DNA of 59,074 nt from an uncultured archaeon (lineage in GTDB: Archaea > Aenigmatarchaeota > Aenigmatarchaeia > CG10238-14). The notes beneath the pieces were generated by a model that searched no databases, was not told the DNA's origin, and saw only the letters and a list, made by a program, of their open reading frames with translations. Made by a program: the position numbers and the translations under genes. Shown one piece after another: positions 1-59,074 of the stretch (positions within the stretch are counted from its first letter, which is position 1; each line of letters starts with the position of its first letter). The DNA lies in the NCBI GenBank assembly GCA_964347415.1, contig CAYFYJ010000003.1:1-59074 (forward strand), in the 5' to 3' direction.

Positions 1-627
1 ATAGGGAATACTGATGTTATCGTTGGTATAAAAATGAATTTGGGCACGCCATTTCCTGATATACCAAACATGGGGGTTTTAAAGACAGGTTCTGAGTTTA
101 CCCCAATAGCATCACCAGATTTCGAGTCAGGACCACCTCGTGAAGATGCGACTGAATTAGCAAGGGTTATTGATAGGGGAATAAGAGAATCGGAATGTAT
201 AGATTTAGAAAAACTGTGTATAAAAAAAGGTGAGGAGGCTTGGGAAATTTTCATCGATGTTTGCATAATCAATCATGACGGTAATCTTATAGACGCATCG
301 GCTCTTGCTGCTGTGTCTGCTCTAAAGACTACAAAAATGCCAAAGTTAAAGGACGGTAAAATCATCAGAGAAAAACTCGAGAAAAAATTGCCTTTATCGC
401 ATACACCGATTACTGTTACTGTTGGGAAAGTTTTTGATAAGTTCATAATAGATCCAATCAAAGAAGAGGAAGAGGTGTTGGATTCTAAGATCAGTATTGC
501 AGTGATGGAAGATGGAAAAATATGCGCAATACAGAAGAGTGGCGAAACTGGTTTATCCTTAGAAGATGTGAACAATATGATAGATCTTGTTGTGAAAAAG
601 TCCAAAGAGATAAGAAAACTACTGTGA
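1..627 (+). CDS. rrp42: Exosome complex component Rrp42 (RNase PH-like), 5' end cut by window edge
   Basis: Frame 1 is open from base 1 (IGNTDVIVGIK precedes the listed Met). Motifs ASPDFESGPPREDATELARVIDRGIRES and DGNLIDASALAAVSAL are typical of archaeal Rrp42. An L39e gene follows directly. Confidence 0.85.
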   Translation: MGNTDVIVGIKMNLGTPFPDIPNMGVLKTGSEFTPIASPDFESGPPREDATELARVIDRGIRESECIDLEKLCIKKGEEAWEIFIDVCIINHDGNLIDASALAAVSALKTTKMPKLKDGKIIREKLEKKLPLSHTPITVTVGKVFDKFIIDPIKEEEEVLDSKISIAVMEDGKICAIQKSGETGLSLEDVNNMIDLVVKKSKEIRKLL

Positions 628-631
628 TTTC

Positions 632-796
632 ATGGGAAGGAAAATACTGAGTAGGAAATTGAAACAAACAAAAGCTGGTAAAGTCAGGTTGGCTCCGAGA
701 TGGGTTGACATTAAGAAGTTTGGGTTAAAGAGAGCTAGAAACAGAAGGGTTTCAATGACGAGAAGAAGTTGGAAGAGAAAAAAATTAAAGATTTAA
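632..796 (+). CDS. rpl39e: Large-subunit ribosomal protein L39e (54 aa, below ORF-track cutoff)
   Basis: Hand translation gives MGRKILSRKLKQTKAGKVRLAPRWVDIKKFGLKRARNRRVSMTRRSWKRKKLKI. It is very basic and matches the L39e pattern KKLRLxKAxKxxxxxPxWV...RRxWRRxKLK. ATG at 632, TAA at 794-796. Confidence 0.75.
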   Translation: MGRKILSRKLKQTKAGKVRLAPRWVDIKKFGLKRARNRRVSMTRRSWKRKKLKI

Positions 797-924
797 TTTC
801 TTACGTAGGACAATAGGGGAAATATACCTTTCATATCAACAATAAATAATCTATTTAGACTGTATAAATTATTATCAACTGAAAACTATAGATAGGTAAA
901 ACTGTAAATATTTTTAGTGATTCC

Positions 925-2262
925 ATGTATTCTAAACGAATTCAAGAAATGTTGAAGAAAAAGAATATCAAGACTGGGGATTTTATCAGGATCGAAAAGG
1001 CCAAGACTGTTCATGAAGGAATCTTGATGCCGAGGATAGGACTGGGTGATACATCCTGTCTTGTGATTAAACTGAGTAACGGATACAATACCGGGATAAA
1101 ATTTAAGGAAGGAGTTAGAGTCGAAAAAATCAAGGAAGGTTTGGGAATAACTCATAAACACAAGAAAAAAACGAAAAAAATAATTTTTAATAAAAAATTG
1201 CCAATTATTTCTATCTTAGGCACTGGCGGAACGATTGCAAGTAAAGTCGACTACAGAACAGGGGGGGTTTATGCTTCCTTCTCTCCTGAGGATATAGCAA
1301 TGCAGATACCGGAATTGAAAGAGATAACTAACATCAAGGCTGAGGAAGTAATGAACATAATGAGTGAAGACATGACCCCTGAAAGATGGGAAAATATTGC
1401 AAAGGAAGTCGCCCGAGATGTGAGGGCCGGTTACAAGGGAATAATAGTGACTCATGGTACGGACACGTTACATTACACTGCTGCAGCTTTAAGTTTCATG
1501 TTGAAAGATTTACCATGTCCAGTTGCGGTTGTTGGCGCACAAAGATCGAGTGATAGGGGTTCCTCTGATACCGTTATGAATATTGCTTGTGCTGCAAATT
1601 TTGTTGCTAATTCTGACGTGGCTGAAGTCTGTACTATTCTGCATGGGACTACGGAAGATGATTATTGTTTGGCTATAAGAGGTACGAAGTCGCGTAAGAT
1701 GCATAGCAGTAGAAGGGATGCTTTCAGACCGATAAACGAACAACCAATTGCAAAAATTCATTGGAAGAGTAGAAAAATTGAAATTAAAAACAAGAATTAC
1801 AGAAAGAGGGATAATAAAAAATTAAAACTTGATATTAAATTAAACCCAAAAGTTGCGTTAATAAAATCTTACCCAGGTTTGGATCCGGAAATATTTGATT
1901 TTTATCTGGATAAAAAATATAAAGGTTTTGTAATCGAAGGTACTGGATTGGGACATGTACCAACATTAGGAAAATCTTCTTTATTGCCAAAAATTGAAAA
2001 AATCGTTCAGTTGGGTTTACCAGTAGTCATAACTTCTCAATGTTTGTACGGAAGGACCCATCCAACAATATATTATAATCTCAGAGAATTGTCCAGAAGA
2101 GGTGCAATATTCGCAGAGGATATGCTGCCGGAAGTTGCATTGGTCAAATTGATGTGGGTTTTAGGGCATTCGAAAAAATTGGATAAAATAAGGGATATGA
2201 TATTGACTAACTATGTTGGTGAGATCAATCCGAGAATCGGTCCGAAAGATTTTCTGGTGTAG
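925..2262 (+). CDS. gatD: Glutamyl-tRNA(Gln) amidotransferase subunit D
   Basis: N-terminal GatD-specific domain followed by an asparaginase fold with GTGGTIASKVDYRTGGV and VTHGTDTL motifs. Lies immediately upstream of gatE. Confidence 0.9.
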   Translation: MYSKRIQEMLKKKNIKTGDFIRIEKAKTVHEGILMPRIGLGDTSCLVIKLSNGYNTGIKFKEGVRVEKIKEGLGITHKHKKKTKKIIFNKKLPIISILGTGGTIASKVDYRTGGVYASFSPEDIAMQIPELKEITNIKAEEVMNIMSEDMTPERWENIAKEVARDVRAGYKGIIVTHGTDTLHYTAAALSFMLKDLPCPVAVVGAQRSSDRGSSDTVMNIACAANFVANSDVAEVCTILHGTTEDDYCLAIRGTKSRKMHSSRRDAFRPINEQPIAKIHWKSRKIEIKNKNYRKRDNKKLKLDIKLNPKVALIKSYPGLDPEIFDFYLDKKYKGFVIEGTGLGHVPTLGKSSLLPKIEKIVQLGLPVVITSQCLYGRTHPTIYYNLRELSRRGAIFAEDMLPEVALVKLMWVLGHSKKLDKIRDMILTNYVGEINPRIGPKDFLV

Positions 2263-2264
2263 GG

Positions 2265-3710
2265 ATGGATTATAAGAAAATTGTTTTGAAATGTGGTTTA
2301 GAGATTCATAGACAATTGGACACGGAACATAAGTTGTTCTGTAATTGTTCCACAAAGATGATTGAAAAAACCCCTTTGACGATGATAAAAAGAAGGCAAC
2401 ATCCTGTAGCGTCGGAGCTAGGAAGAGTTGATATTGCTGCTCAGTATGAATTCTTACAAGATAGGACATTTCATTATCAGTTTTTTCCAGAAGAAGATTG
2501 TCTTGTTGAAAGTGATGAGGAACCAATTCAACCATTGAATCAAGAGGCTTTAGATATTGTTCTACAAATCGCTCTGTTGTTGAATTGTAGAATACCAGAA
2601 GAACTCCATATAATGAGAAAGACTGTAATCGATGGTAGCAACACATCTGCATTCCAAAGGACATTAATCGTTGGTTTAGAAGGTTATATAGAATACAATG
2701 GGAAAGGGGTTGAGATAACTCATGTCGCGTTAGAAGAAGATGCCGCCAGTATCGTAAAGGGAGATAAAAAAAACAGGGTTTACAGGTTGAATAGGCTTGG
2801 CGTTCCTCTGGTTGAGATTGGAACAGGATTATTGATTGGATATACACCAGAAGAAATTGAAGAGATAGCTTACTTAATCGGGATGACTTGTCGTTCAACA
2901 GGAAAGGTGAAGAGAGGGATCGGGACTGTCAGACAGGATGTAAATGTCAGTATAAAAAATGGAGCAAGGGTTGAAATAAAAGGCATACAAGAACTTGGCT
3001 TGATATCTAAAATTATTCAACTAGAAGTTCAGAGACAGATGTCCATCCCAAAAGTAAAGAAAGAAGTTAGATCTGCTAATCTTGACGGGACTACTAAATT
3101 TACTAGGCCTTTACCTGGAGCTGCAAGGATGTACCCTGAGACTGATATTCCACCAATACCAATCGATAAAGAAATGATTCGGAGAGTTAAGAAACATTTA
3201 CCTGAATCCTGGATAAAAAAGATAAAAAGACTCAAGGAGAAACTGGGCCTCTCTGATGAATTGGCTAAACAGATAATAAGGTCAGATCATCTTGAGTTGT
3301 TTGAGGAATTAATTAAGAAGTATAGAGTTAATCCTTCTGTTGCAGCCAATGTTTTTGTTAGTACTTTGAAGGACTTGAAGAAGAGAGAGAACATTCGAGT
3401 GGAAAAACTTGAAGATAAAGATTTCGAAGAATTATTTGGGCTATTGAAAGAGAGAAAGTTGATGAAGGAATCTATTTCTGATGTTTTGAAGTATAAAGTT
3501 AACCATCCTAAACAACCTATGATAGTTAGCATCAAAAAGTTGGGTTTACAGGTTATTTCTAATGATGAGTTGATGAGAATCATTAGAGATGTTATTAAGA
3601 AAAATAAAGGAAAACCTGAGGGTAAGATAATAGGATTGATAATGAGTCAGGTTAGGGGTAGGGTTAAGAGTGAGAATGTGGTGAGAATAGTTAAGAGGTT
3701 GTTAAAATAG
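2265..3710 (+). CDS. gatE: Glutamyl-tRNA(Gln) amidotransferase subunit E (short form, 481 aa)
   Basis: GLEIHRQLDTEHKLFCNC start, RKTVIDGSNTSAFQRT and VPLVEIGT motifs of the GatB/GatE family. Paired with gatD at a 2-nt spacing. Confidence 0.8.
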   Translation: MDYKKIVLKCGLEIHRQLDTEHKLFCNCSTKMIEKTPLTMIKRRQHPVASELGRVDIAAQYEFLQDRTFHYQFFPEEDCLVESDEEPIQPLNQEALDIVLQIALLLNCRIPEELHIMRKTVIDGSNTSAFQRTLIVGLEGYIEYNGKGVEITHVALEEDAASIVKGDKKNRVYRLNRLGVPLVEIGTGLLIGYTPEEIEEIAYLIGMTCRSTGKVKRGIGTVRQDVNVSIKNGARVEIKGIQELGLISKIIQLEVQRQMSIPKVKKEVRSANLDGTTKFTRPLPGAARMYPETDIPPIPIDKEMIRRVKKHLPESWIKKIKRLKEKLGLSDELAKQIIRSDHLELFEELIKKYRVNPSVAANVFVSTLKDLKKRENIRVEKLEDKDFEELFGLLKERKLMKESISDVLKYKVNHPKQPMIVSIKKLGLQVISNDELMRIIRDVIKKNKGKPEGKIIGLIMSQVRGRVKSENVVRIVKRLLK

Positions 3711-3713
3711 TCA

Positions 3714-3926
3714 TTGATGAGTATGGGTTATAAAGCTATGATTAAAATTGTAGTATTTCTAACTATCCTATGTTTATTGGTTTATACCATCTACAAAAAC
3801 CCTTATTTGTTCTGGCCATTGGTTTTAGCTGTTGGTGTAGTAGAAGCAATAGATTTTTATAGGTCTGGTATGAACCCGGCTAGAATGTATACTTTTAAGC
3901 TTCTAGATTGGATTTTAGAGGATTAG
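3714..3926 (+). CDS. Small hypothetical membrane protein
   Basis: 70-aa ORF with two hydrophobic helices and no recognisable family. Start is ambiguous (TTG 3714 or ATG 3717). Confidence 0.3.
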   Translation: MMSMGYKAMIKIVVFLTILCLLVYTIYKNPYLFWPLVLAVGVVEAIDFYRSGMNPARMYTFKLLDWILED

Positions 3927-3966
3927 TAGATTGTAACTATGATTTAGTGACTACAATATAGAAATC

Positions 3967-3974
3967 TTTAAATA
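3967..3974 (+). promoter_or_regulatory. Putative archaeal TATA box (TTTAAATA) for the 3996/3999 gene
   Basis: TTTAAATA is centred about 29 nt upstream of ATG 3999, consistent with a leaderless or very short-leader archaeal transcript. Confidence 0.35.
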
Positions 3975-3995
3975 GTCCTTTAAAACAGTGTTAAC

Positions 3996-4616
3996 TTGAT
4001 GTCTTTCAGAAAAGAATATACAAAACTTCAAGAACAACTTGGTGGAACATATCTCGGTAGAAACCTAATAAACAGTCATACTAGAGTTGACAGGGGCGTT
4101 TTATTCGTGCCTGGACTGAAGATTATGGAAGCTACTGTTGTTGATTTTGATAAAGATAATGCTCTCAGGTCTCTATACGATGAAGTGTTAGAAACCCATA
4201 GAAGACTGAGGGGCGGATCCAACAAAGAGTTCATTCTTCATGATACTTTTGATGTGATAAAGAGGGCAATGCCATACAACTTAGAATATGTAAAAAGGAT
4301 AGCTCGACAATATAATGGCGCAAAAGTTCTTTTAGGAGGATTTTTTATTGGTCATGATAAAGGTAGTGTTTGTAGACATCAGGCTCTTGGAAGTGCAGCC
4401 ATATTAGAAAGAATGGTAGACGAAGGGTTACTAGCTGGTAAAGCAAGGATTAATTGGAATTATCATCCTTGTTTAGGAGGACACGCCTGGGCAGAATATA
4501 GAACATCACAGGGAGAGTTGGGTGTACTAGATATAGCACAAGATTATTTTGGTTATCCGGAATCAGGTAAATGGGGATATAAAGCTGAGAATCAACATAC
4601 CAAATTTGATTTGTAA
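3996..4616 (+). CDS. Hypothetical protein with transglutaminase/papain-like Cys-His-Asp arrangement
   Basis: GSVCRHQALGSAAILERMVDEGLLAGKARI...GGHAWAEYRTSQGELGVLDIAQ shows the Cys...His-Ala-Trp...Asp spacing typical of transglutaminase-like cysteine peptidase folds. Confidence 0.45.
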   Translation: MMSFRKEYTKLQEQLGGTYLGRNLINSHTRVDRGVLFVPGLKIMEATVVDFDKDNALRSLYDEVLETHRRLRGGSNKEFILHDTFDVIKRAMPYNLEYVKRIARQYNGAKVLLGGFFIGHDKGSVCRHQALGSAAILERMVDEGLLAGKARINWNYHPCLGGHAWAEYRTSQGELGVLDIAQDYFGYPESGKWGYKAENQHTKFDL

Positions 4617-4646
4617 GAATCATGAGCCTAATATTCAGTTATCTTC

Positions 4647-4814
4647 TCATGTCTTCTTTTTCTTTCTTTTTTCCTTGATTTCTAGTTCAAACTCTTTAGA
4701 GATTTCTTTGGTTCTTTTTATTGCCCATTTGGTGACGAGATAGATGAAGACGATGACAAAAATAGCTACCGCTGCTGTTGCAGCGATTCCAAGGAGATCT
4801 AAAGGGAAAATCAT
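4647..4814 (-). CDS. Small hypothetical membrane protein (55 aa, below ORF-track cutoff)
   Basis: Hand translation gives MIFPLDLLGIAATAAVAIFVIVFIYLVTKWAIKRTKEISKEFELEIKEKRKKKKT, one TM helix plus a Lys/Glu tail. Its ATG overlaps the stop of the upstream paralog gene (ATGA at 4811-4814). Confidence 0.3.
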   Translation of the reverse strand: MIFPLDLLGIAATAAVAIFVIVFIYLVTKWAIKRTKEISKEFELEIKEKRKKKKT

Positions 4815-5524
4815 GATTCTCTCATTTTTTTCTTTCTTTTCCTAACTCTATTTTGATCTTCTAAATTTTCTTTTAAGGCATTTTCCAATTTTTTCACATT
4901 GTAGCTGATGTGCCGAAGCATTCTTTCTTTTGAACTGAAACCATTATCCCTTATTCTTGGGTCATTGGTATTCCACTCTTTAACTATACGGAAATTATCT
5001 TCCGCATCATCTAATTCATTCTCAAGGTTTGAATGCTCTTTGATTAACTTATCCATTGCTTTATCAGTGTCTATAATTTTATGGATTTCCTTTCTTCTTT
5101 CTTTTGCAACTTTATCATAGGATTTTAGATTTTTAATGTGTGCGGCTTTTACCTTTCCCTTACCAAACATAATAGTCAAGATAAAGAACAAGGCAAAAAA
5201 ACCTATGACACCAAAGAAACCGCCGAAAGCGAAAAGATAGAGTACTATGGCAGGTAGAATGCTAGAATAAAATAGAGCGATCGTAAAGACAAATGATATA
5301 ATAATATTGACTTTTGACTTTCTAAATATGGGTGCACGAGTAGCAGTTAAAGTGCCCCAAATAATCGCAAAAGTTCCTAAGAACGGTATAAAAACATAAT
5401 AGATTATGTTTGGGGGCGTTGTCCATTCTGGTGGTATGTTGAGCCATTCGGTCAATAAAGATTGGGCATTTACGGATACAGGAACCAACAAAAGTAATAA
5501 AATAGCCAGCGAATATTTTTTCAT
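4811..5524 (-). CDS. Family-A membrane/coiled-coil protein, paralog 1 (Sec signal, about 3 TM, charged C-terminal coiled coil)
   Basis: Signal peptide MKKYSLAILLLLLVPVSVNAQ. Conserved core PPEW...YYVFIPFLGTFAIIWGTL...IFRKSKVNIIISF, then a roughly 100-aa Lys/Glu-rich tail. Similar to the next three genes. Confidence 0.6.
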   Translation of the reverse strand: MKKYSLAILLLLLVPVSVNAQSLLTEWLNIPPEWTTPPNIIYYVFIPFLGTFAIIWGTLTATRAPIFRKSKVNIIISFVFTIALFYSSILPAIVLYLFAFGGFFGVIGFFALFFILTIMFGKGKVKAAHIKNLKSYDKVAKERRKEIHKIIDTDKAMDKLIKEHSNLENELDDAEDNFRIVKEWNTNDPRIRDNGFSSKERMLRHISYNVKKLENALKENLEDQNRVRKRKKKMRES

Positions 5525-5576
5525 AATCTAATTATAGGCTTTTTTAAATATATTGCTATCGAATAGAAAATCAAAC

Positions 5577-6266
5577 TCATTCGTCTAATTCTGCGAAAGT
5601 TCTTGCCGCTTTTTTTTGTCCAACTATATGTTCCTTCTTAAATTCTAGCAAATTTATTCTCTTTTCCCATTTTCTCTTTTCACTCTCTAAGTCATCTATC
5701 AATGAGAACCATTTAGGATCATCTTTGTCAAAACGGGGGTTATTTTCGATATTTCTTATCTCATCGTCAATTTTTTGGATTCTTTTCTTTAAAAGTTCTA
5801 TTTGTTCATCCGCTCCTGCCACAGCCATGTCATAATGACCATATTCCCCTTTCCAAGTCCATACCATTCCTCTAGCGAACAGAAAAACACCGATCATAAA
5901 AATTACAGCAAATATAGCGACTGAGTAAATCCCCATAATCGCGAAAAGTGTGGCAACAATTAGAATGAACAAACGCAGCGGAAGAGTAGAAAATGCAATT
6001 AAAAAACTCAAGAGACCGTTTATTTTATTTTTTTTGAAGATTCTGATTCTATCCAGGAGGCCATAAATAATAGTAAATATCCCTAGGAATGGGATGAGTC
6101 CATAAAAAATCATGTCTTTTGAATTCATCCATTCTTCTGGGAAACCGAAAGTATCTATGAATACACTTCTTATAGTTTCTTGAGGGTCTATATCGATTTG
6201 GGCTTTAACATTGACGAGAAATAATAGAATTGAAAGGAATCCTAAGATCGAAAACAATTTTTTCAT
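5577..6266 (-). CDS. Family-A membrane/coiled-coil protein, paralog 2
   Basis: Signal peptide ...LVNVKAQ, core FGFPEEW...FYGLIPFLGIFTIIYGLLDRIRIFKKNKINGLLSFLIAFSTLP, then a coiled-coil tail. Confidence 0.6.
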   Translation of the reverse strand: MKKLFSILGFLSILLFLVNVKAQIDIDPQETIRSVFIDTFGFPEEWMNSKDMIFYGLIPFLGIFTIIYGLLDRIRIFKKNKINGLLSFLIAFSTLPLRLFILIVATLFAIMGIYSVAIFAVIFMIGVFLFARGMVWTWKGEYGHYDMAVAGADEQIELLKKRIQKIDDEIRNIENNPRFDKDDPKWFSLIDDLESEKRKWEKRINLLEFKKEHIVGQKKAARTFAELDE

Positions 6267-6316
6267 GATATATTATTTGGTTTTAAAATAAGTTAAGTCT
6301 ATTACAAGATTCGTTC

Positions 6317-7069
6317 TCAAGCTTTTTCTTCTGCTCTGAACATTCTAGCTTGATCTTTTTTTTGTTGCTCCAAATTTTGCTTTCTTACAACCCATTCTTC
6401 ACGTCTTTTAATCCAATGATCTCTTTGCCTTATAAGCTCCGTCACTTCCCTCGTAAAAGCCGCCCCAGTAAGTCCTTTATATTTTTTTCCTACTTTTCTG
6501 TTCGCTCTATCGATCTCTATATTAAGATCGTTTATTTGCTTCTCAGCTTCTTTTATGGGTCCATCACACCTATCAATCGCCGTATCATAACTCTTGTATA
6601 GATCTTTCCAAGAACGAAATAGCCCTCTCGAATACATAAGAGTGCCAATTATAAAGAGGGCGAAGAAAAGTATTATAGAATAAATACCTATAAAAGAGAA
6701 AAGTATCGAAACAATAAGAACAAAAATTCCCAGTGGAACCATAGAAAATGCGATGAGAAAGGCTAAAACTCCACTTATAGAGGTTTTAAATATCCTGATT
6801 CTCTCCAGAAAACCGTAAACAATCATCCATACACCAGCCATAGGTATAAAGCAATACCATAGAAAAGTATCTGTTCTTAGCCAAGCATCTGGAAACCCGA
6901 TTGCATTCCCAAATCCACAGACAGCAACGGGCAAATTACATTCTGCATCTTCAGGCATAACTACTGGAGTTGTAAATACACCTGAAAACCCCAGAATCAT
7001 AATAATTAACAGAATCCCTACCAGGGCAAATGGTAAATAATCCTGCCACCTATGTGACATATGTGCCAT
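6317..7069 (-). CDS. Family-A membrane/coiled-coil protein, paralog 3
   Basis: N-terminal TM anchor, AECNLPVAVCGF Cys pair, core IGFPDAWLRTDTFLWYCFIPMAGVWMIVYGFLERIRIFKTSISGVLAFLIAFSMVP, then a coiled-coil tail. Confidence 0.6.
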   Translation of the reverse strand: MAHMSHRWQDYLPFALVGILLIIMILGFSGVFTTPVVMPEDAECNLPVAVCGFGNAIGFPDAWLRTDTFLWYCFIPMAGVWMIVYGFLERIRIFKTSISGVLAFLIAFSMVPLGIFVLIVSILFSFIGIYSIILFFALFIIGTLMYSRGLFRSWKDLYKSYDTAIDRCDGPIKEAEKQINDLNIEIDRANRKVGKKYKGLTGAAFTREVTELIRQRDHWIKRREEWVVRKQNLEQQKKDQARMFRAEEKA

Positions 7070-7150
7070 AATAATATTATTAAGTCCAAGTCTTATAAAA
7101 GTATCATGGAGGGTTTCTAGAATTTTTTGCTTTTTACTAACTAATGATTA

Positions 7151-7897
7151 TTACTTAGATAATTTTTTCAATCTTTGTAAATATTTTTTCTCTTGTTCAC
7201 CTACAATTTTTAAACGCTCCTGAGCAGCTTTTATAATATCTTGGGCCTGTTTTCTTCTTCTTGCCACATCTACAAGCATAGTTTGCTGTTGATTGGCTGG
7301 TAATTTCTGGATTCTTTTTACTTCCTTATCGGTGTCTTCCAGAAGTTGTCTACCATAATCTATGTCCATTCTTATTTTATCCCTTTCCTTATCGAAAGAC
7401 TCTTTTGCAAATTCCCCTGCCCTCCAAGATTTGGTCCTAGCAATAAAAAAGTATATTGTACCGCCAATGAATAGCGCCACAAATATTAACATTGACCATG
7501 TCCCGATGAAAGAAAAGATTAAAGAAACGAAAACCACAAATAGCCCCATAGGAATCGTGGAAAAGGCTATTAAAAAGGCGAGGAGAAAATAAAATCCTGG
7601 CCTATTTCTGCCAAATATGTTGATTACTGTCAAAAGGCCATATACGACCATCGTTACTCCAAGAAGAGGTAAAAAGGCGTACCAAATGAATGTATCAGGT
7701 CTTAGCCAACCTGTAGGAAAACCTAGTGCAGTCGCGAAATCGCAAACATGGGTGGGAAATTCACATTCTGCTTCTCCTTCTATAATTTGAACGTTAACTC
7801 GAGGTAGAATTAAAATTGTTGCAATAATTAATGATACAATTATAACCCCGATAACTACCCATCTAGCAATTCCCATGCCGCCTGATAGGTTAACCAT
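7151..7897 (-). CDS. Family-A membrane/coiled-coil protein, paralog 4
   Basis: N-terminal TM anchor, AECEFPTHVCDF Cys pair, core LGFPTGWLRPDTFIWYAFLPLLGVTMVVYGLL...IFGRN...LLAFLIAFSTIP, then a coiled-coil tail. Confidence 0.6.
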   Translation of the reverse strand: MVNLSGGMGIARWVVIGVIIVSLIIATILILPRVNVQIIEGEAECEFPTHVCDFATALGFPTGWLRPDTFIWYAFLPLLGVTMVVYGLLTVINIFGRNRPGFYFLLAFLIAFSTIPMGLFVVFVSLIFSFIGTWSMLIFVALFIGGTIYFFIARTKSWRAGEFAKESFDKERDKIRMDIDYGRQLLEDTDKEVKRIQKLPANQQQTMLVDVARRRKQAQDIIKAAQERLKIVGEQEKKYLQRLKKLSK

Positions 7898-7979
7898 ATA
7901 ATATTTATGTAAACTTTAATTAATAAGACTTTCCCGATAACCTAAATTTTATTTAAACACAAAAATTAAATATAATCAT

Positions 7980-8327
7980 ATGGTACTTGGGCCTTATGAT
8001 ATAACCCCACTTTTACACCTTCCCGAATTGATCACAGTTCTTTTAATACCTACCGCAATGTTTGTCGTTAGTATGAAACTATTGTTGGACGATTTGAAAT
8101 ATTTCTCATCATGGGTAAACTTAGTTCTTGCTTGCGTGATAGGTGCCTTTACTATACCAGTTATCGTGAATCTATCCTTTATTGTATCTAGAGCATGTGG
8201 ATTCAGTTATGGACCATTAAAACTTGGATTGAACCTGAAAGGCATAGTTATTGGTGGGGCTTCGATGGCTATAACTTGGATTGTATTACCAATAATATCT
8301 GGGCTCATACCCACTATGTATTTTTAA
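7980..8327 (+). CDS. Hypothetical membrane protein, possibly a tail-less distant member of the same family
   Basis: 115 aa with about 3 TM helices. LLIPTAMFVVSMKLLLDDLKYFSSWVNLVLACVIGAFT loosely mirrors the LIPFLG...YGLLDRIRIF...N..LSFLIAFST core. Similarity is weak. Confidence 0.4.
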   Translation: MVLGPYDITPLLHLPELITVLLIPTAMFVVSMKLLLDDLKYFSSWVNLVLACVIGAFTIPVIVNLSFIVSRACGFSYGPLKLGLNLKGIVIGGASMAITWIVLPIISGLIPTMYF

Positions 8328-8422
8328 TTGGGGATTTTTTCATACAGTTTTTTAAGTCTCCAGACCTAATTATTCTAATAGAGGGGGTGGGATGGGAAAA
8401 ATATTACAGGAAGGTATAAAAA

Positions 8423-8671
8423 ATGAGAAAAGAACAATCTGCAACCGTTTTGTATACAATACTAGGTTGTGTTGTAGGCTACATCTCACTCTTAGTTAAT
8501 AACTTCATCTCGGTCCTGGTTTTAGTCTTAGCCATTTATTTCATAACAGTCTTGCCAGTATCCAAAAAAGTAACCGTAGATAAGCTAAGTAAGTGGCTCT
8601 TTTCCAACACTTTCATCACTTACTTCCTCGTCTGGTTAATCGTTTATATTTTACTGAGCAACGTAATCTAG
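8423..8671 (+). CDS. Small hypothetical membrane protein
   Basis: 82 aa with three hydrophobic helices and no recognised family. Confidence 0.35.
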   Translation: MRKEQSATVLYTILGCVVGYISLLVNNFISVLVLVLAIYFITVLPVSKKVTVDKLSKWLFSNTFITYFLVWLIVYILLSNVI

Positions 8672-8678
8672 TGAGAAT

Positions 8679-11177
8679 GTGAACACTAAGATCAACAGAA
8701 TAAGCCTGCAAGGCTTTAAGTCATTCAGGAAAAGGATATCCGTACCTCTTTTTTCTGGTTTTAACATCTTTTGTGGACCGAATGGTGTCGGCAAAAGTAA
8801 TATATTAGATGCCATTACTTTTGTGCTGGGAGGTACGTCCACGAAGGCTTTGAGGGCAGGTAGATTGCATGAATTGATCTACCATGGTAATGGTAATGTC
8901 GAACCATCGGATTATGCTTCTGTTACTTTATGGCTAGATAACTCTAACAAAATTTTTCCTTTTGAAGATCAGGAAATAGCAATAAAGAGGAAGATTAACA
9001 AAAAAGGCGTTAGTGCCTTCAAGATTAACGGGAAAACGACCACAAGAGAAAAAATTCTCGAATTACTGTCCTCAGCCCAGCTACATCCTGAGGGTTACAA
9101 CATCATCATGCAAGGAGATGTCAGTCAAGTCATAGAGATGAACCCGCAAGAGAGACGAGGGATAATAGATGAGATATCTGGTATAGCGCAATACAATGAG
9201 AAAAGAGATAAGGCGCAGAAGAATCTAGTAATCGTCGGTGAAAAACTGAAAGAAGTGGAAATTATCCTAACTGAAAGACTAGAAAGGCTCCAAGAATTAG
9301 AAACTGATAGGAACACAGCATTAAAATACAAAGAGTTGAGAGAAAAACTACAGAGACTGGAAGCATCTTTAGCATACAAGAGGTTCAAGACGGAAGAATC
9401 AAAATACGACAAGATGGAAGGGGATATAAAGACTTGTGGAGCCGAGATCAAAAAACTAGAAGATGAGATCAAACTCATAGACAAGAATATTGTATTGAAA
9501 GAAAAGAAGGAAGAAGGAATAAAAGAAACTATTTTCGTTAGGTCAAGTGGAGCAGGAATAAGGGAAGATATTGAAGAAGTTAAGAATAAAATCCTGAGGG
9601 ATAAGGACAAGATAGAATCTTATCAGAGGGAGATTAAGAGACTAGACGAAATGATCGCCAAGCTTGGCTCGATAGAACAGAGAAAACCAATTTTGTTCAA
9701 GAAAGGCGTTAAAACTATATTAAACCTGAAGAGGCCGGGTATTCACGGGACGGTGGCTGGTTTGATAAGAACTCCTAAAGAATATGGAACAGCCTTTGAA
9801 ATTGCTGGTGGTACCAGACTTCAAAACATAATAGTAAGGGACAGTAAAACCGCGACTGATTGTATAAATTATTTGAAGAAAGGTAAGATAGGTAGAGCGA
9901 CATTTCTTCCGTTAAACAAAATAAGGCCCAGAAATCTCAAAAAAGAGCAAAAATCTTTACTGAAGAAACCTGGTGTTATAGGCCTGTTGAGTGATCTGAT
10001 AAAATTTGATAAAAAATATTCTTCTGCTGTTAATTATATTTTTGGTGATACTCTCGTCGTAGAGAATTTGGGGGTTGCAAGAAGGATAGGTATCGGCAAC
10101 GTCAGGATGGTTACTTTAGATGGGGATTTAGTCGAAAGATCTGGGGCGATGATAGGTGGTTACTATCAGAAAAGAGAAGAAGTTGTCGGCGGTATGGAGA
10201 TAGATGAGTATGAGAACAATAAGAAGGAGCTTCAAGAAGAGATAAACTTCCTCAGAGTTGAGATAGGGCAATTGAACAAAAAAATGGATGAGTTAAGAAA
10301 GAGTAAAGAAACCGAGAGTAAAGAAGTTGTTGATTTAGAAAAAGAAAAAGATACTTTGGAAGATGAATTAATCAATTTAAAATCACAAAGAACAACACTC
10401 ATAGATAACAGGGTGAACCTACAGAATAGAATCAACAAACTAAAAATAAACAGTGCCAGGAAAGAGGCCGAATTGAATAATTTGAAACTCGAGTCAGAAA
10501 AATATAAAGATGTTGAATTGATGGATGAAAAACCATCAGTCCTGGAATTCAATATTGAGCAAGCTACTACCACACTGAATGCCTTAGGTCTAGTCAATAT
10601 GAAAGCCATCGAAGAATACGATGCATTCAAGGGAGAATTTGATGAATTAAAACATAAGTACGATAAAATCATGGATGAAAAAAAATCCATTGAAGAAATG
10701 ATTGAGAAGATTGAAGGGAAGAAAAAAGAAGTCTTCTACGAATGCTTGCGAGCTATAGACAAAAATTTCAGAATCGTTTTCAAGGAAATGGCAAAGGGAC
10801 AGGCGTCACTAGAGTTGGAGAATCCTTTGGATATCGAAAGTGGTTTACTAATTCAAGCCAATCCTGCAGGTAAGAGGATGTTAAATCTAGATGCCATGTC
10901 TGGGGGAGAAAAATCCTTGACGGCTCTAGCATTCTTGTTCGCAGTTCAGAAATACAAACCTGCACCATTCTACATCCTCGATGAGGTTGATGCATTTCTG
11001 GACAAGGCCAACACGAAAAGAGTTGTCGAGATGATAAAAAAACTGTCTGGGGAAGAACAGTTCATCGTCATAACTCACAATGACTACACGATTAAGCAGG
11101 GGGATCGTGTATACGGAATTAGCATGGAAAGAGGCGAATCCAAGATACTTGGATTAGAACTACCAAAAGCGGTTTGA
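8679..11177 (+). CDS. smc: Chromosome segregation protein SMC (short-armed, 832 aa, GTG start)
   Basis: Walker A FCGPNGVGKSNILDAI, hinge region GIHGTVAGLI...GGTRLQNIIV...GRATFLPLN, signature LSGGEKSLTALAFLFA and Walker B FYILDEVDAFLD. Glu/Lys-rich coiled coils lie between them. Confidence 0.9.
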   Translation: MNTKINRISLQGFKSFRKRISVPLFSGFNIFCGPNGVGKSNILDAITFVLGGTSTKALRAGRLHELIYHGNGNVEPSDYASVTLWLDNSNKIFPFEDQEIAIKRKINKKGVSAFKINGKTTTREKILELLSSAQLHPEGYNIIMQGDVSQVIEMNPQERRGIIDEISGIAQYNEKRDKAQKNLVIVGEKLKEVEIILTERLERLQELETDRNTALKYKELREKLQRLEASLAYKRFKTEESKYDKMEGDIKTCGAEIKKLEDEIKLIDKNIVLKEKKEEGIKETIFVRSSGAGIREDIEEVKNKILRDKDKIESYQREIKRLDEMIAKLGSIEQRKPILFKKGVKTILNLKRPGIHGTVAGLIRTPKEYGTAFEIAGGTRLQNIIVRDSKTATDCINYLKKGKIGRATFLPLNKIRPRNLKKEQKSLLKKPGVIGLLSDLIKFDKKYSSAVNYIFGDTLVVENLGVARRIGIGNVRMVTLDGDLVERSGAMIGGYYQKREEVVGGMEIDEYENNKKELQEEINFLRVEIGQLNKKMDELRKSKETESKEVVDLEKEKDTLEDELINLKSQRTTLIDNRVNLQNRINKLKINSARKEAELNNLKLESEKYKDVELMDEKPSVLEFNIEQATTTLNALGLVNMKAIEEYDAFKGEFDELKHKYDKIMDEKKSIEEMIEKIEGKKKEVFYECLRAIDKNFRIVFKEMAKGQASLELENPLDIESGLLIQANPAGKRMLNLDAMSGGEKSLTALAFLFAVQKYKPAPFYILDEVDAFLDKANTKRVVEMIKKLSGEEQFIVITHNDYTIKQGDRVYGISMERGESKILGLELPKAV

Positions 11178-11181
11178 TTAA

Positions 11182-11589
11182 TTGAAAATCAAAGAATTAC
11201 ATTTTAAAAGATTTGATGATGGAGAATTTATGAAGACTTTAAAGGATTTTATAGACTCAAAGAAAATTAAATCTGGTTCGATTTTTTGTCTTGGGTTCTT
11301 GAGTAACCCTGTTTTGGGGTTTTTAGATTGGAAGGAGAGGGATTATAAAAAAATAAACGTTAACAAAGAAGTTGAGATAGTTTCTTGTTATGGCAACTTA
11401 TCCAGAAAAAGAGAAAATGATCAATTAATCATGCACCTACATGGTGTTGTCGCAGACAAGAATGGGAAAACTTATGGCGGTCATTTTTTCAAGGCTCAAA
11501 TTAAACTGGTTGAAGCCATGATTTTCGAAACTGGTAAATTGACCAGGAGCTTGAATAAAAAAACAAAACTATACTATCTGGATGCATGA
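11182..11589 (+). CDS. PPC/DUF296-domain protein (putative DNA-binding)
   Basis: Pattern G.I..LGF...V.GF.D...++Y........EIVSC.GN......P..H.HGV....G..YGGH....I...E matches the PPC (DUF296) fold consensus. Sits between smc and scpA, with an ATGA overlap to scpA. Confidence 0.5.
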   Translation: MKIKELHFKRFDDGEFMKTLKDFIDSKKIKSGSIFCLGFLSNPVLGFLDWKERDYKKINVNKEVEIVSCYGNLSRKRENDQLIMHLHGVVADKNGKTYGGHFFKAQIKLVEAMIFETGKLTRSLNKKTKLYYLDA

Positions 11590-12284
11590 ACATGAAAGAA
11601 CAAAATCTGTTGGAAATGATACTGAAAGGGGAATCCTGGGAGGAATTAATCTACAATATAGTTTCTTACGAGGGTTTAGATCCTTGGGATATCGATATCA
11701 TAAAATTGACTGACTCTTTTTTGAAGCATATTGAGGGGCTAAAAACCTTAGACTTCAGGATACCAGCAAAAGTTGTGTTAGTCGCAGCAATCCTTCTGAA
11801 ACTAAAATCAAATATACTCTCACCGATGAAAGTAGAAGGGACAGAATACTATCCCACAGGTATGGAAGCACTTGATGAATACGAGCAAATTAGACTCGAA
11901 TTGGAAAGTATGGAATTGAAACCGCCGATGGAGAGACGTGTCAAAAGAAAAGTAACTATAGATGAGCTTATCGACGCATTGCGAAAAGCGATGAAGGTCA
12001 AACAAAAGAAAGAACGTATTAGAAGGAAGTTGGGTAAAAGGATAAAAGCAGAAATCGGTGAAGAAGTAGATATTGAACTAAGGATTAAAAATATGATGTC
12101 TGAGATTGATTTGTTGCTGGGTAAGTTAAAGGCAGATAAAGTTATGTTCTCGAAGATCGTTAGCAAATGGGAACGGGATGAAATAGTTAGATATTTCATG
12201 CCTTTATTGTATCTATCATCTAGAGGGAAGATAAGCGCTGAGCAGAGGGAGTTTTTCAAGGAAATTTTAATCAGTAAGAGATGA
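11586..12284 (+). CDS. scpA: Segregation and condensation protein A (kleisin)
   Basis: N-terminal WEELIYNIVSYEGLDPWDIDIIKLTDSFLKHI...IPAKVVLVAAILLKLKS is typical of ScpA. Same operon as smc. Confidence 0.8.
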   Translation: MNMKEQNLLEMILKGESWEELIYNIVSYEGLDPWDIDIIKLTDSFLKHIEGLKTLDFRIPAKVVLVAAILLKLKSNILSPMKVEGTEYYPTGMEALDEYEQIRLELESMELKPPMERRVKRKVTIDELIDALRKAMKVKQKKERIRRKLGKRIKAEIGEEVDIELRIKNMMSEIDLLLGKLKADKVMFSKIVSKWERDEIVRYFMPLLYLSSRGKISAEQREFFKEILISKR

Positions 12285-12319
12285 TAAACTTTATACGGGA
12301 CAAATCGTAATTCCTATTC

Positions 12320-13225
12320 ATGATAATCGTTTTTTTCATGGTTTTATTGGCCATCTGTTTTTTTTCATTGAGTATTTACTCTTTTTATTATGAGAAGGGA
12401 GACATCATATTTCTGTTCATACTGGTGGTTTCATTAGCTGTTATCATAAGAATGAACTGGTACTTTTCTTTAATATCAATCCTGTTTCTGATATTGCCGA
12501 TAATCTTCTACAGAAGAATGAGTTATACACAACTTGTTTGTTTTAGTATGTTCGGCTCAATCTTGATGGCATATTTTCTACTGAATTTATTTCTCATGTA
12601 TGAAATGGCGTTTTTACTCCAAATAGCAATACTATCCATTTTAGCGATGTGCATAATGGCGGTGATGGCCATATTCGAAGACAACCTGAAAAGATATCTG
12701 ATTTACTCTAATGCTATACAACTCATGTTTGTTTTATTGGATTTAACGATAGCAAAACTGACTCAAAAAATCACAACTCTTGGAACGATTCAAATATTCA
12801 ACTATACTTTTGCTGGACTATTATTATTCTTGACTTTAGGCGTGTTGAGTAGGGATAATAAAAGAAAGAAGATTAGTAGTCTACAAGGAACATTCTATGA
12901 AAATAAATTGAACGGTTTATTCGCTGTGATTGCTGCCATATCTCTAGCTGGATTGCCTGGTTTGAATATTTTCGTGAGTGAATGGTTCTTGTTTAAAGCT
13001 GCTTTCCTGATTAGCCCAGTAATAACATTATTCGGAATTTTTATCGCGTTGCTTTTATTCGTCATGTACTTTAAAATCATTAACGTCATATCAGTTGGAA
13101 ATTTTGAACAATCTAAAATTTCTATGAAACACATAACTTATATTAATGGTTTTCTTGCTGTCGTTTGTCTAATATTTGGTCTATTGCCGCAAATCCAACT
13201 ATTCATACTAGACAAGGTGTTGTGA
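12320..13225 (+). CDS. Antiporter-like membrane subunit of group 4 hydrogenase (MbhH/NuoN-like, truncated 301 aa)
   Basis: Polytopic protein. The AAISLAGLPGLNIFVSEWFLFKAAF segment resembles the conserved GLPP..GF..K helix of NuoL/M/N/MnhD proteins. Occupies the MbhH position upstream of the hydrogenase core. Confidence 0.6.
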   Translation: MIIVFFMVLLAICFFSLSIYSFYYEKGDIIFLFILVVSLAVIIRMNWYFSLISILFLILPIIFYRRMSYTQLVCFSMFGSILMAYFLLNLFLMYEMAFLLQIAILSILAMCIMAVMAIFEDNLKRYLIYSNAIQLMFVLLDLTIAKLTQKITTLGTIQIFNYTFAGLLLFLTLGVLSRDNKRKKISSLQGTFYENKLNGLFAVIAAISLAGLPGLNIFVSEWFLFKAAFLISPVITLFGIFIALLLFVMYFKIINVISVGNFEQSKISMKHITYINGFLAVVCLIFGLLPQIQLFILDKVL

Positions 13226-13380
13226 TGAAAAAGAAGAAGAGCATTTATATTGGTGGAGAAAAGGATGAACAGAAAGAAATAATGCCGAGGAGATTCGATA
13301 AATTTTTTGACAAGAGATTACTTTTTGTGATAGTGGGGATAGTATTTTTATTGTTGTTAGCATTGTCAATAGGTGTTTGA
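13225..13380 (+). CDS. Small membrane protein at MbhI position
   Basis: ATG at 13225 overlaps the preceding stop (GTGATG). Sequence MKKKKSIYIGGEKDEQKEIMPRRFDKFFDKRLLFVIVGIVFLLLLALSIGV has a single TM helix. The assignment rests on position only. Confidence 0.3.
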   Translation: MKKKKSIYIGGEKDEQKEIMPRRFDKFFDKRLLFVIVGIVFLLLLALSIGV

Positions 13381-13813
13381 TATGATGATTAAAAAGTCGC
13401 CATGGGTATCCATCTTCAATTCGGGCGGATGTAAAGGATGTGGGTTAGAATGTATTATGCTGATCTCACCGAAGTATGACATCGAGAGGTTTGGATGTTT
13501 ACTCAAACCGAGTCCAAGACATGCTGATATCTTGCTTGTAACGGGAGTGGCTACAAAACAAGCAAAGGCTAGATTAAAAAGAGTTTATTCACAGATGGTA
13601 TCGAATAAGAGGGTATTGGTAATAGGATCATGCGCTATAAGCGGTGGTATTTTCAGGAATGCTTACAACACTGATAAAGGTGTGACCAAAACCATTCGTG
13701 CCGATTATTATGTGCCTGGTTGTCCACCGAAACCAGAAGCGATAATTCATGCTTTGTTAAAGGCTTTGGGTGATTTAGATGGAAAAAAAGAGAGTAAAGC
13801 TAAAAGAGTTTAG
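13373..13813 (+). CDS. [NiFe] hydrogenase group 4 small subunit (MbhJ/NuoB-like)
   Basis: Four Fe-S ligand cysteines in GGCKGCGLEC, GSCAISGG and YVPGCPPKPEAI, which is the NuoB/hydrogenase small subunit pattern. Start may be ATG 13382. Confidence 0.85.
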   Translation: MFDMMIKKSPWVSIFNSGGCKGCGLECIMLISPKYDIERFGCLLKPSPRHADILLVTGVATKQAKARLKRVYSQMVSNKRVLVIGSCAISGGIFRNAYNTDKGVTKTIRADYYVPGCPPKPEAIIHALLKALGDLDGKKESKAKRV

Positions 13814-14117
13814 GAAAGAAGTCGAAGGGTTGAAGGATTTTAGATTAATCACTATTTCTGCTTTAGATTCAAGAGGATGTTATCATTTGTTATATCACTT
13901 CGATATCGGGGGGATAAAAACATTGAAGATACTAATTCCCGAGAAGAAGCCTGTAATTCCTAGTATCACAGATATTTTCCCGTCGGCAGAATTCTATGAA
14001 AGAGAGATACATGATTTTTTTGATATAAATTTCAAGGGTAATCCAAGACTACATGAAAAAATGTTCTTACCAGATGGTTGGGAGGGAAAGCCTCCACTAC
14101 AAAAAGATAAGAGATGA
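13779..14117 (+). CDS. Hydrogenase subunit MbhK/NuoC-like
   Basis: FPSAEFYEREIHDFFDINFKGNP is the hallmark of the NuoC/30-kDa family. Confidence 0.8.
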   Translation: MEKKRVKLKEFRKEVEGLKDFRLITISALDSRGCYHLLYHFDIGGIKTLKILIPEKKPVIPSITDIFPSAEFYEREIHDFFDINFKGNPRLHEKMFLPDGWEGKPPLQKDKR

Positions 14118-14121
14118 TTGA

Positions 14122-15267
14122 ATGCATGATTTTAAGATGCCAATAGGACCACATCATCCGGCAATAGATGAACCATCTTGTCTGAGAATATCAATGGATG
14201 GTAATTACATCGTCGATGCCGACTTGAGACTTGGATATGCACACAAAGGAATAGAAAAATTACTCGAGGGTAAAAAAATTGAGCAAGGTCTTCACATAGT
14301 AGATCATATATGTGGCATATGCTCAGTGGCCCATCCCTCTTGTTATGTAAGAGTTATTGAAAAGATGCTGAATTACGAGCCGATTCCGAGAGTAAATTAT
14401 ATCAGAACTCTTGTCAGTGAATTGGGCAGGATTCAATCCCATGTCTTTTGGGCCGGGTTTATGTTACATGAGATCGGATTCGAAACTATGTTAGCATACT
14501 TTCTGCGTGATCGAGAACATACTTTAGAATCTTTAGAAAGATTGACAGGGAATAGAGTACACTTTGCTATACATCAAGTCAGGACAGTCAGATACGATGT
14601 AAACGATGATGATATTCGATTCGTTAAGAAAAAAATTGAAGAAGTGGAGAAAAAAATTCCTAGTTATCTTAAGATAATAGAGAAGGATAAAGTCATCAAG
14701 GCCAGATTAGTGGATGTTGGAACAATAACAAAAAAAACGGCCAAAAAGTATTCTTTGATTGGTCCTATAGCAAGAGCATCTGGGGTTTTCACCGATATAA
14801 GGAAGGAAGATCCTTACGAAGCCTACGAAGAAGTAGATTTTAACATGATCACAGAAAGGAATGGAGATGCTTTTTCTAGGATGCTCGTCAGGATGAATGA
14901 AACTCTAGAATCGATAAAAATAGTTAAACAAATCATAAAAAACATGCCTGAAGGTAAGATACCAAAATTCCCTCCTGTTATAATTGAAGAAGGTATGGAA
15001 GCTGGTAGAGTGGAAGCACCAAGAGGAGAGAACTTTCACATGATAAAAATAAAAGATGGGAAGATTGATAGAGCTAGAATCAGACCACCAACATTCAATT
15101 TCATGAGTATTTTTACAAAACTTTTGGAAGGCAGAGAGATTGGAGATATTCCTGTCATACTGGCATCCTTTGATCCATGCTATGCTTGCATGGAAAGGGT
15201 TGTTGTTATAAAGGACGGTAAAACTGAGGTGTTGACTGAAGATGATTTTAAACATAAGTATGTTTGA
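14122..15267 (+). CDS. [NiFe] hydrogenase group 4 large (catalytic) subunit (MbhL/NuoD-like)
   Basis: N-terminal Ni-Fe ligand motif HICGICSVAH (CxxC) and C-terminal DPCYACMER (DPCxxC), followed by a 22-aa extension (VVVIKDGKTEVLTEDDFKHKYV) of the kind removed by a maturation endopeptidase. Confidence 0.9.
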   Translation: MHDFKMPIGPHHPAIDEPSCLRISMDGNYIVDADLRLGYAHKGIEKLLEGKKIEQGLHIVDHICGICSVAHPSCYVRVIEKMLNYEPIPRVNYIRTLVSELGRIQSHVFWAGFMLHEIGFETMLAYFLRDREHTLESLERLTGNRVHFAIHQVRTVRYDVNDDDIRFVKKKIEEVEKKIPSYLKIIEKDKVIKARLVDVGTITKKTAKKYSLIGPIARASGVFTDIRKEDPYEAYEEVDFNMITERNGDAFSRMLVRMNETLESIKIVKQIIKNMPEGKIPKFPPVIIEEGMEAGRVEAPRGENFHMIKIKDGKIDRARIRPPTFNFMSIFTKLLEGREIGDIPVILASFDPCYACMERVVVIKDGKTEVLTEDDFKHKYV

Positions 15268-16117
15268 ATTTTTATTCTTGGTTTTAGCAATACCAATCAG
15301 TTTACTTTTTGTAGGGATAAAGAGGAAATTGATGGCTCGAATGCAGAACAGGATTGGTCCACCGATTCGGCAGCCATTCTATGATATCATCAAACTGTTC
15401 GAAAAGAAAGAAAGTAATTCTGGAGCTAAGGAAAATATTATATTTCGAACTATGCCATTGATTTACTTGATAACAACCTTTAGTTTATTCTTTTTCCTAC
15501 CGTTTTCGATAATAAGTTTTCATCTCGATTTCATACTTTTCATTTATATCTTCATATTGGGTGGGGCATTGTATATACTCTTAGGAATAACTTCAAATTC
15601 TCCATACGGATACTTTGGTTCAATGAGAGATATGACTTTGATGTTGTGTTATGAAATAATTTTTGCGATCGTGATATTCACTTTTGTTGTATTCGCGGAT
15701 ATTCAATCGTTGGTTGAATTCAATGAAAGCTGGATGTTGTTAAAATTGCCTATAGCCAGTGCTTGTTTGTTTATAATCGCATTGGTTGAAACCAGAATAA
15801 CACCTTTTGATACTGTTGAAGCCCATACAGAAATAATCGGTAGTGTAGAGACAGAATTCAGTGGGAGGAGTTTGGCGTTCTTTGAAATATCGAATGGTTT
15901 GAGGCTGGCATTCTTTGTGTTTTTAACCAGTCTACTTTTCTTCGGTTTCGAGGATTTACTAACATTTTCAATAGTCAGTTTAGTCATGTTGTTTGTGCTA
16001 ACCTTCACTCAAGCAACAACTTGCAGGTATAGATTAGATCAAACTCTCAAAATTTTGATAATCGTTCTGTTTTTTGCTGTTTTTGAGTTGATTAGAATTA
16101 ATTTTATAGTGTGGTGA
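15242..16117 (+). CDS. Hydrogenase membrane subunit MbhM/NuoH/HycD-like
   Basis: RKLMARMQNRIGPPIRQPFYDIIKLFEK is the conserved NuoH N-terminal loop. Polytopic. Start is ATG 15242 or ATG 15260. Confidence 0.85.
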   Translation: MILNISMFEFLFLVLAIPISLLFVGIKRKLMARMQNRIGPPIRQPFYDIIKLFEKKESNSGAKENIIFRTMPLIYLITTFSLFFFLPFSIISFHLDFILFIYIFILGGALYILLGITSNSPYGYFGSMRDMTLMLCYEIIFAIVIFTFVVFADIQSLVEFNESWMLLKLPIASACLFIIALVETRITPFDTVEAHTEIIGSVETEFSGRSLAFFEISNGLRLAFFVFLTSLLFFGFEDLLTFSIVSLVMLFVLTFTQATTCRYRLDQTLKILIIVLFFAVFELIRINFIVW

Positions 16118-16118
16118 T

Positions 16119-16487
16119 ATGGGGATAGGAATTGAGGTTTTTAAAAATCTGTTGAAAAAACCATTCACCAAAAGATATCCGAAAGAAAGGGTAAAACCAC
16201 CAGATAGGTATAGAGGTAAATTAACTGTTAAGAAGAAGGATTGTACGGCATGTGGATTATGTAGGATGATATGCCCTACAGAAGCTATAACTTTGGGGAT
16301 GAAAATTAAGGCAATAAAATCTGGGAAGATAACTTACAAAAAAGTTCTTCATCCTATTAGATCGATAAACATGGGTAGATGTGTATCATGTGGTTTATGC
16401 GTAGAAATTTGCCCAGTAAAAATCATATCTTTTACGAACAAATTTGAATTGACCAGTAAATCAAAAAAAGGTTTATTAATCAAATAG
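16119..16487 (+). CDS. 2x[4Fe-4S] ferredoxin-type subunit MbhN/NuoI-like
   Basis: Two CxxCxxCxxxCP motifs: CTACGLCRMICP and CVSCGLCVEICP. Confidence 0.85.
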   Translation: MGIGIEVFKNLLKKPFTKRYPKERVKPPDRYRGKLTVKKKDCTACGLCRMICPTEAITLGMKIKAIKSGKITYKKVLHPIRSINMGRCVSCGLCVEICPVKIISFTNKFELTSKSKKGLLIK

Positions 16488-16944
16488 CTTCTATAGTTCT
16501 TTGTACTTTTTCTATTATTTCTGGTAATCTAGCTTCCAACTCTGGGCTTAAATCCTGACCAAAGTTTATAAGTTTGGGTTTAATGCCAATCAAGAGTAAC
16601 CTGGCTTTTGGAAAGTATTTCTTGAAAATTGATATTGGGAAATAATGGGTCGAAATATTCATGTCAATTATATCCTCCAATTTGAATAATTTCACGTCCC
16701 CTATTTCTCCCTCAAAAACAGCAACATCAATGAAGAATATCTCGTCTGGATCAATTTTTCTCAATGGTTCTATAAAATTCTCAGGGTTCATTCCACCTTT
16801 TAAGAAATAATAGTTCTTGTTCTTATAGGAGTTTTTAATTTTATCCAGTATCAAGTTACCTATATTATCATCTGCTTTCAAAGGATTTCCCACGCTGATG
16901 ATTGCCTTTTTTATTTCCATAATAATAGATTTTAGGAATACCAA
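16480..16944 (-). CDS. hycI: Hydrogenase maturation endopeptidase (HycI/HybD family)
   Basis: VGNPLKADDNIGNLILDKI (GNxLxxDDxxG) and a later His, about 150 aa. Convergent with the hydrogenase operon. Confidence 0.75.
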   Translation of the reverse strand: MVFLKSIIMEIKKAIISVGNPLKADDNIGNLILDKIKNSYKNKNYYFLKGGMNPENFIEPLRKIDPDEIFFIDVAVFEGEIGDVKLFKLEDIIDMNISTHYFPISIFKKYFPKARLLLIGIKPKLINFGQDLSPELEARLPEIIEKVQRTIEAI

Positions 16945-16953
16945 ATAATATTA

Positions 16954-18300
16954 ATGAGAAAAAAAGTAGTTTCGCTATTAGTTGGTGTTTTTGTATTTCT
17001 CTTAATAACTATATCATCGATTCAAACGCCGGCTAAGTATGGATTAGCAATATTAGCTCTCTGTATAATCCTATGGTTGACTGGAGCCATCCCTAGCGGA
17101 GTAACTGGTTTAATTCCTGCTGTACTCGTACCTTTGTTCGGGATAATGGCTTTCGAAAAAATAATAGTCAACTACATGAGTCGAGTCGTATTCCTTTTGT
17201 TGAGTGGTTTCATCATTGCTTCAGCCATAAAAAAATGGAAGTTGGATAAGAAGATAACCTATTCGATGCTAAAATTTACGAATGATTCTAGGTTTGTACT
17301 GCTCATACTCATTCTGTCCACTGCATTAATTTCAGCGCTGATAGCCAACACAACATCTGCTGCCATTATGCTGCCCATAGGACTATCGATTATAGATTCC
17401 CTACCAAAAAAACTTAAGAAGAAACTTGGAATTTGTATTTTACTCTCAATTGCTTATGCGGCCTCAATTGGTGGAAAACTTACTCTGATTGGATCGACAC
17501 CGAATCTGCTCACTGCACAATTTTTATTAGAAGAGGGTATCCAATTGGGTTTCTCTGATTGGTCAAAATTCGTTGCACCCTTCAGTTTCTTAATGCTGTT
17601 TGCCCTTTGGGCGTTCATGCTGTTCAAATTCAATTTATTGAAACGGAGAGAAATCAAAGTAACGATTGAAAGGATCCCAGAAGAAACTGGAGCAAAGGTA
17701 ACGGCGTTGATAATAATTTTTGCGATAATAGTTTGGATTATAAAACCATTCATACCATTGCTTCAAGATATAGATGATGTTTTGATCGGTTTAGGTACAG
17801 CTATTTTATTAATTACTATCCCAATACCAGGAAGGAAAATTTTGTTAGGTTGGGGGGATATAAAGATCCCATGGAATATTCTGTTAATGTTTGGTGGTGG
17901 TTTAGCTCTGGGTCATACTCTACTAGTTTCTGGAGCAGCTCAATACATAGTTGATTTGTTGCCGACATTTTCGAATAGTTTTATTCTAGTTATTCTGGTT
18001 GTAACCACTATATCTGTATTTTTAACAGAATTTATGTCGAACACTGCTTTTGCTTCTACTTTTATACCGATATTCTTAATATTCGCAAAAAGTCTGGGAA
18101 TGAATCCATTTCTTTTGATATTGACGGTTGGTGTTTGTTCTTCTTTGGCTTTTATGCTGCCGATAAGCACTCCGCCAAATGCTATAGTCTACAGGATTAA
18201 AGAGATTAAGATCTCTGATATGGTGAAGACGGGGATTTTTATGAATATTATCTCTATAATACTATGGGTTTTTTACGTGTTTTTATTGAGTGGATATTGA
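16954..18300 (+). CDS. DASS/SLC13-type anion:Na+ symporter (sulfate/di-tricarboxylate family)
   Basis: Polytopic 448 aa with duplicated hairpin motifs ANTTSAAIMLPI and SNTAFASTFIPI plus STPPNAIVY, typical of the DASS/ArsB-NhaD permease superfamily. Confidence 0.7.
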   Translation: MRKKVVSLLVGVFVFLLITISSIQTPAKYGLAILALCIILWLTGAIPSGVTGLIPAVLVPLFGIMAFEKIIVNYMSRVVFLLLSGFIIASAIKKWKLDKKITYSMLKFTNDSRFVLLILILSTALISALIANTTSAAIMLPIGLSIIDSLPKKLKKKLGICILLSIAYAASIGGKLTLIGSTPNLLTAQFLLEEGIQLGFSDWSKFVAPFSFLMLFALWAFMLFKFNLLKRREIKVTIERIPEETGAKVTALIIIFAIIVWIIKPFIPLLQDIDDVLIGLGTAILLITIPIPGRKILLGWGDIKIPWNILLMFGGGLALGHTLLVSGAAQYIVDLLPTFSNSFILVILVVTTISVFLTEFMSNTAFASTFIPIFLIFAKSLGMNPFLLILTVGVCSSLAFMLPISTPPNAIVYRIKEIKISDMVKTGIFMNIISIILWVFYVFLLSGY

Positions 18301-19488
18301 ATAGACTTGCCTAAGTCGAATAGTCCAGAATGCTTGATTGGCCATAAATGTAATAAATTCGGGTATTATTTTTTCAAATTTTTTTTGATCGAGAAAAATG
18401 CAGAAAATATCTGGATCTCTTTTGTAAATTTCAGATGCTTTTTGACAGAAAATATTATAAGCAGGTGGTGATCTGAATTTTTCTTTATAGATATCAGAAT
18501 ATAATATAACAAAAAGTTCAGCAAAGCCTTCTTCGATTGCATGCATTACTAGATCTACGTCTTTAAGGGTCAAATTACGAAGTTTTGTTTTAAATTTTTC
18601 TAAGGTTTTATTTATCCAATTCTGAAAATTTATATGAAACTTCAGGTTCTTGTATCTGTACCTCACAAGTTCGTTTTTAACTTTATTCAAGATTGGTTCC
18701 AATTTCTCTGCAAAACTAATAGATACTATTTCAAAAGATGTGATTTCATCACCTAATTTATTACAAACATTTATTGCATTATTTTGTAATGATTCTCCCA
18801 TTTTAATGAGATCGGGTCTATTGTGTTCTTGTCCAAGTCGAGCAAGCACAATACTTAGTATGTAAGAGTAAGAGACAAGCATTTTTTTAATCCATTTTTG
18901 GGTTTCTTTATACTCCTGAAATATGAATGATGAACGTTTACGTGCAGCCTCACAAATTTTTTCACCATCATGTAAATTAAAGAAAAAATGAAATAATTCA
19001 TGGGCTAACAGGCAATTCCTATATTTTTTAGGTGCAGTGAAGAAAGTTAGTGGGAAAAAAAGGTTTTTATCTTGAATTTCGATAAAACCTTTAGTTCCCT
19101 TCGCCATGAAAAAAAGGTCGGGGGTATATGAAAATTCTTTACGAGTCAATTTTTTTATAAGATCGTTGCATCTAGGAAAAACTATATTAAATCTTTCGTT
19201 TATTTCATGTAGAAATTCTTCAGTTTGAGAACCAATAGTTAAAAAAAGATCGATTATTAACTTTTCAGTTTCTGGGTGCCATTCATGGGAAGCAAGAGGT
19301 TCTATTATTTTTCTTTCGATCAGCTTGGTCTCAAAATAACTTGATTGTAATTGATTGAAAAGATCATTGATTGTTGAGATAAAATTTAAATCTTCTGGAT
19401 GGATTGGAATAGATTTTTCTTGAATAAGTTTTAGTAATTCATGAATGGAATTTAATTCTTTCAAGTATTCTCTCGGCTCAGGAGCCAT
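18283..19488 (-). CDS. Hypothetical soluble protein with HExxH motif (possible metallopeptidase-like)
   Basis: 401 aa and helical. The only recognisable element is LLAHELFHFFFNLHDGE. Confidence 0.35.
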   Translation of the reverse strand: MAPEPREYLKELNSIHELLKLIQEKSIPIHPEDLNFISTINDLFNQLQSSYFETKLIERKIIEPLASHEWHPETEKLIIDLFLTIGSQTEEFLHEINERFNIVFPRCNDLIKKLTRKEFSYTPDLFFMAKGTKGFIEIQDKNLFFPLTFFTAPKKYRNCLLAHELFHFFFNLHDGEKICEAARKRSSFIFQEYKETQKWIKKMLVSYSYILSIVLARLGQEHNRPDLIKMGESLQNNAINVCNKLGDEITSFEIVSISFAEKLEPILNKVKNELVRYRYKNLKFHINFQNWINKTLEKFKTKLRNLTLKDVDLVMHAIEEGFAELFVILYSDIYKEKFRSPPAYNIFCQKASEIYKRDPDIFCIFLDQKKFEKIIPEFITFMANQAFWTIRLRQVYSISTQ

Positions 19489-19531
19489 ATATTTCTATTA
19501 AATTTCTGTAATAAAATCGTTTCAGTTATAC

Positions 19532-20467
19532 CTATTCTAAAAACTCAGCTTCATCTATAATCCCGTCAGAATCTATGTCTATGCCTTGGACAACTTTTGC
19601 AATAATATCAGTTTTAACAGAATTTCCTTTCATGATTTTTTTTAAATGTTTTATGAATGCTAGTACAGCTGCTCTAGTCCCTTTAAAACCTTTTCCAGAA
19701 AAAATCAATATTTCTTTTCCACTAGAGAATGGATTTTGTATACGTGCTAAAAAACCTATTTGAAATTCTCTATAAACAGTCTTTGAAAGACTAGAAACTA
19801 TGTTCCATTCCAAGTATTCATCAGAATAATCGAAATAGATTGGCAATTGCTTGTTAATTTTATCTGCTATGATGTTTGTCTTCGGTCCACCGATTATAAT
19901 CATATTGCTGTTTAAATCCTCTTCCCTGACTTGCGTATCTAATTTATAGTAAGGTGCTTCAGAATCTTTTATAAATTGACCGAGGAACATACCAAGATCA
20001 ATAGCACAGTATCCGTCAGAAGCAGGGGCCTTGTACTTACCATGAGGATCAGGACTGCCAACAATTATTATCGAGTTTAGTTTACCATCTTGTATGAATG
20101 GTTTAAGAAATTTCAATTCTGCTGCTCTTGTTCTGATATCGTTTATATGTTCTCCATCAAAGAGTTTGAAAGATACTACGGATGATGTTGGAGAGTATAT
20201 TTTTGCTATAGCTCCAACCCTTTCTTCTCTGTTGATAACTTTTATCAGACCCAATTTTTCTAGATTCCTTATGTGATAATAAACTTTTTGCTCATGAACC
20301 CTCAAGTTTCTGGCCACATCCATTGGACATGAGGGACGCTTACCTAATTCTTTAATGATTTTCAATGCTAGTTCATTCCCGAGGATAGAGAATAGTCTAG
20401 GATCTTTCACAAGATGGGATTCGAAGGCCTTTTGACCTTTTTTTGTATCTTCGACCAAAAACTCCAT
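19532..20467 (-). CDS. ArsR-type winged-HTH regulator fused to an uncharacterised alpha/beta domain, with a terminal EF-hand-like loop
   Basis: N-terminal LALKIIKELGKRPSCPMDVARNLRVHEQKVYYHIRNLEKLGLIKV is wHTH-like. C-terminal DIDSDGIIDEAE fits DxDxDGxIxxxE. Confidence 0.55.
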   Translation of the reverse strand: MEFLVEDTKKGQKAFESHLVKDPRLFSILGNELALKIIKELGKRPSCPMDVARNLRVHEQKVYYHIRNLEKLGLIKVINREERVGAIAKIYSPTSSVVSFKLFDGEHINDIRTRAAELKFLKPFIQDGKLNSIIIVGSPDPHGKYKAPASDGYCAIDLGMFLGQFIKDSEAPYYKLDTQVREEDLNSNMIIIGGPKTNIIADKINKQLPIYFDYSDEYLEWNIVSSLSKTVYREFQIGFLARIQNPFSSGKEILIFSGKGFKGTRAAVLAFIKHLKKIMKGNSVKTDIIAKVVQGIDIDSDGIIDEAEFLE

Positions 20468-20525
20468 AGGTATTTTAATTAGAATGATAATATTATAAGC
20501 TTTATTGTAGTAGTTTGATACTAAA

Positions 20526-22856
20526 TTAAGTAGCTATATAAGTTGCGTAAATGCTCATTTTATAATCTTCTTGAGGAATAGTCCAAGTTAATGGGTCAGG
20601 CACACCGTTATATATTTGATATCTTAACCCCCATTGGTTCGAACTTCCACTATCATAGTATATGTAGGTCGTAGGAACCTCTTCTTCTCCCCAAATGAGT
20701 AACCAATAATCACCACTATTTAATTCTTGTGAAAATGAAAAGTTATACCAGCCACTTAATGGTAAAGTTAAACTTTTTCTACTTCGGGCAATAAAATTAA
20801 GTGAAGAATCATAAATCATGGCACTATATTCTCTTGAGCCACTACCTCCTGATGTTAAATAGACACTAATTCCTGTTACTATTCCATTTTCACTAAATGA
20901 GAATTTAGAACCAGCAATGTTATGCTGATAAATATAAGTTGAACTCTTACCAACATCAGTATTTCCAAAAGTATTACCGCCTGGAACAGTTGTTGAAGAT
21001 GTAGTTTCTGGAGAGGTTGTGGTTGTTACGGTTACTGTAGTGGTTGTCGCGGGTGTAGTCGTTGTTGTAGTCGGTAAAGCGGGGTTAGCAATTAAGTATA
21101 GTATGTTTTCAGAAGAATCGTAATACCATTCGTTCGATGATAAGGGTAAAATCCCTTCTGTCATCTTTACTCCATTGGTTTTTATTGATATTGGCTTCTC
21201 ATCAGAATAAAATCCTAGATATTGATCTTCTGTTATATCAACAGTAAATGAAACACTGTTATCAATTTTATCAATGTAGTTAACCACATTTTGTAGATTT
21301 GAAAAAACATTAAATGACATGAGTTTGATGAAGAAGTTTGGAATGTAGAAGATATCGTATTGTAAGTCATACACATCAGGCCAGACTGCTAAGCTATAAT
21401 TGCCTTCCGAATCGGCAGTATCAGAAGTATTGACTTGACTAGTTCCTTGATTATACACGACGACATTGGCTTGAATAGAGTTAGTTGCATTCAATAACTG
21501 ACCTGAGATTAATACTTGACCTGAAGGAATCGTTGTAGTTGTGGATGATGTTGTAATTGTTGTTACATTATTTATTGCATTTATTAAAGCTTGGCCTCCT
21601 CTATTTAGAGGTGGGATCCAGGGGTTTGTCGAGTTACAATCTTCAAATGGAGTAAAAATCATACCTGCATGTTTCCACTGAAAAGCTGTGTAACCATACC
21701 CAAGGTTTTGCAAAAATTTCATGGTATTATAGAACCACATAGCCTCCCGATCTTCGCCGTAAAGTGAAAGTTCTAAATCAGCACCTTGAGAATGGTATCC
21801 AAACTCTCCATTTATCAATGGAAGGTTTCTATCAATTACATTCTGTATATAATAACCCCTCTCGCTAGCAGGACCGTATATGCCAGTTAGTAAATATCTG
21901 GCTTCAACGTCAGCATATTCATAAGCTGCATCCCGCCAATGCCAAGTATATGGTATCTGATCGGGTGGTTGAGCACCATTATGAATTCTGTAAGCATGGA
22001 TATTATAGACAATATTGGTTCCGTTGAGCACAAGTCCCCTGTCCATTGCCATGTTGCTTAAATAACCAGAATAACCAAATGAATAAACCACAAGATGGTC
22101 ATCGCCTTTTTCCCGTAATCTATCAATAATATTTTGACAAACATCAAAGTATGCGTGCTCTAAATCCCAACCTGAAACCCATCCATTAACCTCATTCCAA
22201 AGTTCATAGATAACATTTGTGTAATTTCCATACTCTGCATGCATGGAATCAACATCTCCAACCCAAAAATCAATGAAGTCTTCTGGAGTCGGGTGTATTC
22301 CGACTTGAGCACCATAAGTGAAGGGTCCGTAAATTCCAGAAGGTCCATATTTTCCCTTGGAATCGTTATAATAGTCAAAAGGAATAGCTGTCTGTTCTCC
22401 AGATTCGGTATATGCTAGAGTCCACGGGCATAGTATCACATAAATTCCTCTCTTTTCTGCTTCTTGGATAACATAGTGGATTTCATCCCTTACTGTTGGA
22501 GCATCAACACCACCTGCTTCAACGTTATTTCTATACCAACGCTCTAGAGTTGGCATGTGTATCCTAAGTGCATTAACACCATATTCAGTCATTTTGTCTA
22601 AATTATATTGAATTGCATCAGGATCCCAAGTGGTATATCCCCAGGGCTCGTCGTTGGTTGCTCCTTCAGGGACCCATCCACCCGCTGGAACGTTTATATG
22701 TGTTCCATAATGTACTCCATGTAAGATAACAGTATTACCAAATTCGTCCTTTATGTATCTTCCTTCTGTATGTAATGGACTTAATGCATTTATTGGTCCA
22801 ATTAAAAAAATTCCAATAAAAATAAAAACTAGGAAAGAAACTTTCATTTTTTTCAT
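20526..22856 (-). CDS. Secreted glycoside hydrolase family 5 (cellulase/mannanase-like) with Thr-rich linkers and C-terminal beta-domains
   Basis: Signal peptide MKKMKVSFLVFIFIGIFLIGPINA. GH5 acid/base motif VIYELWNEVNG and nucleophile region PLINGEFGY. Also contains a CarboxypepD_reg-like segment (ANVVVYNQGT...DSEGNYSLAVWPDVYDLQY), poly-Thr linkers and a C-terminal domain of unknown type. Confidence 0.75.
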   Translation of the reverse strand: MKKMKVSFLVFIFIGIFLIGPINALSPLHTEGRYIKDEFGNTVILHGVHYGTHINVPAGGWVPEGATNDEPWGYTTWDPDAIQYNLDKMTEYGVNALRIHMPTLERWYRNNVEAGGVDAPTVRDEIHYVIQEAEKRGIYVILCPWTLAYTESGEQTAIPFDYYNDSKGKYGPSGIYGPFTYGAQVGIHPTPEDFIDFWVGDVDSMHAEYGNYTNVIYELWNEVNGWVSGWDLEHAYFDVCQNIIDRLREKGDDHLVVYSFGYSGYLSNMAMDRGLVLNGTNIVYNIHAYRIHNGAQPPDQIPYTWHWRDAAYEYADVEARYLLTGIYGPASERGYYIQNVIDRNLPLINGEFGYHSQGADLELSLYGEDREAMWFYNTMKFLQNLGYGYTAFQWKHAGMIFTPFEDCNSTNPWIPPLNRGGQALINAINNVTTITTSSTTTTIPSGQVLISGQLLNATNSIQANVVVYNQGTSQVNTSDTADSEGNYSLAVWPDVYDLQYDIFYIPNFFIKLMSFNVFSNLQNVVNYIDKIDNSVSFTVDITEDQYLGFYSDEKPISIKTNGVKMTEGILPLSSNEWYYDSSENILYLIANPALPTTTTTTPATTTTVTVTTTTSPETTSSTTVPGGNTFGNTDVGKSSTYIYQHNIAGSKFSFSENGIVTGISVYLTSGGSGSREYSAMIYDSSLNFIARSRKSLTLPLSGWYNFSFSQELNSGDYWLLIWGEEEVPTTYIYYDSGSSNQWGLRYQIYNGVPDPLTWTIPQEDYKMSIYATYIAT

Positions 22857-22897
22857 TTCAATCTTATAATTAATATAGAATGGATATTTAGTAATAG

Positions 22898-24607
22898 TTA
22901 CATTTTTTCAGGAGTATCTATTCCTAGTAAGTTTAAACTATTCTTCAAAGTTATCTTGGTTGCTTTAACTAGAGTTAACCTAAAATCTCTTAATTTTTTT
23001 ATATCGGCTTTCAAGACTGGGCAAGCATGATAAAACTCATTGAATATATTGGCTAATTCATATGCGTAGTTACAGAGATAATGGGGTTTGAGGTCTTTTA
23101 AAACCTGCTCGATCATATCAGGAAATTCAATGAGCTTCTTGATGAGTTTCTTCTCTTCATTTGAGAGATTCTCATTCTCGAAATTTTCTTTCCATTTTTT
23201 AGCCTTTTTTAATATCCCATCACATCTGGTATGAGCATACTGTAAGTAAGGGCCTGTATTGCCTTCCAATTGTAATGCCTCTTCCATGTCAAAAACCAAG
23301 AGTTTATCAAAACTTATTCTCAGCATGCCATATTTCAATGCTCCGAACCCAATCTTTTTCGCCAAGTCTTGTTTTTTCTTTTTACTCATTCTTGGGTTCC
23401 TTTTTTCTATTTCTTTCATAGTTTTTTTCAGGATTTCATCTCGCAATTGACTGTAAAGAATTATGGCTCCAAGTCTTGAAGACATCTTGCCTTTTTTTAA
23501 CACAACTAATTCGTAGACCAAGTGATGACTCTTCCCAGCCCCGGGAGAACCGATCAACTCAAAAACCTTGAACAATTGTTTGAAGTAGAATTTTTGCTCT
23601 GAAGCAACTACATGAATACATCTATCTATCTTGAAATCCCCGAATTGTTGTTCGGCTAAAGCCAAGTCTTTTGATTCGTATAGGGGATTCCCTTCTTTCG
23701 TTAACAAGACGTAAATTCCTAAATCATACTTTGAAAGATCGATTATTATCGCGCCTTCGCTCGATCTTGCTGTTCCTTTTTTCAAGAGTTGTTTGGAAAT
23801 TTCTATTGCTCTCTTTTCTACCGCAGCCTCAAAATAAAGTTTATCGAATTTGGTTCTTAATTCTTTATAGATTTTATCAAAATAATCTAAGCTCCACTTT
23901 CTTGTCATCTTCCATAACTTCAAATATTCTTTATCTCTCTTATATAGTTTCTTGTTTATTTCCATAACTTCTTGCTTGACTTTCTCATCTTCATTGAACT
24001 TCCTAGCAGCTTCAGCGTATACCCCACCAAGCCAATCGCCTCTATTCTGCTTCGGTGACTTGGATTTATGTAATTTTGTAAAACCCCATAAACATTTAGC
24101 TACATGAGGTCCAATGTCACCCTGATAATTAGTTCTAACTACTTTATGTCCAGTAAATTCTAGGATTCTTGATACAGATTCTCCAATACAGATGTTTCTC
24201 AAATGACCGATGTGAAACCCTTTATGGGTGTTTGGATGGGCAAACTCAACCATGATTTTTTTCTTCTTACCTACAGTAGAAGACCCATAAGAATCTTTTT
24301 CTTTTAGAATCTTTTTTAGGGAGAATTTAGCAATTTTTGAATAATCAAAGAAGAAGTTGATATAACCAGCTTTAGCTTCTACTTTAGTTACAGATGAATG
24401 TTTTGGGATTTTAATTTTTTTAACGATTTCTTCAGCAATTTCTGCAGGAGATTTTTTTAACTTCTTAGAAAGAGAAAAACAAATATTTGAAGCCAAATCT
24501 CCGAATTTGGGGTTTGGTGGTCTTTCAAATGTTTCATTGATTTTCTCATGTTTAAGAAAATTCACTTTTTTCAAAATTTGACCGATTTCCTGTTTAGTAG
24601 TTTTCAT
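22898..24607 (-). CDS. argS: Arginine--tRNA ligase
   Basis: Class I HIGH motif HPNTHKGFHIGHLRN, an ArgRS N-terminal additional domain and a C-terminal anticodon-binding DALR-like region. Confidence 0.9.
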   Translation of the reverse strand: MKTTKQEIGQILKKVNFLKHEKINETFERPPNPKFGDLASNICFSLSKKLKKSPAEIAEEIVKKIKIPKHSSVTKVEAKAGYINFFFDYSKIAKFSLKKILKEKDSYGSSTVGKKKKIMVEFAHPNTHKGFHIGHLRNICIGESVSRILEFTGHKVVRTNYQGDIGPHVAKCLWGFTKLHKSKSPKQNRGDWLGGVYAEAARKFNEDEKVKQEVMEINKKLYKRDKEYLKLWKMTRKWSLDYFDKIYKELRTKFDKLYFEAAVEKRAIEISKQLLKKGTARSSEGAIIIDLSKYDLGIYVLLTKEGNPLYESKDLALAEQQFGDFKIDRCIHVVASEQKFYFKQLFKVFELIGSPGAGKSHHLVYELVVLKKGKMSSRLGAIILYSQLRDEILKKTMKEIEKRNPRMSKKKKQDLAKKIGFGALKYGMLRISFDKLLVFDMEEALQLEGNTGPYLQYAHTRCDGILKKAKKWKENFENENLSNEEKKLIKKLIEFPDMIEQVLKDLKPHYLCNYAYELANIFNEFYHACPVLKADIKKLRDFRLTLVKATKITLKNSLNLLGIDTPEKM

Positions 24608-24653
24608 ATTGACCTAAAAAAATAATTCATTTGTAAAGTAATAACTTTTTCAA

Positions 24654-25559
24654 TCACAGAGAAAAAACAAATGGTTTATATGATTTTTTTGTACGCCAGG
24701 CCTTTAAATTAGTCATTAAGAAGATAATATACGACATTAAACCCCATATCCTGCTATCCGGTTTTGAAACGCCGAGATTAAGCATTTTTTTCTCGATAAA
24801 TCTCATAAACCTTAGATCTGCTAATTTCATGTACATTTTATCAGTTTCCCAACCATCTTTTAGGTTTTCCATTATACCTTCGTATGAACTGGAAATTCTC
24901 AAGAAAGACCATTCCTTTATTTCTCTCCAGGTTACATAGTTGCAGTTCTCAAACCTAATCTTTCCTCTTCTTATCGATTTAAAGATGGAATCTATGCTTG
25001 GTTCCGCATCAACAACTGTAATTCCTCTATCAATCATTTTTGCATAATGCGCATCTGAGCAGGCAACCATCGGTAACTTCAATTTTTTAGCAACGACTTT
25101 TGCAAACTTGTCTTCAAAACTAAAAATATTACCTGGATTGAAAACTTCAACAATGCCTTTTATTTCTTTAATTTTTCTCCCTATACCATTTCCCATGAAA
25201 CTAAACGGGTGCGGTATCAAAACTTCTCCATTGTGATCCAAAATGACGTCTTTGGCTTCATGAACACTCATTTTTCTATCCAATTCTTTTTCTATACCAG
25301 GTTCGACGTTTAATCCTATGATTTCGCCATCTCTAGTAGTAATCTCTATTCCGTTGATAAGTATGATTCCATTCTTTTCAGCATAATCCTTCATTCTTGG
25401 ATAAGCAAGCGTGTTATCATGATCAGTTATCGCCGCGACATGGATATTTTTTTTCTTTAGAATATCTATGGCGGCCTTAGGATGTATATTAGAGTGTACC
25501 CTTACTCTAGTCCCTTTTGATTCAGTAGTATGCATATGTAATTGTGCCCTTAATTCCAT
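24654..25559 (-). CDS. PHP-domain metal-dependent phosphoesterase
   Basis: LHMHTTESKG, AAITDHDN, IPHPF and CSDAHY are the His/Asp motifs of the PHP fold. Confidence 0.7.
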   Translation of the reverse strand: MELRAQLHMHTTESKGTRVRVHSNIHPKAAIDILKKKNIHVAAITDHDNTLAYPRMKDYAEKNGIILINGIEITTRDGEIIGLNVEPGIEKELDRKMSVHEAKDVILDHNGEVLIPHPFSFMGNGIGRKIKEIKGIVEVFNPGNIFSFEDKFAKVVAKKLKLPMVACSDAHYAKMIDRGITVVDAEPSIDSIFKSIRRGKIRFENCNYVTWREIKEWSFLRISSSYEGIMENLKDGWETDKMYMKLADLRFMRFIEKKMLNLGVSKPDSRIWGLMSYIIFLMTNLKAWRTKKSYKPFVFSL

Positions 25560-25562
25560 GAT

Positions 25563-25814
25563 TTATCCCTCTTGATTATCCTCATTCTTATTAAACAGTT
25601 GTGCAGCGATACTATGGCTGCAAGGTTGGAACTTTAGACTCCAATAATTACAATCACAAATCCACTCATTCTTTTTTTTATCGAATATAACAGAATGGCT
25701 CTCTAATTTACTTTTAACAGTAAAGTGTATCCTCTTATCTGTCTCCAATTCTTTTTTGACTTTATTTTCCTTGAACAACCAATATCCTTTACGCTCAGTT
25801 TTTTTGGAAGCCAT
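25563..25814 (-). CDS. Stand-alone SWIM zinc-finger protein
   Basis: CDCNYWSLKFQPCSHSIAA matches CxCx(n)CxH. 83 aa, 3 nt upstream of the PHP gene. Confidence 0.6.
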   Translation of the reverse strand: MASKKTERKGYWLFKENKVKKELETDKRIHFTVKSKLESHSVIFDKKKNEWICDCNYWSLKFQPCSHSIAAQLFNKNEDNQEG

Positions 25815-25853
25815 TGAATCATATATATTAGAGAAAGGATTTAATTTTAGTTT

Positions 25854-26492
25854 ATGAAGCTTACAGTAACTTTAGTCCTTATAAATGTGGTAGTTTTTTT
25901 CTTGACATTAATTTTTGGACTTGATTATAGTGTAAATGAATTCGGTTTTAAACCAAGCTCTTTTTTGGAAGGTAAGGTTCACACTATAGTGACCTCTATG
26001 TTCATCCATGCCAGTCCTGGGCATATTTTTTTTAACATGATCGCATTGTTTTTGCTTGGTACTTCTCTAGAAAAAAAAGTAAGTAAGGAGAGGTACCTGA
26101 TGGTTTATTTTTTTGGAGGAATCATCGGGAATTTAGTTATGTTGATCCCATTTTTATATTCTCCAAATACTATTGGTGTTGGTGCTTCAGGTGCAATTTC
26201 TGCTCTAGTTGGTCTGGGGGTATTTGTTTGTCCAAGTAAGTTAGTTATATTTCCTTCTGTTATACCATTGCCCTTCGTTGTTGCCGGGGTTTTGTATTTT
26301 CTATCTACGATCATGAACTTATTCATGCCTGAAGATGTAACGATAGGTTATCCTGTTCATATGATGGGAATAATAGTGGGTTCTATTTTTGGTTTAGCCT
26401 GGTCTGAAAACCGGAAGAGAAGTATATTAATATTTATCATTACTCTAATTCTGATATTGTTACTCCCATACATTTTAGCTTTGATATTTTAG
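25854..26492 (+). CDS. Rhomboid-family intramembrane serine protease
   Basis: FIHASPGHIFFNM, catalytic GASGAISALVG (GxSG) and a downstream His in TM6 (PVHMMGIIVG). Confidence 0.8.
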   Translation: MKLTVTLVLINVVVFFLTLIFGLDYSVNEFGFKPSSFLEGKVHTIVTSMFIHASPGHIFFNMIALFLLGTSLEKKVSKERYLMVYFFGGIIGNLVMLIPFLYSPNTIGVGASGAISALVGLGVFVCPSKLVIFPSVIPLPFVVAGVLYFLSTIMNLFMPEDVTIGYPVHMMGIIVGSIFGLAWSENRKRSILIFIITLILILLLPYILALIF

Positions 26493-26499
26493 TGGTTTT

Positions 26500-27369
26500 A
26501 TGGATATTATAAAAGAATTGAAGAGGAGGAAAGTTAAGAGAATTTTTATTCAGTATCCAGAAGGTTTGAAACTTAGGATACAGGATATAGCCAAGAAGAT
26601 AGAAGATAGTGGCTTTGAGAGTGTAATATGCTGCGAACCTTGTTATGGTTCTTGTGATATACGAGATTTTGAAGCTGAAAGATTGGGGTGTAATGCAATT
26701 TTACATATAGGTCATTCTGATTTAAAAATAAAGTCTAAACTTCCAGTAATATATTGGGAATACTTCTATACTGTCGATCCAATACCGGTTTTGAAGAAAG
26801 AGATAAGGAAGTTGGATAAATTTAAAAGGATTGGACTCATAACCAGCGTTCAGTTTGTTAAGTCCATAGAGAAAGTAACAAATTATCTGAAAGCGGCGGG
26901 TAAAGAAGTTCATACCTACAAATCATTAAGATACCGTGGTCAAATACTAGGTTGTAATGTTGATGCGGCAAAGAAGATAGAAGATTATATAGATTGTTTT
27001 CTTTATGTGGGTGCGGGTAAATTCCATCCCATTGGAGTTGCTATTAACACTGAAAAGCCAGTTTTTAGTCTAGACCTTGAGAAAAATAAACTTTATTCCT
27101 TGGAAATGGAGAGGAAAAAATGGTTGAAGAAAAAGGTTTGGCGTGAATCTAAACTAGAAGATGCAAGAAAGGTTGGGATAATTGTTTGTTGGAAATGGGG
27201 ACAAAAAAATATGAGTGAGGCAAGAAGATTAAAGAAGAAATTGAAGGACAAAGGTAAGGAAGTAAGCATCCTTGCGTTCGATAATTTCAAGAAAGAAAAA
27301 ATTGAAGGATTAAAATTCGATGTTCTATTGAATCTTGCTTGTCCGCGGCTGGACGATGAACTCATTTAG
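26500..27369 (+). CDS. dph2: 2-(3-amino-3-carboxypropyl)histidine synthase Dph2 (diphthamide biosynthesis)
   Basis: IQYPEGLK start, conserved Cys-containing segments (VICCEPCYGSCD, GCNV) and YVGAGKFHPIG are typical of archaeal Dph2. Confidence 0.75.
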   Translation: MDIIKELKRRKVKRIFIQYPEGLKLRIQDIAKKIEDSGFESVICCEPCYGSCDIRDFEAERLGCNAILHIGHSDLKIKSKLPVIYWEYFYTVDPIPVLKKEIRKLDKFKRIGLITSVQFVKSIEKVTNYLKAAGKEVHTYKSLRYRGQILGCNVDAAKKIEDYIDCFLYVGAGKFHPIGVAINTEKPVFSLDLEKNKLYSLEMERKKWLKKKVWRESKLEDARKVGIIVCWKWGQKNMSEARRLKKKLKDKGKEVSILAFDNFKKEKIEGLKFDVLLNLACPRLDDELI

Positions 27370-27571
27370 TCTTGAAAAATGATAAAAAGAACTCCATGAA
27401 TCTAACGAAGATTCCCATTGGTGAAAAACTAGGTGCTCGAGCCCTTTCTAGTTCCGTCTTTAAATCACCGACATCTTTCTCAACGCCAACCGAAGTGAAG
27501 TAGACGAATAGGAATATCGATACTAAAAAAATTAACATTATCAAGATGAGTATTATGAAAAAATTGTCCAT
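27362..27571 (-). CDS. Small hypothetical membrane protein
   Basis: I prefer the internal Met (MDNFFIILILIML...) because it avoids overlap with the upstream gene. One TM helix, no family recognised. Confidence 0.25.
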   Translation of the reverse strand: MDNFFIILILIMLIFLVSIFLFVYFTSVGVEKDVGDLKTELERARAPSFSPMGIFVRFMEFFLSFFKTK

Positions 27572-27611
27572 ACCAAATAAGATATGGGTTTTATGATATT
27601 TATTTTGATTA

Positions 27612-28097
27612 TTAAAAGTACTCAGAAATATTGTGCTCGAGTTCTTCATGGATTAGCCACAGGAATAACAATGCTGCATCTATGGCCGAAAATGCATTTA
27701 ACCCAAGTGACATGATTGGAGAAAGTATATTCAACCCGATTTCAGTGGAATTGAACGGGAATAAAGGCACGACTGACCCCAACAAAATTGCATCCATCAA
27801 TATGTGTAAAGAAAAGCCGGTGAACAACATTAGAAAGATTTTGTAGAGTTTTTTCTTCTGTAGAGTATAGGAGAATAAAGCACCAAAAAGGAAAATTAAG
27901 GGAAACCAGATAGAATGGGTAATCGTACGATGTAAATATGGTGTAAACAACATATCTATATCAGGTAACAAACCAGCTATACCAGCCAGTAAAATATATC
28001 TGTTGGGTAGGGACTTTTTCATCATCTTAAAAACATGATCTCTTACTGTATCGACTAATATTATCGGGATTAATATATGTGTAACTGCGTAAGGCAT
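27612..28097 (-). CDS. Membrane-bound metal-dependent hydrolase (DUF457/YdjM-like)
   Basis: MPYAVTHILIP start, LLPDIDM and HRTITHSIW motifs, 4-5 TM helices. Confidence 0.55.
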   Translation of the reverse strand: MPYAVTHILIPIILVDTVRDHVFKMMKKSLPNRYILLAGIAGLLPDIDMLFTPYLHRTITHSIWFPLIFLFGALFSYTLQKKKLYKIFLMLFTGFSLHILMDAILLGSVVPLFPFNSTEIGLNILSPIMSLGLNAFSAIDAALLFLWLIHEELEHNISEYF

Positions 28098-28144
28098 AAT
28101 TAATATTATACTTTCGCTGTATTTAATTTGTAAACGATGATTTT

Positions 28145-28774
28145 ATGAACAAAAAGCAGCTTGAAATAATACTATCTCAATTAAAAGAAAATCCAAATCC
28201 TAAAGTTGAACTGGAACAGTATACTATACCTGGAGCGTTGGCCGCACAAATAATCAATGTTGCTTGTATGTCAGGTGATATAATAGATAAAAATATCTTG
28301 GATTTAGGTTGTGGAACTGGAAGATTAACTATCGGCTCGGTCTTGATGGGCGCCAGGAAGGCCATTGGAGTGGATCTAGATAAAAAAGTTATAAGTATTG
28401 CAAGGGAAAACGTGAAAATTGCTGAAAAGATAACAAATGAAAAAATTCATAACAAGGTAGGGTTCATGTGTCAGGATATATCTAACATTAAAAGAAAAGT
28501 TGATACTGTGATTCAAAACCCTCCTTTCGGTATCCAAAAGTTACATGCAGATAGAGTTTTTCTCAAGAAAGCATTGGAATGTGGAGAAAAAATATATTCT
28601 TTACACAGACATTATAAGAAATCAAGAGAATTCTTAACGAAATTCATTGAAAAGAATGGGGGTAAACTAGAAAAGATTATAAAATTTAAGTTCCGAATAC
28701 CCTATATGTTTAAGTTTCACAAAAAACCTTATGTTAGTTATGAGGTTGATTTGTTCATAATCTCAAAGGTGTGA
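28145..28774 (+). CDS. METTL5/COG2263-type RNA N6-adenine methyltransferase
   Basis: SAM motif ILDLGCGTGRL, GVDLD and catalytic NPPFG. Conserved archaeal position upstream of rpoL. Confidence 0.7.
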   Translation: MNKKQLEIILSQLKENPNPKVELEQYTIPGALAAQIINVACMSGDIIDKNILDLGCGTGRLTIGSVLMGARKAIGVDLDKKVISIARENVKIAEKITNEKIHNKVGFMCQDISNIKRKVDTVIQNPPFGIQKLHADRVFLKKALECGEKIYSLHRHYKKSREFLTKFIEKNGGKLEKIIKFKFRIPYMFKFHKKPYVSYEVDLFIISKV

Positions 28775-29058
28775 CTATGGAATTGATTAAAATAAAGGAA
28801 GATGACAACATGATTGAAATCGAGTTAAGGGGAGAGAGTGTTGGGTTTGCGAATTTAATCAAAGAAGAACTGTGGAATGATAAAAACATTGAAGAGGTTG
28901 CTTACAAAAAAGAACACCCATATATGACCGAACCTAAGATATATGTTAAAATGAAAGGAAAATCGAACCCTAGGATCGCATTACAGAAAACCGTGAAACG
29001 ATTACAAGTAAAACTTAAAGGTTTAGAAAAAGAGTTTAAAAGGACTTTGAAGAATTAA
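28771..29058 (+). CDS. rpoL: DNA-directed RNA polymerase subunit L (Rpo11)
   Basis: IELRGESVGFANLIKEELWNDKNIEEVAYKKEHPYMTEPKIYVKMK matches the Rpo11/RpoL consensus (E.HT..N.L...L......V..A.Y...HP). Confidence 0.8.
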   Translation: MTMELIKIKEDDNMIEIELRGESVGFANLIKEELWNDKNIEEVAYKKEHPYMTEPKIYVKMKGKSNPRIALQKTVKRLQVKLKGLEKEFKRTLKN

Positions 29059-29097
29059 GCTATTTAAGATTCCTCAACCAAAAAGGATTTAGATATC

Positions 29098-29616
29098 ATG
29101 TACGAACCATACGGAGAGGGTAAAGGGTTCAAGGCTGAGTTTGGGGGATTGAAAGAGAAGTTGATAGAAAAAATTAAGAACTTAAGGCAAAACAAATGGC
29201 TCTTTGTCATACTTGCTATCGTCATTATTGGAATCGCCACAGCATACACTGGTCTTGCATCTTATACAGCAAAAATCACTGAATATGACTCTAGAATATC
29301 GATATACGAGAAGCAGTTGAAAGCGTGTAATAACACTATGTCTTCATGCTTGTCAGACTTAGAGACTACTGGGGCTGACTTGGAATCGTTCAAAGATTAC
29401 TACCAAACCTGTCAAAGTGAGAAACAAACCATAGAAACAAATCTTCAGACCTGTGATGCTGAGAAGGAAGATTTGATCAATGAAATATTTAATATCGAGG
29501 GTAGTGTCGGTGAGTGGGAATCAAAGTATGAGAGCCTCAAAAGTGATTATGACGAACTGAACGAGAAACACGAATCTCTTAAGACAAAATTGGAACAGAT
29601 CATCGAAGGATTTTGA
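29098..29616 (+). CDS. Membrane-anchored coiled-coil protein, hypothetical
   Basis: One TM helix (WLFVILAIVIIGIATAY) followed by a heptad-rich extracytoplasmic region with four spaced Cys residues. Confidence 0.35.
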   Translation: MYEPYGEGKGFKAEFGGLKEKLIEKIKNLRQNKWLFVILAIVIIGIATAYTGLASYTAKITEYDSRISIYEKQLKACNNTMSSCLSDLETTGADLESFKDYYQTCQSEKQTIETNLQTCDAEKEDLINEIFNIEGSVGEWESKYESLKSDYDELNEKHESLKTKLEQIIEGF

Positions 29617-29670
29617 AAACTTTAGAAGAGTTAAATCCCGAAAAACTCTAATATCTTTAAGTATTTTTCC

Positions 29671-30780
29671 TTAAGTTACGTAATTGATATTGAGTTTTTT
29701 AGCATAGCCAATAACTTCTTTCATTTCTTTTTTAGTAATGGAACGGGAGATAGCAGGATATTCATGGGCCTTGTATTCTGGTCTGTATTGTGCCATTATA
29801 TTCACAATAGTTTTATCACGGATGTTGCCGGCTACCCATTTTAAAATAGGTTTGGTACAACATTCAATGTGATTAGGAAGGACAAGATGACGGATTGTTA
29901 TCTCTGTTTTATTTACAGCAATAGAATGGTTTCTTGAACATACATCAAAATAATTCCCGATTTTCGATAGTCTTAATCCACATTCATTGTTGCCATACTT
30001 GAAATCTGATAGATACATATCTATCATTCCATCCAAGATTTGCATGGTTTTCTCAGACATATAGAAATTCGAATTCCAAATGATAGGAACGTTAACTTCA
30101 CAAGATTTCAAAGTCTTTAGTATGCAGAGTAAGCTTGGTGTTGGCTCCCCCCCTACCCAATTAACGTTTCTTGAACCTTCTTTTCTTCTTCTATTTATTT
30201 TTAGGGCGAGTTCTTCCGGGGATATTTCATAACCGGATTCAAACCATTGACTAATGCTCCAATTTTGACAGAATTGACAATGTAGAGTACAACCCATGAA
30301 GAAAATTGTGTGAGAGGGGATGATGTGACTTTCTTCTCCCATATGTATAAATTCAGAGGATATCAAACATTCTTTCCCAACCCTACAGGCTCCTTTCTCA
30401 TCTTTCATTCGGTTCACATGACACTTTCTTTCACATAATTCGCATGATTCCATTATTTTTTCTGTTAATTCGATCTTCAAATCAAGTAATGAAGGTTTTT
30501 TCAATTTTTTTAACTTCAGTTTACCTTCGTCAACTTTATCCCTTGTCTCATAAAATTTCTTCATTAATTTTGAATGAGTTCTCCATAAAGTCCCGATGTT
30601 AGATTCCTTTGTCTGTTTGAATTCAATTATCCTAGCCAATTGAAAGTTTGCTATTGCCTGGTCTTTAACTACTTTTATATACCTAGGTAGGATTGTTTTG
30701 ATCATTGGATTGTCTAAAGCTTTAATAGCGTCTGGTCTAAGGAGATAGAGCTCGAACATGATTATTATTTCTTGATACAA
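29671..30780 (-). CDS. Radical SAM protein, PflX/COG1313-like
   Basis: CELCERKCHVNRMKDEKGACRVG auxiliary Cys motif plus the radical SAM CTLHCQFCQNW (CxxxCxxC). Start may be the internal Met at 30759, which removes the 16-nt overlap with pyrG. Confidence 0.7.
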   Translation of the reverse strand: MYQEIIIMFELYLLRPDAIKALDNPMIKTILPRYIKVVKDQAIANFQLARIIEFKQTKESNIGTLWRTHSKLMKKFYETRDKVDEGKLKLKKLKKPSLLDLKIELTEKIMESCELCERKCHVNRMKDEKGACRVGKECLISSEFIHMGEESHIIPSHTIFFMGCTLHCQFCQNWSISQWFESGYEISPEELALKINRRRKEGSRNVNWVGGEPTPSLLCILKTLKSCEVNVPIIWNSNFYMSEKTMQILDGMIDMYLSDFKYGNNECGLRLSKIGNYFDVCSRNHSIAVNKTEITIRHLVLPNHIECCTKPILKWVAGNIRDKTIVNIMAQYRPEYKAHEYPAISRSITKKEMKEVIGYAKKLNINYVT

Positions 30781-32384
30781 GCTTTAATTAAACCATCGAA
30801 CATCGGGGAGGGTCTCATCGGTCTTGATTTGAATTCAGGATGGGCCTGTGTAGCAATAAAACAGGGGTGACCGGGTAATTCCATAAATTCCATTAATATA
30901 CCATCAGGTGATTTTCCTGAGAATATTAAACCATTTTTTTCCATAATTTCAACATATTTCGGGTTAACTTCATAACGATGACGATGTCTTTCCCATACCT
31001 TTTCTTTTCCATAGAGTTTTCTTATCAATGTTCCTTTTTTTAGAATGGCAGGATATGCTCCCAACCTCATCGTCGCCCCATACTTAGACTCTCTAACGAT
31101 TTTCACTTGCTCTGGGATGAAGTCTATAACAGGATAAGGTGTTTTAGTATCAACTTCAGTGGTATGTGCTCCATTCAACTTACTAACATTTCTTGCAAAT
31201 TCCACGACTGCTAATTGCATGCCAAGACATAATCCAAGACAGGGAATCTTTTTTTCTCTGACATATTTTATAGCTGCAATCTTACCTTCAATACCAGATA
31301 GACCGAACCCACCAGGAACGATTATACCATCTATATCATTTAATACAGAAAGTTTCTTAGGATTTTTCTCGAAGGTTTTCGAATCAATCCATTCTATTTC
31401 TGGTTTAACATTATTATTCCAAGCCGCATGCCTTATAGCTTCTATAACTGAGATGTATGAGTCAGGTAACTTGTATTTTCCTATATCGAAATACTTACCA
31501 ACGATTCCTATTTTAACAGATTTTTTTAAGTTCTTGATATTATTTAAGAATTTTGCCCATGATTTTAGATCGGAGGACTTTGCTTTAATCTTCAATTTTT
31601 TGAGTATTTTATCCCCTAACTTTTGTTTCTTGAAAATCAAAGGTAACTCATACACATTCTCTAAATTTGGATTTGAGATTATGTCGTCTTTTTTTACATT
31701 GCAGAAAAGTGCAATCTTATCCTTTCTAATTCCGTCTACCGGATATTCGGATCTACAAACTATGAAGTCTGGTTGGATTCCTATTGTCCTAATTTCTTTC
31801 ACGGAATGTTGCATGGGTTTAGTTTTCATTTCACCCAAGTAGGATAAAACAGGTAAATAACCAACATGAACAAAAAGGACATCCTCTCCCTCTAACTTCA
31901 TTTCTCTTGCTGCTTCTACGAACAATACATTCTGATAATCCCCGACAGTCCCACCGATTTCAATTAGAACAAAATCTGCTTTGGTATTTTTTGCTACGTT
32001 TTTTATTCTCCTCTTAATTTCATCTGGTATGTGGGGAATAACTTCAACGGTTTTTCCCAAATATTCTCCTTCTCTTTCATTTTCTATGACTGCTTGGTAT
32101 ACTTGACCTGTTGTTATGTTATGGTCTTTTGAGATTTCTGTATCTAAAAATCGCTCATAATGTCCTAGGTCTTGATCTATCTCTCCACCATCATCAGTGA
32201 CCCAGACTTCTCCATGTTCAGTTGGTCTCAGGGTTCCAGCATCTATGTTTATGTACGGGTCTATTTTTATGGCCGTGACAGTAAAACCTTTGGATTGTAA
32301 AACTTTCCCGAGTGAGGATGTAGTTATACCTTTACCTAAACCTGAAAGGACTCCTCCAGTGACAAAAATATAATGAGTTGGCAT
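30765..32384 (-). CDS. pyrG: CTP synthase
   Basis: YIFVTGGVLSGLGKGI N-terminus and a glutamine amidotransferase domain with GLCLGMQ and HRHRYEVN. Confidence 0.95.
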   Translation of the reverse strand: MPTHYIFVTGGVLSGLGKGITTSSLGKVLQSKGFTVTAIKIDPYINIDAGTLRPTEHGEVWVTDDGGEIDQDLGHYERFLDTEISKDHNITTGQVYQAVIENEREGEYLGKTVEVIPHIPDEIKRRIKNVAKNTKADFVLIEIGGTVGDYQNVLFVEAAREMKLEGEDVLFVHVGYLPVLSYLGEMKTKPMQHSVKEIRTIGIQPDFIVCRSEYPVDGIRKDKIALFCNVKKDDIISNPNLENVYELPLIFKKQKLGDKILKKLKIKAKSSDLKSWAKFLNNIKNLKKSVKIGIVGKYFDIGKYKLPDSYISVIEAIRHAAWNNNVKPEIEWIDSKTFEKNPKKLSVLNDIDGIIVPGGFGLSGIEGKIAAIKYVREKKIPCLGLCLGMQLAVVEFARNVSKLNGAHTTEVDTKTPYPVIDFIPEQVKIVRESKYGATMRLGAYPAILKKGTLIRKLYGKEKVWERHRHRYEVNPKYVEIMEKNGLIFSGKSPDGILMEFMELPGHPCFIATQAHPEFKSRPMRPSPMFDGLIKACIKK

Positions 32385-32447
32385 AATAGTTCATGTGTTT
32401 AAATAAATTAAAGTTTTACTAATAGGGAAAATATAATTTTGAAAACA

Positions 32448-33830
32448 TTATTTTTTGTCATGCCACTCTTTATACTCAATCAACGCTTTCATGGTTTTAA
32501 CTGCTCTCTCAGGAGTGGGATAAACCGGAACTCCTCCAGTCATTAGTTTTCCACTCAATTCCTCTGTGAATTTTCCACCTGCAGCACACGCTAATAAAGG
32601 TTTTTTGTATTTCCTATGCAATTTTATTATCTCATCGACAACGGATTTCTCTAGAGTTGGAACCTGAAACAGAGTTATAGCGATAACCCCATCGAATTCA
32701 TTACTCTTGAGACAAGCTTCTGTGACAACTTTATAACGTTCAGCATCAGCATCGCCAGTTAAATCTATTGGGTTATGGAGACTAGCATAGGAAGGCATAA
32801 CTTCCTTCATTTCTCCCTTCAATTTTTCAGACGGCTCTGGCAACTCGATTTTTTGTCTATCCGCTTCATCTGTAGCTAAAACGCCGAAACCACCGCCATC
32901 AGTAATTACCGCAATTTTTTTCCCTCTTGGTAACGGTTGGGTCGAGAATGCTCTAGCAAAATCGAAGAGTTCTTCCCATGAATCTGCTTCTATGATACCA
33001 GTCTGTTTGAATGCCGCGGAATATATTTTTTCAGAGCCAGCCATTGAACCAGTATGAGAAAAAACAGCCTTCATACCAGTCTCAGTTCCACCGGCTTTTA
33101 GGATTACGATTGGTTTTTTCTTTGTGACTTTTTTAGCTATCCGCATGAATTTTTTTCCTGAAGCCTCTATACCTTCAAGATAAGCTGTTATAACACTGCT
33201 TTTATCATCATCGCCAAGGTATTCAAGAAGATCACAATCATTTATATCCATGGCATTTCCGTAAGAGATGAATTTGCTTATGCCTATGTTTTGTTCAGAT
33301 AACCAATCAAGGATCGTTGAGCCAACCGCCCCAGATTGAGAGATAAAGGCGATATTACCTTGTTTTGGCCTACCACATCTTTCTCTTGCTAGGAAAAGGG
33401 TGTCGACATGTGTGTATGGATCATAGACCCCGATACAATTTGGACCGAGTATTCTTGTATAGGCATTCTCAATAATTTTTTTACATTTTATTTCTAATTT
33501 TTTTCCTTCTTCGCCTATCTCTGAGAATCCAGCAGATATTATAATTATTGCTTCTATCTTTTTCTTGACACATTCTTTAAGGGTTTTCGGCACGATCGCG
33601 GCTGGAACTACGATGGCAACTAAATCCAAATCTTCCGGAACATCTAAAACAGATCTATAAACTTTCATGCCGAGTATGGGCTTTGTGTCGGGATTTATGG
33701 GATATATTTTTCTCTCAAAACCAGCACCGATGAAATTAGCTAGGATGGCATAACCAATCTTCCCAGGAGTGTGTGATGCCCCAATTATGGCGACGGATTT
33801 AGGATTGAAGAAATAATCTAATTGTTTCAT
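32448..33830 (-). CDS. acdA: Acetate--CoA ligase (ADP-forming) alpha subunit / CoA-binding domain protein
   Basis: FFNPKSVAIIGASHTPGKIGYAIL CoA-binding Rossmann start, phosphohistidine-loop-like SHTGSMAG, about 460 aa. No beta subunit lies adjacent. Confidence 0.75.
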   Translation of the reverse strand: MKQLDYFFNPKSVAIIGASHTPGKIGYAILANFIGAGFERKIYPINPDTKPILGMKVYRSVLDVPEDLDLVAIVVPAAIVPKTLKECVKKKIEAIIIISAGFSEIGEEGKKLEIKCKKIIENAYTRILGPNCIGVYDPYTHVDTLFLARERCGRPKQGNIAFISQSGAVGSTILDWLSEQNIGISKFISYGNAMDINDCDLLEYLGDDDKSSVITAYLEGIEASGKKFMRIAKKVTKKKPIVILKAGGTETGMKAVFSHTGSMAGSEKIYSAAFKQTGIIEADSWEELFDFARAFSTQPLPRGKKIAVITDGGGFGVLATDEADRQKIELPEPSEKLKGEMKEVMPSYASLHNPIDLTGDADAERYKVVTEACLKSNEFDGVIAITLFQVPTLEKSVVDEIIKLHRKYKKPLLACAAGGKFTEELSGKLMTGGVPVYPTPERAVKTMKALIEYKEWHDKK

Positions 33831-33882
33831 AAGAGTATTTTGTTTTACTGGGATTTAATTTTTTAAAAGGACAAAAGAAAAC

Positions 33883-33890
33883 TATTTAAG
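33883..33890 (+). promoter_or_regulatory. Putative TATA box (TATTTAAG) for the SRP RNA gene
   Basis: Centred about 26 nt upstream of the first base of the terminal helix (33912). Confidence 0.35.
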
Positions 33891-33911
33891 AGTGTTAGAA
33901 GTATAAACTAT

Positions 33912-34192
33912 TTGCAAGAGGCCTCTGGTCGGAAGGCTACCGGTCTTCTGTTACCGCAAATCCGGTTTACGGTGGGACCATAGTCTGAGGGCGGTTTGGT
34001 TTTGTAATCAGGCCCAAGTCTTGGACTGAGAAGCCTCGTCTCCCAGGACCACTTATATGTCGAACGGATCAGGTCCGGAAGGAAGCAATCATAAGGCTTA
34101 TATTTGGTGCTTGCGAGCTCGCGGGGTGGAGAAAGAGACTTGGATTAACCTGGTTATAAAAATCAATCCCACCGATGACATGCCTCTTGCAA
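33912..34192 (+). ncRNA. ffs: Archaeal signal recognition particle RNA (7S RNA)
   Basis: A GC-rich island within an AT-rich intergenic region. Contains the universal helix-8 motif CAGGTCCGGAAGGAAGCA. The 5' end TTGCAAGAGGC (33912-33922) is perfectly complementary to the 3' end GCCTCTTGCAA (34182-34192), giving about 281 nt, an archaeal size. Ends are approximate. Confidence 0.85.
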
Positions 34193-34205
34193 TTTACGTG
34201 ATAAT

Positions 34206-34970
34206 ATGAAAATAACAACCGTGGCTTTAATCTGTCTATTCATCCTTCTCATAGTTTACATTTTTATCACTAACATCATGACCTCGACTGAGACACGGAT
34301 AGAAAAGAAAAGCTACACAGAAGAATTCGCGTTTGAACCCGAACAGATTCTTTATGTTAATGACAGCTCGATAACGACTATAAGGGTACCAGCAGTTGAT
34401 AAAAACGGTAATGGTGTTATAGCAACGTTATCTGTGGATGCCAAACCTGGAATCGGGAGAACTCTTGTCGATATAAATCAAATTTTATTCTGGGCCGATA
34501 CACAAGATTCGATTAGAACTTCAAAAACTGTTGCCCAAGGCGTGACAGGTATCGATCTGTCGAAGTATGATATCATTTATTCCATACAAGCAAACGCATC
34601 TGTCATTGAAGGGCCTTCTGCCGGGGCAGCTATGGCTATCGCTACTATACTTGAATTGGAGAACAGAACTTTTGATGGAAGTGTTTCTATAACAGGAACT
34701 CTCAACGAGAAAGGTGAGATAGGGAAAGTATCTGGGGTTGTAGCTAAAGCTAAAGCCATTGAAGCTGCTGATATGGATCTGCTGGTTGTACCTGCTGGTC
34801 AAAAGACATATACTGTATATTCAGAGGAGAAAAGTTGTGAAGACTATCTACTCACTAAAATTTGTCGTACTGTGACGAAACCTGAAGATGTAGATGTGGA
34901 AGAAGAGGTTGGAATAGGAGTAGTAGAAGCCAGTAACATACAGGAAGCATTAAAATACTTCTCGATCTAA
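34206..34970 (+). CDS. Membrane-anchored Lon-like S16 serine peptidase domain protein
   Basis: N-terminal TM helix. Lon proteolytic motif GPSAGAAMAIATI (catalytic Ser) and a downstream GKVSGVVAKAKAI Lys. Confidence 0.75.
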   Translation: MKITTVALICLFILLIVYIFITNIMTSTETRIEKKSYTEEFAFEPEQILYVNDSSITTIRVPAVDKNGNGVIATLSVDAKPGIGRTLVDINQILFWADTQDSIRTSKTVAQGVTGIDLSKYDIIYSIQANASVIEGPSAGAAMAIATILELENRTFDGSVSITGTLNEKGEIGKVSGVVAKAKAIEAADMDLLVVPAGQKTYTVYSEEKSCEDYLLTKICRTVTKPEDVDVEEEVGIGVVEASNIQEALKYFSI

Positions 34971-34979
34971 AGTATTATC

Positions 34980-35555
34980 ATGAAACTTTTCAAGGATAAG
35001 GAATTGCGAGACTTGATAATTGCAATATTGATACTATCTTTTATATTATCTTTTCCAGATTTCTCAGGTTTCTTTTTAATCTCGATCCTTATAGTTCTTT
35101 TTTCATATTTTGTTAGAGAATTGGCACATAAATTCGTGGCAAGGAAATTTGGTTGCATGTCTACGTTTAAATTGTGGCCTCAGGGAATTTTGGTAGGAAT
35201 AATGAGTATGTTTTTGAAATACTTTTGGGATTGGAATATTGTTTTTGCTGCCCCTGGATTTGCAGATATAGTACCATACAGGTTTGGTAGGATGGGGTTT
35301 AAAGTTGCTAGAGTCACACCAAAGGATTTGGGACTTGTGGCTTTAGCTGGTACTGGAATAAATGTTTTTTTGGCTGTCTTCTTCAAGATGTTTCCCCAAG
35401 GAATATTTCAAACTCTCAGCCTATACAACGGTTTGATCGCTTTGTTCAACCTCATACCAATAAACCCGTTAGATGGGAGTAAGATATTCGTTTGGAGTAT
35501 GTTTACGTGGATATTTCTTGTTTTTGTATCTGTTCTTGTTGTTTTTGTGTTCTGA
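34980..35555 (+). CDS. Site-2 protease (M50)-family membrane protein with altered zinc motif
   Basis: RELAHKFVARKFGC stands where the family has HELAHKFVA, and the second motif NLIPINPLDGSKI is intact. About 190 aa, polytopic. Confidence 0.6.
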   Translation: MKLFKDKELRDLIIAILILSFILSFPDFSGFFLISILIVLFSYFVRELAHKFVARKFGCMSTFKLWPQGILVGIMSMFLKYFWDWNIVFAAPGFADIVPYRFGRMGFKVARVTPKDLGLVALAGTGINVFLAVFFKMFPQGIFQTLSLYNGLIALFNLIPINPLDGSKIFVWSMFTWIFLVFVSVLVVFVF

Positions 35556-35593
35556 TTAGTTAAAGATTAATTTACAGAAATGATAATTATTCA

Positions 35594-36121
35594 GTGAATA
35601 TGATGGACTGGTCAAATATACTGATTTCTATTGCAACAGAAAGTCATGATTTTGTCAGTAAATGGGGGTATATAGGTATTTTTTTGGTATCCTTAATAAG
35701 TTCTGCTAGTATTATATTGCCAATACCAAACTTTATTTTGATTTTTACTTTTGGTTCCACTTTGAATCCTTTTTTACTTGCGCTATTCGCTGCTATTGGC
35801 TCAGCAATCGGCGAAACAACTGGTTATCTCCTTGGTTTGGGTGGTAAAGAAATTTTAGAAAAAAGGTATAGCCGTCAGTTGGATAGAATTAATAAGATGT
35901 TTAAAAAATATGGTTCCATCGTCTGGATAATCATTCTTGGTGCCAGTCCGCTCCCTGATGATATTTCAGGACTTTTTTGTGGCATAATCAAGTATGATTT
36001 TAAGAAGTATTTCGTAGCAACTTTCATAGGTAAATTAATACTTTATTTAATTTTGGCTTATTCCGGTTATTATTCAATAAATTGGATCTTGGATTATGTC
36101 CAACCCAAGTTGGGTTTATAG
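35594..36121 (+). CDS. DedA/VTT (SNARE-associated) family membrane protein
   Basis: WGYIGIFLVSLISSASIILPIP and later GETTGYLLG are typical of DedA/TVP38 proteins. Confidence 0.65.
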   Translation: MNMMDWSNILISIATESHDFVSKWGYIGIFLVSLISSASIILPIPNFILIFTFGSTLNPFLLALFAAIGSAIGETTGYLLGLGGKEILEKRYSRQLDRINKMFKKYGSIVWIIILGASPLPDDISGLFCGIIKYDFKKYFVATFIGKLILYLILAYSGYYSINWILDYVQPKLGL

Positions 36122-36910
36122 AATTTTAATATCAACACAATACTTGTAAGTTCTCGGTGCGTAAGGCAAGACTTTCTTTATTTTGTAAGATATTTTTCCC
36201 TTGCTTTTTTTACTGAATTTCTCGATGATCATTTTGACTTTTTCTTTCACGTTTTCTTCTTTCTCAATTATATACATATGAACGGTGCCGTGTGATTTCA
36301 AGCATTTGAAAGCCAAACCAAGAAACTTATGGGCATCATGTGGTAAAGGCATTATAACCCTGTCACATTTTTCGTACCAATCCTTACATTTTAATTTAAC
36401 GTCTCCTAAGATTGGAATAACTTCTTCAGTTACTTTATTTAACCTGATGTTCTCTCTCATGTACTCATAGGCAGCTGGGTTAATTTCGACAGAAATTATT
36501 TTATCAACTTTAGGTTGTTTTTTAGCTATTATTATCGCGTATGCCCCGATGCCTGCAAACATCAGCATTATTTTTTCTTTTGGTTTCACTTGGTTCGCTA
36601 TTCTAAGTCTTTCAGTTCCTTCTCTTGGGGAGAAATAGACCAACTTTGGGTCTAATTTGTAACTACGATAATGCTCCTTGTGTATTACTTCTGTGTTTAG
36701 ATTACCTGCTAAAAGTTTGTACTCAGTAATTCTGTAAATGCCTTTTCGTTCTGATAATTTTTTCAAGACAGATTTAACGTTTTTATGTCTAGCTAAAATT
36801 TTATTGGCTATTCTCTTTTCTTCTTTTCGTAGATTTTCTGGGATTTCAATTATGACCACTGCTTTTTCTTTTGAACCAATGATCTCGTAACTAGACGGTA
36901 TTTTGATCAT
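36116..36910 (-). CDS. trm5: tRNA (guanine37-N1)-methyltransferase Trm5/Taw2 (Met-10+ like)
   Basis: YFSPREGTERLRIA, SAM motif MLMFAGIGAYAI and a VIMPLP segment near the C-terminus. Confidence 0.75.
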   Translation of the reverse strand: MIKIPSSYEIIGSKEKAVVIIEIPENLRKEEKRIANKILARHKNVKSVLKKLSERKGIYRITEYKLLAGNLNTEVIHKEHYRSYKLDPKLVYFSPREGTERLRIANQVKPKEKIMLMFAGIGAYAIIIAKKQPKVDKIISVEINPAAYEYMRENIRLNKVTEEVIPILGDVKLKCKDWYEKCDRVIMPLPHDAHKFLGLAFKCLKSHGTVHMYIIEKEENVKEKVKMIIEKFSKKSKGKISYKIKKVLPYAPRTYKYCVDIKIL

Positions 36911-36957
36911 GGTATCATTATTTAAATTAAACGATTTTAAGAGTATAAAGTGTTCGA

Positions 36958-37701
36958 ATGTTGAGTCTAATCGGTCTTGGTTTGTACGATGAGAAAGATC
37001 TAACCATTAGAGGGTTGGAGAGAGCAAAGAATGCTGACAAAGTCTATGCAGAATTTTATACTTCCAGATGGCATGGTAATGTTGAAAAATTGGAAAAAAT
37101 GATTGAAAGAAAAATTGAAATTGTTAACAGGAAGGATTTGGAAGAAGAGTCGAATAGGATTATTGGAGATGCTAAGGATAAAAAAGTTGTTATCTTTGTT
37201 TTGGGAGATCCTCTAGTTGCGACTACTCATACTTCTCTATTAACTGAAGCAAGAAAGGTTGGAATAAAGACTGAAGTCGTTCATAATGCTTCCATTTACT
37301 CTGCTGTTGGTGAGATAGGATTGCATTTGTATAAATTCGGCCGTACTGTCACGATCCCTTTCCCTGAGAAAATCGAATCAATTGATACTCTAGCTGATAC
37401 CATTGAAAAAAACATGAAAATGGGTCTACACACTCTCTTACTCCTTGATGTAATATCAGAGAAGAAAAAATACATGAGACCTGAAGAAGGTATGAAAATT
37501 CTATTAAAAATGGGTAAGAAGTTTTTTACAAGAGATACAGAAATCATAGTTTTTGTCAGAGCCGGTAGCGATATGCCTTCAATCGTTTATGGAAAAGTAA
37601 AGGATTTGATTGAAAAAGATTTTGGAGAATCCCCCTTTGTAATGATCATACCTGGGAAATTACATTTTACTGAAAAGGAGTATTTAGAAAACTTCAGATG
37701 A
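36958..37701 (+). CDS. dph5: Diphthine synthase
   Basis: MLSLIGLGLYDEKDLTIRGLERAKNADKVYAEFYTS and GDPLVATTH are tetrapyrrole-methylase-fold DphB motifs. Confidence 0.9.
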   Translation: MLSLIGLGLYDEKDLTIRGLERAKNADKVYAEFYTSRWHGNVEKLEKMIERKIEIVNRKDLEEESNRIIGDAKDKKVVIFVLGDPLVATTHTSLLTEARKVGIKTEVVHNASIYSAVGEIGLHLYKFGRTVTIPFPEKIESIDTLADTIEKNMKMGLHTLLLLDVISEKKKYMRPEEGMKILLKMGKKFFTRDTEIIVFVRAGSDMPSIVYGKVKDLIEKDFGESPFVMIIPGKLHFTEKEYLENFR

Positions 37702-37705
37702 TCCT

Positions 37706-37942
37706 ATGAGAGACAAGATACCGAAGGAAGAAATTCTGAAATGGTTGGAGAAGATTAAAAACGAGTTAAAAGAAGTTAAAGTAAAGAATGAGAAGGGTAA
37801 TGAGTACTTAAAAAATATCAATGCTTATGTTAATGATTGTGAACATTTTTTGGGGAAAGAAGACCTTTTTCTGAGTTGGGAGGCCTGTCTATGGGCCTGG
37901 GCATACCTTACTATAAGTAAAGACCTGAAAATGTTAGAATAA
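37706..37942 (+). CDS. Small helical protein, DUF357-like
   Basis: YVNDCEHFLGKEDLFLSWEACLWAWAYL resembles the DUF357 consensus. This is recalled from memory only. Confidence 0.4.
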   Translation: MRDKIPKEEILKWLEKIKNELKEVKVKNEKGNEYLKNINAYVNDCEHFLGKEDLFLSWEACLWAWAYLTISKDLKMLE

Positions 37943-37983
37943 TAAATAATAAATCCCGGGAAATCAAACTATATACTGATAAT

Positions 37984-38442
37984 ATGATCGAAATAATAGC
38001 AGGAGTAATAGTTCTTATACTAGCGATTATTGGCATAGCTAAACTAGTTGGTGGAAGAGGAGGAGGCGGAGGTGAAGCAGTTTCACTTGATAAGAAACTT
38101 TTATATACCGCTTTACAAGAAGTATACAAAGTAGACAAAGGTATAGCTGCGCTGGAAACTGACCCTGAATATTTTGAAGCTGTTTTAGACTCGGCTAAAC
38201 GTGCTAGTCGTCTTGCTGGCCAGGCCTCAAGAAATGTTCAGGACCATTTGAGAGGAGTACAAACAAGTGTCAGTGAATATGCAAAAATGTTAAACCAAAG
38301 AAGAGCATTCACGAGGGTTCAACTCGCTAGAGATTTTCTTTATGATGCCCAGTCTGACAAGGTGACTCGAGAGGAAATGATTTATCGTGCACATGAATTC
38401 AGAGAATCTATGGAACACATGAAAAATGCCTTCGGGGGCTAA
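37984..38442 (+). CDS. Hypothetical TM-anchored helical protein with Gly-rich linker
   Basis: N-terminal TM helix, a GGRGGGGGE linker, then a roughly 110-aa helical domain. No family recognised. Confidence 0.35.
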   Translation: MIEIIAGVIVLILAIIGIAKLVGGRGGGGGEAVSLDKKLLYTALQEVYKVDKGIAALETDPEYFEAVLDSAKRASRLAGQASRNVQDHLRGVQTSVSEYAKMLNQRRAFTRVQLARDFLYDAQSDKVTREEMIYRAHEFRESMEHMKNAFGG

Positions 38443-38444
38443 AA

Positions 38445-38747
38445 TCAAGAACTAGATTGAACCTGGAAATTCTTGTAATCTATGTAGCCGTAGAGAAGTA
38501 TGCAAAGCCCTATTAATATATAGGCAAAAATTTCATTCCTCATGTTTATCCAGTATACTAAAAGACTCAAGACGATAATATCAAAAATTTTGAATGAAAT
38601 AAACTTCCTGAAATCATCCCTTAACAAATCCCTCAAGATCGGGTTTTCTTCTACTCTGAACCCCTTCTTTGAGAATGTATTTAGTGTTAAGTAAGTATCG
38701 AGAAAATACAGGATGAGTAGGACCCCCAAAAGTATAAAAATATACAT
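38445..38747 (-). CDS. Small membrane protein (DUF5658-like)
   Basis: YFLDTYLTLNTFSKKGFRVEENPILRDLL followed by two more TM helices. Confidence 0.35.
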   Translation of the reverse strand: MYIFILLGVLLILYFLDTYLTLNTFSKKGFRVEENPILRDLLRDDFRKFISFKIFDIIVLSLLVYWINMRNEIFAYILIGLCILLYGYIDYKNFQVQSSS

Positions 38748-38873
38748 AATAGAAGTTATGGAGAAAGGAATATAAGATTATTTTTCGATAAAAATCATAT
38801 AAAATGGGCGTTTTTAATCTATTTACTACAGTATAGAAAAGTATAAATAGTAGTAATATGGTATTACTTCGCA

Positions 38874-39323
38874 GTGATAAATATGGCTGTACAATGTTTG
38901 GTAAAAGAATTGTACTCTCTAGAAGGGAAAGAGGAAGGAGTTAACAGTGGTACTGACGTTATAAATAAACTTGCCAATGCGAGTCGGCAAAGTCTTAGAA
39001 GACAAACACAGATTGCAGAGGGTGGACTGAGACAGGCACAAAAAACTTACACAGAAAAGCAAATTCAGCAAGTCATAGCAGATTATGTTCTTGCAAAGCA
39101 AGTAAGAAAAGAGAAGGGTATTAATGCAGGAATTGATATTCTCGAAAAAGAATTGAGAAATATCAGAGCATATTTGCAACACCAAGGGAGAGAGAGCGTA
39201 GAAAAACACAACCAAATCGTAAAAGCTTACCAAGAAACTCCAGAAGCACTAGCAGAATTGAGAACAGATATGAAAGGAACTGGATCATACATAAAAACAA
39301 TAAATTCATTAATTGGGAAATAA
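38874..39323 (+). CDS. Hypothetical helical protein
   Basis: 149-aa ORF (GTG 38874 or ATG 38883) with a TATA-like AAGTATAAATAG about 28 nt upstream. No recognised domain. Confidence 0.3.
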   Translation: MINMAVQCLVKELYSLEGKEEGVNSGTDVINKLANASRQSLRRQTQIAEGGLRQAQKTYTEKQIQQVIADYVLAKQVRKEKGINAGIDILEKELRNIRAYLQHQGRESVEKHNQIVKAYQETPEALAELRTDMKGTGSYIKTINSLIGK

Positions 39324-39482
39324 GAGTACAAAGTTGAAAAAAACAACTAGGTTTAGATTGTGTTTCTTATTTTTTATAGTCTTTTTTATTGAAAACTGTT
39401 TAGAAAATAAAATTAAAAGAAAGAAGTAGCTAACTAAGCAAAACTAAGCACTACTGATTTCTTCTTTTCGAGTTCAAAGATT

Positions 39483-40049
39483 TTATTCCCCGAAGAGCTT
39501 TACTTCTTTTATTCCTTCTTCGCCACTGGTTAGCCAGTACAGTATTATTATTGTAATCACTATTAACGCTATCAGAGCCATGTCTTCACCGGTTATTCCA
39601 ATGCCAAAGCTTGGAGCCACTACATCACCGAACCAACTTGCCATCGCTGCACTAGAGAAGAACAGTCCTATGGTGAACAAGAATGCCACTATTACTAGTA
39701 TCGGTAACATCCTCTTCCCTAATTTTTGCCATCCAGCCTCTGTTGTCACGAATGGTCCTAGCAATAGACCAACGAGCATCACGAACATCAACAGTGTCAC
39801 TATCGATATCGAACCCATTGCAAACATCGATGCGAAAAATACGCTTATTTGTGGTGCAAAGGGCGAAAATACCACTACGTACAATGAGATTATCAATGCT
39901 ACTATTGCGTTTATTCTGTTAACGTATGCTCCCTTACCGAACACTTTTGTCTTCACTAGCAGCGCATAGAACACTGCGAATACGAAGAGGAACGGTAAGT
40001 ATAGCGCGTATATATCTGCACTGCTCATCAGGGCATCAATTAATGCCAT
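39483..40049 (-). CDS. Family-B polytopic membrane protein, paralog 3
   Basis: YLPFLFVFAVFYALLVKTKVFGKG...NAIVALIISL core shared with the two upstream genes and with family A. About 5 TM helices. Last gene of the divergent operon. Confidence 0.55.
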   Translation of the reverse strand: MALIDALMSSADIYALYLPFLFVFAVFYALLVKTKVFGKGAYVNRINAIVALIISLYVVVFSPFAPQISVFFASMFAMGSISIVTLLMFVMLVGLLLGPFVTTEAGWQKLGKRMLPILVIVAFLFTIGLFFSSAAMASWFGDVVAPSFGIGITGEDMALIALIVITIIILYWLTSGEEGIKEVKLFGE

Positions 40050-40061
40050 TAATTAACCTCC

Positions 40062-40637
40062 TTATTTTTTCTCCTCTTGAGTTTCTACAGGTGGAGCCTT
40101 TTCACCTCCACCCCATGTAATAAATATTATCGGAATTGCTAATAAAATTATCACTACTACAGTAACGACCACATCAGATGTTTGTTCGAATAGTTCTGGC
40201 CCTAATATAGCAGACCATAGACCACTAGTTGCAAATATTATAAAGGCGAATATCACGAGGATTACTAGTATACCACCAACTTTATTGCCTTGAAATAAGT
40301 TATTAGCAAGATACTCAGTTAAGTTCGGTGGTAAGAACATTCCAGTAAATAGAAGGGCCATCATTAAAACCAAGAAAACTATTATCCCTTGGGTGAAGAA
40401 GGCAGCTAGTTGAGTCTGAATATCTAAACCTAGAATAACAGGTGATGCCCAAACCATAAACGAAGCTACTAGAGCTACAACGGCATTTACTGCAACATTC
40501 TGATCAGGTTTTCCAAAAATTTGACTTTTCCTCAGAAGACCGTAGAATACTGATGACGTCAATATATATGGTAGCATAAATTTGAAAAACCCTAATTCTA
40601 TCAATCTTTCTATCACCGGTGTGAACAGATCTGGCAT
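40062..40637 (-). CDS. Family-B polytopic membrane protein, paralog 2
   Basis: MPDLFTPVIERLIELGFFKFMLPYILTSSVFYGLLRKSQIFGKP...NAVVALVASF. Confidence 0.55.
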   Translation of the reverse strand: MPDLFTPVIERLIELGFFKFMLPYILTSSVFYGLLRKSQIFGKPDQNVAVNAVVALVASFMVWASPVILGLDIQTQLAAFFTQGIIVFLVLMMALLFTGMFLPPNLTEYLANNLFQGNKVGGILVILVIFAFIIFATSGLWSAILGPELFEQTSDVVVTVVVIILLAIPIIFITWGGGEKAPPVETQEEKK

Positions 40638-40641
40638 ATCA

Positions 40642-41172
40642 TCACTCCTTCTTTCCTACACCCCTTTGAACTCCGACCAATATTAGAATGCCGATGATCA
40701 ACGCGGCCAACATAATTATCATAGCCTCAACATCAGCTCGAACGCCAGTGCTTGGATAGCCCGGATATAATACTTTATACAGGCCGCTAGTAAAGAACAA
40801 GACACCGACAAACAAACCAAGAAATATCCATATCATCGCACTACTCTTAAAAGCTTCAGTTAGAGTTTTAGAAAAATCTGGGTAGAACATGCTCGCCCCA
40901 ATCAAACCAAAAACAAAGACTAACATAAGCACAAAACCTTGGGTTATGAACGCTGTCAATGGACCTCCTATTTCAAACGCACTTTGAGCTAGGTACCCCC
41001 ATATGAAGAATGAAACAGCAATAGACAAAACGATGTTGATAGAAGGGTCAAATATTTTAGACCTCTTTAACAAACCCCACATCACAGCCGCTGTTATTAA
41101 CCATGGTAGGAAGAAAGAGAATACTCCTAAATCAACGAGTCTCTCTGTGATGAGTTGAAACGGGTTTGCCAT
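40642..41172 (-). CDS. Family-B polytopic membrane protein, paralog 1
   Basis: MANPFQLITERLVDLGVFSFFLPWLITAAVMWGLLKRSKIFDPSINIVLSIAVSF. Sits 4 nt from the next paralog. Confidence 0.55.
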   Translation of the reverse strand: MANPFQLITERLVDLGVFSFFLPWLITAAVMWGLLKRSKIFDPSINIVLSIAVSFFIWGYLAQSAFEIGGPLTAFITQGFVLMLVFVFGLIGASMFYPDFSKTLTEAFKSSAMIWIFLGLFVGVLFFTSGLYKVLYPGYPSTGVRADVEAMIIMLAALIIGILILVGVQRGVGKKE

Positions 41173-41223
41173 GAGTGCTCATAGAATAATTAGTAGAGAG
41201 TGAATAAATATTTACCCGAATGC

Positions 41224-41859
41224 TTATTCTTTCTTAAACCTTTGTACTAAATCTGTTAAAGATCTCACACTTTCAATCAAAGCTGGTAAAGCATCTTTGA
41301 AAGCCTTTTCTAGACTGGACATCCTTGCGTTTATGTCAGTCAATGAATCCTTGAGTGAATCTAATTTAGCGACAATAGCTTGTTCAGTTTGTGATGTGCC
41401 TTTTGTTAGGACTAATAATTGATTGTGTAAGTTTGAAATGTTCCTTTCTAAATCAGCATACTTAACTCTGAATTCTGCCAATTTTTCATCAACATCCGCC
41501 ATTCTTTCATGGACGATGGATTCTACCAATTCTTCTGTCCCATAATTTTCAGGGACTTGTGGATATTGTATAGAGGGTTCTGGAATTTGTGGGATTTGTG
41601 GGATTTGTGACTGTGGTCGCCCAAAGGTAGGTAAATCTGATTGTGGTCCAGGTGCTCCAGAAATTTTTAATTCCAATGCCTGAGTTAAAGCCCTGTCAAT
41701 TTCTTCAGCACTGAAACCTTCTTTCCTGAGAACATCAATAATTTCTGGTTCTGAGAAACCCTTTTCGCTCAATTCTTTTACTCTGTCAGCCGGGACAAAG
41801 CCTTTTCCTAGTTTTGGTGGTGCTTCAGCTTTTTTTCCGAGACCGAGTAATTTAATCAT
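41224..41859 (-). CDS. Coiled-coil protein with N-terminal tandem helical repeat and PQIPQIPQIP linker
   Basis: GFSEPEIIDVLRKEGFSAEEIDRAL tandem motif, a Pro/Gln linker and a roughly 100-aa C-terminal heptad region. Confidence 0.5.
   Translation of the reverse strand: MIKLLGLGKKAEAPPKLGKGFVPADRVKELSEKGFSEPEIIDVLRKEGFSAEEIDRALTQALELKISGAPGPQSDLPTFGRPQSQIPQIPQIPEPSIQYPQVPENYGTEELVESIVHERMADVDEKLAEFRVKYADLERNISNLHNQLLVLTKGTSQTEQAIVAKLDSLKDSLTDINARMSSLEKAFKDALPALIESVRSLTDLVQRFKKE
41582..41608 (-). repeat. 3 x 9-bp tandem repeat encoding the PQI tripeptide repeat
   Basis: On the plus strand, GGAATTTGT GGGATTTGT GGGATTTGT. Lies inside the 41224..41859 gene. Confidence 0.7.
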
Positions 41860-41919
41860 TTTTTACACCTATAAACAAAATTCCGATTTGTTTCAATTTA
41901 TATTTATCCCAAGGAGTAA

Positions 41920-42327
41920 TTAAGTCTTTTTGCTGAGTTTTCTATCCACCAACCTTTCCACTTCATCTCTCGTAGTAAACTTGGATTTAATGGGACTGTA
42001 GAGGTCTAACAAACTCTCCAGTTCTTTGATTTCAGATTTTCTGGCTGTTTTGTCGATTGTTTTATTGATTCTTAGAATCTCACCTCTGAGTTCAGACACA
42101 TTCTTGACGATGTCTTTAATAGCTATGTTGATTTCTTCAAAGTCTCTCCTTATAGCTTCAATCTCGTTAATGATTTTTTCTTGGATTCCTCCAATCCTCA
42201 TCTCCATAGCATCTAGTCTCTGTTCGAGTGCCCGTATTCTTCTGGTGTTAGTGTTGATGATTTTCACGGCCTCGTTACTAAAAGGTTGAACATTTACAGT
42301 TTCCTTCTCAAAAACCATTGATACCAA
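41920..42327 (-). CDS. Small coiled-coil protein, hypothetical
   Basis: 135 aa, almost entirely heptad-like (RRIRALEQRLDAMEMRIGGIQEKIINEIEAIRRDFEEI...). First gene of the operon divergent from the pilus ATPase. Confidence 0.45.
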   Translation of the reverse strand: MVSMVFEKETVNVQPFSNEAVKIINTNTRRIRALEQRLDAMEMRIGGIQEKIINEIEAIRRDFEEINIAIKDIVKNVSELRGEILRINKTIDKTARKSEIKELESLLDLYSPIKSKFTTRDEVERLVDRKLSKKT

Positions 42328-42408
42328 TAGTAATTTTGATTTTTTCTGTAATAAAGATAACTAGAAATCAATTTTAACCAGAAGGACTAAATATTCTTAG
42401 GTGCTTGG

Positions 42409-44646
42409 TTGGTCTGTACTTTTGAAATGAAGAATGGATTGATGGTAGTCAATTGTGCTAACTGCCTATTTGGCTCAAGTTTAGAGGATTTTGATGTATG
42501 TTTTGCGAAGACTATAGACAAAATCGTTGAGGTAAAAAATGTTGAAAGGATAGTACTCTCTGGTATCAGGGAGTACGAATATGATTATAAACAGACAAAA
42601 TTGTTGATCGAGATTGCTGAAGTATATGACAAGCTCGTGAACAGAGAGGATGTTTTGAACTATTCCTCGTTCGGCAATCAGAAGTGTGATAAATGTTTTC
42701 CCAGAAGAATGTCTGCGGTAAAATTCATAGTCCAAGAGATGATTAGAAAAGATCCGATAGGCGCATACATAAAAACTGGTAGATTGATCAAATCTTACTC
42801 AAAAAAATCTGAGAAGGAAACACCTATGTGCCGTGCATGCACTAAATTCTACATTAACAAAGTTTTTCTGCCGATCAGAAATGCCCTTGAAAAAACAACC
42901 TTGATTCAATCGGTCAAGAACAAACTGTATAAACACAGACTGGGTGATAGGGCTTTGTACAGGATGGTTTTTCATCCCCTGATAAGACCTCAATTCATGT
43001 TGACCAGATACAGGCCAATACCGCCAAAAGGAGGTATACCGATCGAAAGGTATACTGTTGGTGGGATAACAGTGGAAATATTCAAAGTTCCTGAACAAGT
43101 AAGGTTTTATTATCACATCTCTCCACCAGAGTTCAAACTATCGGATGAAGAATATACTGTCATAGATGACGCGAGGCGATATCTTGCTGGGCATAGACCT
43201 ACTGAAAGGGAATTTTCTGAACCAGAGAAGACAAGAGAAGTTTTCATGAATATGGGTAAGAATGTTGTCAGAAGATTGGTAAGAGGTAGGGGTTTAAAAT
43301 TAACGGCGGATGAAATCGATGAAATGGCAAACATACTGGCGAGGTACACTGCTGGTTTTGGTATTCTGGAAGTGTTGTTAGCAGACAGTAAAATTCAAGA
43401 TATTTACGTTAATTCCCCGATTGGGACGATGCCGATTTTTATCGGACATGATGAGTTTGAAGAATGTGAAACCAACTTAATACCTACAAGAGAAGATGCA
43501 GAGGGTTGGGCAACTAGATTCAGGTTGTTGTCTGGTAGACCTTTGGATGAGGCTAATCCTGTATTGGATACAGAATTGTTCACTTCTAAAGGTAGGGCCA
43601 GGGTTTGTGCTATAACTAGAACTCTGTCACCTGAAGGAATGGGCTATGCTTTGAGGAGACACAGAGAAAGACCATGGACTTATCCTCTTTTCATGAACAT
43701 CAAATACTTTGATTCTTTGTTTGCTGGGTTGATGAGTTTCTTGATTGACGGTTCAAGAGCATTGTTGATAGCCGGAGGTAGGTCTTCCGGAAAAACTTCA
43801 TTGCTCGCAGCCACGATGCTCGAAATAATGAAGAAGTTTAGGATTGTAACCCAAGAAGACACATTAGAGTTACCAGTGGTACAACTGAGAAATTTGGGTT
43901 ATAATATAGAAAGGCTGAAGTCACGCTCAGTAATAACGAGAGTTGAAACTGAACTGCCTGCGGAAGAAGCTTTGAGGACCGCATTACGTTTAGGGGATAC
44001 ATGTTTAATCGTTGGTGAAGTTCGTTCTGTGGAAGCGAAGGCTCTGTATGAAGCTATGAGAATTGGTGCTTTAGCTAATGTTGTTGCTGGAACTATTCAT
44101 GGAGAATCTGCCTACGGTGTCTTCGACAGAGTTGTCAATGATCTGGGCGTTCCTGCTACCAGTTTCAAGGCGACAGATATTGTAGTGGTGTGTGGAATGC
44201 TAAGGTCAGCTGATGGGTTACGCAAGTTCAGAAGAGTTATTGAATTGACTGAGATCAAGAAGCATTGGAAAGAAGATCCCGTTGAAGAAGGAGGACTTGT
44301 AAACCTGATGGAATACTCTGCTAAAGAGGATAAGCTGAAACCAACTAGTACTCTGCTAAACGGAGAATCATACATAATAAATGAGATTGCCAAGAGGGTG
44401 AAAGAATGGCATGGTAACTGGGATGCTGTCTGGAGCAACATTGAATTGAGGGGAAGGGTGAAACAAACGATCGTTGATTATGCAAATAAATTAAAAAGAC
44501 CAGAAATATTAGAAGCTGAAACATCGTCGAAAAGCAATGAGATGTTTCACTTGATAGCAGATGAAGTTAGAAGGGAGGTCGGTGCTTTAGATTCAAAGAT
44601 GATATATGATAAATGGGTGGAATGGTTTAAGGAGGAACTGAAGTAA
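42409..44646 (+). CDS. Type II/IV secretion-family ATPase (archaeal type IV pilus assembly ATPase, FlaI/PilB/TadA-like) with extended Cys-containing N-terminus
   Basis: Walker A AGGRSSGKTSLLAATM, Asp box IVTQEDTLEL, Walker B CLIVGEVR and His box VAGTIHGES. The N-terminal region of about 200 aa carries CANC, CDKC and CRAC pairs. The true start is probably ATG 42427. Confidence 0.85.
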   Translation: MVCTFEMKNGLMVVNCANCLFGSSLEDFDVCFAKTIDKIVEVKNVERIVLSGIREYEYDYKQTKLLIEIAEVYDKLVNREDVLNYSSFGNQKCDKCFPRRMSAVKFIVQEMIRKDPIGAYIKTGRLIKSYSKKSEKETPMCRACTKFYINKVFLPIRNALEKTTLIQSVKNKLYKHRLGDRALYRMVFHPLIRPQFMLTRYRPIPPKGGIPIERYTVGGITVEIFKVPEQVRFYYHISPPEFKLSDEEYTVIDDARRYLAGHRPTEREFSEPEKTREVFMNMGKNVVRRLVRGRGLKLTADEIDEMANILARYTAGFGILEVLLADSKIQDIYVNSPIGTMPIFIGHDEFEECETNLIPTREDAEGWATRFRLLSGRPLDEANPVLDTELFTSKGRARVCAITRTLSPEGMGYALRRHRERPWTYPLFMNIKYFDSLFAGLMSFLIDGSRALLIAGGRSSGKTSLLAATMLEIMKKFRIVTQEDTLELPVVQLRNLGYNIERLKSRSVITRVETELPAEEALRTALRLGDTCLIVGEVRSVEAKALYEAMRIGALANVVAGTIHGESAYGVFDRVVNDLGVPATSFKATDIVVVCGMLRSADGLRKFRRVIELTEIKKHWKEDPVEEGGLVNLMEYSAKEDKLKPTSTLLNGESYIINEIAKRVKEWHGNWDAVWSNIELRGRVKQTIVDYANKLKRPEILEAETSSKSNEMFHLIADEVRREVGALDSKMIYDKWVEWFKEELK

Positions 44647-45539
44647 TGCAAAGCCATATTATGAGATGGGTTGTTCCAATAATTGCAGGGTTGATAGTAG
44701 TTGGTATATTCCTTTTTTGGGTAATGGGTCAGATGCAGGATTTACCTATAACCCATATGGATACCAGTGAAGAGAATAGGTTCATAAGATACATATCTTG
44801 CGCTGTGGCTATGTGCGGTGGATTGCATCAGACTGAGAGCAATGATATATGTCTGAGTGCAGATGTGATGAGCCAACCTCTAGAATACGACGGTCAAGAT
44901 GTCGTAAAAGGATGCAGAGAGCTTTGTGAAGAGATAAGAGATAATCGTAGCCTCCCAGTACAGGATCGTTATTGTGGTGATAGTGTTAAATTTGATTTTA
45001 CTTTTCAGGAACCTGTCATATATACTGCCAACCGCAGTACAGGAAGCAACGACCTCAGAAGAGTTCATAAATGGAAAGGGGTTTTTATCCAAAGAGGAAG
45101 ATGTTTTGATTATTGCGGTAGGAGAGCAGGCGGGTATATGGGTGGTGACGAAGGTTGGCTTCATGATTACGAAGTTATCTATGATAATCCTGACCAGGAT
45201 ATGTGTCTTGACCCAAGCATTAGTGATTTTGGTATTTATCTAGGATGTAATGGTTATGCTGATTCTGGTTCTATATGGATAAAACATGATACCGACCCGA
45301 CTTTTGTTACTAATAATTGCGATATATCAGGATACGTTGATTATGAAGACAGAACGGGGATACCTATTATCGATGAATGTACGATCCCAGCTGGGATACA
45401 AGTTGAAATTTGGACTGAAAATATACAAGATGGGCTTTTTGCGTGTTTATATGTTTTTGATATTTGTCTTATCCCTAGCTGTGATAGACCATGGGGAACT
45501 TATTATGCTTGTCCTCAAGTTGTAGTCTCAGTGATTTAA
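44646..45539 (+). CDS. N-terminally anchored cysteine-rich protein sharing a pilin-like N-module with the 1120-aa protein
   Basis: ATG overlaps the ATPase stop (TAATG). After the TM helix, RFIRYISCAVAMCGG...NDICL...GCRELCEEI...RYCGDSVKFDFTFQ parallels KLIRYYACSLAICTKGC...DRICL...CDVECKSIC...ACGRNYPIELSLQ of the 48039 protein. Confidence 0.55.
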   Translation: MQSHIMRWVVPIIAGLIVVGIFLFWVMGQMQDLPITHMDTSEENRFIRYISCAVAMCGGLHQTESNDICLSADVMSQPLEYDGQDVVKGCRELCEEIRDNRSLPVQDRYCGDSVKFDFTFQEPVIYTANRSTGSNDLRRVHKWKGVFIQRGRCFDYCGRRAGGYMGGDEGWLHDYEVIYDNPDQDMCLDPSISDFGIYLGCNGYADSGSIWIKHDTDPTFVTNNCDISGYVDYEDRTGIPIIDECTIPAGIQVEIWTENIQDGLFACLYVFDICLIPSCDRPWGTYYACPQVVVSVI

Positions 45540-45572
45540 TCTCATTTTATCTTATATTAAAATAAATTATAA

Positions 45573-47531
45573 ATGATGCCAACTGAAAAGTTTAAGGCCA
45601 AATTGGAAAGACGAGCGAGTAATTGGTATGAAGCTGTATGTAACTATTTTGGTAAATTCTATGAATTCCCTGCAAAGGGTGAAAGAGCAAGAGAACTGTC
45701 AGAAAAATTAGATTTTTGTGATATAGAAACCAAACCTGGTTACATCTTTACTACCACTATAGTGGTTGCGATAATGGGAATTGTTCTATCTCTAATACTT
45801 TTTTTGCTCAATTTGCAAACATACGGTCTATTCGCTATATTCTCTTTCTTGGGCTTAGCCTATTATCTAATAATCTATCCAACGATACTGACCAAGTATT
45901 ACAGGATTCGAGCGACATCTGATCTAGTTCAAGCCGCTTTCTATCTTGTGATATCCTTGAGGCTCGTTCCGAATTTAGAGAGAGCCTTGATGTTTGCCTC
46001 TTCTAACGTAAAGGGTGTTGTCGGGAGAAGTCTGAGAAAGATGGCATGGGGTATAACAGTAGGTAAATATGGTAGTGCGGATGAAGTGTTGAATGAATTT
46101 GCGAGAAAATGGAAACAAGAGAACCTGGAGTTCTATGAAGCTGTGAATTTGATAAGAGCATCTATCGCTCAAAAGAAAGAGAGGAGAGAGGTAATGTTAG
46201 ATGAGGCTATCAACATATTGTTACAAGGAAACTTGGAGAGGATGAAACATTATTCTACTCAACTCAGAAATCCTCTGATGATAATAACCACTATAGGTAT
46301 CACCCTTCCAGTTTTGACGATAATACTCTTCCCGATAATGACCATATTCTTGGCAGACGCAGTTGAACCTGCCTTCTTGTTTTTTTTCTATGATCTAGTC
46401 CTGCCACTCGTTGTTTGGTATGTGATGAACGAGACTTTGAAAACAAGACCTGTTACATTTGGGATCATCGATATATCAAAACATCCTCAAGCTAGACCAA
46501 TGAAAAAAATCGTATTCAACATTTTTGGAAAGGGTGTATCGATATCGACAGTAATCATCTCCATACTATTCGGGTCAGTATTCACCATGCTCGGATATTA
46601 TTTTACAACATTGCCGAGTGATCCAGTCTCGTTAACAAAACTTATGGGTGGGTTGTTGATGTTGTATGGTTTTGGGTTTGCAATCATCTTTTATTCTTTC
46701 TTCAACTTCTATAAAAACATCGATATCCGAGATGATATTAGAAAGATGGAAGAGGAATTCGCTGAAGTTTTGTTCCAACTTGGTTATACGTTGTCTAGTG
46801 GTGTACCAATAGAGGCAGCTCTGGAGAAGTCTTACGAAAAAACAAAGGATTTGAACGTTTCCAGTCTTTTTAGGATGGTTTTAAACAACATAAAGAAATT
46901 TGGTTTTACGTTTAAAAAGGCTTTGTTTGATAAAAAATATGGTGCGATGAAACATTATCCTTCTCCCATGATCTATTCGACGATGGATATGATTTCGGAC
47001 TACATCGGCAAGAGTGTTATTGGTGTTTCAAAAGCCATACTATCCATTTCGAACTACCTTAAGGGTATGCATTCTGTTGAAGAACATATGAAAGAAATTC
47101 TGGATGAGACCACTTCGAGCATGAAGATGATGATGAACTTACTAGTCCCTATTGCATCAGGAGCTGTAGTCGGCATGGCAACGATAATGATAATGGTCCT
47201 ATTCCAGATCGTTAACATCTTAGCAAACGTCACTGGTTTATCTGGAGCATATCCTGATCAGTTAGGACCGGATGTTTTAGGAACCATCGTTGACATAAAG
47301 AACATAATGCCCGCGGAAATATTTTTGGTTGTTGTTGGTATATACATGATTGAGATAACAGTTATGCTCGCCAGCTTCATAGATTCTTTGCAGTATGGGG
47401 ATGATCCTCTAGACAGACATTATCTCATAAGTACAAATCTTGTTATAGCCCTGTGTATTTTCAGTTTTGCAATCCTGCTAATTTATTTTATATTCAAGGG
47501 GCTAATAGGTTTTATATGGATGGAACCATGA
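45573..47531 (+). CDS. FlaJ/TadC/PilC-like polytopic platform protein (two T2SSF-like cytoplasmic domains)
   Basis: 652 aa with about 9 TM helices. Two helical soluble segments (LERALMFASSNVKGVVGRSLRKMAWGITVGKYGSADEVLNEFARKW and GVPIEAALEKSYEKTKDLNVSSLFRMVLNNIKKFGFTFKKAL) resemble T2SSF repeats. Adjacent to the ATPase. Confidence 0.7.
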   Translation: MMPTEKFKAKLERRASNWYEAVCNYFGKFYEFPAKGERARELSEKLDFCDIETKPGYIFTTTIVVAIMGIVLSLILFLLNLQTYGLFAIFSFLGLAYYLIIYPTILTKYYRIRATSDLVQAAFYLVISLRLVPNLERALMFASSNVKGVVGRSLRKMAWGITVGKYGSADEVLNEFARKWKQENLEFYEAVNLIRASIAQKKERREVMLDEAINILLQGNLERMKHYSTQLRNPLMIITTIGITLPVLTIILFPIMTIFLADAVEPAFLFFFYDLVLPLVVWYVMNETLKTRPVTFGIIDISKHPQARPMKKIVFNIFGKGVSISTVIISILFGSVFTMLGYYFTTLPSDPVSLTKLMGGLLMLYGFGFAIIFYSFFNFYKNIDIRDDIRKMEEEFAEVLFQLGYTLSSGVPIEAALEKSYEKTKDLNVSSLFRMVLNNIKKFGFTFKKALFDKKYGAMKHYPSPMIYSTMDMISDYIGKSVIGVSKAILSISNYLKGMHSVEEHMKEILDETTSSMKMMMNLLVPIASGAVVGMATIMIMVLFQIVNILANVTGLSGAYPDQLGPDVLGTIVDIKNIMPAEIFLVVVGIYMIEITVMLASFIDSLQYGDDPLDRHYLISTNLVIALCIFSFAILLIYFIFKGLIGFIWMEP

Positions 47532-47689
47532 GTAAGGGAGATGTCAGAGCCGCTATAAGTTGGAAGGTCATACTCATATTGACGATAGGTTTTATAGGAA
47601 TTGTAATTCTATTATTAATCAGTGAAGGTGGGTTGATTAGCAAAATAGTTGATGCCATAAAACCGATAATAATAACGATACCGTGGTGA
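47528..47689 (+). CDS. Small N-terminally anchored protein (pilin-like candidate)
   Basis: ATGA overlap with the platform gene stop. Sequence MSKGDVRAAISWKVILILTIGFIGIVILLLISEGG... Confidence 0.4.
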   Translation: MSKGDVRAAISWKVILILTIGFIGIVILLLISEGGLISKIVDAIKPIIITIPW

Positions 47690-47898
47690 GAATGAAAGGA
47701 ATGACAGGACATCAGATGGCGATAATAATGTCGATAATAATCGCGATAATCGTCATAGCATTGGTATGGATATTTCTCACCAAAGGTTCTGAAGGTATTG
47801 GAGACATGTTCGACAAGATAATTGAATCCTTCTACGGAGCATTGTGTCAAATACTCGGCACTTGGGGAGGTTTATTCTTACCTGGGATGTGTGGATAA
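47683..47898 (+). CDS. Small N-terminally anchored protein (pilin-like candidate)
   Basis: MKGMTGHQMAIIMSIIIAIIVIALVWIFL has a short charged leader followed by a hydrophobic helix. The likely start is ATG 47692. Confidence 0.4.
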   Translation: MVRMKGMTGHQMAIIMSIIIAIIVIALVWIFLTKGSEGIGDMFDKIIESFYGALCQILGTWGGLFLPGMCG

Positions 47899-47899
47899 G

Positions 47900-48037
47900 A
47901 TGGTTACGATAAAATTCATAATAGAGATTCTTCTGCTAGTGATAACTCTAGCTGTGGTCTTATACTGGGTTTACATGAATTATGGGAATGTTGTAGACGC
48001 ATTCATGAACTGGATAAGAGAAATGCTGAGTTGGTAG
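47900..48037 (+). CDS. Very small N-terminally anchored protein (45 aa)
   Basis: ATG lies 1 nt after the preceding stop. Sequence MVTIKFIIEILLLVITLAVVLYWVY... Confidence 0.3.
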   Translation: MVTIKFIIEILLLVITLAVVLYWVYMNYGNVVDAFMNWIREMLSW

Positions 48038-48038
48038 C

Positions 48039-51000
48039 ATGAAGATAAGTATAAAGTGGGTCGTATGGCTCATATTTCTAGGTATAGTTGCTGCTGGTAT
48101 GCTTACCTTGTTTGTTTTTGGTCTGCCTTGGATTGAGAACACGATTCTGTATCCTGAAAGAACCAAGTTGATCAGGTATTATGCATGCAGTCTGGCTATC
48201 TGCACTAAGGGCTGTGACGGCACCGACCCAGATAATATAGTTGACAGAATTTGTTTGGAAAATTACACAGATACAGAGACATGTGATGTAGAGTGTAAGA
48301 GCATTTGTCAAAATTGGGGATCGCCTGGACCAGATACAGCTTGTGGGAGAAATTATCCTATAGAACTTTCTTTACAAGGTAAAGGGCCTTTGGGTGGAGT
48401 TATTATGAAGGGCGTATACAGAGTTTGGTATAAAAGTCTTATTCAGGGCTGTGTGTTTTGCAGTGATGCTGCTGATATAATTGATTTTATGAAATACGGT
48501 CGGGTTGCCCCTTGTCGACCAGAAGGATATAAATATATTGAGGTCCCACAAGGGCTAATGAACATTATTGGATTTCCACTCAGTATCACGGGTTCATTCG
48601 CCGAAACATCATCGGCAGGTAGATATCCTGATTTTCCAGAACCTGATGAACTTTTAGGATCTGGATGTGGTACCGGACTTTTCGGTGGTATAGTTGATGC
48701 TTCTAGGAATGATATCGGTGAAGGGGCAATATTGTTGGACCAAGGCGTAGCAAGAGAAGCCTTTGGATGTTTTCCACAATCACCATACGATGATATATTT
48801 GCCTCGAGTCTTTGTAATGTTGGTGATACATATTATCAATGTGATTTTAAGGGCCGTTTGTACCTTTGGGGAACAAAAACAACTAGCGGATGTGCTGATG
48901 TAACCATCAATTCAACACCTCCTGAACCTGGCGAGTTTTGGGTAGAAGTAGAGCCTGTTTCTCCGCCTGATAGGATAGTAGGAAAAAAGGTTATGGTTAC
49001 ATTGGATGAAGAGGCTATATACACTGTAACTATACACAACTCCCTTGGGACGGGTGCTGATTTCACACTCGAGTTTGGTCTTGCAGACGAAATTTCTTCT
49101 TATGGACCCAATCCTGTTTGTCAATTCAGCTCAACTTCTGAAACCGTATTCAGTGGGGAAACGAGAATAGTAGAGTTGAGGTGTTTAGCTTCCAGTGATC
49201 CTTCTGAGCTCAGTGATGATGATAGGGAAGACCTGGTGTCGGGAGAGAAATGGATTGATGTGATGGTATCAACACCTGCATATGGAAGTAGAAATGATCA
49301 AGCACTGCTTGAAGTTGTTGACTTGAGATTAGATGTATGGGTTAGTGGTAACAAACCGATTGAAACTATCACAAAAGATATAGGCGTGGATGCTGAATAC
49401 ACTGTTGAGATTCGTAATAACTTCAACACTCAAGAGGACTTTGATCTGTCTTATATACCTAATGACCCAAGCGTGACCTGTGATTTTGATCTTAATCCGT
49501 TGACAGTAAATCCTCAAACATTTGATACGACAACGATGAGGTGCCGTTCACCCAATCTAGGCAGCTATACGATAGAAGTAAAAGCTTCACATGCTGACAC
49601 AGACCTTGAAAAATATGATGATGTATATTTGACCGTGAGTGGTTGCAGTGGCGACTTGATAATGAATGGGCCGTACGATGTGGAATCAGGAGGTGATGTA
49701 GATGTCTACGTCACTGGATTCACTGGTTGCCAGGGTAGAACCATATACTTGTCTGTCATTGATCTAGACTTAGTAGTCGATACATGCTTGGTGGATGTTC
49801 TTGGAAGTGGGGATGAATGTACATTTTTGACTCACGTGGCCAACACTCCTGGATATTATCGAATGTATGTCAAGATGGATATGGATCCACCCATCGGTAC
49901 TAGGATAAATAGTACAACTCTTACAATCAGTGTTGATCCTCCTCAGGCAGGAGGTGTTTATACATATCCATGGCCAAATGATCTTGCATGTGACTTTAGT
50001 TTTGGGGGCGATTGCAGTATACTTACAGATGGTCCAGATATATGTGATAAATGTGGGAATTGTGTGGGAGAATTATTCGGATATTATGAAGGCGAATGGA
50101 GATTCCCATTTGGTGTTCCGGTTTGTGGAATGAATCCACCTGCGTATGCTTGTACGGACTATGGTGACCCACAATCTAATTCAGATAGAAGGGCTTACAA
50201 TGCTTCTGCCTCTAATCTATGTTGTGTGAGTGGTCAAGATTATTATTCTCCTGGTCCTTCTGATGCGCCATGTTTATCTCCAGATGACAACACCCATCAC
50301 GACAAAACGGATGTTTTTTCTTACATGGGTCCTGATACCTATGGTGACTTTGGACGTGTATTAAACCCAAGAAACATCTTGGTGATGGACGAAAGATATG
50401 CTGAATTCAGACCGTATGCCTTACCTGGGTGTGTGTCCGATCTTGATTGTGACGGTTTTCTGAGGTGGGGTGTCAGACCAGACCTATTGGATGGAGTGGC
50501 AAAATGTGATGTTCCTCCTGCTAGTGGTTATTGCTATCTGACAGATGTTCCTCTCAACTATTATGGTATCTGGTTGTTTTTCAGAATCAGCCCTGATTAC
50601 AGACCAGTTTATGGTCTACAAATAAGATACAAGGGATGTGGTGGGGATGGGGACTGGGTTGGTTTAAATATATTCATGCATGATTCAAACGGTTGGTTTT
50701 TAGCGCATCAACAAGGGACTTCTGATGACGATAGTTTAACAACCTTTAACGTAAGACCGAGTGAGTGGGCATGGAACAATGTAGATGCTGTAATGTTAGC
50801 AATCGATAGATTCAGTCAAAGACAGTGTATTGACATAGATTATGTTGGCCTTTTAAGCCCAGGTAATGTTCCTTATTGTACGTATGGTACTGGTGATTAC
50901 AACAGAGTAGTCGACAATGGTAAAAAATGTTATTGGGATTTGGATTGTCCTCCTGCTGGTAGTGGTTGGACTACTAGTAAACCAGTGAGTTCTGGAGTTG

Positions 51001-51401
51001 GTCCTTTCGCTGTAGGAGGTGGGACATGTGGCTGTGATAATCCTGGTGTAACTTGTGGCCGAGGTTACTGTAATTTTTCATACTCGAGCCCGAGTAAAGA
51101 ATTGTGTTACCATAATGTTGCATGTAAGAATGGTGGGTGGAGCGGAGATTGGAAAATTTGTGGACCAAGTGAGAATTGCGGCTCTGATGGCGGGACGTGT
51201 GCGGTATCTTGTCAAGATCTTCTCAACCTTATAACTTCAATTCCGGGTTCTACGGTGTGCGGCGAAGCTGCTTATGATCCTGTGGCTGATGTTAATAAAG
51301 ATGGGACAATTAATATTTCGGATCTTAGTCTTGTAGGTATGTATTATAATAATGGTGATTGGTGTGAGGCTAGACTTGGAGAGACTACTTCTCCTTGTTG
51401 A
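48039..51401 (+). CDS. Giant (1120 aa) N-terminally anchored cysteine-rich surface protein with beta-sandwich repeats and a C-terminal dockerin/EF-hand-like loop
   Basis: N-terminal hydrophobic helix. About 56 Cys by hand count. Two CARDB/NEW3-like segments (YTVTIHNSLGTGADFTLEF and YTVEIRNNFNTQEDFDLSY). C-terminal DVNKDGTINISDLSLV. Confidence 0.65.
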   Translation: MKISIKWVVWLIFLGIVAAGMLTLFVFGLPWIENTILYPERTKLIRYYACSLAICTKGCDGTDPDNIVDRICLENYTDTETCDVECKSICQNWGSPGPDTACGRNYPIELSLQGKGPLGGVIMKGVYRVWYKSLIQGCVFCSDAADIIDFMKYGRVAPCRPEGYKYIEVPQGLMNIIGFPLSITGSFAETSSAGRYPDFPEPDELLGSGCGTGLFGGIVDASRNDIGEGAILLDQGVAREAFGCFPQSPYDDIFASSLCNVGDTYYQCDFKGRLYLWGTKTTSGCADVTINSTPPEPGEFWVEVEPVSPPDRIVGKKVMVTLDEEAIYTVTIHNSLGTGADFTLEFGLADEISSYGPNPVCQFSSTSETVFSGETRIVELRCLASSDPSELSDDDREDLVSGEKWIDVMVSTPAYGSRNDQALLEVVDLRLDVWVSGNKPIETITKDIGVDAEYTVEIRNNFNTQEDFDLSYIPNDPSVTCDFDLNPLTVNPQTFDTTTMRCRSPNLGSYTIEVKASHADTDLEKYDDVYLTVSGCSGDLIMNGPYDVESGGDVDVYVTGFTGCQGRTIYLSVIDLDLVVDTCLVDVLGSGDECTFLTHVANTPGYYRMYVKMDMDPPIGTRINSTTLTISVDPPQAGGVYTYPWPNDLACDFSFGGDCSILTDGPDICDKCGNCVGELFGYYEGEWRFPFGVPVCGMNPPAYACTDYGDPQSNSDRRAYNASASNLCCVSGQDYYSPGPSDAPCLSPDDNTHHDKTDVFSYMGPDTYGDFGRVLNPRNILVMDERYAEFRPYALPGCVSDLDCDGFLRWGVRPDLLDGVAKCDVPPASGYCYLTDVPLNYYGIWLFFRISPDYRPVYGLQIRYKGCGGDGDWVGLNIFMHDSNGWFLAHQQGTSDDDSLTTFNVRPSEWAWNNVDAVMLAIDRFSQRQCIDIDYVGLLSPGNVPYCTYGTGDYNRVVDNGKKCYWDLDCPPAGSGWTTSKPVSSGVGPFAVGGGTCGCDNPGVTCGRGYCNFSYSSPSKELCYHNVACKNGGWSGDWKICGPSENCGSDGGTCAVSCQDLLNLITSIPGSTVCGEAAYDPVADVNKDGTINISDLSLVGMYYNNGDWCEARLGETTSPC

Positions 51402-51404
51402 TGA

Positions 51405-51587
51405 TTGGGTGATCGATTGGATAAAAAAACCTTTCTTGCAATAATTTTCACGGTTATCTTCTTAGCCATTATTTTACTGGTCATCATATTCTTGGTGGGT
51501 GGATCGACTCCTTACGTTGATACATTCTTTGATAAGTTGGACCAAACAGTGTCCAATTGGTTCAACACAAGTTTTGGTTATTCATAG
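51405..51587 (+). CDS. Small N-terminally anchored protein
   Basis: MGDRLDKKTFLAIIFTVIFLAIILLVIIFLVGG... Confidence 0.35.
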   Translation: MGDRLDKKTFLAIIFTVIFLAIILLVIIFLVGGSTPYVDTFFDKLDQTVSNWFNTSFGYS

Positions 51588-51625
51588 AAAATTCATATTC
51601 TATCTTATACTAAATATTATCATGA
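51586..51625 (+). repeat. 40-bp exact direct repeat, copy 1 (promoter/5' region plus ATGA of a Cys-rich pilin gene)
   Basis: AGAAAATTCATATTCTATCTTATACTAAATATTATCATGA is identical to 51955..51994. An A/T-rich BRE/TATA-like element lies at about -33 to -23 from the ATG. Confidence 0.85.
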
Positions 51626-51942
51626 TCGGTAGGGTGGGAACTGGTTTCGTAGTAGCTGTGGTTGTTGGTATAGTCCTACTGACAATATTTATTTTTTTAG
51701 CATACAAGGCCTCAAAAACAGAATCCTGGGACTGTGTAAAATGTAAGACCGAATTTACGACATGGTGTTCGATGTGTTTTACTGTTAACGCAGGTAAGGA
51801 TGATTGGAGTTTGGGGGGTAATTTAGGTGAAGACTTGGCCAAATGTCTTAATGACTGTGGTTATTGGCCTGGAACCGCTACAGGTGATGATTGTACAAAC
51901 GCAGAAACTGCATGTGAACCCTTTATACTCTTTACTGAATAA
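51622..51942 (+). CDS. Cysteine-rich type IV pilin-like protein (paralog a)
   Basis: MIGRVGTGFVVAVVVGIVLLTIFIFLAY, then WDCVKCKTEFTTWCSMC...KCLNDCGYWPG...DDC...AC (8 Cys). The ATG inside the 40-bp repeat is preferred over the longer track ORF. Confidence 0.6.
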   Translation: MIGRVGTGFVVAVVVGIVLLTIFIFLAYKASKTESWDCVKCKTEFTTWCSMCFTVNAGKDDWSLGGNLGEDLAKCLNDCGYWPGTATGDDCTNAETACEPFILFTE

Positions 51943-51954
51943 TTCACACTTAAC

Positions 51955-51994
51955 AGAAAATTCATATTCTATCTTATACTAAATATTATCATGA
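51955..51994 (+). repeat. 40-bp exact direct repeat, copy 2
   Basis: Identical to 51586..51625 and ends in the ATG of the 51991 gene. Confidence 0.85.
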
Positions 51995-52305
51995 GAAAGG
52001 GTTTGGCAATACCTTATATCATAGCTTTAGTCCTGGCAATAATAATCCTGGCTATTGGCGGGTATCTCATGTACAGGGCCTTTACAGAAGGCAAATTGAG
52101 CTGTCAAGAATGCAAGGCCCAGTTCACTACATGGTGTTCGATGTGTTATTTGGGGAACCCTCCTTGGAGTGCTGATTATGAATTGGGTGAAGACTTGTCT
52201 GAGTGTGTTGGTAGCTGTGGATATTGGTCAGGAACTGATGAAGACACGAAATGTACAGATACTGAAGCACCCGATGCATGCAGTGGAATGGGTGTTCCCT
52301 TTTAA
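51991..52305 (+). CDS. Cysteine-rich type IV pilin-like protein (paralog b)
   Basis: MRKGLAIPYIIALVLAIIILAIGGYLMY is a class III-like signal (KG then a hydrophobic stretch). Followed by SCQECKAQFTTWCSMC...ECVGSCGYWSG...KC...AC (8 Cys). Confidence 0.65.
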   Translation: MRKGLAIPYIIALVLAIIILAIGGYLMYRAFTEGKLSCQECKAQFTTWCSMCYLGNPPWSADYELGEDLSECVGSCGYWSGTDEDTKCTDTEAPDACSGMGVPF

Positions 52306-52328
52306 ATTACCCCTTGCAATATATAATC

Positions 52329-53711
52329 ATGGTTGGTAGTGACTCAGTTACCATATTAATTCTGCTAGTATTTTTAGTCATCGCATTATTCTTCGGGATA
52401 TATCCGGTTTTTTCAAACGTTGCAAAGAATAAGTGTATAATTCAACAACATACTCTGTTGAACGGTTTCAGTAAAACAATAGAATTGGTTAAGGAAAGGG
52501 ATTCACCAGTTGAGAACAAGAGTTTTATGGTCATGAGTTGTACCGATTGTATTTGGTATGATTCCTTGAATTCACAGTGGAAAATAAAATATAAAGATGA
52601 GTCAGAGATAAACAAGAGTATTTCTTATAACGTGGTAGGGGTTGCGGCCAATTGTGTTAGTTGTAATGAGCCTGAAAATTGTGCTAACATGGTGAAAGAT
52701 ACTACGTATAATTTTGAAGTTGGTGAGGACTATGTTAGATGTACGAATTGTCCTGATAGTCCAAATTTGTGTGGTTATTCTGTTTTATTTAGTCCACGAG
52801 TTGAAGTGGCTGATGATCTTTATGACCCGGTGGACGAGGCAGAACCAATAGCATTAGTATCTTATAGAGATATTCTGTATTTGTTCTACCATAAAGAGGG
52901 TACGGATGATATATACTATAGGACCTCTAGCGATGGAAAGAGTTGGGGTCCTGAAAATCTATTAACGGATGGTACACGCACCTATGGTTTTCCTTCTGCA
53001 GTCGTTTTTGAAGATGAACTATACGTAGGATATTCGGGCCTCAACGGGGGTTGGGAAATATTCGTAAAGAAGTTTGATGGTACGTGGTCTGACGTTGGAG
53101 TTTTAACAAGTACTAATGTGGGGCAAGATGGTGGGTCATATTTTGCTGTTTATGACGGTGAATTATACTTATTCTATCACCATGAAGATCACCATATAAA
53201 ATATATGACATGTGGATCTAATTGTGGTGCCCCAGGCAGTTGGGGAGCTGAACAAGAAGCAGTTCCTTCAGGAACGCATGTTTATCCTTCTGCCATAGAA
53301 TATGATGGAAAATTACATTTAAGCTACTCAAAACAAATAGGGTTATGCATCCCTGATCCAGGAATTTTTTGGAACTGTAGGTGGAGTATATATTACAGAA
53401 ATTTTGATGGCTCTTCTTGGTCCGCAGAAGAAGAAATAGCAGTCAATGAGAACAATAACGGGAATCCTCATCTAATTGTTTATGATGAAAAACTTTACGT
53501 ATTCTATCACGGGGTCGAGGGCAGTTCTCTTGCTACTGGTACTGGTAAAGTTCTTTATAAAGCATATGATGGTGGTTGGCAAAAAGAATGTGGAGCTGCT
53601 GGTGGTAAAGGCGCAACTTTTGCAGCAATTCCGGCACCTACATGGCATTTGCATAAATTCAATCTCTGTTTTACACAATATGATGGTGATTGGAAAATCA
53701 TGTGTCAGTAA
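52329..53711 (+). CDS. N-terminally anchored protein: pilin-like module fused to a beta-propeller-like repeat domain
   Basis: MVGSDSVTILILLVFLVIALFFGIY. N-module SCTDCIWYDSLNSQWKIKYK. The C-terminal half repeats YRDILYLFYH, FEDELYVGY, YDGELYLFYH, YDGKLHLSY and YDEKLYVFYH at intervals of about 50 aa. Confidence 0.6.
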   Translation: MVGSDSVTILILLVFLVIALFFGIYPVFSNVAKNKCIIQQHTLLNGFSKTIELVKERDSPVENKSFMVMSCTDCIWYDSLNSQWKIKYKDESEINKSISYNVVGVAANCVSCNEPENCANMVKDTTYNFEVGEDYVRCTNCPDSPNLCGYSVLFSPRVEVADDLYDPVDEAEPIALVSYRDILYLFYHKEGTDDIYYRTSSDGKSWGPENLLTDGTRTYGFPSAVVFEDELYVGYSGLNGGWEIFVKKFDGTWSDVGVLTSTNVGQDGGSYFAVYDGELYLFYHHEDHHIKYMTCGSNCGAPGSWGAEQEAVPSGTHVYPSAIEYDGKLHLSYSKQIGLCIPDPGIFWNCRWSIYYRNFDGSSWSAEEEIAVNENNNGNPHLIVYDEKLYVFYHGVEGSSLATGTGKVLYKAYDGGWQKECGAAGGKGATFAAIPAPTWHLHKFNLCFTQYDGDWKIMCQ

Positions 53712-53742
53712 TTTTTAAACTGAAAAAACATAATTATTTTTT

Positions 53743-54177
53743 ATGATCGCGACTATTTCTGTCAAGTATATGCTGATGTTGATATTAATCACAATCATAA
53801 TAATCGGTCTCGCCCCAATAGTCACTTGGCTCTCAGACCGATTTCGAACACAGATATGTGTTCAACGACAAGTTAAAGCTATAAATGACATAAACGATGT
53901 GGTCAAGGAAGTTCTTAAAACCGGGCACCCAAAGGTTGAAAAGATTAAACTGGATGGTGTATGTACTGAATGTATGTGGTATAATGACACCGCAGGCAAC
54001 CAACACGTAGAGATAAAGTTCAAGTATACTGCTACACCTTACCCCGTAAACGTTAGCATACCTTGGAATGGTGTGAGTAATGTCTATGGGTGTGGATCGA
54101 GTAACATGGTGACGGGGGTTACGTATACTTTGTACATAACGGCGAACGATCTTACTTGCACTGATTGTACAACATGA
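53743..54177 (+). CDS. N-terminally anchored pilin-like protein sharing the N-module of the preceding gene
   Basis: TM helix, then VCTECMWYNDTAGNQHVEIKFKY and a terminal LTCTDCTT. This parallels SCTDCIWYDSLNSQWKIKYK and VRCTNCPDS in the 52329 protein. Confidence 0.5.
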   Translation: MIATISVKYMLMLILITIIIIGLAPIVTWLSDRFRTQICVQRQVKAINDINDVVKEVLKTGHPKVEKIKLDGVCTECMWYNDTAGNQHVEIKFKYTATPYPVNVSIPWNGVSNVYGCGSSNMVTGVTYTLYITANDLTCTDCTT

Positions 54178-54209
54178 AGTTAATTTTAAGTAAAAACAAA
54201 TAATAATTT

Positions 54210-54677
54210 ATGGCAGAGCGCACAACGAGCAACACCATAATTATAATTTTCACCACTATAGTAGTGCTTGCTGCTGTAATCATCTTGATACAGGATGCGG
54301 AAGCAAACCTAATGTTCTGGACTATAAGACCCTCTGAATCCACTGCTCTGGATATAATAAGTAAATACACTGCCTTGGGTGGTACGACAGGTGAAGTTAC
54401 GACAGACTACAGGAACATCACATCAAACATAAATTATAACGTCTACAGCAGTGGAAAAATGGTCTGTGTGATTTCAAGAAAAGTGGAGACAGGGGCAACC
54501 GCATTGAAAACTATCAATTGTTATTCTACTCCTTTTGAAATTATAGATAAGTTAAAGACTCCTGCTCCTCCTCCTGATTATGAACAAGACTTTCATATAT
54601 GTTTTGTAAAATATGACGATTTCAGTTCAACTCTGTTGGTGGACAGCTGGTGGATATTACCAGTGGGGGTGTGCTGA
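54210..54677 (+). CDS. N-terminally anchored hypothetical protein (pilin-like candidate)
   Basis: MAERTTSNTIIIIFTTIVVLAAVIILIQ... Confidence 0.4.
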   Translation: MAERTTSNTIIIIFTTIVVLAAVIILIQDAEANLMFWTIRPSESTALDIISKYTALGGTTGEVTTDYRNITSNINYNVYSSGKMVCVISRKVETGATALKTINCYSTPFEIIDKLKTPAPPPDYEQDFHICFVKYDDFSSTLLVDSWWILPVGVC

Positions 54678-55516
54678 TGGAGTTAAGTCTGACAACAATA
54701 TTTTTCCTTGTAGTAGCATTTGCTGTTGGTGCAGCAATTTTGTTATTCATGATAGGACAATGGTTAGATCTGACTGGAATAAGGTACAAGATGGAATCGC
54801 ATAGGAATGCATTAAACCTTCTACAATTAATGGTTTCGAACAGTCCTCTAGTAGAGAGAGATATGTATGGGAGACCTAATAAACTCATACTGGAAGAAAC
54901 GGCGCTAGATGCTTATGAAAATCCTGGTTATGATATGTACGATATAAACAATTTAGATGATGAATTGCACAAATGCTGTCAATTCCTGGATTTTGATTAT
55001 ACAATAACTGTTGGAGATAACGTGACTGGTCGCAGATGGAACATCGCGGACCTCCCATTCAAGGAAGACTCTGAATGTTACCCGGACAGATTCATTGGCT
55101 ATGCAGATATGCCTGTAGTCATACACAATACTTCTGGTTTCTACAATCCTGGTTTCATAGAGATAACACTGGTTAAAACAACTCTGTCAGATTTAAGCTT
55201 CTGGCTTTCTCATTCTTTTATCAGAACTGATCCTGATTGGCCCGAGTCCATGGCCTATTTTGTGGGAGAATATGAAAAGAAAGTTGAAGTCATGGTTCCG
55301 ATTGATCCAGAAATAATTCAGGTTGTTGTGAATAAAACAGGTGTAAACCCAGAAACTGTTTGTATGGAATTTTCTAGTGGAAGAATAGCATGTAAGAGAT
55401 TCGTAACGAGCGATGCCACACTGGACTCAGATCCAACAACATTAAACATCGTGGGTAAGTGTTATGAAGCATGGATTGTCACGGATATAGAATTCCAGGA
55501 GGTTGCGGTGAGTTGA
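54677..55516 (+). CDS. N-terminally anchored hypothetical protein (pilin-like candidate)
   Basis: ATG overlaps the preceding TGA (TGATG). Sequence MELSLTTIFFLVVAFAVGAAILLFMIGQW... Confidence 0.45.
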   Translation: MELSLTTIFFLVVAFAVGAAILLFMIGQWLDLTGIRYKMESHRNALNLLQLMVSNSPLVERDMYGRPNKLILEETALDAYENPGYDMYDINNLDDELHKCCQFLDFDYTITVGDNVTGRRWNIADLPFKEDSECYPDRFIGYADMPVVIHNTSGFYNPGFIEITLVKTTLSDLSFWLSHSFIRTDPDWPESMAYFVGEYEKKVEVMVPIDPEIIQVVVNKTGVNPETVCMEFSSGRIACKRFVTSDATLDSDPTTLNIVGKCYEAWIVTDIEFQEVAVS

Positions 55517-56136
55517 TGATAAGAACAGGGCGAAAGGGTGGAATATTTGTGAGTATGATAATACTCTTAGTCATATACCTTTTTGCAGTCGCTATAGTTC
55601 TAGTTTTTTTCTACTTCTTCAAGTTTCACGTAACTACTACTGTCTTGGATGAGTACAGATGGAACAAAATTCAGGAGGTTCCTTTAGATCTGCTTTCTAT
55701 GGATATCGATGGGAAATCTTTTGTCCCTAAGATGAATAAAGTTTATTATAAGTTTGAACCAGAAGACGAATTCAAAAAAGTCAGAAATATAGTTAATAAT
55801 CAACTCTATTTCATGTTTGGTGGCGACGCAAAAAGCATGGGATATATTATTTCAATTGGAAATGCAACTGTGAGTCAGTCGCAATACCCAAATTGTGGGT
55901 GTATGCCCCACCCATTAGTTGAAAATCTTTATACGTGTAATGATGACTGCTCTGTGTCAAAAAAAGGCAACTATTGTGGGAAATATGTTTTTCCTGTGGG
56001 AATAGTGCCAGATCCAAGCCTATGTTTTGTGATAGGACGCAGAGAATATTCAGCATCTTATCCCTTTCCCTTAACTTTCAACGGGACGGATGAATTCACC
56101 GCTAGATTATCTTATGATGCTGTGGAGTATGTGTGA
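55516..56136 (+). CDS. N-terminally anchored hypothetical protein with class III-like signal
   Basis: ATG overlaps the preceding TGA. Sequence MIRTGRKGGIFVSMIILLVIYLFAVAIVLVFF... Confidence 0.45.
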   Translation: MIRTGRKGGIFVSMIILLVIYLFAVAIVLVFFYFFKFHVTTTVLDEYRWNKIQEVPLDLLSMDIDGKSFVPKMNKVYYKFEPEDEFKKVRNIVNNQLYFMFGGDAKSMGYIISIGNATVSQSQYPNCGCMPHPLVENLYTCNDDCSVSKKGNYCGKYVFPVGIVPDPSLCFVIGRREYSASYPFPLTFNGTDEFTARLSYDAVEYV

Positions 56137-58478
56137 TAAAGATGAAAAAAGGTATTGGTCCAGTCATTTTAATTATAATCATACCAATAGTTCTAATCGT
56201 TGAAGGTGTGGTGGTTAGCACCGTTTTCAAGAAAGAAAGATTAGAACTCAGGCAGTTGCTAGAGGCGTCTTTGATATCCAAATCAGACAAGGTTGAAACT
56301 TACGTCAGGTCATTCATGGGTGCTACAGACCTCTCATCTGTTCAGGGTTTGGACGCTTTCGGCACAAGTCAGATAGTCCTTCCTTATGATTTCGATTCAA
56401 CTTATCATCGCACTTACAATATGTCTTATTGGCAAATTTACGACACAAAATTGATACCGCCCAGAGAGGTTTTACTTAACAAGACTAGACAAAAAACTGC
56501 TTGGGTTTCAAGTTGCTATCTCGAGAATTACATGAAAAGTTATGATTCATTCTCTGAGGAAGTAAGGATGAGTGGGGCCCCTAGACTCACTGTTGGTTAC
56601 ATAACTGATAGTACAATCCTTGTGAAACTCTCAGATAACGTGGGTGACCTCGAGGCTACTCTTTCAGGAGAGTTTGGGTGGGAGGGAGAGACAAGTGAAA
56701 TAGATATAAAAAGACATTTCAGGCCTTATTCTTTGATGTATACAGAATTTGGAAAGATTGTAGAAACAGCTGAAAATATTATATATGATGATACACTCGG
56801 AAAATTGATAAGGAATGAAACGCCGGGTTATTACCACGATATGAGCAGTCAGGCTATGGCTCAAGATGAACTGGATAAATTGGCCAATGATCTGTTAGAT
56901 TCTAATATGAGAGTGATACTAAAGATACCAGACGCAAATTATAATTATGCGGCTGGATCGGCCGCAGCTATAATCAACGTTACGATTTATGATAGTTCTA
57001 TGAATTATACTCTTTATGATTTTCCAACAGATAGAGTAACGGTTAAATATCTTGGTGTGAATTTCCTGGTTAAAGTGGGAGATACAGGTTTAATCAGTAA
57101 TGCGGACGAGGAAGAGGCCCAAAATCTACCTGAATTCAGATCTTGTGCTTCAGACCTAGGAATAATAAGTCCTAAGAGCAATATCTGTGATTTCTTCAAT
57201 GGGTCCGATGATGTCTGTAACCCAAAGACTTGTAATGATCCTGATTCTCTCAGCCCAAATAAATACTCGATAGAGGGCACGTGTGAAGATTTTACTGGCG
57301 AGTATACAGACCTATGTTTTGATTCGGATGCTGATGGTATTACTGAGAGTCTCTACGAGTATGACTGCTATTCAACTTCTGAAATCTGTTATTACATAGA
57401 GTATAGATGTGGATCAGACAATTGTACGGATGGAGGCTGTATAATTGCATGTACTTCTGATCCAGATTGTGATGATGGTAAGATTTGTACTGGAGTTGAA
57501 GCCTTTAATGGTATAGACAAATGTATGAATCCAGGCGATGATGATGCGTATTGTGAAAATCCTCCTTTACCGGATACCTATATCCCCCCAAACACAGACG
57601 GTATTTGGGGTACGGAGGATGATTGTGACAGAATGACGAGGACTTGTCCGATTGCAGGGGATTGCACACAAAATTGTCAGGGTGTTGGAGATACTTGGAT
57701 GTGCGATGGTCCTCCGGATACAGAATGTATTAATCCTTGTGATGGATTTGGAAATTGTGATGTTTGCACACCTCCAGCATGTGCTCAAGAGGACTGTGGA
57801 TGTAACGACGATACCTATTGTGTAGCTAAGTTTGGTCCAGGATATAAATGTAAGTTGAGCACTCATCAATGTACATTGGATGAATGTGATAGTGTCTTTG
57901 ACTGTACTGATCCAAAGACTGATTGTCAGTATTGGACCTGTGATCGTCCACTGGATCCAGATTCAGAGTGTATACTGAACAATCATCCTGATACTTATAT
58001 TCCTCCTGGCAATACTTGCGGAGAAGATGAAAGGTCATGTCCTGGCGAATGTAAAGATATCAAATTTGAATACAGGGACCCTGTAGGTGCTACTGTGAAA
58101 TGTGCGAGAGAGTGTGATGGAAGTGGTGGTTGTAAACCTTCATGCACACCACCTGATTGTTCCTACACTTCTATTGAGGAATGTCTGTATGGATGTAAAA
58201 ATACTATTAATTGTTGGCAGGGATATTATTGTCCTGCAAAAACGTGTGGTGACACGTGTTGTTTAGCATGCATTGGAACAAGTTGTACGACATGGTCAGG
58301 ATGTTTAAGGGAGGATATGGCGGGACCACAGACCTGTACATGGACAGATAAATGGGATGATTTAGGGTGTCTTATATTTGGTTGCGGTCCAGGAGAATGG
58401 TGTGAGTGGCCATGTTGTGTGACAGATAGAACATGTACTGAGACTTGTAGTTATAGTGACATGTGTACTTATGCATGA
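56133..58478 (+). CDS. Large (about 780 aa) class III-signal protein with hyper-cysteine-rich C-terminal half
   Basis: MKKGIGPVILIIIIPIVLIVEG (ATG 56142 likely). The last roughly 440 aa contain about 63 Cys by hand count. An internal duplicated module is marked by PDTYIPPNT...CP..C...CDGFGNCDVCTPPAC and PDTYIPPGNT...CPGEC...CDGSGGCKPSCTPPDC. Confidence 0.65.
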   Translation: MIKMKKGIGPVILIIIIPIVLIVEGVVVSTVFKKERLELRQLLEASLISKSDKVETYVRSFMGATDLSSVQGLDAFGTSQIVLPYDFDSTYHRTYNMSYWQIYDTKLIPPREVLLNKTRQKTAWVSSCYLENYMKSYDSFSEEVRMSGAPRLTVGYITDSTILVKLSDNVGDLEATLSGEFGWEGETSEIDIKRHFRPYSLMYTEFGKIVETAENIIYDDTLGKLIRNETPGYYHDMSSQAMAQDELDKLANDLLDSNMRVILKIPDANYNYAAGSAAAIINVTIYDSSMNYTLYDFPTDRVTVKYLGVNFLVKVGDTGLISNADEEEAQNLPEFRSCASDLGIISPKSNICDFFNGSDDVCNPKTCNDPDSLSPNKYSIEGTCEDFTGEYTDLCFDSDADGITESLYEYDCYSTSEICYYIEYRCGSDNCTDGGCIIACTSDPDCDDGKICTGVEAFNGIDKCMNPGDDDAYCENPPLPDTYIPPNTDGIWGTEDDCDRMTRTCPIAGDCTQNCQGVGDTWMCDGPPDTECINPCDGFGNCDVCTPPACAQEDCGCNDDTYCVAKFGPGYKCKLSTHQCTLDECDSVFDCTDPKTDCQYWTCDRPLDPDSECILNNHPDTYIPPGNTCGEDERSCPGECKDIKFEYRDPVGATVKCARECDGSGGCKPSCTPPDCSYTSIEECLYGCKNTINCWQGYYCPAKTCGDTCCLACIGTSCTTWSGCLREDMAGPQTCTWTDKWDDLGCLIFGCGPGEWCEWPCCVTDRTCTETCSYSDMCTYA

Positions 58479-58537
58479 TCATCTCAAATGTTTGAATTAG
58501 TTATTGTGTTTTTAGGCAGGCCAAATTAATAACAAAT

Positions 58538-58552
58538 TATTTATTTAAGGAA
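58538..58552 (+). promoter_or_regulatory. Putative TATA element TATTTATTTAAGGAA, 30 nt upstream of the pilin ATG
   Basis: The same 15-mer occurs at the same distance (30 nt) upstream of the paralogous gene, at 58902..58916. Confidence 0.4.
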
Positions 58553-58567
58553 GTGTAAATTATTTTC

Positions 58568-58894
58568 ATGAGTAAAGGAATAGCCATCAACACGATTCTG
58601 TATTTGCTTTTAGGGGTACTAGTGGTTGGGATAGTGGTTTACTTGGTTTACACTTATGCGACTGGTTCAGGTATGGACATACAGGACTGTAGAACAAGAG
58701 TTCAAAACTGGTGTAATGGCTGTCAGATAGCTGGCTGGCCCGCTGGTTTTGGAAGCAAGGCGGTTGATAGTGATATAGGAACGTGTATCAGTGATTTTTT
58801 TGCCACAGGTACTATCAACCCTCTAGGTATAGACTGTAACCAAACGTACAGTACTCCCGGTGATACTAAAGACTTCTGTGGACAATTAACCTAA
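58568..58894 (+). CDS. Cysteine-containing type IV pilin-like protein (paralog c)
   Basis: MSKGIAINTILYLLLGVLVVGIVVYLVY is a class III-like signal. Followed by DCRTRVQNWCNGC and three further Cys. Confidence 0.65.
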   Translation: MSKGIAINTILYLLLGVLVVGIVVYLVYTYATGSGMDIQDCRTRVQNWCNGCQIAGWPAGFGSKAVDSDIGTCISDFFATGTINPLGIDCNQTYSTPGDTKDFCGQLT

Positions 58895-58901
58895 TGAAAA
58901 A

Positions 58902-58916
58902 TATTTATTTAAGGAA
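58902..58916 (+). promoter_or_regulatory. Putative TATA element, second copy
   Basis: TATTTATTTAAGGAA lies 30 nt upstream of ATG 58932. Confidence 0.4.
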
Positions 58917-58931
58917 AAGGAAAGTATTGGT

Positions 58932-59074
58932 ATGAGCAAAGGAATAGCTATTCAAACGATTCTGTATTTATTGATAGGGGTACTAGTGGTTGGGATAGTG
59001 GTTTACTTGGTTTACAGTTATGTAATGAATCCAATGTTACCCGAGACACAGTGTAGGACATTAGCAACCGCATG
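58932..59074 (+). CDS. Type IV pilin-like protein (paralog d), 3' end cut by window edge
   Basis: MSKGIAIQTILYLLIGVLVVGIVVYLVYSYVMNPMLPETQCRTLATA... A 42-bp stretch (58975..59016) is identical to 58611..58652 in paralog c. Confidence 0.6.
   Translation, partial: MSKGIAIQTILYLLIGVLVVGIVVYLVYSYVMNPMLPETQCRTLATA

Follow-up and report, generated by a model that had tools for sequence, protein, structure and literature searches.

What kind of surface machine does a tiny symbiotic archaeon encode in a run of 18 co-directional genes, one for a secretion-superfamily ATPase, one for a TadC/FlaJ-type platform protein and 16 for further proteins? The run occupies the plus strand from position 42,409 to the edge of the window (the whole 59,074-nt stretch of DNA analysed here), which belongs to a metagenome-assembled genome (MAG) of Aenigmatarchaeota (DPANN). 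Gene calls confirmed the number, strand and start of these genes as given by an earlier, sequence-only reading, and the four coupled junctions that it listed were found exactly in place (TAATG at 44644-44648, ATGA at 47528-47531, TGATG at 54675-54679 and 55514-55518). Remaining intergenic gaps are mostly -4 to +5 nt, and AT-rich gaps of 23-89 nt precede g03, g09, g10, g11, g12, g13, g17 and g18 (Table 1). The last of these genes is truncated by the window edge; beyond it, the source contig switches strand, and at the locus end, in convergent orientation, is d1, a membrane protein that has a Zn ribbon at its N-terminus.

Table 1. Genes of the locus and of the divergent module upstream, with window positions (a hyphen within a leader marks its putative end).
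Gene	Position	Strand	Product	Basis
u5	39483..40049	-	polytopic membrane protein, 188 aa, paralogue of u3 and u4	paralogy, orthologues in related loci
u4	40062..40637	-	polytopic membrane protein, 191 aa, paralogue of u3 and u5	orthologues
u3	40642..41172	-	polytopic membrane protein, 176 aa, paralogue of u4 and u5	orthologues
u2	41224..41859	-	cytoplasmic protein, 211 aa	alignment and metagenome scan
u1	41920..42327	-	coiled-coil protein, 135 aa, divergent from adjoining ATPase gene	related loci
g01	42409..44646	+	secretion-superfamily (GspE/VirB11-type) assembly ATPase, 745 aa	Pfam T2SSE E = 4.4e-14
g02	44646..45539	+	N-terminally anchored, 297 aa, 16 Cys	paralogue of g07 N-terminal domain
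g03	45573..47531	+	polytopic platform protein, 652 aa, TadC/FlaJ/PilC type	T2SSF match
g04	47528..47689	+	mini pilin-like protein, 53 aa, leader MSKG	related loci
g05	47692..47898	+	mini pilin-like protein, 68 aa, leader MKG-MTG	orthologues
g06	47900..48037	+	single-helix protein, 45 aa, without KG motif	hydropathy, orthologues
g07	48039..51401	+	N-terminally anchored surface protein, 1120 aa, 56 Cys	hydropathy, family scan
g08	51405..51587	+	single-helix protein, 60 aa	gene call, hydropathy
g09	51622..51942	+	g10-family pilin-like member, 106 aa, leader MIGRVG	alignment
g10	51991..52305	+	candidate major pilin, 104 aa, leader MRKG-LAI	profile search, AF2
g11	52329..53711	+	modular pilin-like protein, 460 aa, pilin module and C-terminal beta-propeller	AF2, Foldseek
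g12	53743..54177	+	paralogue of g11 pilin module, 144 aa	25% identity over 150 aa to g11 N-terminus
g13	54210..54677	+	N-terminally anchored protein, 155 aa	42% identity to L002 orthologue
g14	54677..55516	+	N-terminally anchored protein, 279 aa	kept in ~8 related loci
g15	55516..56136	+	lineage-specific protein, 206 aa, leader MIRTGRKG-G	hydropathy, related loci
g16	56142..58478	+	778 aa, leader MKKG-IGP, 64 Cys	hydropathy, related loci
g17	58568..58894	+	g10-family pilin-like protein, 108 aa, leader MSKG-IAI	alignment
g18	58933..59074	+	tandem paralogue of g17, 104 aa on source contig	45% identity to g17

The machine parts were examined against curated families and solved structures. In the ATPase, the three motifs noted earlier were located (GGRSSGKTS at aa 456-464, LIVGEVR at aa 533-539 and GTIHGES at aa 561-567), and together with the T2SSE match they show g01 to be a hexameric-type secretion ATPase. 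Its nearest solved structures are A. fulgidus GspE 2OAP (2e-25), then CpaF, then FlaI. More specific assignments were rejected, as the FlaI equivalog model scored 118 bits against a cut-off of 550, the BasE model 40.5 against 1000 and the TadA model far under its cut-off; similarity to ComGA (33.8 bits) and the PilT family is likewise weak and far below cut-off. An N-terminal extension of ~285 aa is unmatched and carries two 4-Cys clusters, which are lost in several relatives. The platform gene always follows that of the ATPase in related loci, and a simple hydropathy scan finds seven hydrophobic segments in its product, shown by these tools to be a polytopic platform. The FlaJ/TadC-like identity first proposed for it draws support from a T2SSF match that is marginal (25.3 bits vs a cut-off of 25.2) and shared by two of four orthologues; a PDB search with the platform profile gave no sequence match.

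Overlooked in the first reading of the sequence was a divergent module at 39483-42327, comprising two coiled-coil proteins and three membrane paralogues. These genes, u1-u2 and usually u3-u5, always travel with the ATPase: in a metagenome scan seeded with u2, the ATPase is divergent from u2 in all 49 loci that extend 1.2 kb or more upstream, u1 sits between the two in 47 of the 49, and u3-u5-like genes adjoin u2 in 33 of the 43 metagenomic loci whose flank is long enough. An N-terminal conserved domain (GFSEPEIID..LRKEGFS..EID), a linker rich in P and Q and, at the C-terminus, a coiled coil that closes with LPALIESVRSL make up u2, for which Pfam and PDB returned non-specific coiled-coil matches only. 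Its neighbour u1 has a conserved C-terminal motif, NPIKSxFVTK, and weak matches to FlaC_arch and DUF7310 that are driven by the coiled coil; the two are fused in one related locus (L013, 706-1899). Among the membrane paralogues, u4 is 43-57% identical to its orthologues in related loci L002-L004, and a Pfam scan of u3 and u4 found no family. A role for u5 as an A24 peptidase was ruled out, since the u3-u5 family alignment holds no conserved Asp.

The 16 remaining products are set apart by their N-termini and composition. A single N-terminal hydrophobic segment is present in every one of them vs 4 of the 46 remaining window genes that encode 100 aa or more (hydropathy scan; Fisher p = 1.8e-11), and their Cys content is 5.04%, vs 1.09% in other window genes. 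Of the leader plus helix ascribed to all of them earlier, the helix therefore stands throughout, whereas a canonical KG-type, class III-like leader occurs in only seven (g04, g05, g10, g15, g16, g17, g18). That of g09 is GRVG, that of g11 in close relatives is M[AT]VG, and g02, g06, g07, g08, g12, g13 and g14 are without a KG-type motif. Across orthologous loci, the class III signature is nonetheless strongly enriched: [KR][GA] stands immediately ahead of the helix in 80 of the 128 ORFs with an N-terminal helix that lie downstream of the platform, as opposed to 5 of 43 upstream ORFs used as a control. Indeed, KG leaders are present in related-locus orthologues of g11, of g12 (MKKG in L002) and of g14 (SKG in L002), as well as in positional equivalents of g07 (MSKG in L004 and L020). 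None of the 16 scores above threshold for a Pfam or NCBIfam family, pilin families included. In keeping with the earlier failure to recognise a prepilin peptidase in the window, a Pfam scan of window ORFs gave no Peptidase_A24 match (it did not take in several small ORFs, u5 and seven housekeeping ORFs, the last covered by NCBIfam only), and none was found in the related loci examined. The word cargo, used for these products at first, proved wrong; they are pilin-like subunits, small and modular.

Four paralogues of ~105 aa (g09, g10, g17 and g18) belong to a family whose leader is MxKG-IAI. The first two are 43% identical and are preceded by an identical 34-nt element, and g17 has an AT-rich upstream region of its own. 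A profile search extends the g10 family to 269 representative clusters; among 91 members, 81 have [KR][GA] among their first few residues, with IAI or VAI at +1 to +3, and six Cys are conserved. In g10 itself, a hydrophobic helix leads into a helical head with eight Cys. An AlphaFold2 model built on 5 sequences only (pLDDT 77.6) has a small all-helical head and no beta-sheet head, and a Foldseek search of PDB with it found no fold match, so this is not the canonical pilin fold; a Pfam scan found no family in any member of the g10 family. The most widely detected small product is g05 (30-46% identity in L002-L004), whose orthologues carry M(R/S)KG-(V/I)TG. Positional equivalents of g04 in related loci often start MKG or MNSKG, and orthologues of g06 start MVATK or MVTTK.

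Beyond the small proteins, the model of g11 (11-sequence alignment, pLDDT 81.5) comprises a helix at 4-57 (54 residues), a beta-sheet at 61-138 and a propeller that Foldseek matches to Kelch, GH43, sialidase and lectin propellers with probability 1.0; BNR and DUF6242 matches in its sequence are both sub-threshold. The beta-propeller fusion suspected earlier is thereby confirmed, and in the predicted structure the N-terminal part of g11 takes the form of a pilin module, a reading that paralogy extends to g12. Closer relatives alone (L002, L005, L006) contain a detectable g02. The largest product, g07, is 29% identical to its 969-aa orthologue in L002 and ends in a weak dockerin-like Ca-loop; Ig-like segments are possible in it, by eye only. 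In g16, 63 of the 64 Cys fall within the C-terminal 445 residues, and similar giant, Cys-rich, KG-led proteins close the locus in L009 (1139 aa, 90 Cys), L018 and L020. Few or no homologues of g13-g16 are detectable beyond close relatives.

Gene neighbourhoods were compared in related MAGs, as had been proposed, and the order of the locus recurs in over 20 loci of Aenigmatarchaeota and in one of Woesearchaeota, a synteny that inside one phylum may mark descent rather than function. The ATPase is 56-90% identical across Aenigmatarchaeota loci vs 20-45% for the pilin-like proteins, a contrast that fits the usual pattern of slow machine and fast substrate.

Taken together, the ATPase, the platform, the enriched class III motif and the g11 pilin-module model support the original proposal of a type IV pilus-like locus, and we put at roughly 80% the probability that it is a type IV filament assembly system of this DPANN archaeon. 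Filament formation, leader cleavage and any role in adhesion or host attachment are inferences. Prepilin-like proteins would enter the membrane, where a class III signal peptidase encoded elsewhere would cut a 3-6-residue leader after Gly; the ATPase, acting via the platform, would then pull subunits out and stack their N-terminal helices into a fibre. The tandem ~105-aa family, with AT-rich upstream regions of its own, may supply the bulk subunit, the conserved mini-proteins g04-g06 and mid-size g12-g15 could be minor or priming pilins, and g07, g11 and g16 may be carried on the fibre as binding modules for attachment to surfaces or host cells. Cytoplasmic u1 and u2 would be lineage-specific accessories of the motor, as perhaps would membrane-bound u3-u5. 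Products that carry no recognisable cleavage motif may remain anchored in the membrane or be cut at non-canonical sites.

It is unlikely, by comparison, that no long pilus is made and that a short pseudopilus or membrane-proximal array holds g07, g11 and g16 in a bindosome-like or "functionalised TFF" display, serving binding or nutrient scavenging at the cell surface. Several large, domain-rich proteins do share the KG leader with the small ones, membrane proteins with an N-terminal Zn ribbon, like d1, have been tied to bindosome loci (PMC4858521), and widespread functionalised TFF machineries have been proposed in a 2026 preprint (10.64898/2026.04.22.720090). However, the BasE score is far below its cut-off, no substrate-binding-protein or enzyme family was found in any product, and the tandem genes for ~105-aa proteins, with their separate upstream regions, point to a polymerising subunit made in abundance.

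A retractile, competence-type pilus that imports DNA or other macromolecules, including host material, would suit a genome-reduced symbiont, and type IV pili are important to how genome-reduced episymbionts live: in CPR, the bacterial counterpart group, they trigger episymbiotic association (PMC9894109). We nevertheless consider it very improbable, as the resemblance of the ATPase to ComGA and the PilT family stays so far under the cut-offs and neither a ComEC-like channel nor a DNA-binding protein nor a second ATPase, for retraction, occurs in the locus or its flanks. Similarly slight are the odds that the pilus system ends after the first few genes and that the remaining anchored, Cys-rich proteins are ordinary signal-anchored neighbours in the envelope. 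The nine products that lack the canonical motif, the narrow distribution of g13-g16 and the AT-rich gaps, possibly internal promoters, could all be explained in that way; the KG leaders in counterparts of the motif-less g11, g12, g14 and g07, the pilin-like modules modelled in g11 and g12 and a gene order that recurs across the phylum argue instead for one system, the type IV filament.

Among known systems, the curated models place the locus as neither an archaellum, a bindosome nor a Tad member. The archaellum has in common with it the ATPase and platform superfamilies and class III-led subunits; no archaellin or ArlF/G/H/X family was matched in the locus (Pfam, NCBIfam), FlaI lies far below cut-off, and the sole Arl-related match is the weak FlaC_arch hit on u1, which bears out the earlier exclusion of an archaellum. 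The Sulfolobus bindosome (Bas) also uses a dedicated ATPase and platform to assemble class III-led functional surface proteins, but here BasE fails and substrate-binding proteins are absent. Bacterial modular pilins, such as those of S. sanguinis, and PilY1-type tip adhesins resemble g11 in joining a pilin module, by fusion or association, to a large binding domain, and PilY1 has a beta-propeller. Sequence similarity to them is absent, and the propeller of g11 fits folds of a generic kind (Kelch, GH43, sialidase and lectin). A 2026 preprint mentions adhesins resembling PilY in archaeal subsystem 4A/4B.

There is a close likeness to archaeal type IV pili, namely Aap and Ups (Sulfolobales), Epd (Methanococcus) and PilA/PilB-C (Haloferax), as classified by Makarova, Koonin, Albers 2016 (PMC4858521): an ATPase and TadC-like platform in a single operon, several pilin-like genes whose short, positively charged leaders have Gly/Ala as the last residue ahead of a hydrophobic helix, small pilins duplicated in tandem, rapid pilin evolution and a peptidase encoded elsewhere. 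The present locus differs in its unusually many (16) pilin-like genes, none in Pfam/NCBIfam families, in the small, helical, 6-Cys rather than beta-sheet head of the g10 family, and in the unmatched ATPase N-terminus and lineage-specific u1-u5 module. Nevertheless, archaeal type IV pili are already known to include pilins rich in Cys, large adhesins with signal peptides, ATPases whose N-terminal domain is variable and Cys-rich, and coiled-coil partner proteins (PMC4858521). Subclade 4F in particular is described with such an ATPase domain and an intracellular coiled-coil partner (arCOG07564), and its ATPase clade also occurs in nanoarchaea, where the pilins were not identified (PMC4858521); in contrast, the DUF7310/FlaC matches of u1 and u2 are weak and stem from their coiled coils, and the ATPase Cys clusters are lost in several relatives. 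Thermoproteales systems likewise have nearly all components Cys-rich and large signal-peptide "adhesin or minor pilin" proteins (PMC4858521). DPANN "dark-matter" type IV pilus islands, described generically by Makarova, Wolf, Koonin 2019 (PMC6393860, Fig. 2A), are loci of the same kind and logic, in which a recognisable ATPase and TadC are combined with signal-peptide proteins that lack annotation and were taken to be diverse pilins; absent from that text are the conservation across the phylum, the g10 family, modular pilin models and u1-u2 linkage. The sequence-only reading, which could match the set to none of the described Aap, Ups, Epd or PilA systems, was right that no described pilin family is matched and overstated the novelty in view of PMC4858521 and PMC6393860: the locus is best seen as a lineage-specific version of a known kind of machine, furnished with 16 fast-evolving, Cys-rich, pilin-like surface proteins.

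The 18 genes g01 to g18 all lie on the plus strand up to the window edge, and the core of the sequence-only reading, which saw in them an ATPase, a platform protein and 16 products anchored by an N-terminal helix, several of them with class III (prepilin) signals, is borne out. At the head of the locus stands a secretion-superfamily ATPase of the GspE/PilB/FlaI/VirB11 type (g01, 745 aa; Pfam T2SSE PF00437, E = 4.4e-14, over the cut-off), with the three motifs already named for it: Walker A GGRSSGKTS at residues 456-464, Walker B LIVGEVR at 533-539 and the His box GTIHGES at 561-567. Its closest solved structures in the PDB are Archaeoglobus fulgidus GspE (2OAP, 2e-25), CpaF (~1e-15) and FlaI (~1e-13). 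All of these alignments begin only at about residue 285; residues 1-285 are unmatched and hold two four-cysteine clusters (C3/16/19/31 and C93/96/141/144), whose cysteines are absent from several relatives. Adjoining the ATPase is a polytopic platform protein of the PilC/TadC/FlaJ type (g03, 652 aa, seven hydrophobic segments), which always has the ATPase as its preceding neighbour. The platform assignment, likewise made earlier, holds at a marginal T2SSF PF00482 score (25.3 bits vs a cut-off of 25.2); T2SSF is matched by two of four g03 orthologues, at 1e-5, and a platform profile had no match among PDB sequences.

Several orthologous ATPases of ~1250 aa (in L006, and P0041, P0058, P0060 and others) carry an inserted intein with LAGLIDADG domains (PF14890, PF14528), and another is split into two ORFs, either by frameshift/pseudogenization or by an assembly error. 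A platform-like protein, 23-24% identical over the full alignment, was also seen in three loci from MAGs labelled Nanoarchaeota, Woesearchaeota and Methanosarcinales, where it sits in a conserved housekeeping context with neither an adjacent ATPase nor adjacent pilin-like genes.

The other 16 products of the locus do share a single N-terminal hydrophobic segment, found by a simple hydropathy scan in all 16 vs 4 of the 46 genes of 100 aa or more elsewhere in the window (Fisher p = 1.8e-11), and their cysteine content is high (5.04% vs 1.09%). None reached a family threshold in Pfam or NCBIfam, and the small products matched no curated archaeal pilin family of either database at or near threshold. 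The claim of class III leaders stands for seven of the 16, in which a KG-type leader comes right before the helix (MSKG in g04, g17 and g18, MKG in g05, MRKG in g10, GRKG in g15 and MKKG in g16); no such leader is visible in the other nine. Among N-terminal-helix ORFs downstream of the platform gene in related loci, [KR][GA] immediately precedes the helix in 80 of 128 (67 with Gly), mostly in proteins starting M-x(0-6)-K-G, as against 5 of 43 upstream control ORFs, one of which is itself a relative of g10. Furthermore, the L002 orthologues of g11, g12 and g14, motif-less in the window, have the motif, as do the positional equivalents of g07 in L004 and L020; in close relatives the g11 leader reads M[AT]VG, then xEE, with no basic residue. 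Across loci, these products appear to be class III-signal substrates. We infer leader cleavage from the motif, and by analogy with type IV filaments (TFF) both cleavage and polymerisation would be expected. The label of "cargo" that had been attached to these products is one we drop: they are pilin-like subunits instead.

The four junction strings reported earlier are exact, and at most of the remaining junctions the genes overlap or lie no more than 5 nt apart. AT-rich gaps of 23-89 nt stand ahead of g03, g09, g10, g11, g12, g13, g17 and g18. The 34 nt upstream of g09 are identical to the 34 nt upstream of g10, and TTTATTTAAGGAA is common to the upstream regions of g17 and g18, which fits tandem duplication of the small genes along with their own upstream regions. 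The last gene, interrupted by the window edge, is complete on contig JABAOF010004698.1 (GCA_012974965.1), where the strand switches directly after it. Within the set of 16, g09, g10, g17 and g18 form one ~105-aa family, g12 is paralogous to the first 150 residues of g11, and g02 has a domain in common with the g07 N-terminus. When g07, g11 and g16 were each compared with themselves by BLAST, no internal repeat came up at E < 0.01; by eye, the short motif PDTYIPP occurs twice in g16. Scans of the locus for tRNAs, Rfam families and tandem repeats found neither of the first two and no repeat that is meaningful, and a promoter/terminator scan gave counts at shuffle level, its model being bacterial and uninformative for an archaeon.

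Positions of the genes and other features discussed, in the window or in compared loci
Feature	Location	Coordinates	Strand	Length	Description
g01-g18	window	42409 to window edge	+		filament locus
g18	window	58933 to window edge	+	104 aa in full	last gene of the locus
u1	window	41920-42327	-	135 aa	coiled coil, divergent from the ATPase
u2	window	41224-41859	-	211 aa	conserved N-terminal domain, P/Q-rich linker, coiled coil
u3-u5	window	39483-41172	-		three paralogous polytopic membrane proteins beyond u1/u2
v1-v4	window	4811-7897	-	229-250 aa	four tandem paralogues
SMC homologue, then PCC-domain protein and ScpA	window	8679-12284		832 aa (SMC)	
Energy-converting [NiFe]-hydrogenase or complex-I-like module	window	12320-16944			antiporter-like, 20-kDa, 49-kDa/NiFe large and NuoH-like subunits, HycI maturation protease
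GH5 cellulase-family protein and its HTH/S-layer neighbour	window	19532-22856	-	776 aa (GH5)	secreted
Archaeal SRP RNA	window	33915-34189	+		124.8 bits
d1, d2	L001	10730-13493	-	572 aa, 323 aa	just past the window end, convergent with the locus end
Additional g10-family gene	L002	9156-9509	+		pilin-like, leader MKKG
u1-u2 fusion	L013	706-1899	-	397 aa	single ORF
ATPase with intein	L006	5393-9145		~1250 aa	
Split ATPase	L023	7508-9750		472 + 272 aa	two ORFs
Platform-like protein	L026, L027, L028	~9870-12064		~730 aa	

A word-indexed homologue search with g10 returned only three proteins, so an exhaustive profile search was used; this recovered 269 representative clusters at E <= 1e-3 (88 at E <= 1e-10), nearly all of them ~100 aa long and aligned from end to end. 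Among 91 aligned members, Lys3 and six cysteines are conserved at 90% or more, and the consensus reads MxKGIAI, a hydrophobic stretch, then C...WCxxC...C...C...C; 81 of the 91 have [KR][GA] among the first few residues, followed by IAI, VAI or VAV. A Pfam scan of all 91, seeking a transitive link to pilin families, found none. The AlphaFold model of g10, built on a shallow 5-sequence alignment, shows a helix at the N-terminus and, after it, a small head made of helices only (pLDDT 77.6; 85-88 in the head), and Foldseek found no match to it in the PDB; as modelled, this head differs from the canonical pilin beta-sheet. Owing to its copy number, own upstream regions, conservation and canonical leader, the g10 family is our leading candidate for the filament's bulk subunit. 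One further member of the family, on a related contig, lies between the u2 and u1 genes (Table).

A long helix packed against a beta-sheet is the textbook layout of a type IV pilin, and of the two products modelled it is g11 that fits it. The g11 model (11 homologues, pLDDT 81.5) has an unbroken helix at residues 4-57, strands at 61-138 and a beta-propeller at ~158-460; the propeller fusion noticed earlier is recovered by Foldseek with probability 1.0 to Kelch, GH43, sialidase and lectin propellers, and in Pfam BNR and DUF6242 match below threshold. From the model and the propeller matches we take g11 to be modular and pilin-like, with a domain that probably serves binding; g12 is predicted to be the pilin module by itself.

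The system reaches upstream to 39483 on the opposite strand, through five genes that the sequence-only reading missed: a coiled-coil pair, u1 and u2, and beyond it the membrane paralogues u3-u5. All five are conserved across related loci. A metagenome scan seeded by u2 rather than by the ATPase yielded 80 loci; the ATPase stands in divergent position in all 49 that have at least 1.2 kb upstream, u1 lies between u2 and the ATPase in 47 of these 49, and u3-u5-like genes occur on the other side of u2 in 33 of the 43 loci with room. A single phylum or its neighbours is the probable source of all these loci, and common descent therefore accounts for some of the linkage. One Aenigmatarchaeota MAG has u1 and u2 fused, in support of a joint action of the two, and L024, a locus labelled Woesearchaeota, retains u1 and three u5-like genes beside its ATPase. 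We infer that u1 and u2 are accessory motor parts; u3-u5 may be motor parts as well.

Kinship of u1/u2 with FlaC or DUF7310 was considered and rejected: the FlaC_arch matches of u1 are weak, those to DUF7310 are sub-threshold and of a non-specific coiled-coil type, and such matches are common to dozens of unrelated coiled-coil families. Rejected likewise were u3-u5 as the missing prepilin peptidase, because their family alignment has no conserved Asp; GxGD occurs only in the u4-like protein of L020, at its extreme C-terminus, and that protein is the sole polytopic GxGD ORF that a crude motif scan found in the fetched loci. It had been noted that no prepilin peptidase is recognisable in the window, and Peptidase_A24 is indeed absent from the ORFs scanned against Pfam, a set leaving aside seven housekeeping ORFs (NCBIfam only), several small ORFs and u5. 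In archaea the gene for the class III peptidase usually lies away from the locus (PMC4858521). A core of FxPFLGxFxIxYGxL...RIF is common to u3-u5 and to the four proteins v1-v4 elsewhere in the window, with BLAST E-values as low as 3e-8. Each of v1-v4 starts with a signal peptide or a helix, continues with about three more hydrophobic segments and ends in a coiled coil; for v4, Halogen_Hydrol matches below threshold. The v1-v4 set appears to represent a family of unannotated membrane proteins that has expanded in this lineage.

ATPase homologues at 56-90% identity are from Aenigmarchaeota/Aenigmatarchaeota wherever a source is given, with the exception of one older "Micrarchaeota RBG_16_49_10" label, and the window neighbours are archaeal housekeeping genes (GatD/E, ArgRS, SMC, CTP synthase). 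Across the compared loci, three contigs reached via ATPase homologues and 24 GTDB-representative loci via platform alignment, the gene order is shared: ATPase, a g02-like gene (in closer relatives) and platform, then between one and three very small single-helix proteins, a large Cys-rich protein and two to four ~100-aa proteins, and finally several proteins of 130-300 aa and often a giant Cys-rich protein (1139 aa with 90 Cys in L009). The plan of L024, with an ATPase 47% identical, matches. In L002-L004 the ATPase is 63-72% and the platform 33-62% identical, and the substrates are 20-45% identical or undetectable; by these comparisons the machine evolves slowly and its substrates fast.

Past the window end, d1 combines a Zn ribbon at its N-terminus with hydrophobic segments and a large external domain, and d2 is lipoprotein-like; a similar architecture ends or flanks the cluster in L009, L020 and L021. 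Zn-ribbon membrane proteins have been tied to bindosome loci (PMC4858521). Within the window, the hydrogenase or complex-I-like module is notable for a genome-reduced DPANN archaeon. The SMC homologue matches its ~1165-position model in three stretches, and its coiled-coil arms may be shortened. The neighbour of the GH5 protein joins an HTH of the ArsR/TrmB type to an S-layer outer domain. The SRP RNA is the sole Rfam match in the window, and no tRNA gene was found in the whole 59 kb.

By analogy, the function would most likely be that of a fibre for adhesion or for contact with a host. A bolder and tentative reading, to which we would give roughly three chances in ten, is that these loci form a distinct, phylum-wide DPANN subtype of TFF, marked by an obligate u1-u5 module, a new family of major pilins whose helical head is tiny and disulfide-knotted, and giant modular pilins for host recognition. 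On that subtype reading, u1/u2 would probably dock on the N-terminal ATPase domain that lacks a match, and the giant modular pilins would diversify rapidly and serve as host-recognition adhesins; if it is true, the locus would encode the organelle by which Aenigmatarchaeota attach to their hosts. To our knowledge the phylum has no cultivated member. The locus is the obvious candidate for its main surface appendage because it is phylum-conserved, with ATPases 56-90% identical among relatives. It offers concrete targets: the ~105-aa, 269-cluster candidate major-pilin family with its MxKG leader, the modular pilins bearing beta-propeller or Cys-rich domains, and a coiled-coil pair never found apart from the ATPase in the examined loci.

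Among known machines, the archaellum shares the superfamily of its ATPase with g01, which scores 117.9 bits vs a cut-off of 550 against the FlaI/ArlI model NF058587; no Pfam or NCBIfam family of archaellin, ArlF/G/H, ArlX or ArlC/D/E occurs among the 18 products or u1-u4, beyond the weak FlaC_arch matches of u1. On both counts, a FlaI-type ATPase and archaellin/Arl components, we reject archaellum membership, in keeping with the view taken before. The bindosome (Bas) and the Tad/Flp pilus fare similarly: against BasE NF053672 the ATPase reaches 40.5 bits vs 1000 and no binding-protein family was found, and against TadA TIGR03819 it reaches 112.8 bits vs 373, with no Flp family match.

Subclade 4F of Makarova, in which ATPase N-terminal domains are variable and Cys-rich and have a coiled-coil partner (arCOG07564), resembles the present locus, where the cysteine clusters of g01 and coiled-coil neighbours are both present; a 4F ATPase also occurs in nanoarchaea, with pilins that were not identifiable there (Makarova, Koonin, Albers 2016; PMC4858521). 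The same study describes Cys-rich components in archaeal type IV pilus loci and lists large signal-peptide proteins as "adhesin or minor pilin" (PMC4858521), and DPANN islands in which an ATPase and TadC accompany signal-peptide proteins lacking annotation have been read as encoding diverse pilins (PMC6393860; Makarova, Wolf, Koonin 2019). The recent classification of archaeal TFF systems by Sivabalasarma and Albers, which notes subsystem-specific N-terminal ATPase domains and PilY-like and Ig-like adhesins, makes no mention of Aenigmatarchaeota (2026; bioRxiv 10.64898/2026.04.22.720090), and our literature search found no description of this particular locus. Given these accounts of archaeal type IV pili and DPANN islands, the kind of machine is already known and would not surprise a specialist; the locus is a lineage-specific variant with documented peculiarities, a good, concrete starting point for work on this uncultivated phylum's cell surface and a well-documented DPANN case for a classification currently without Aenigmatarchaeota.
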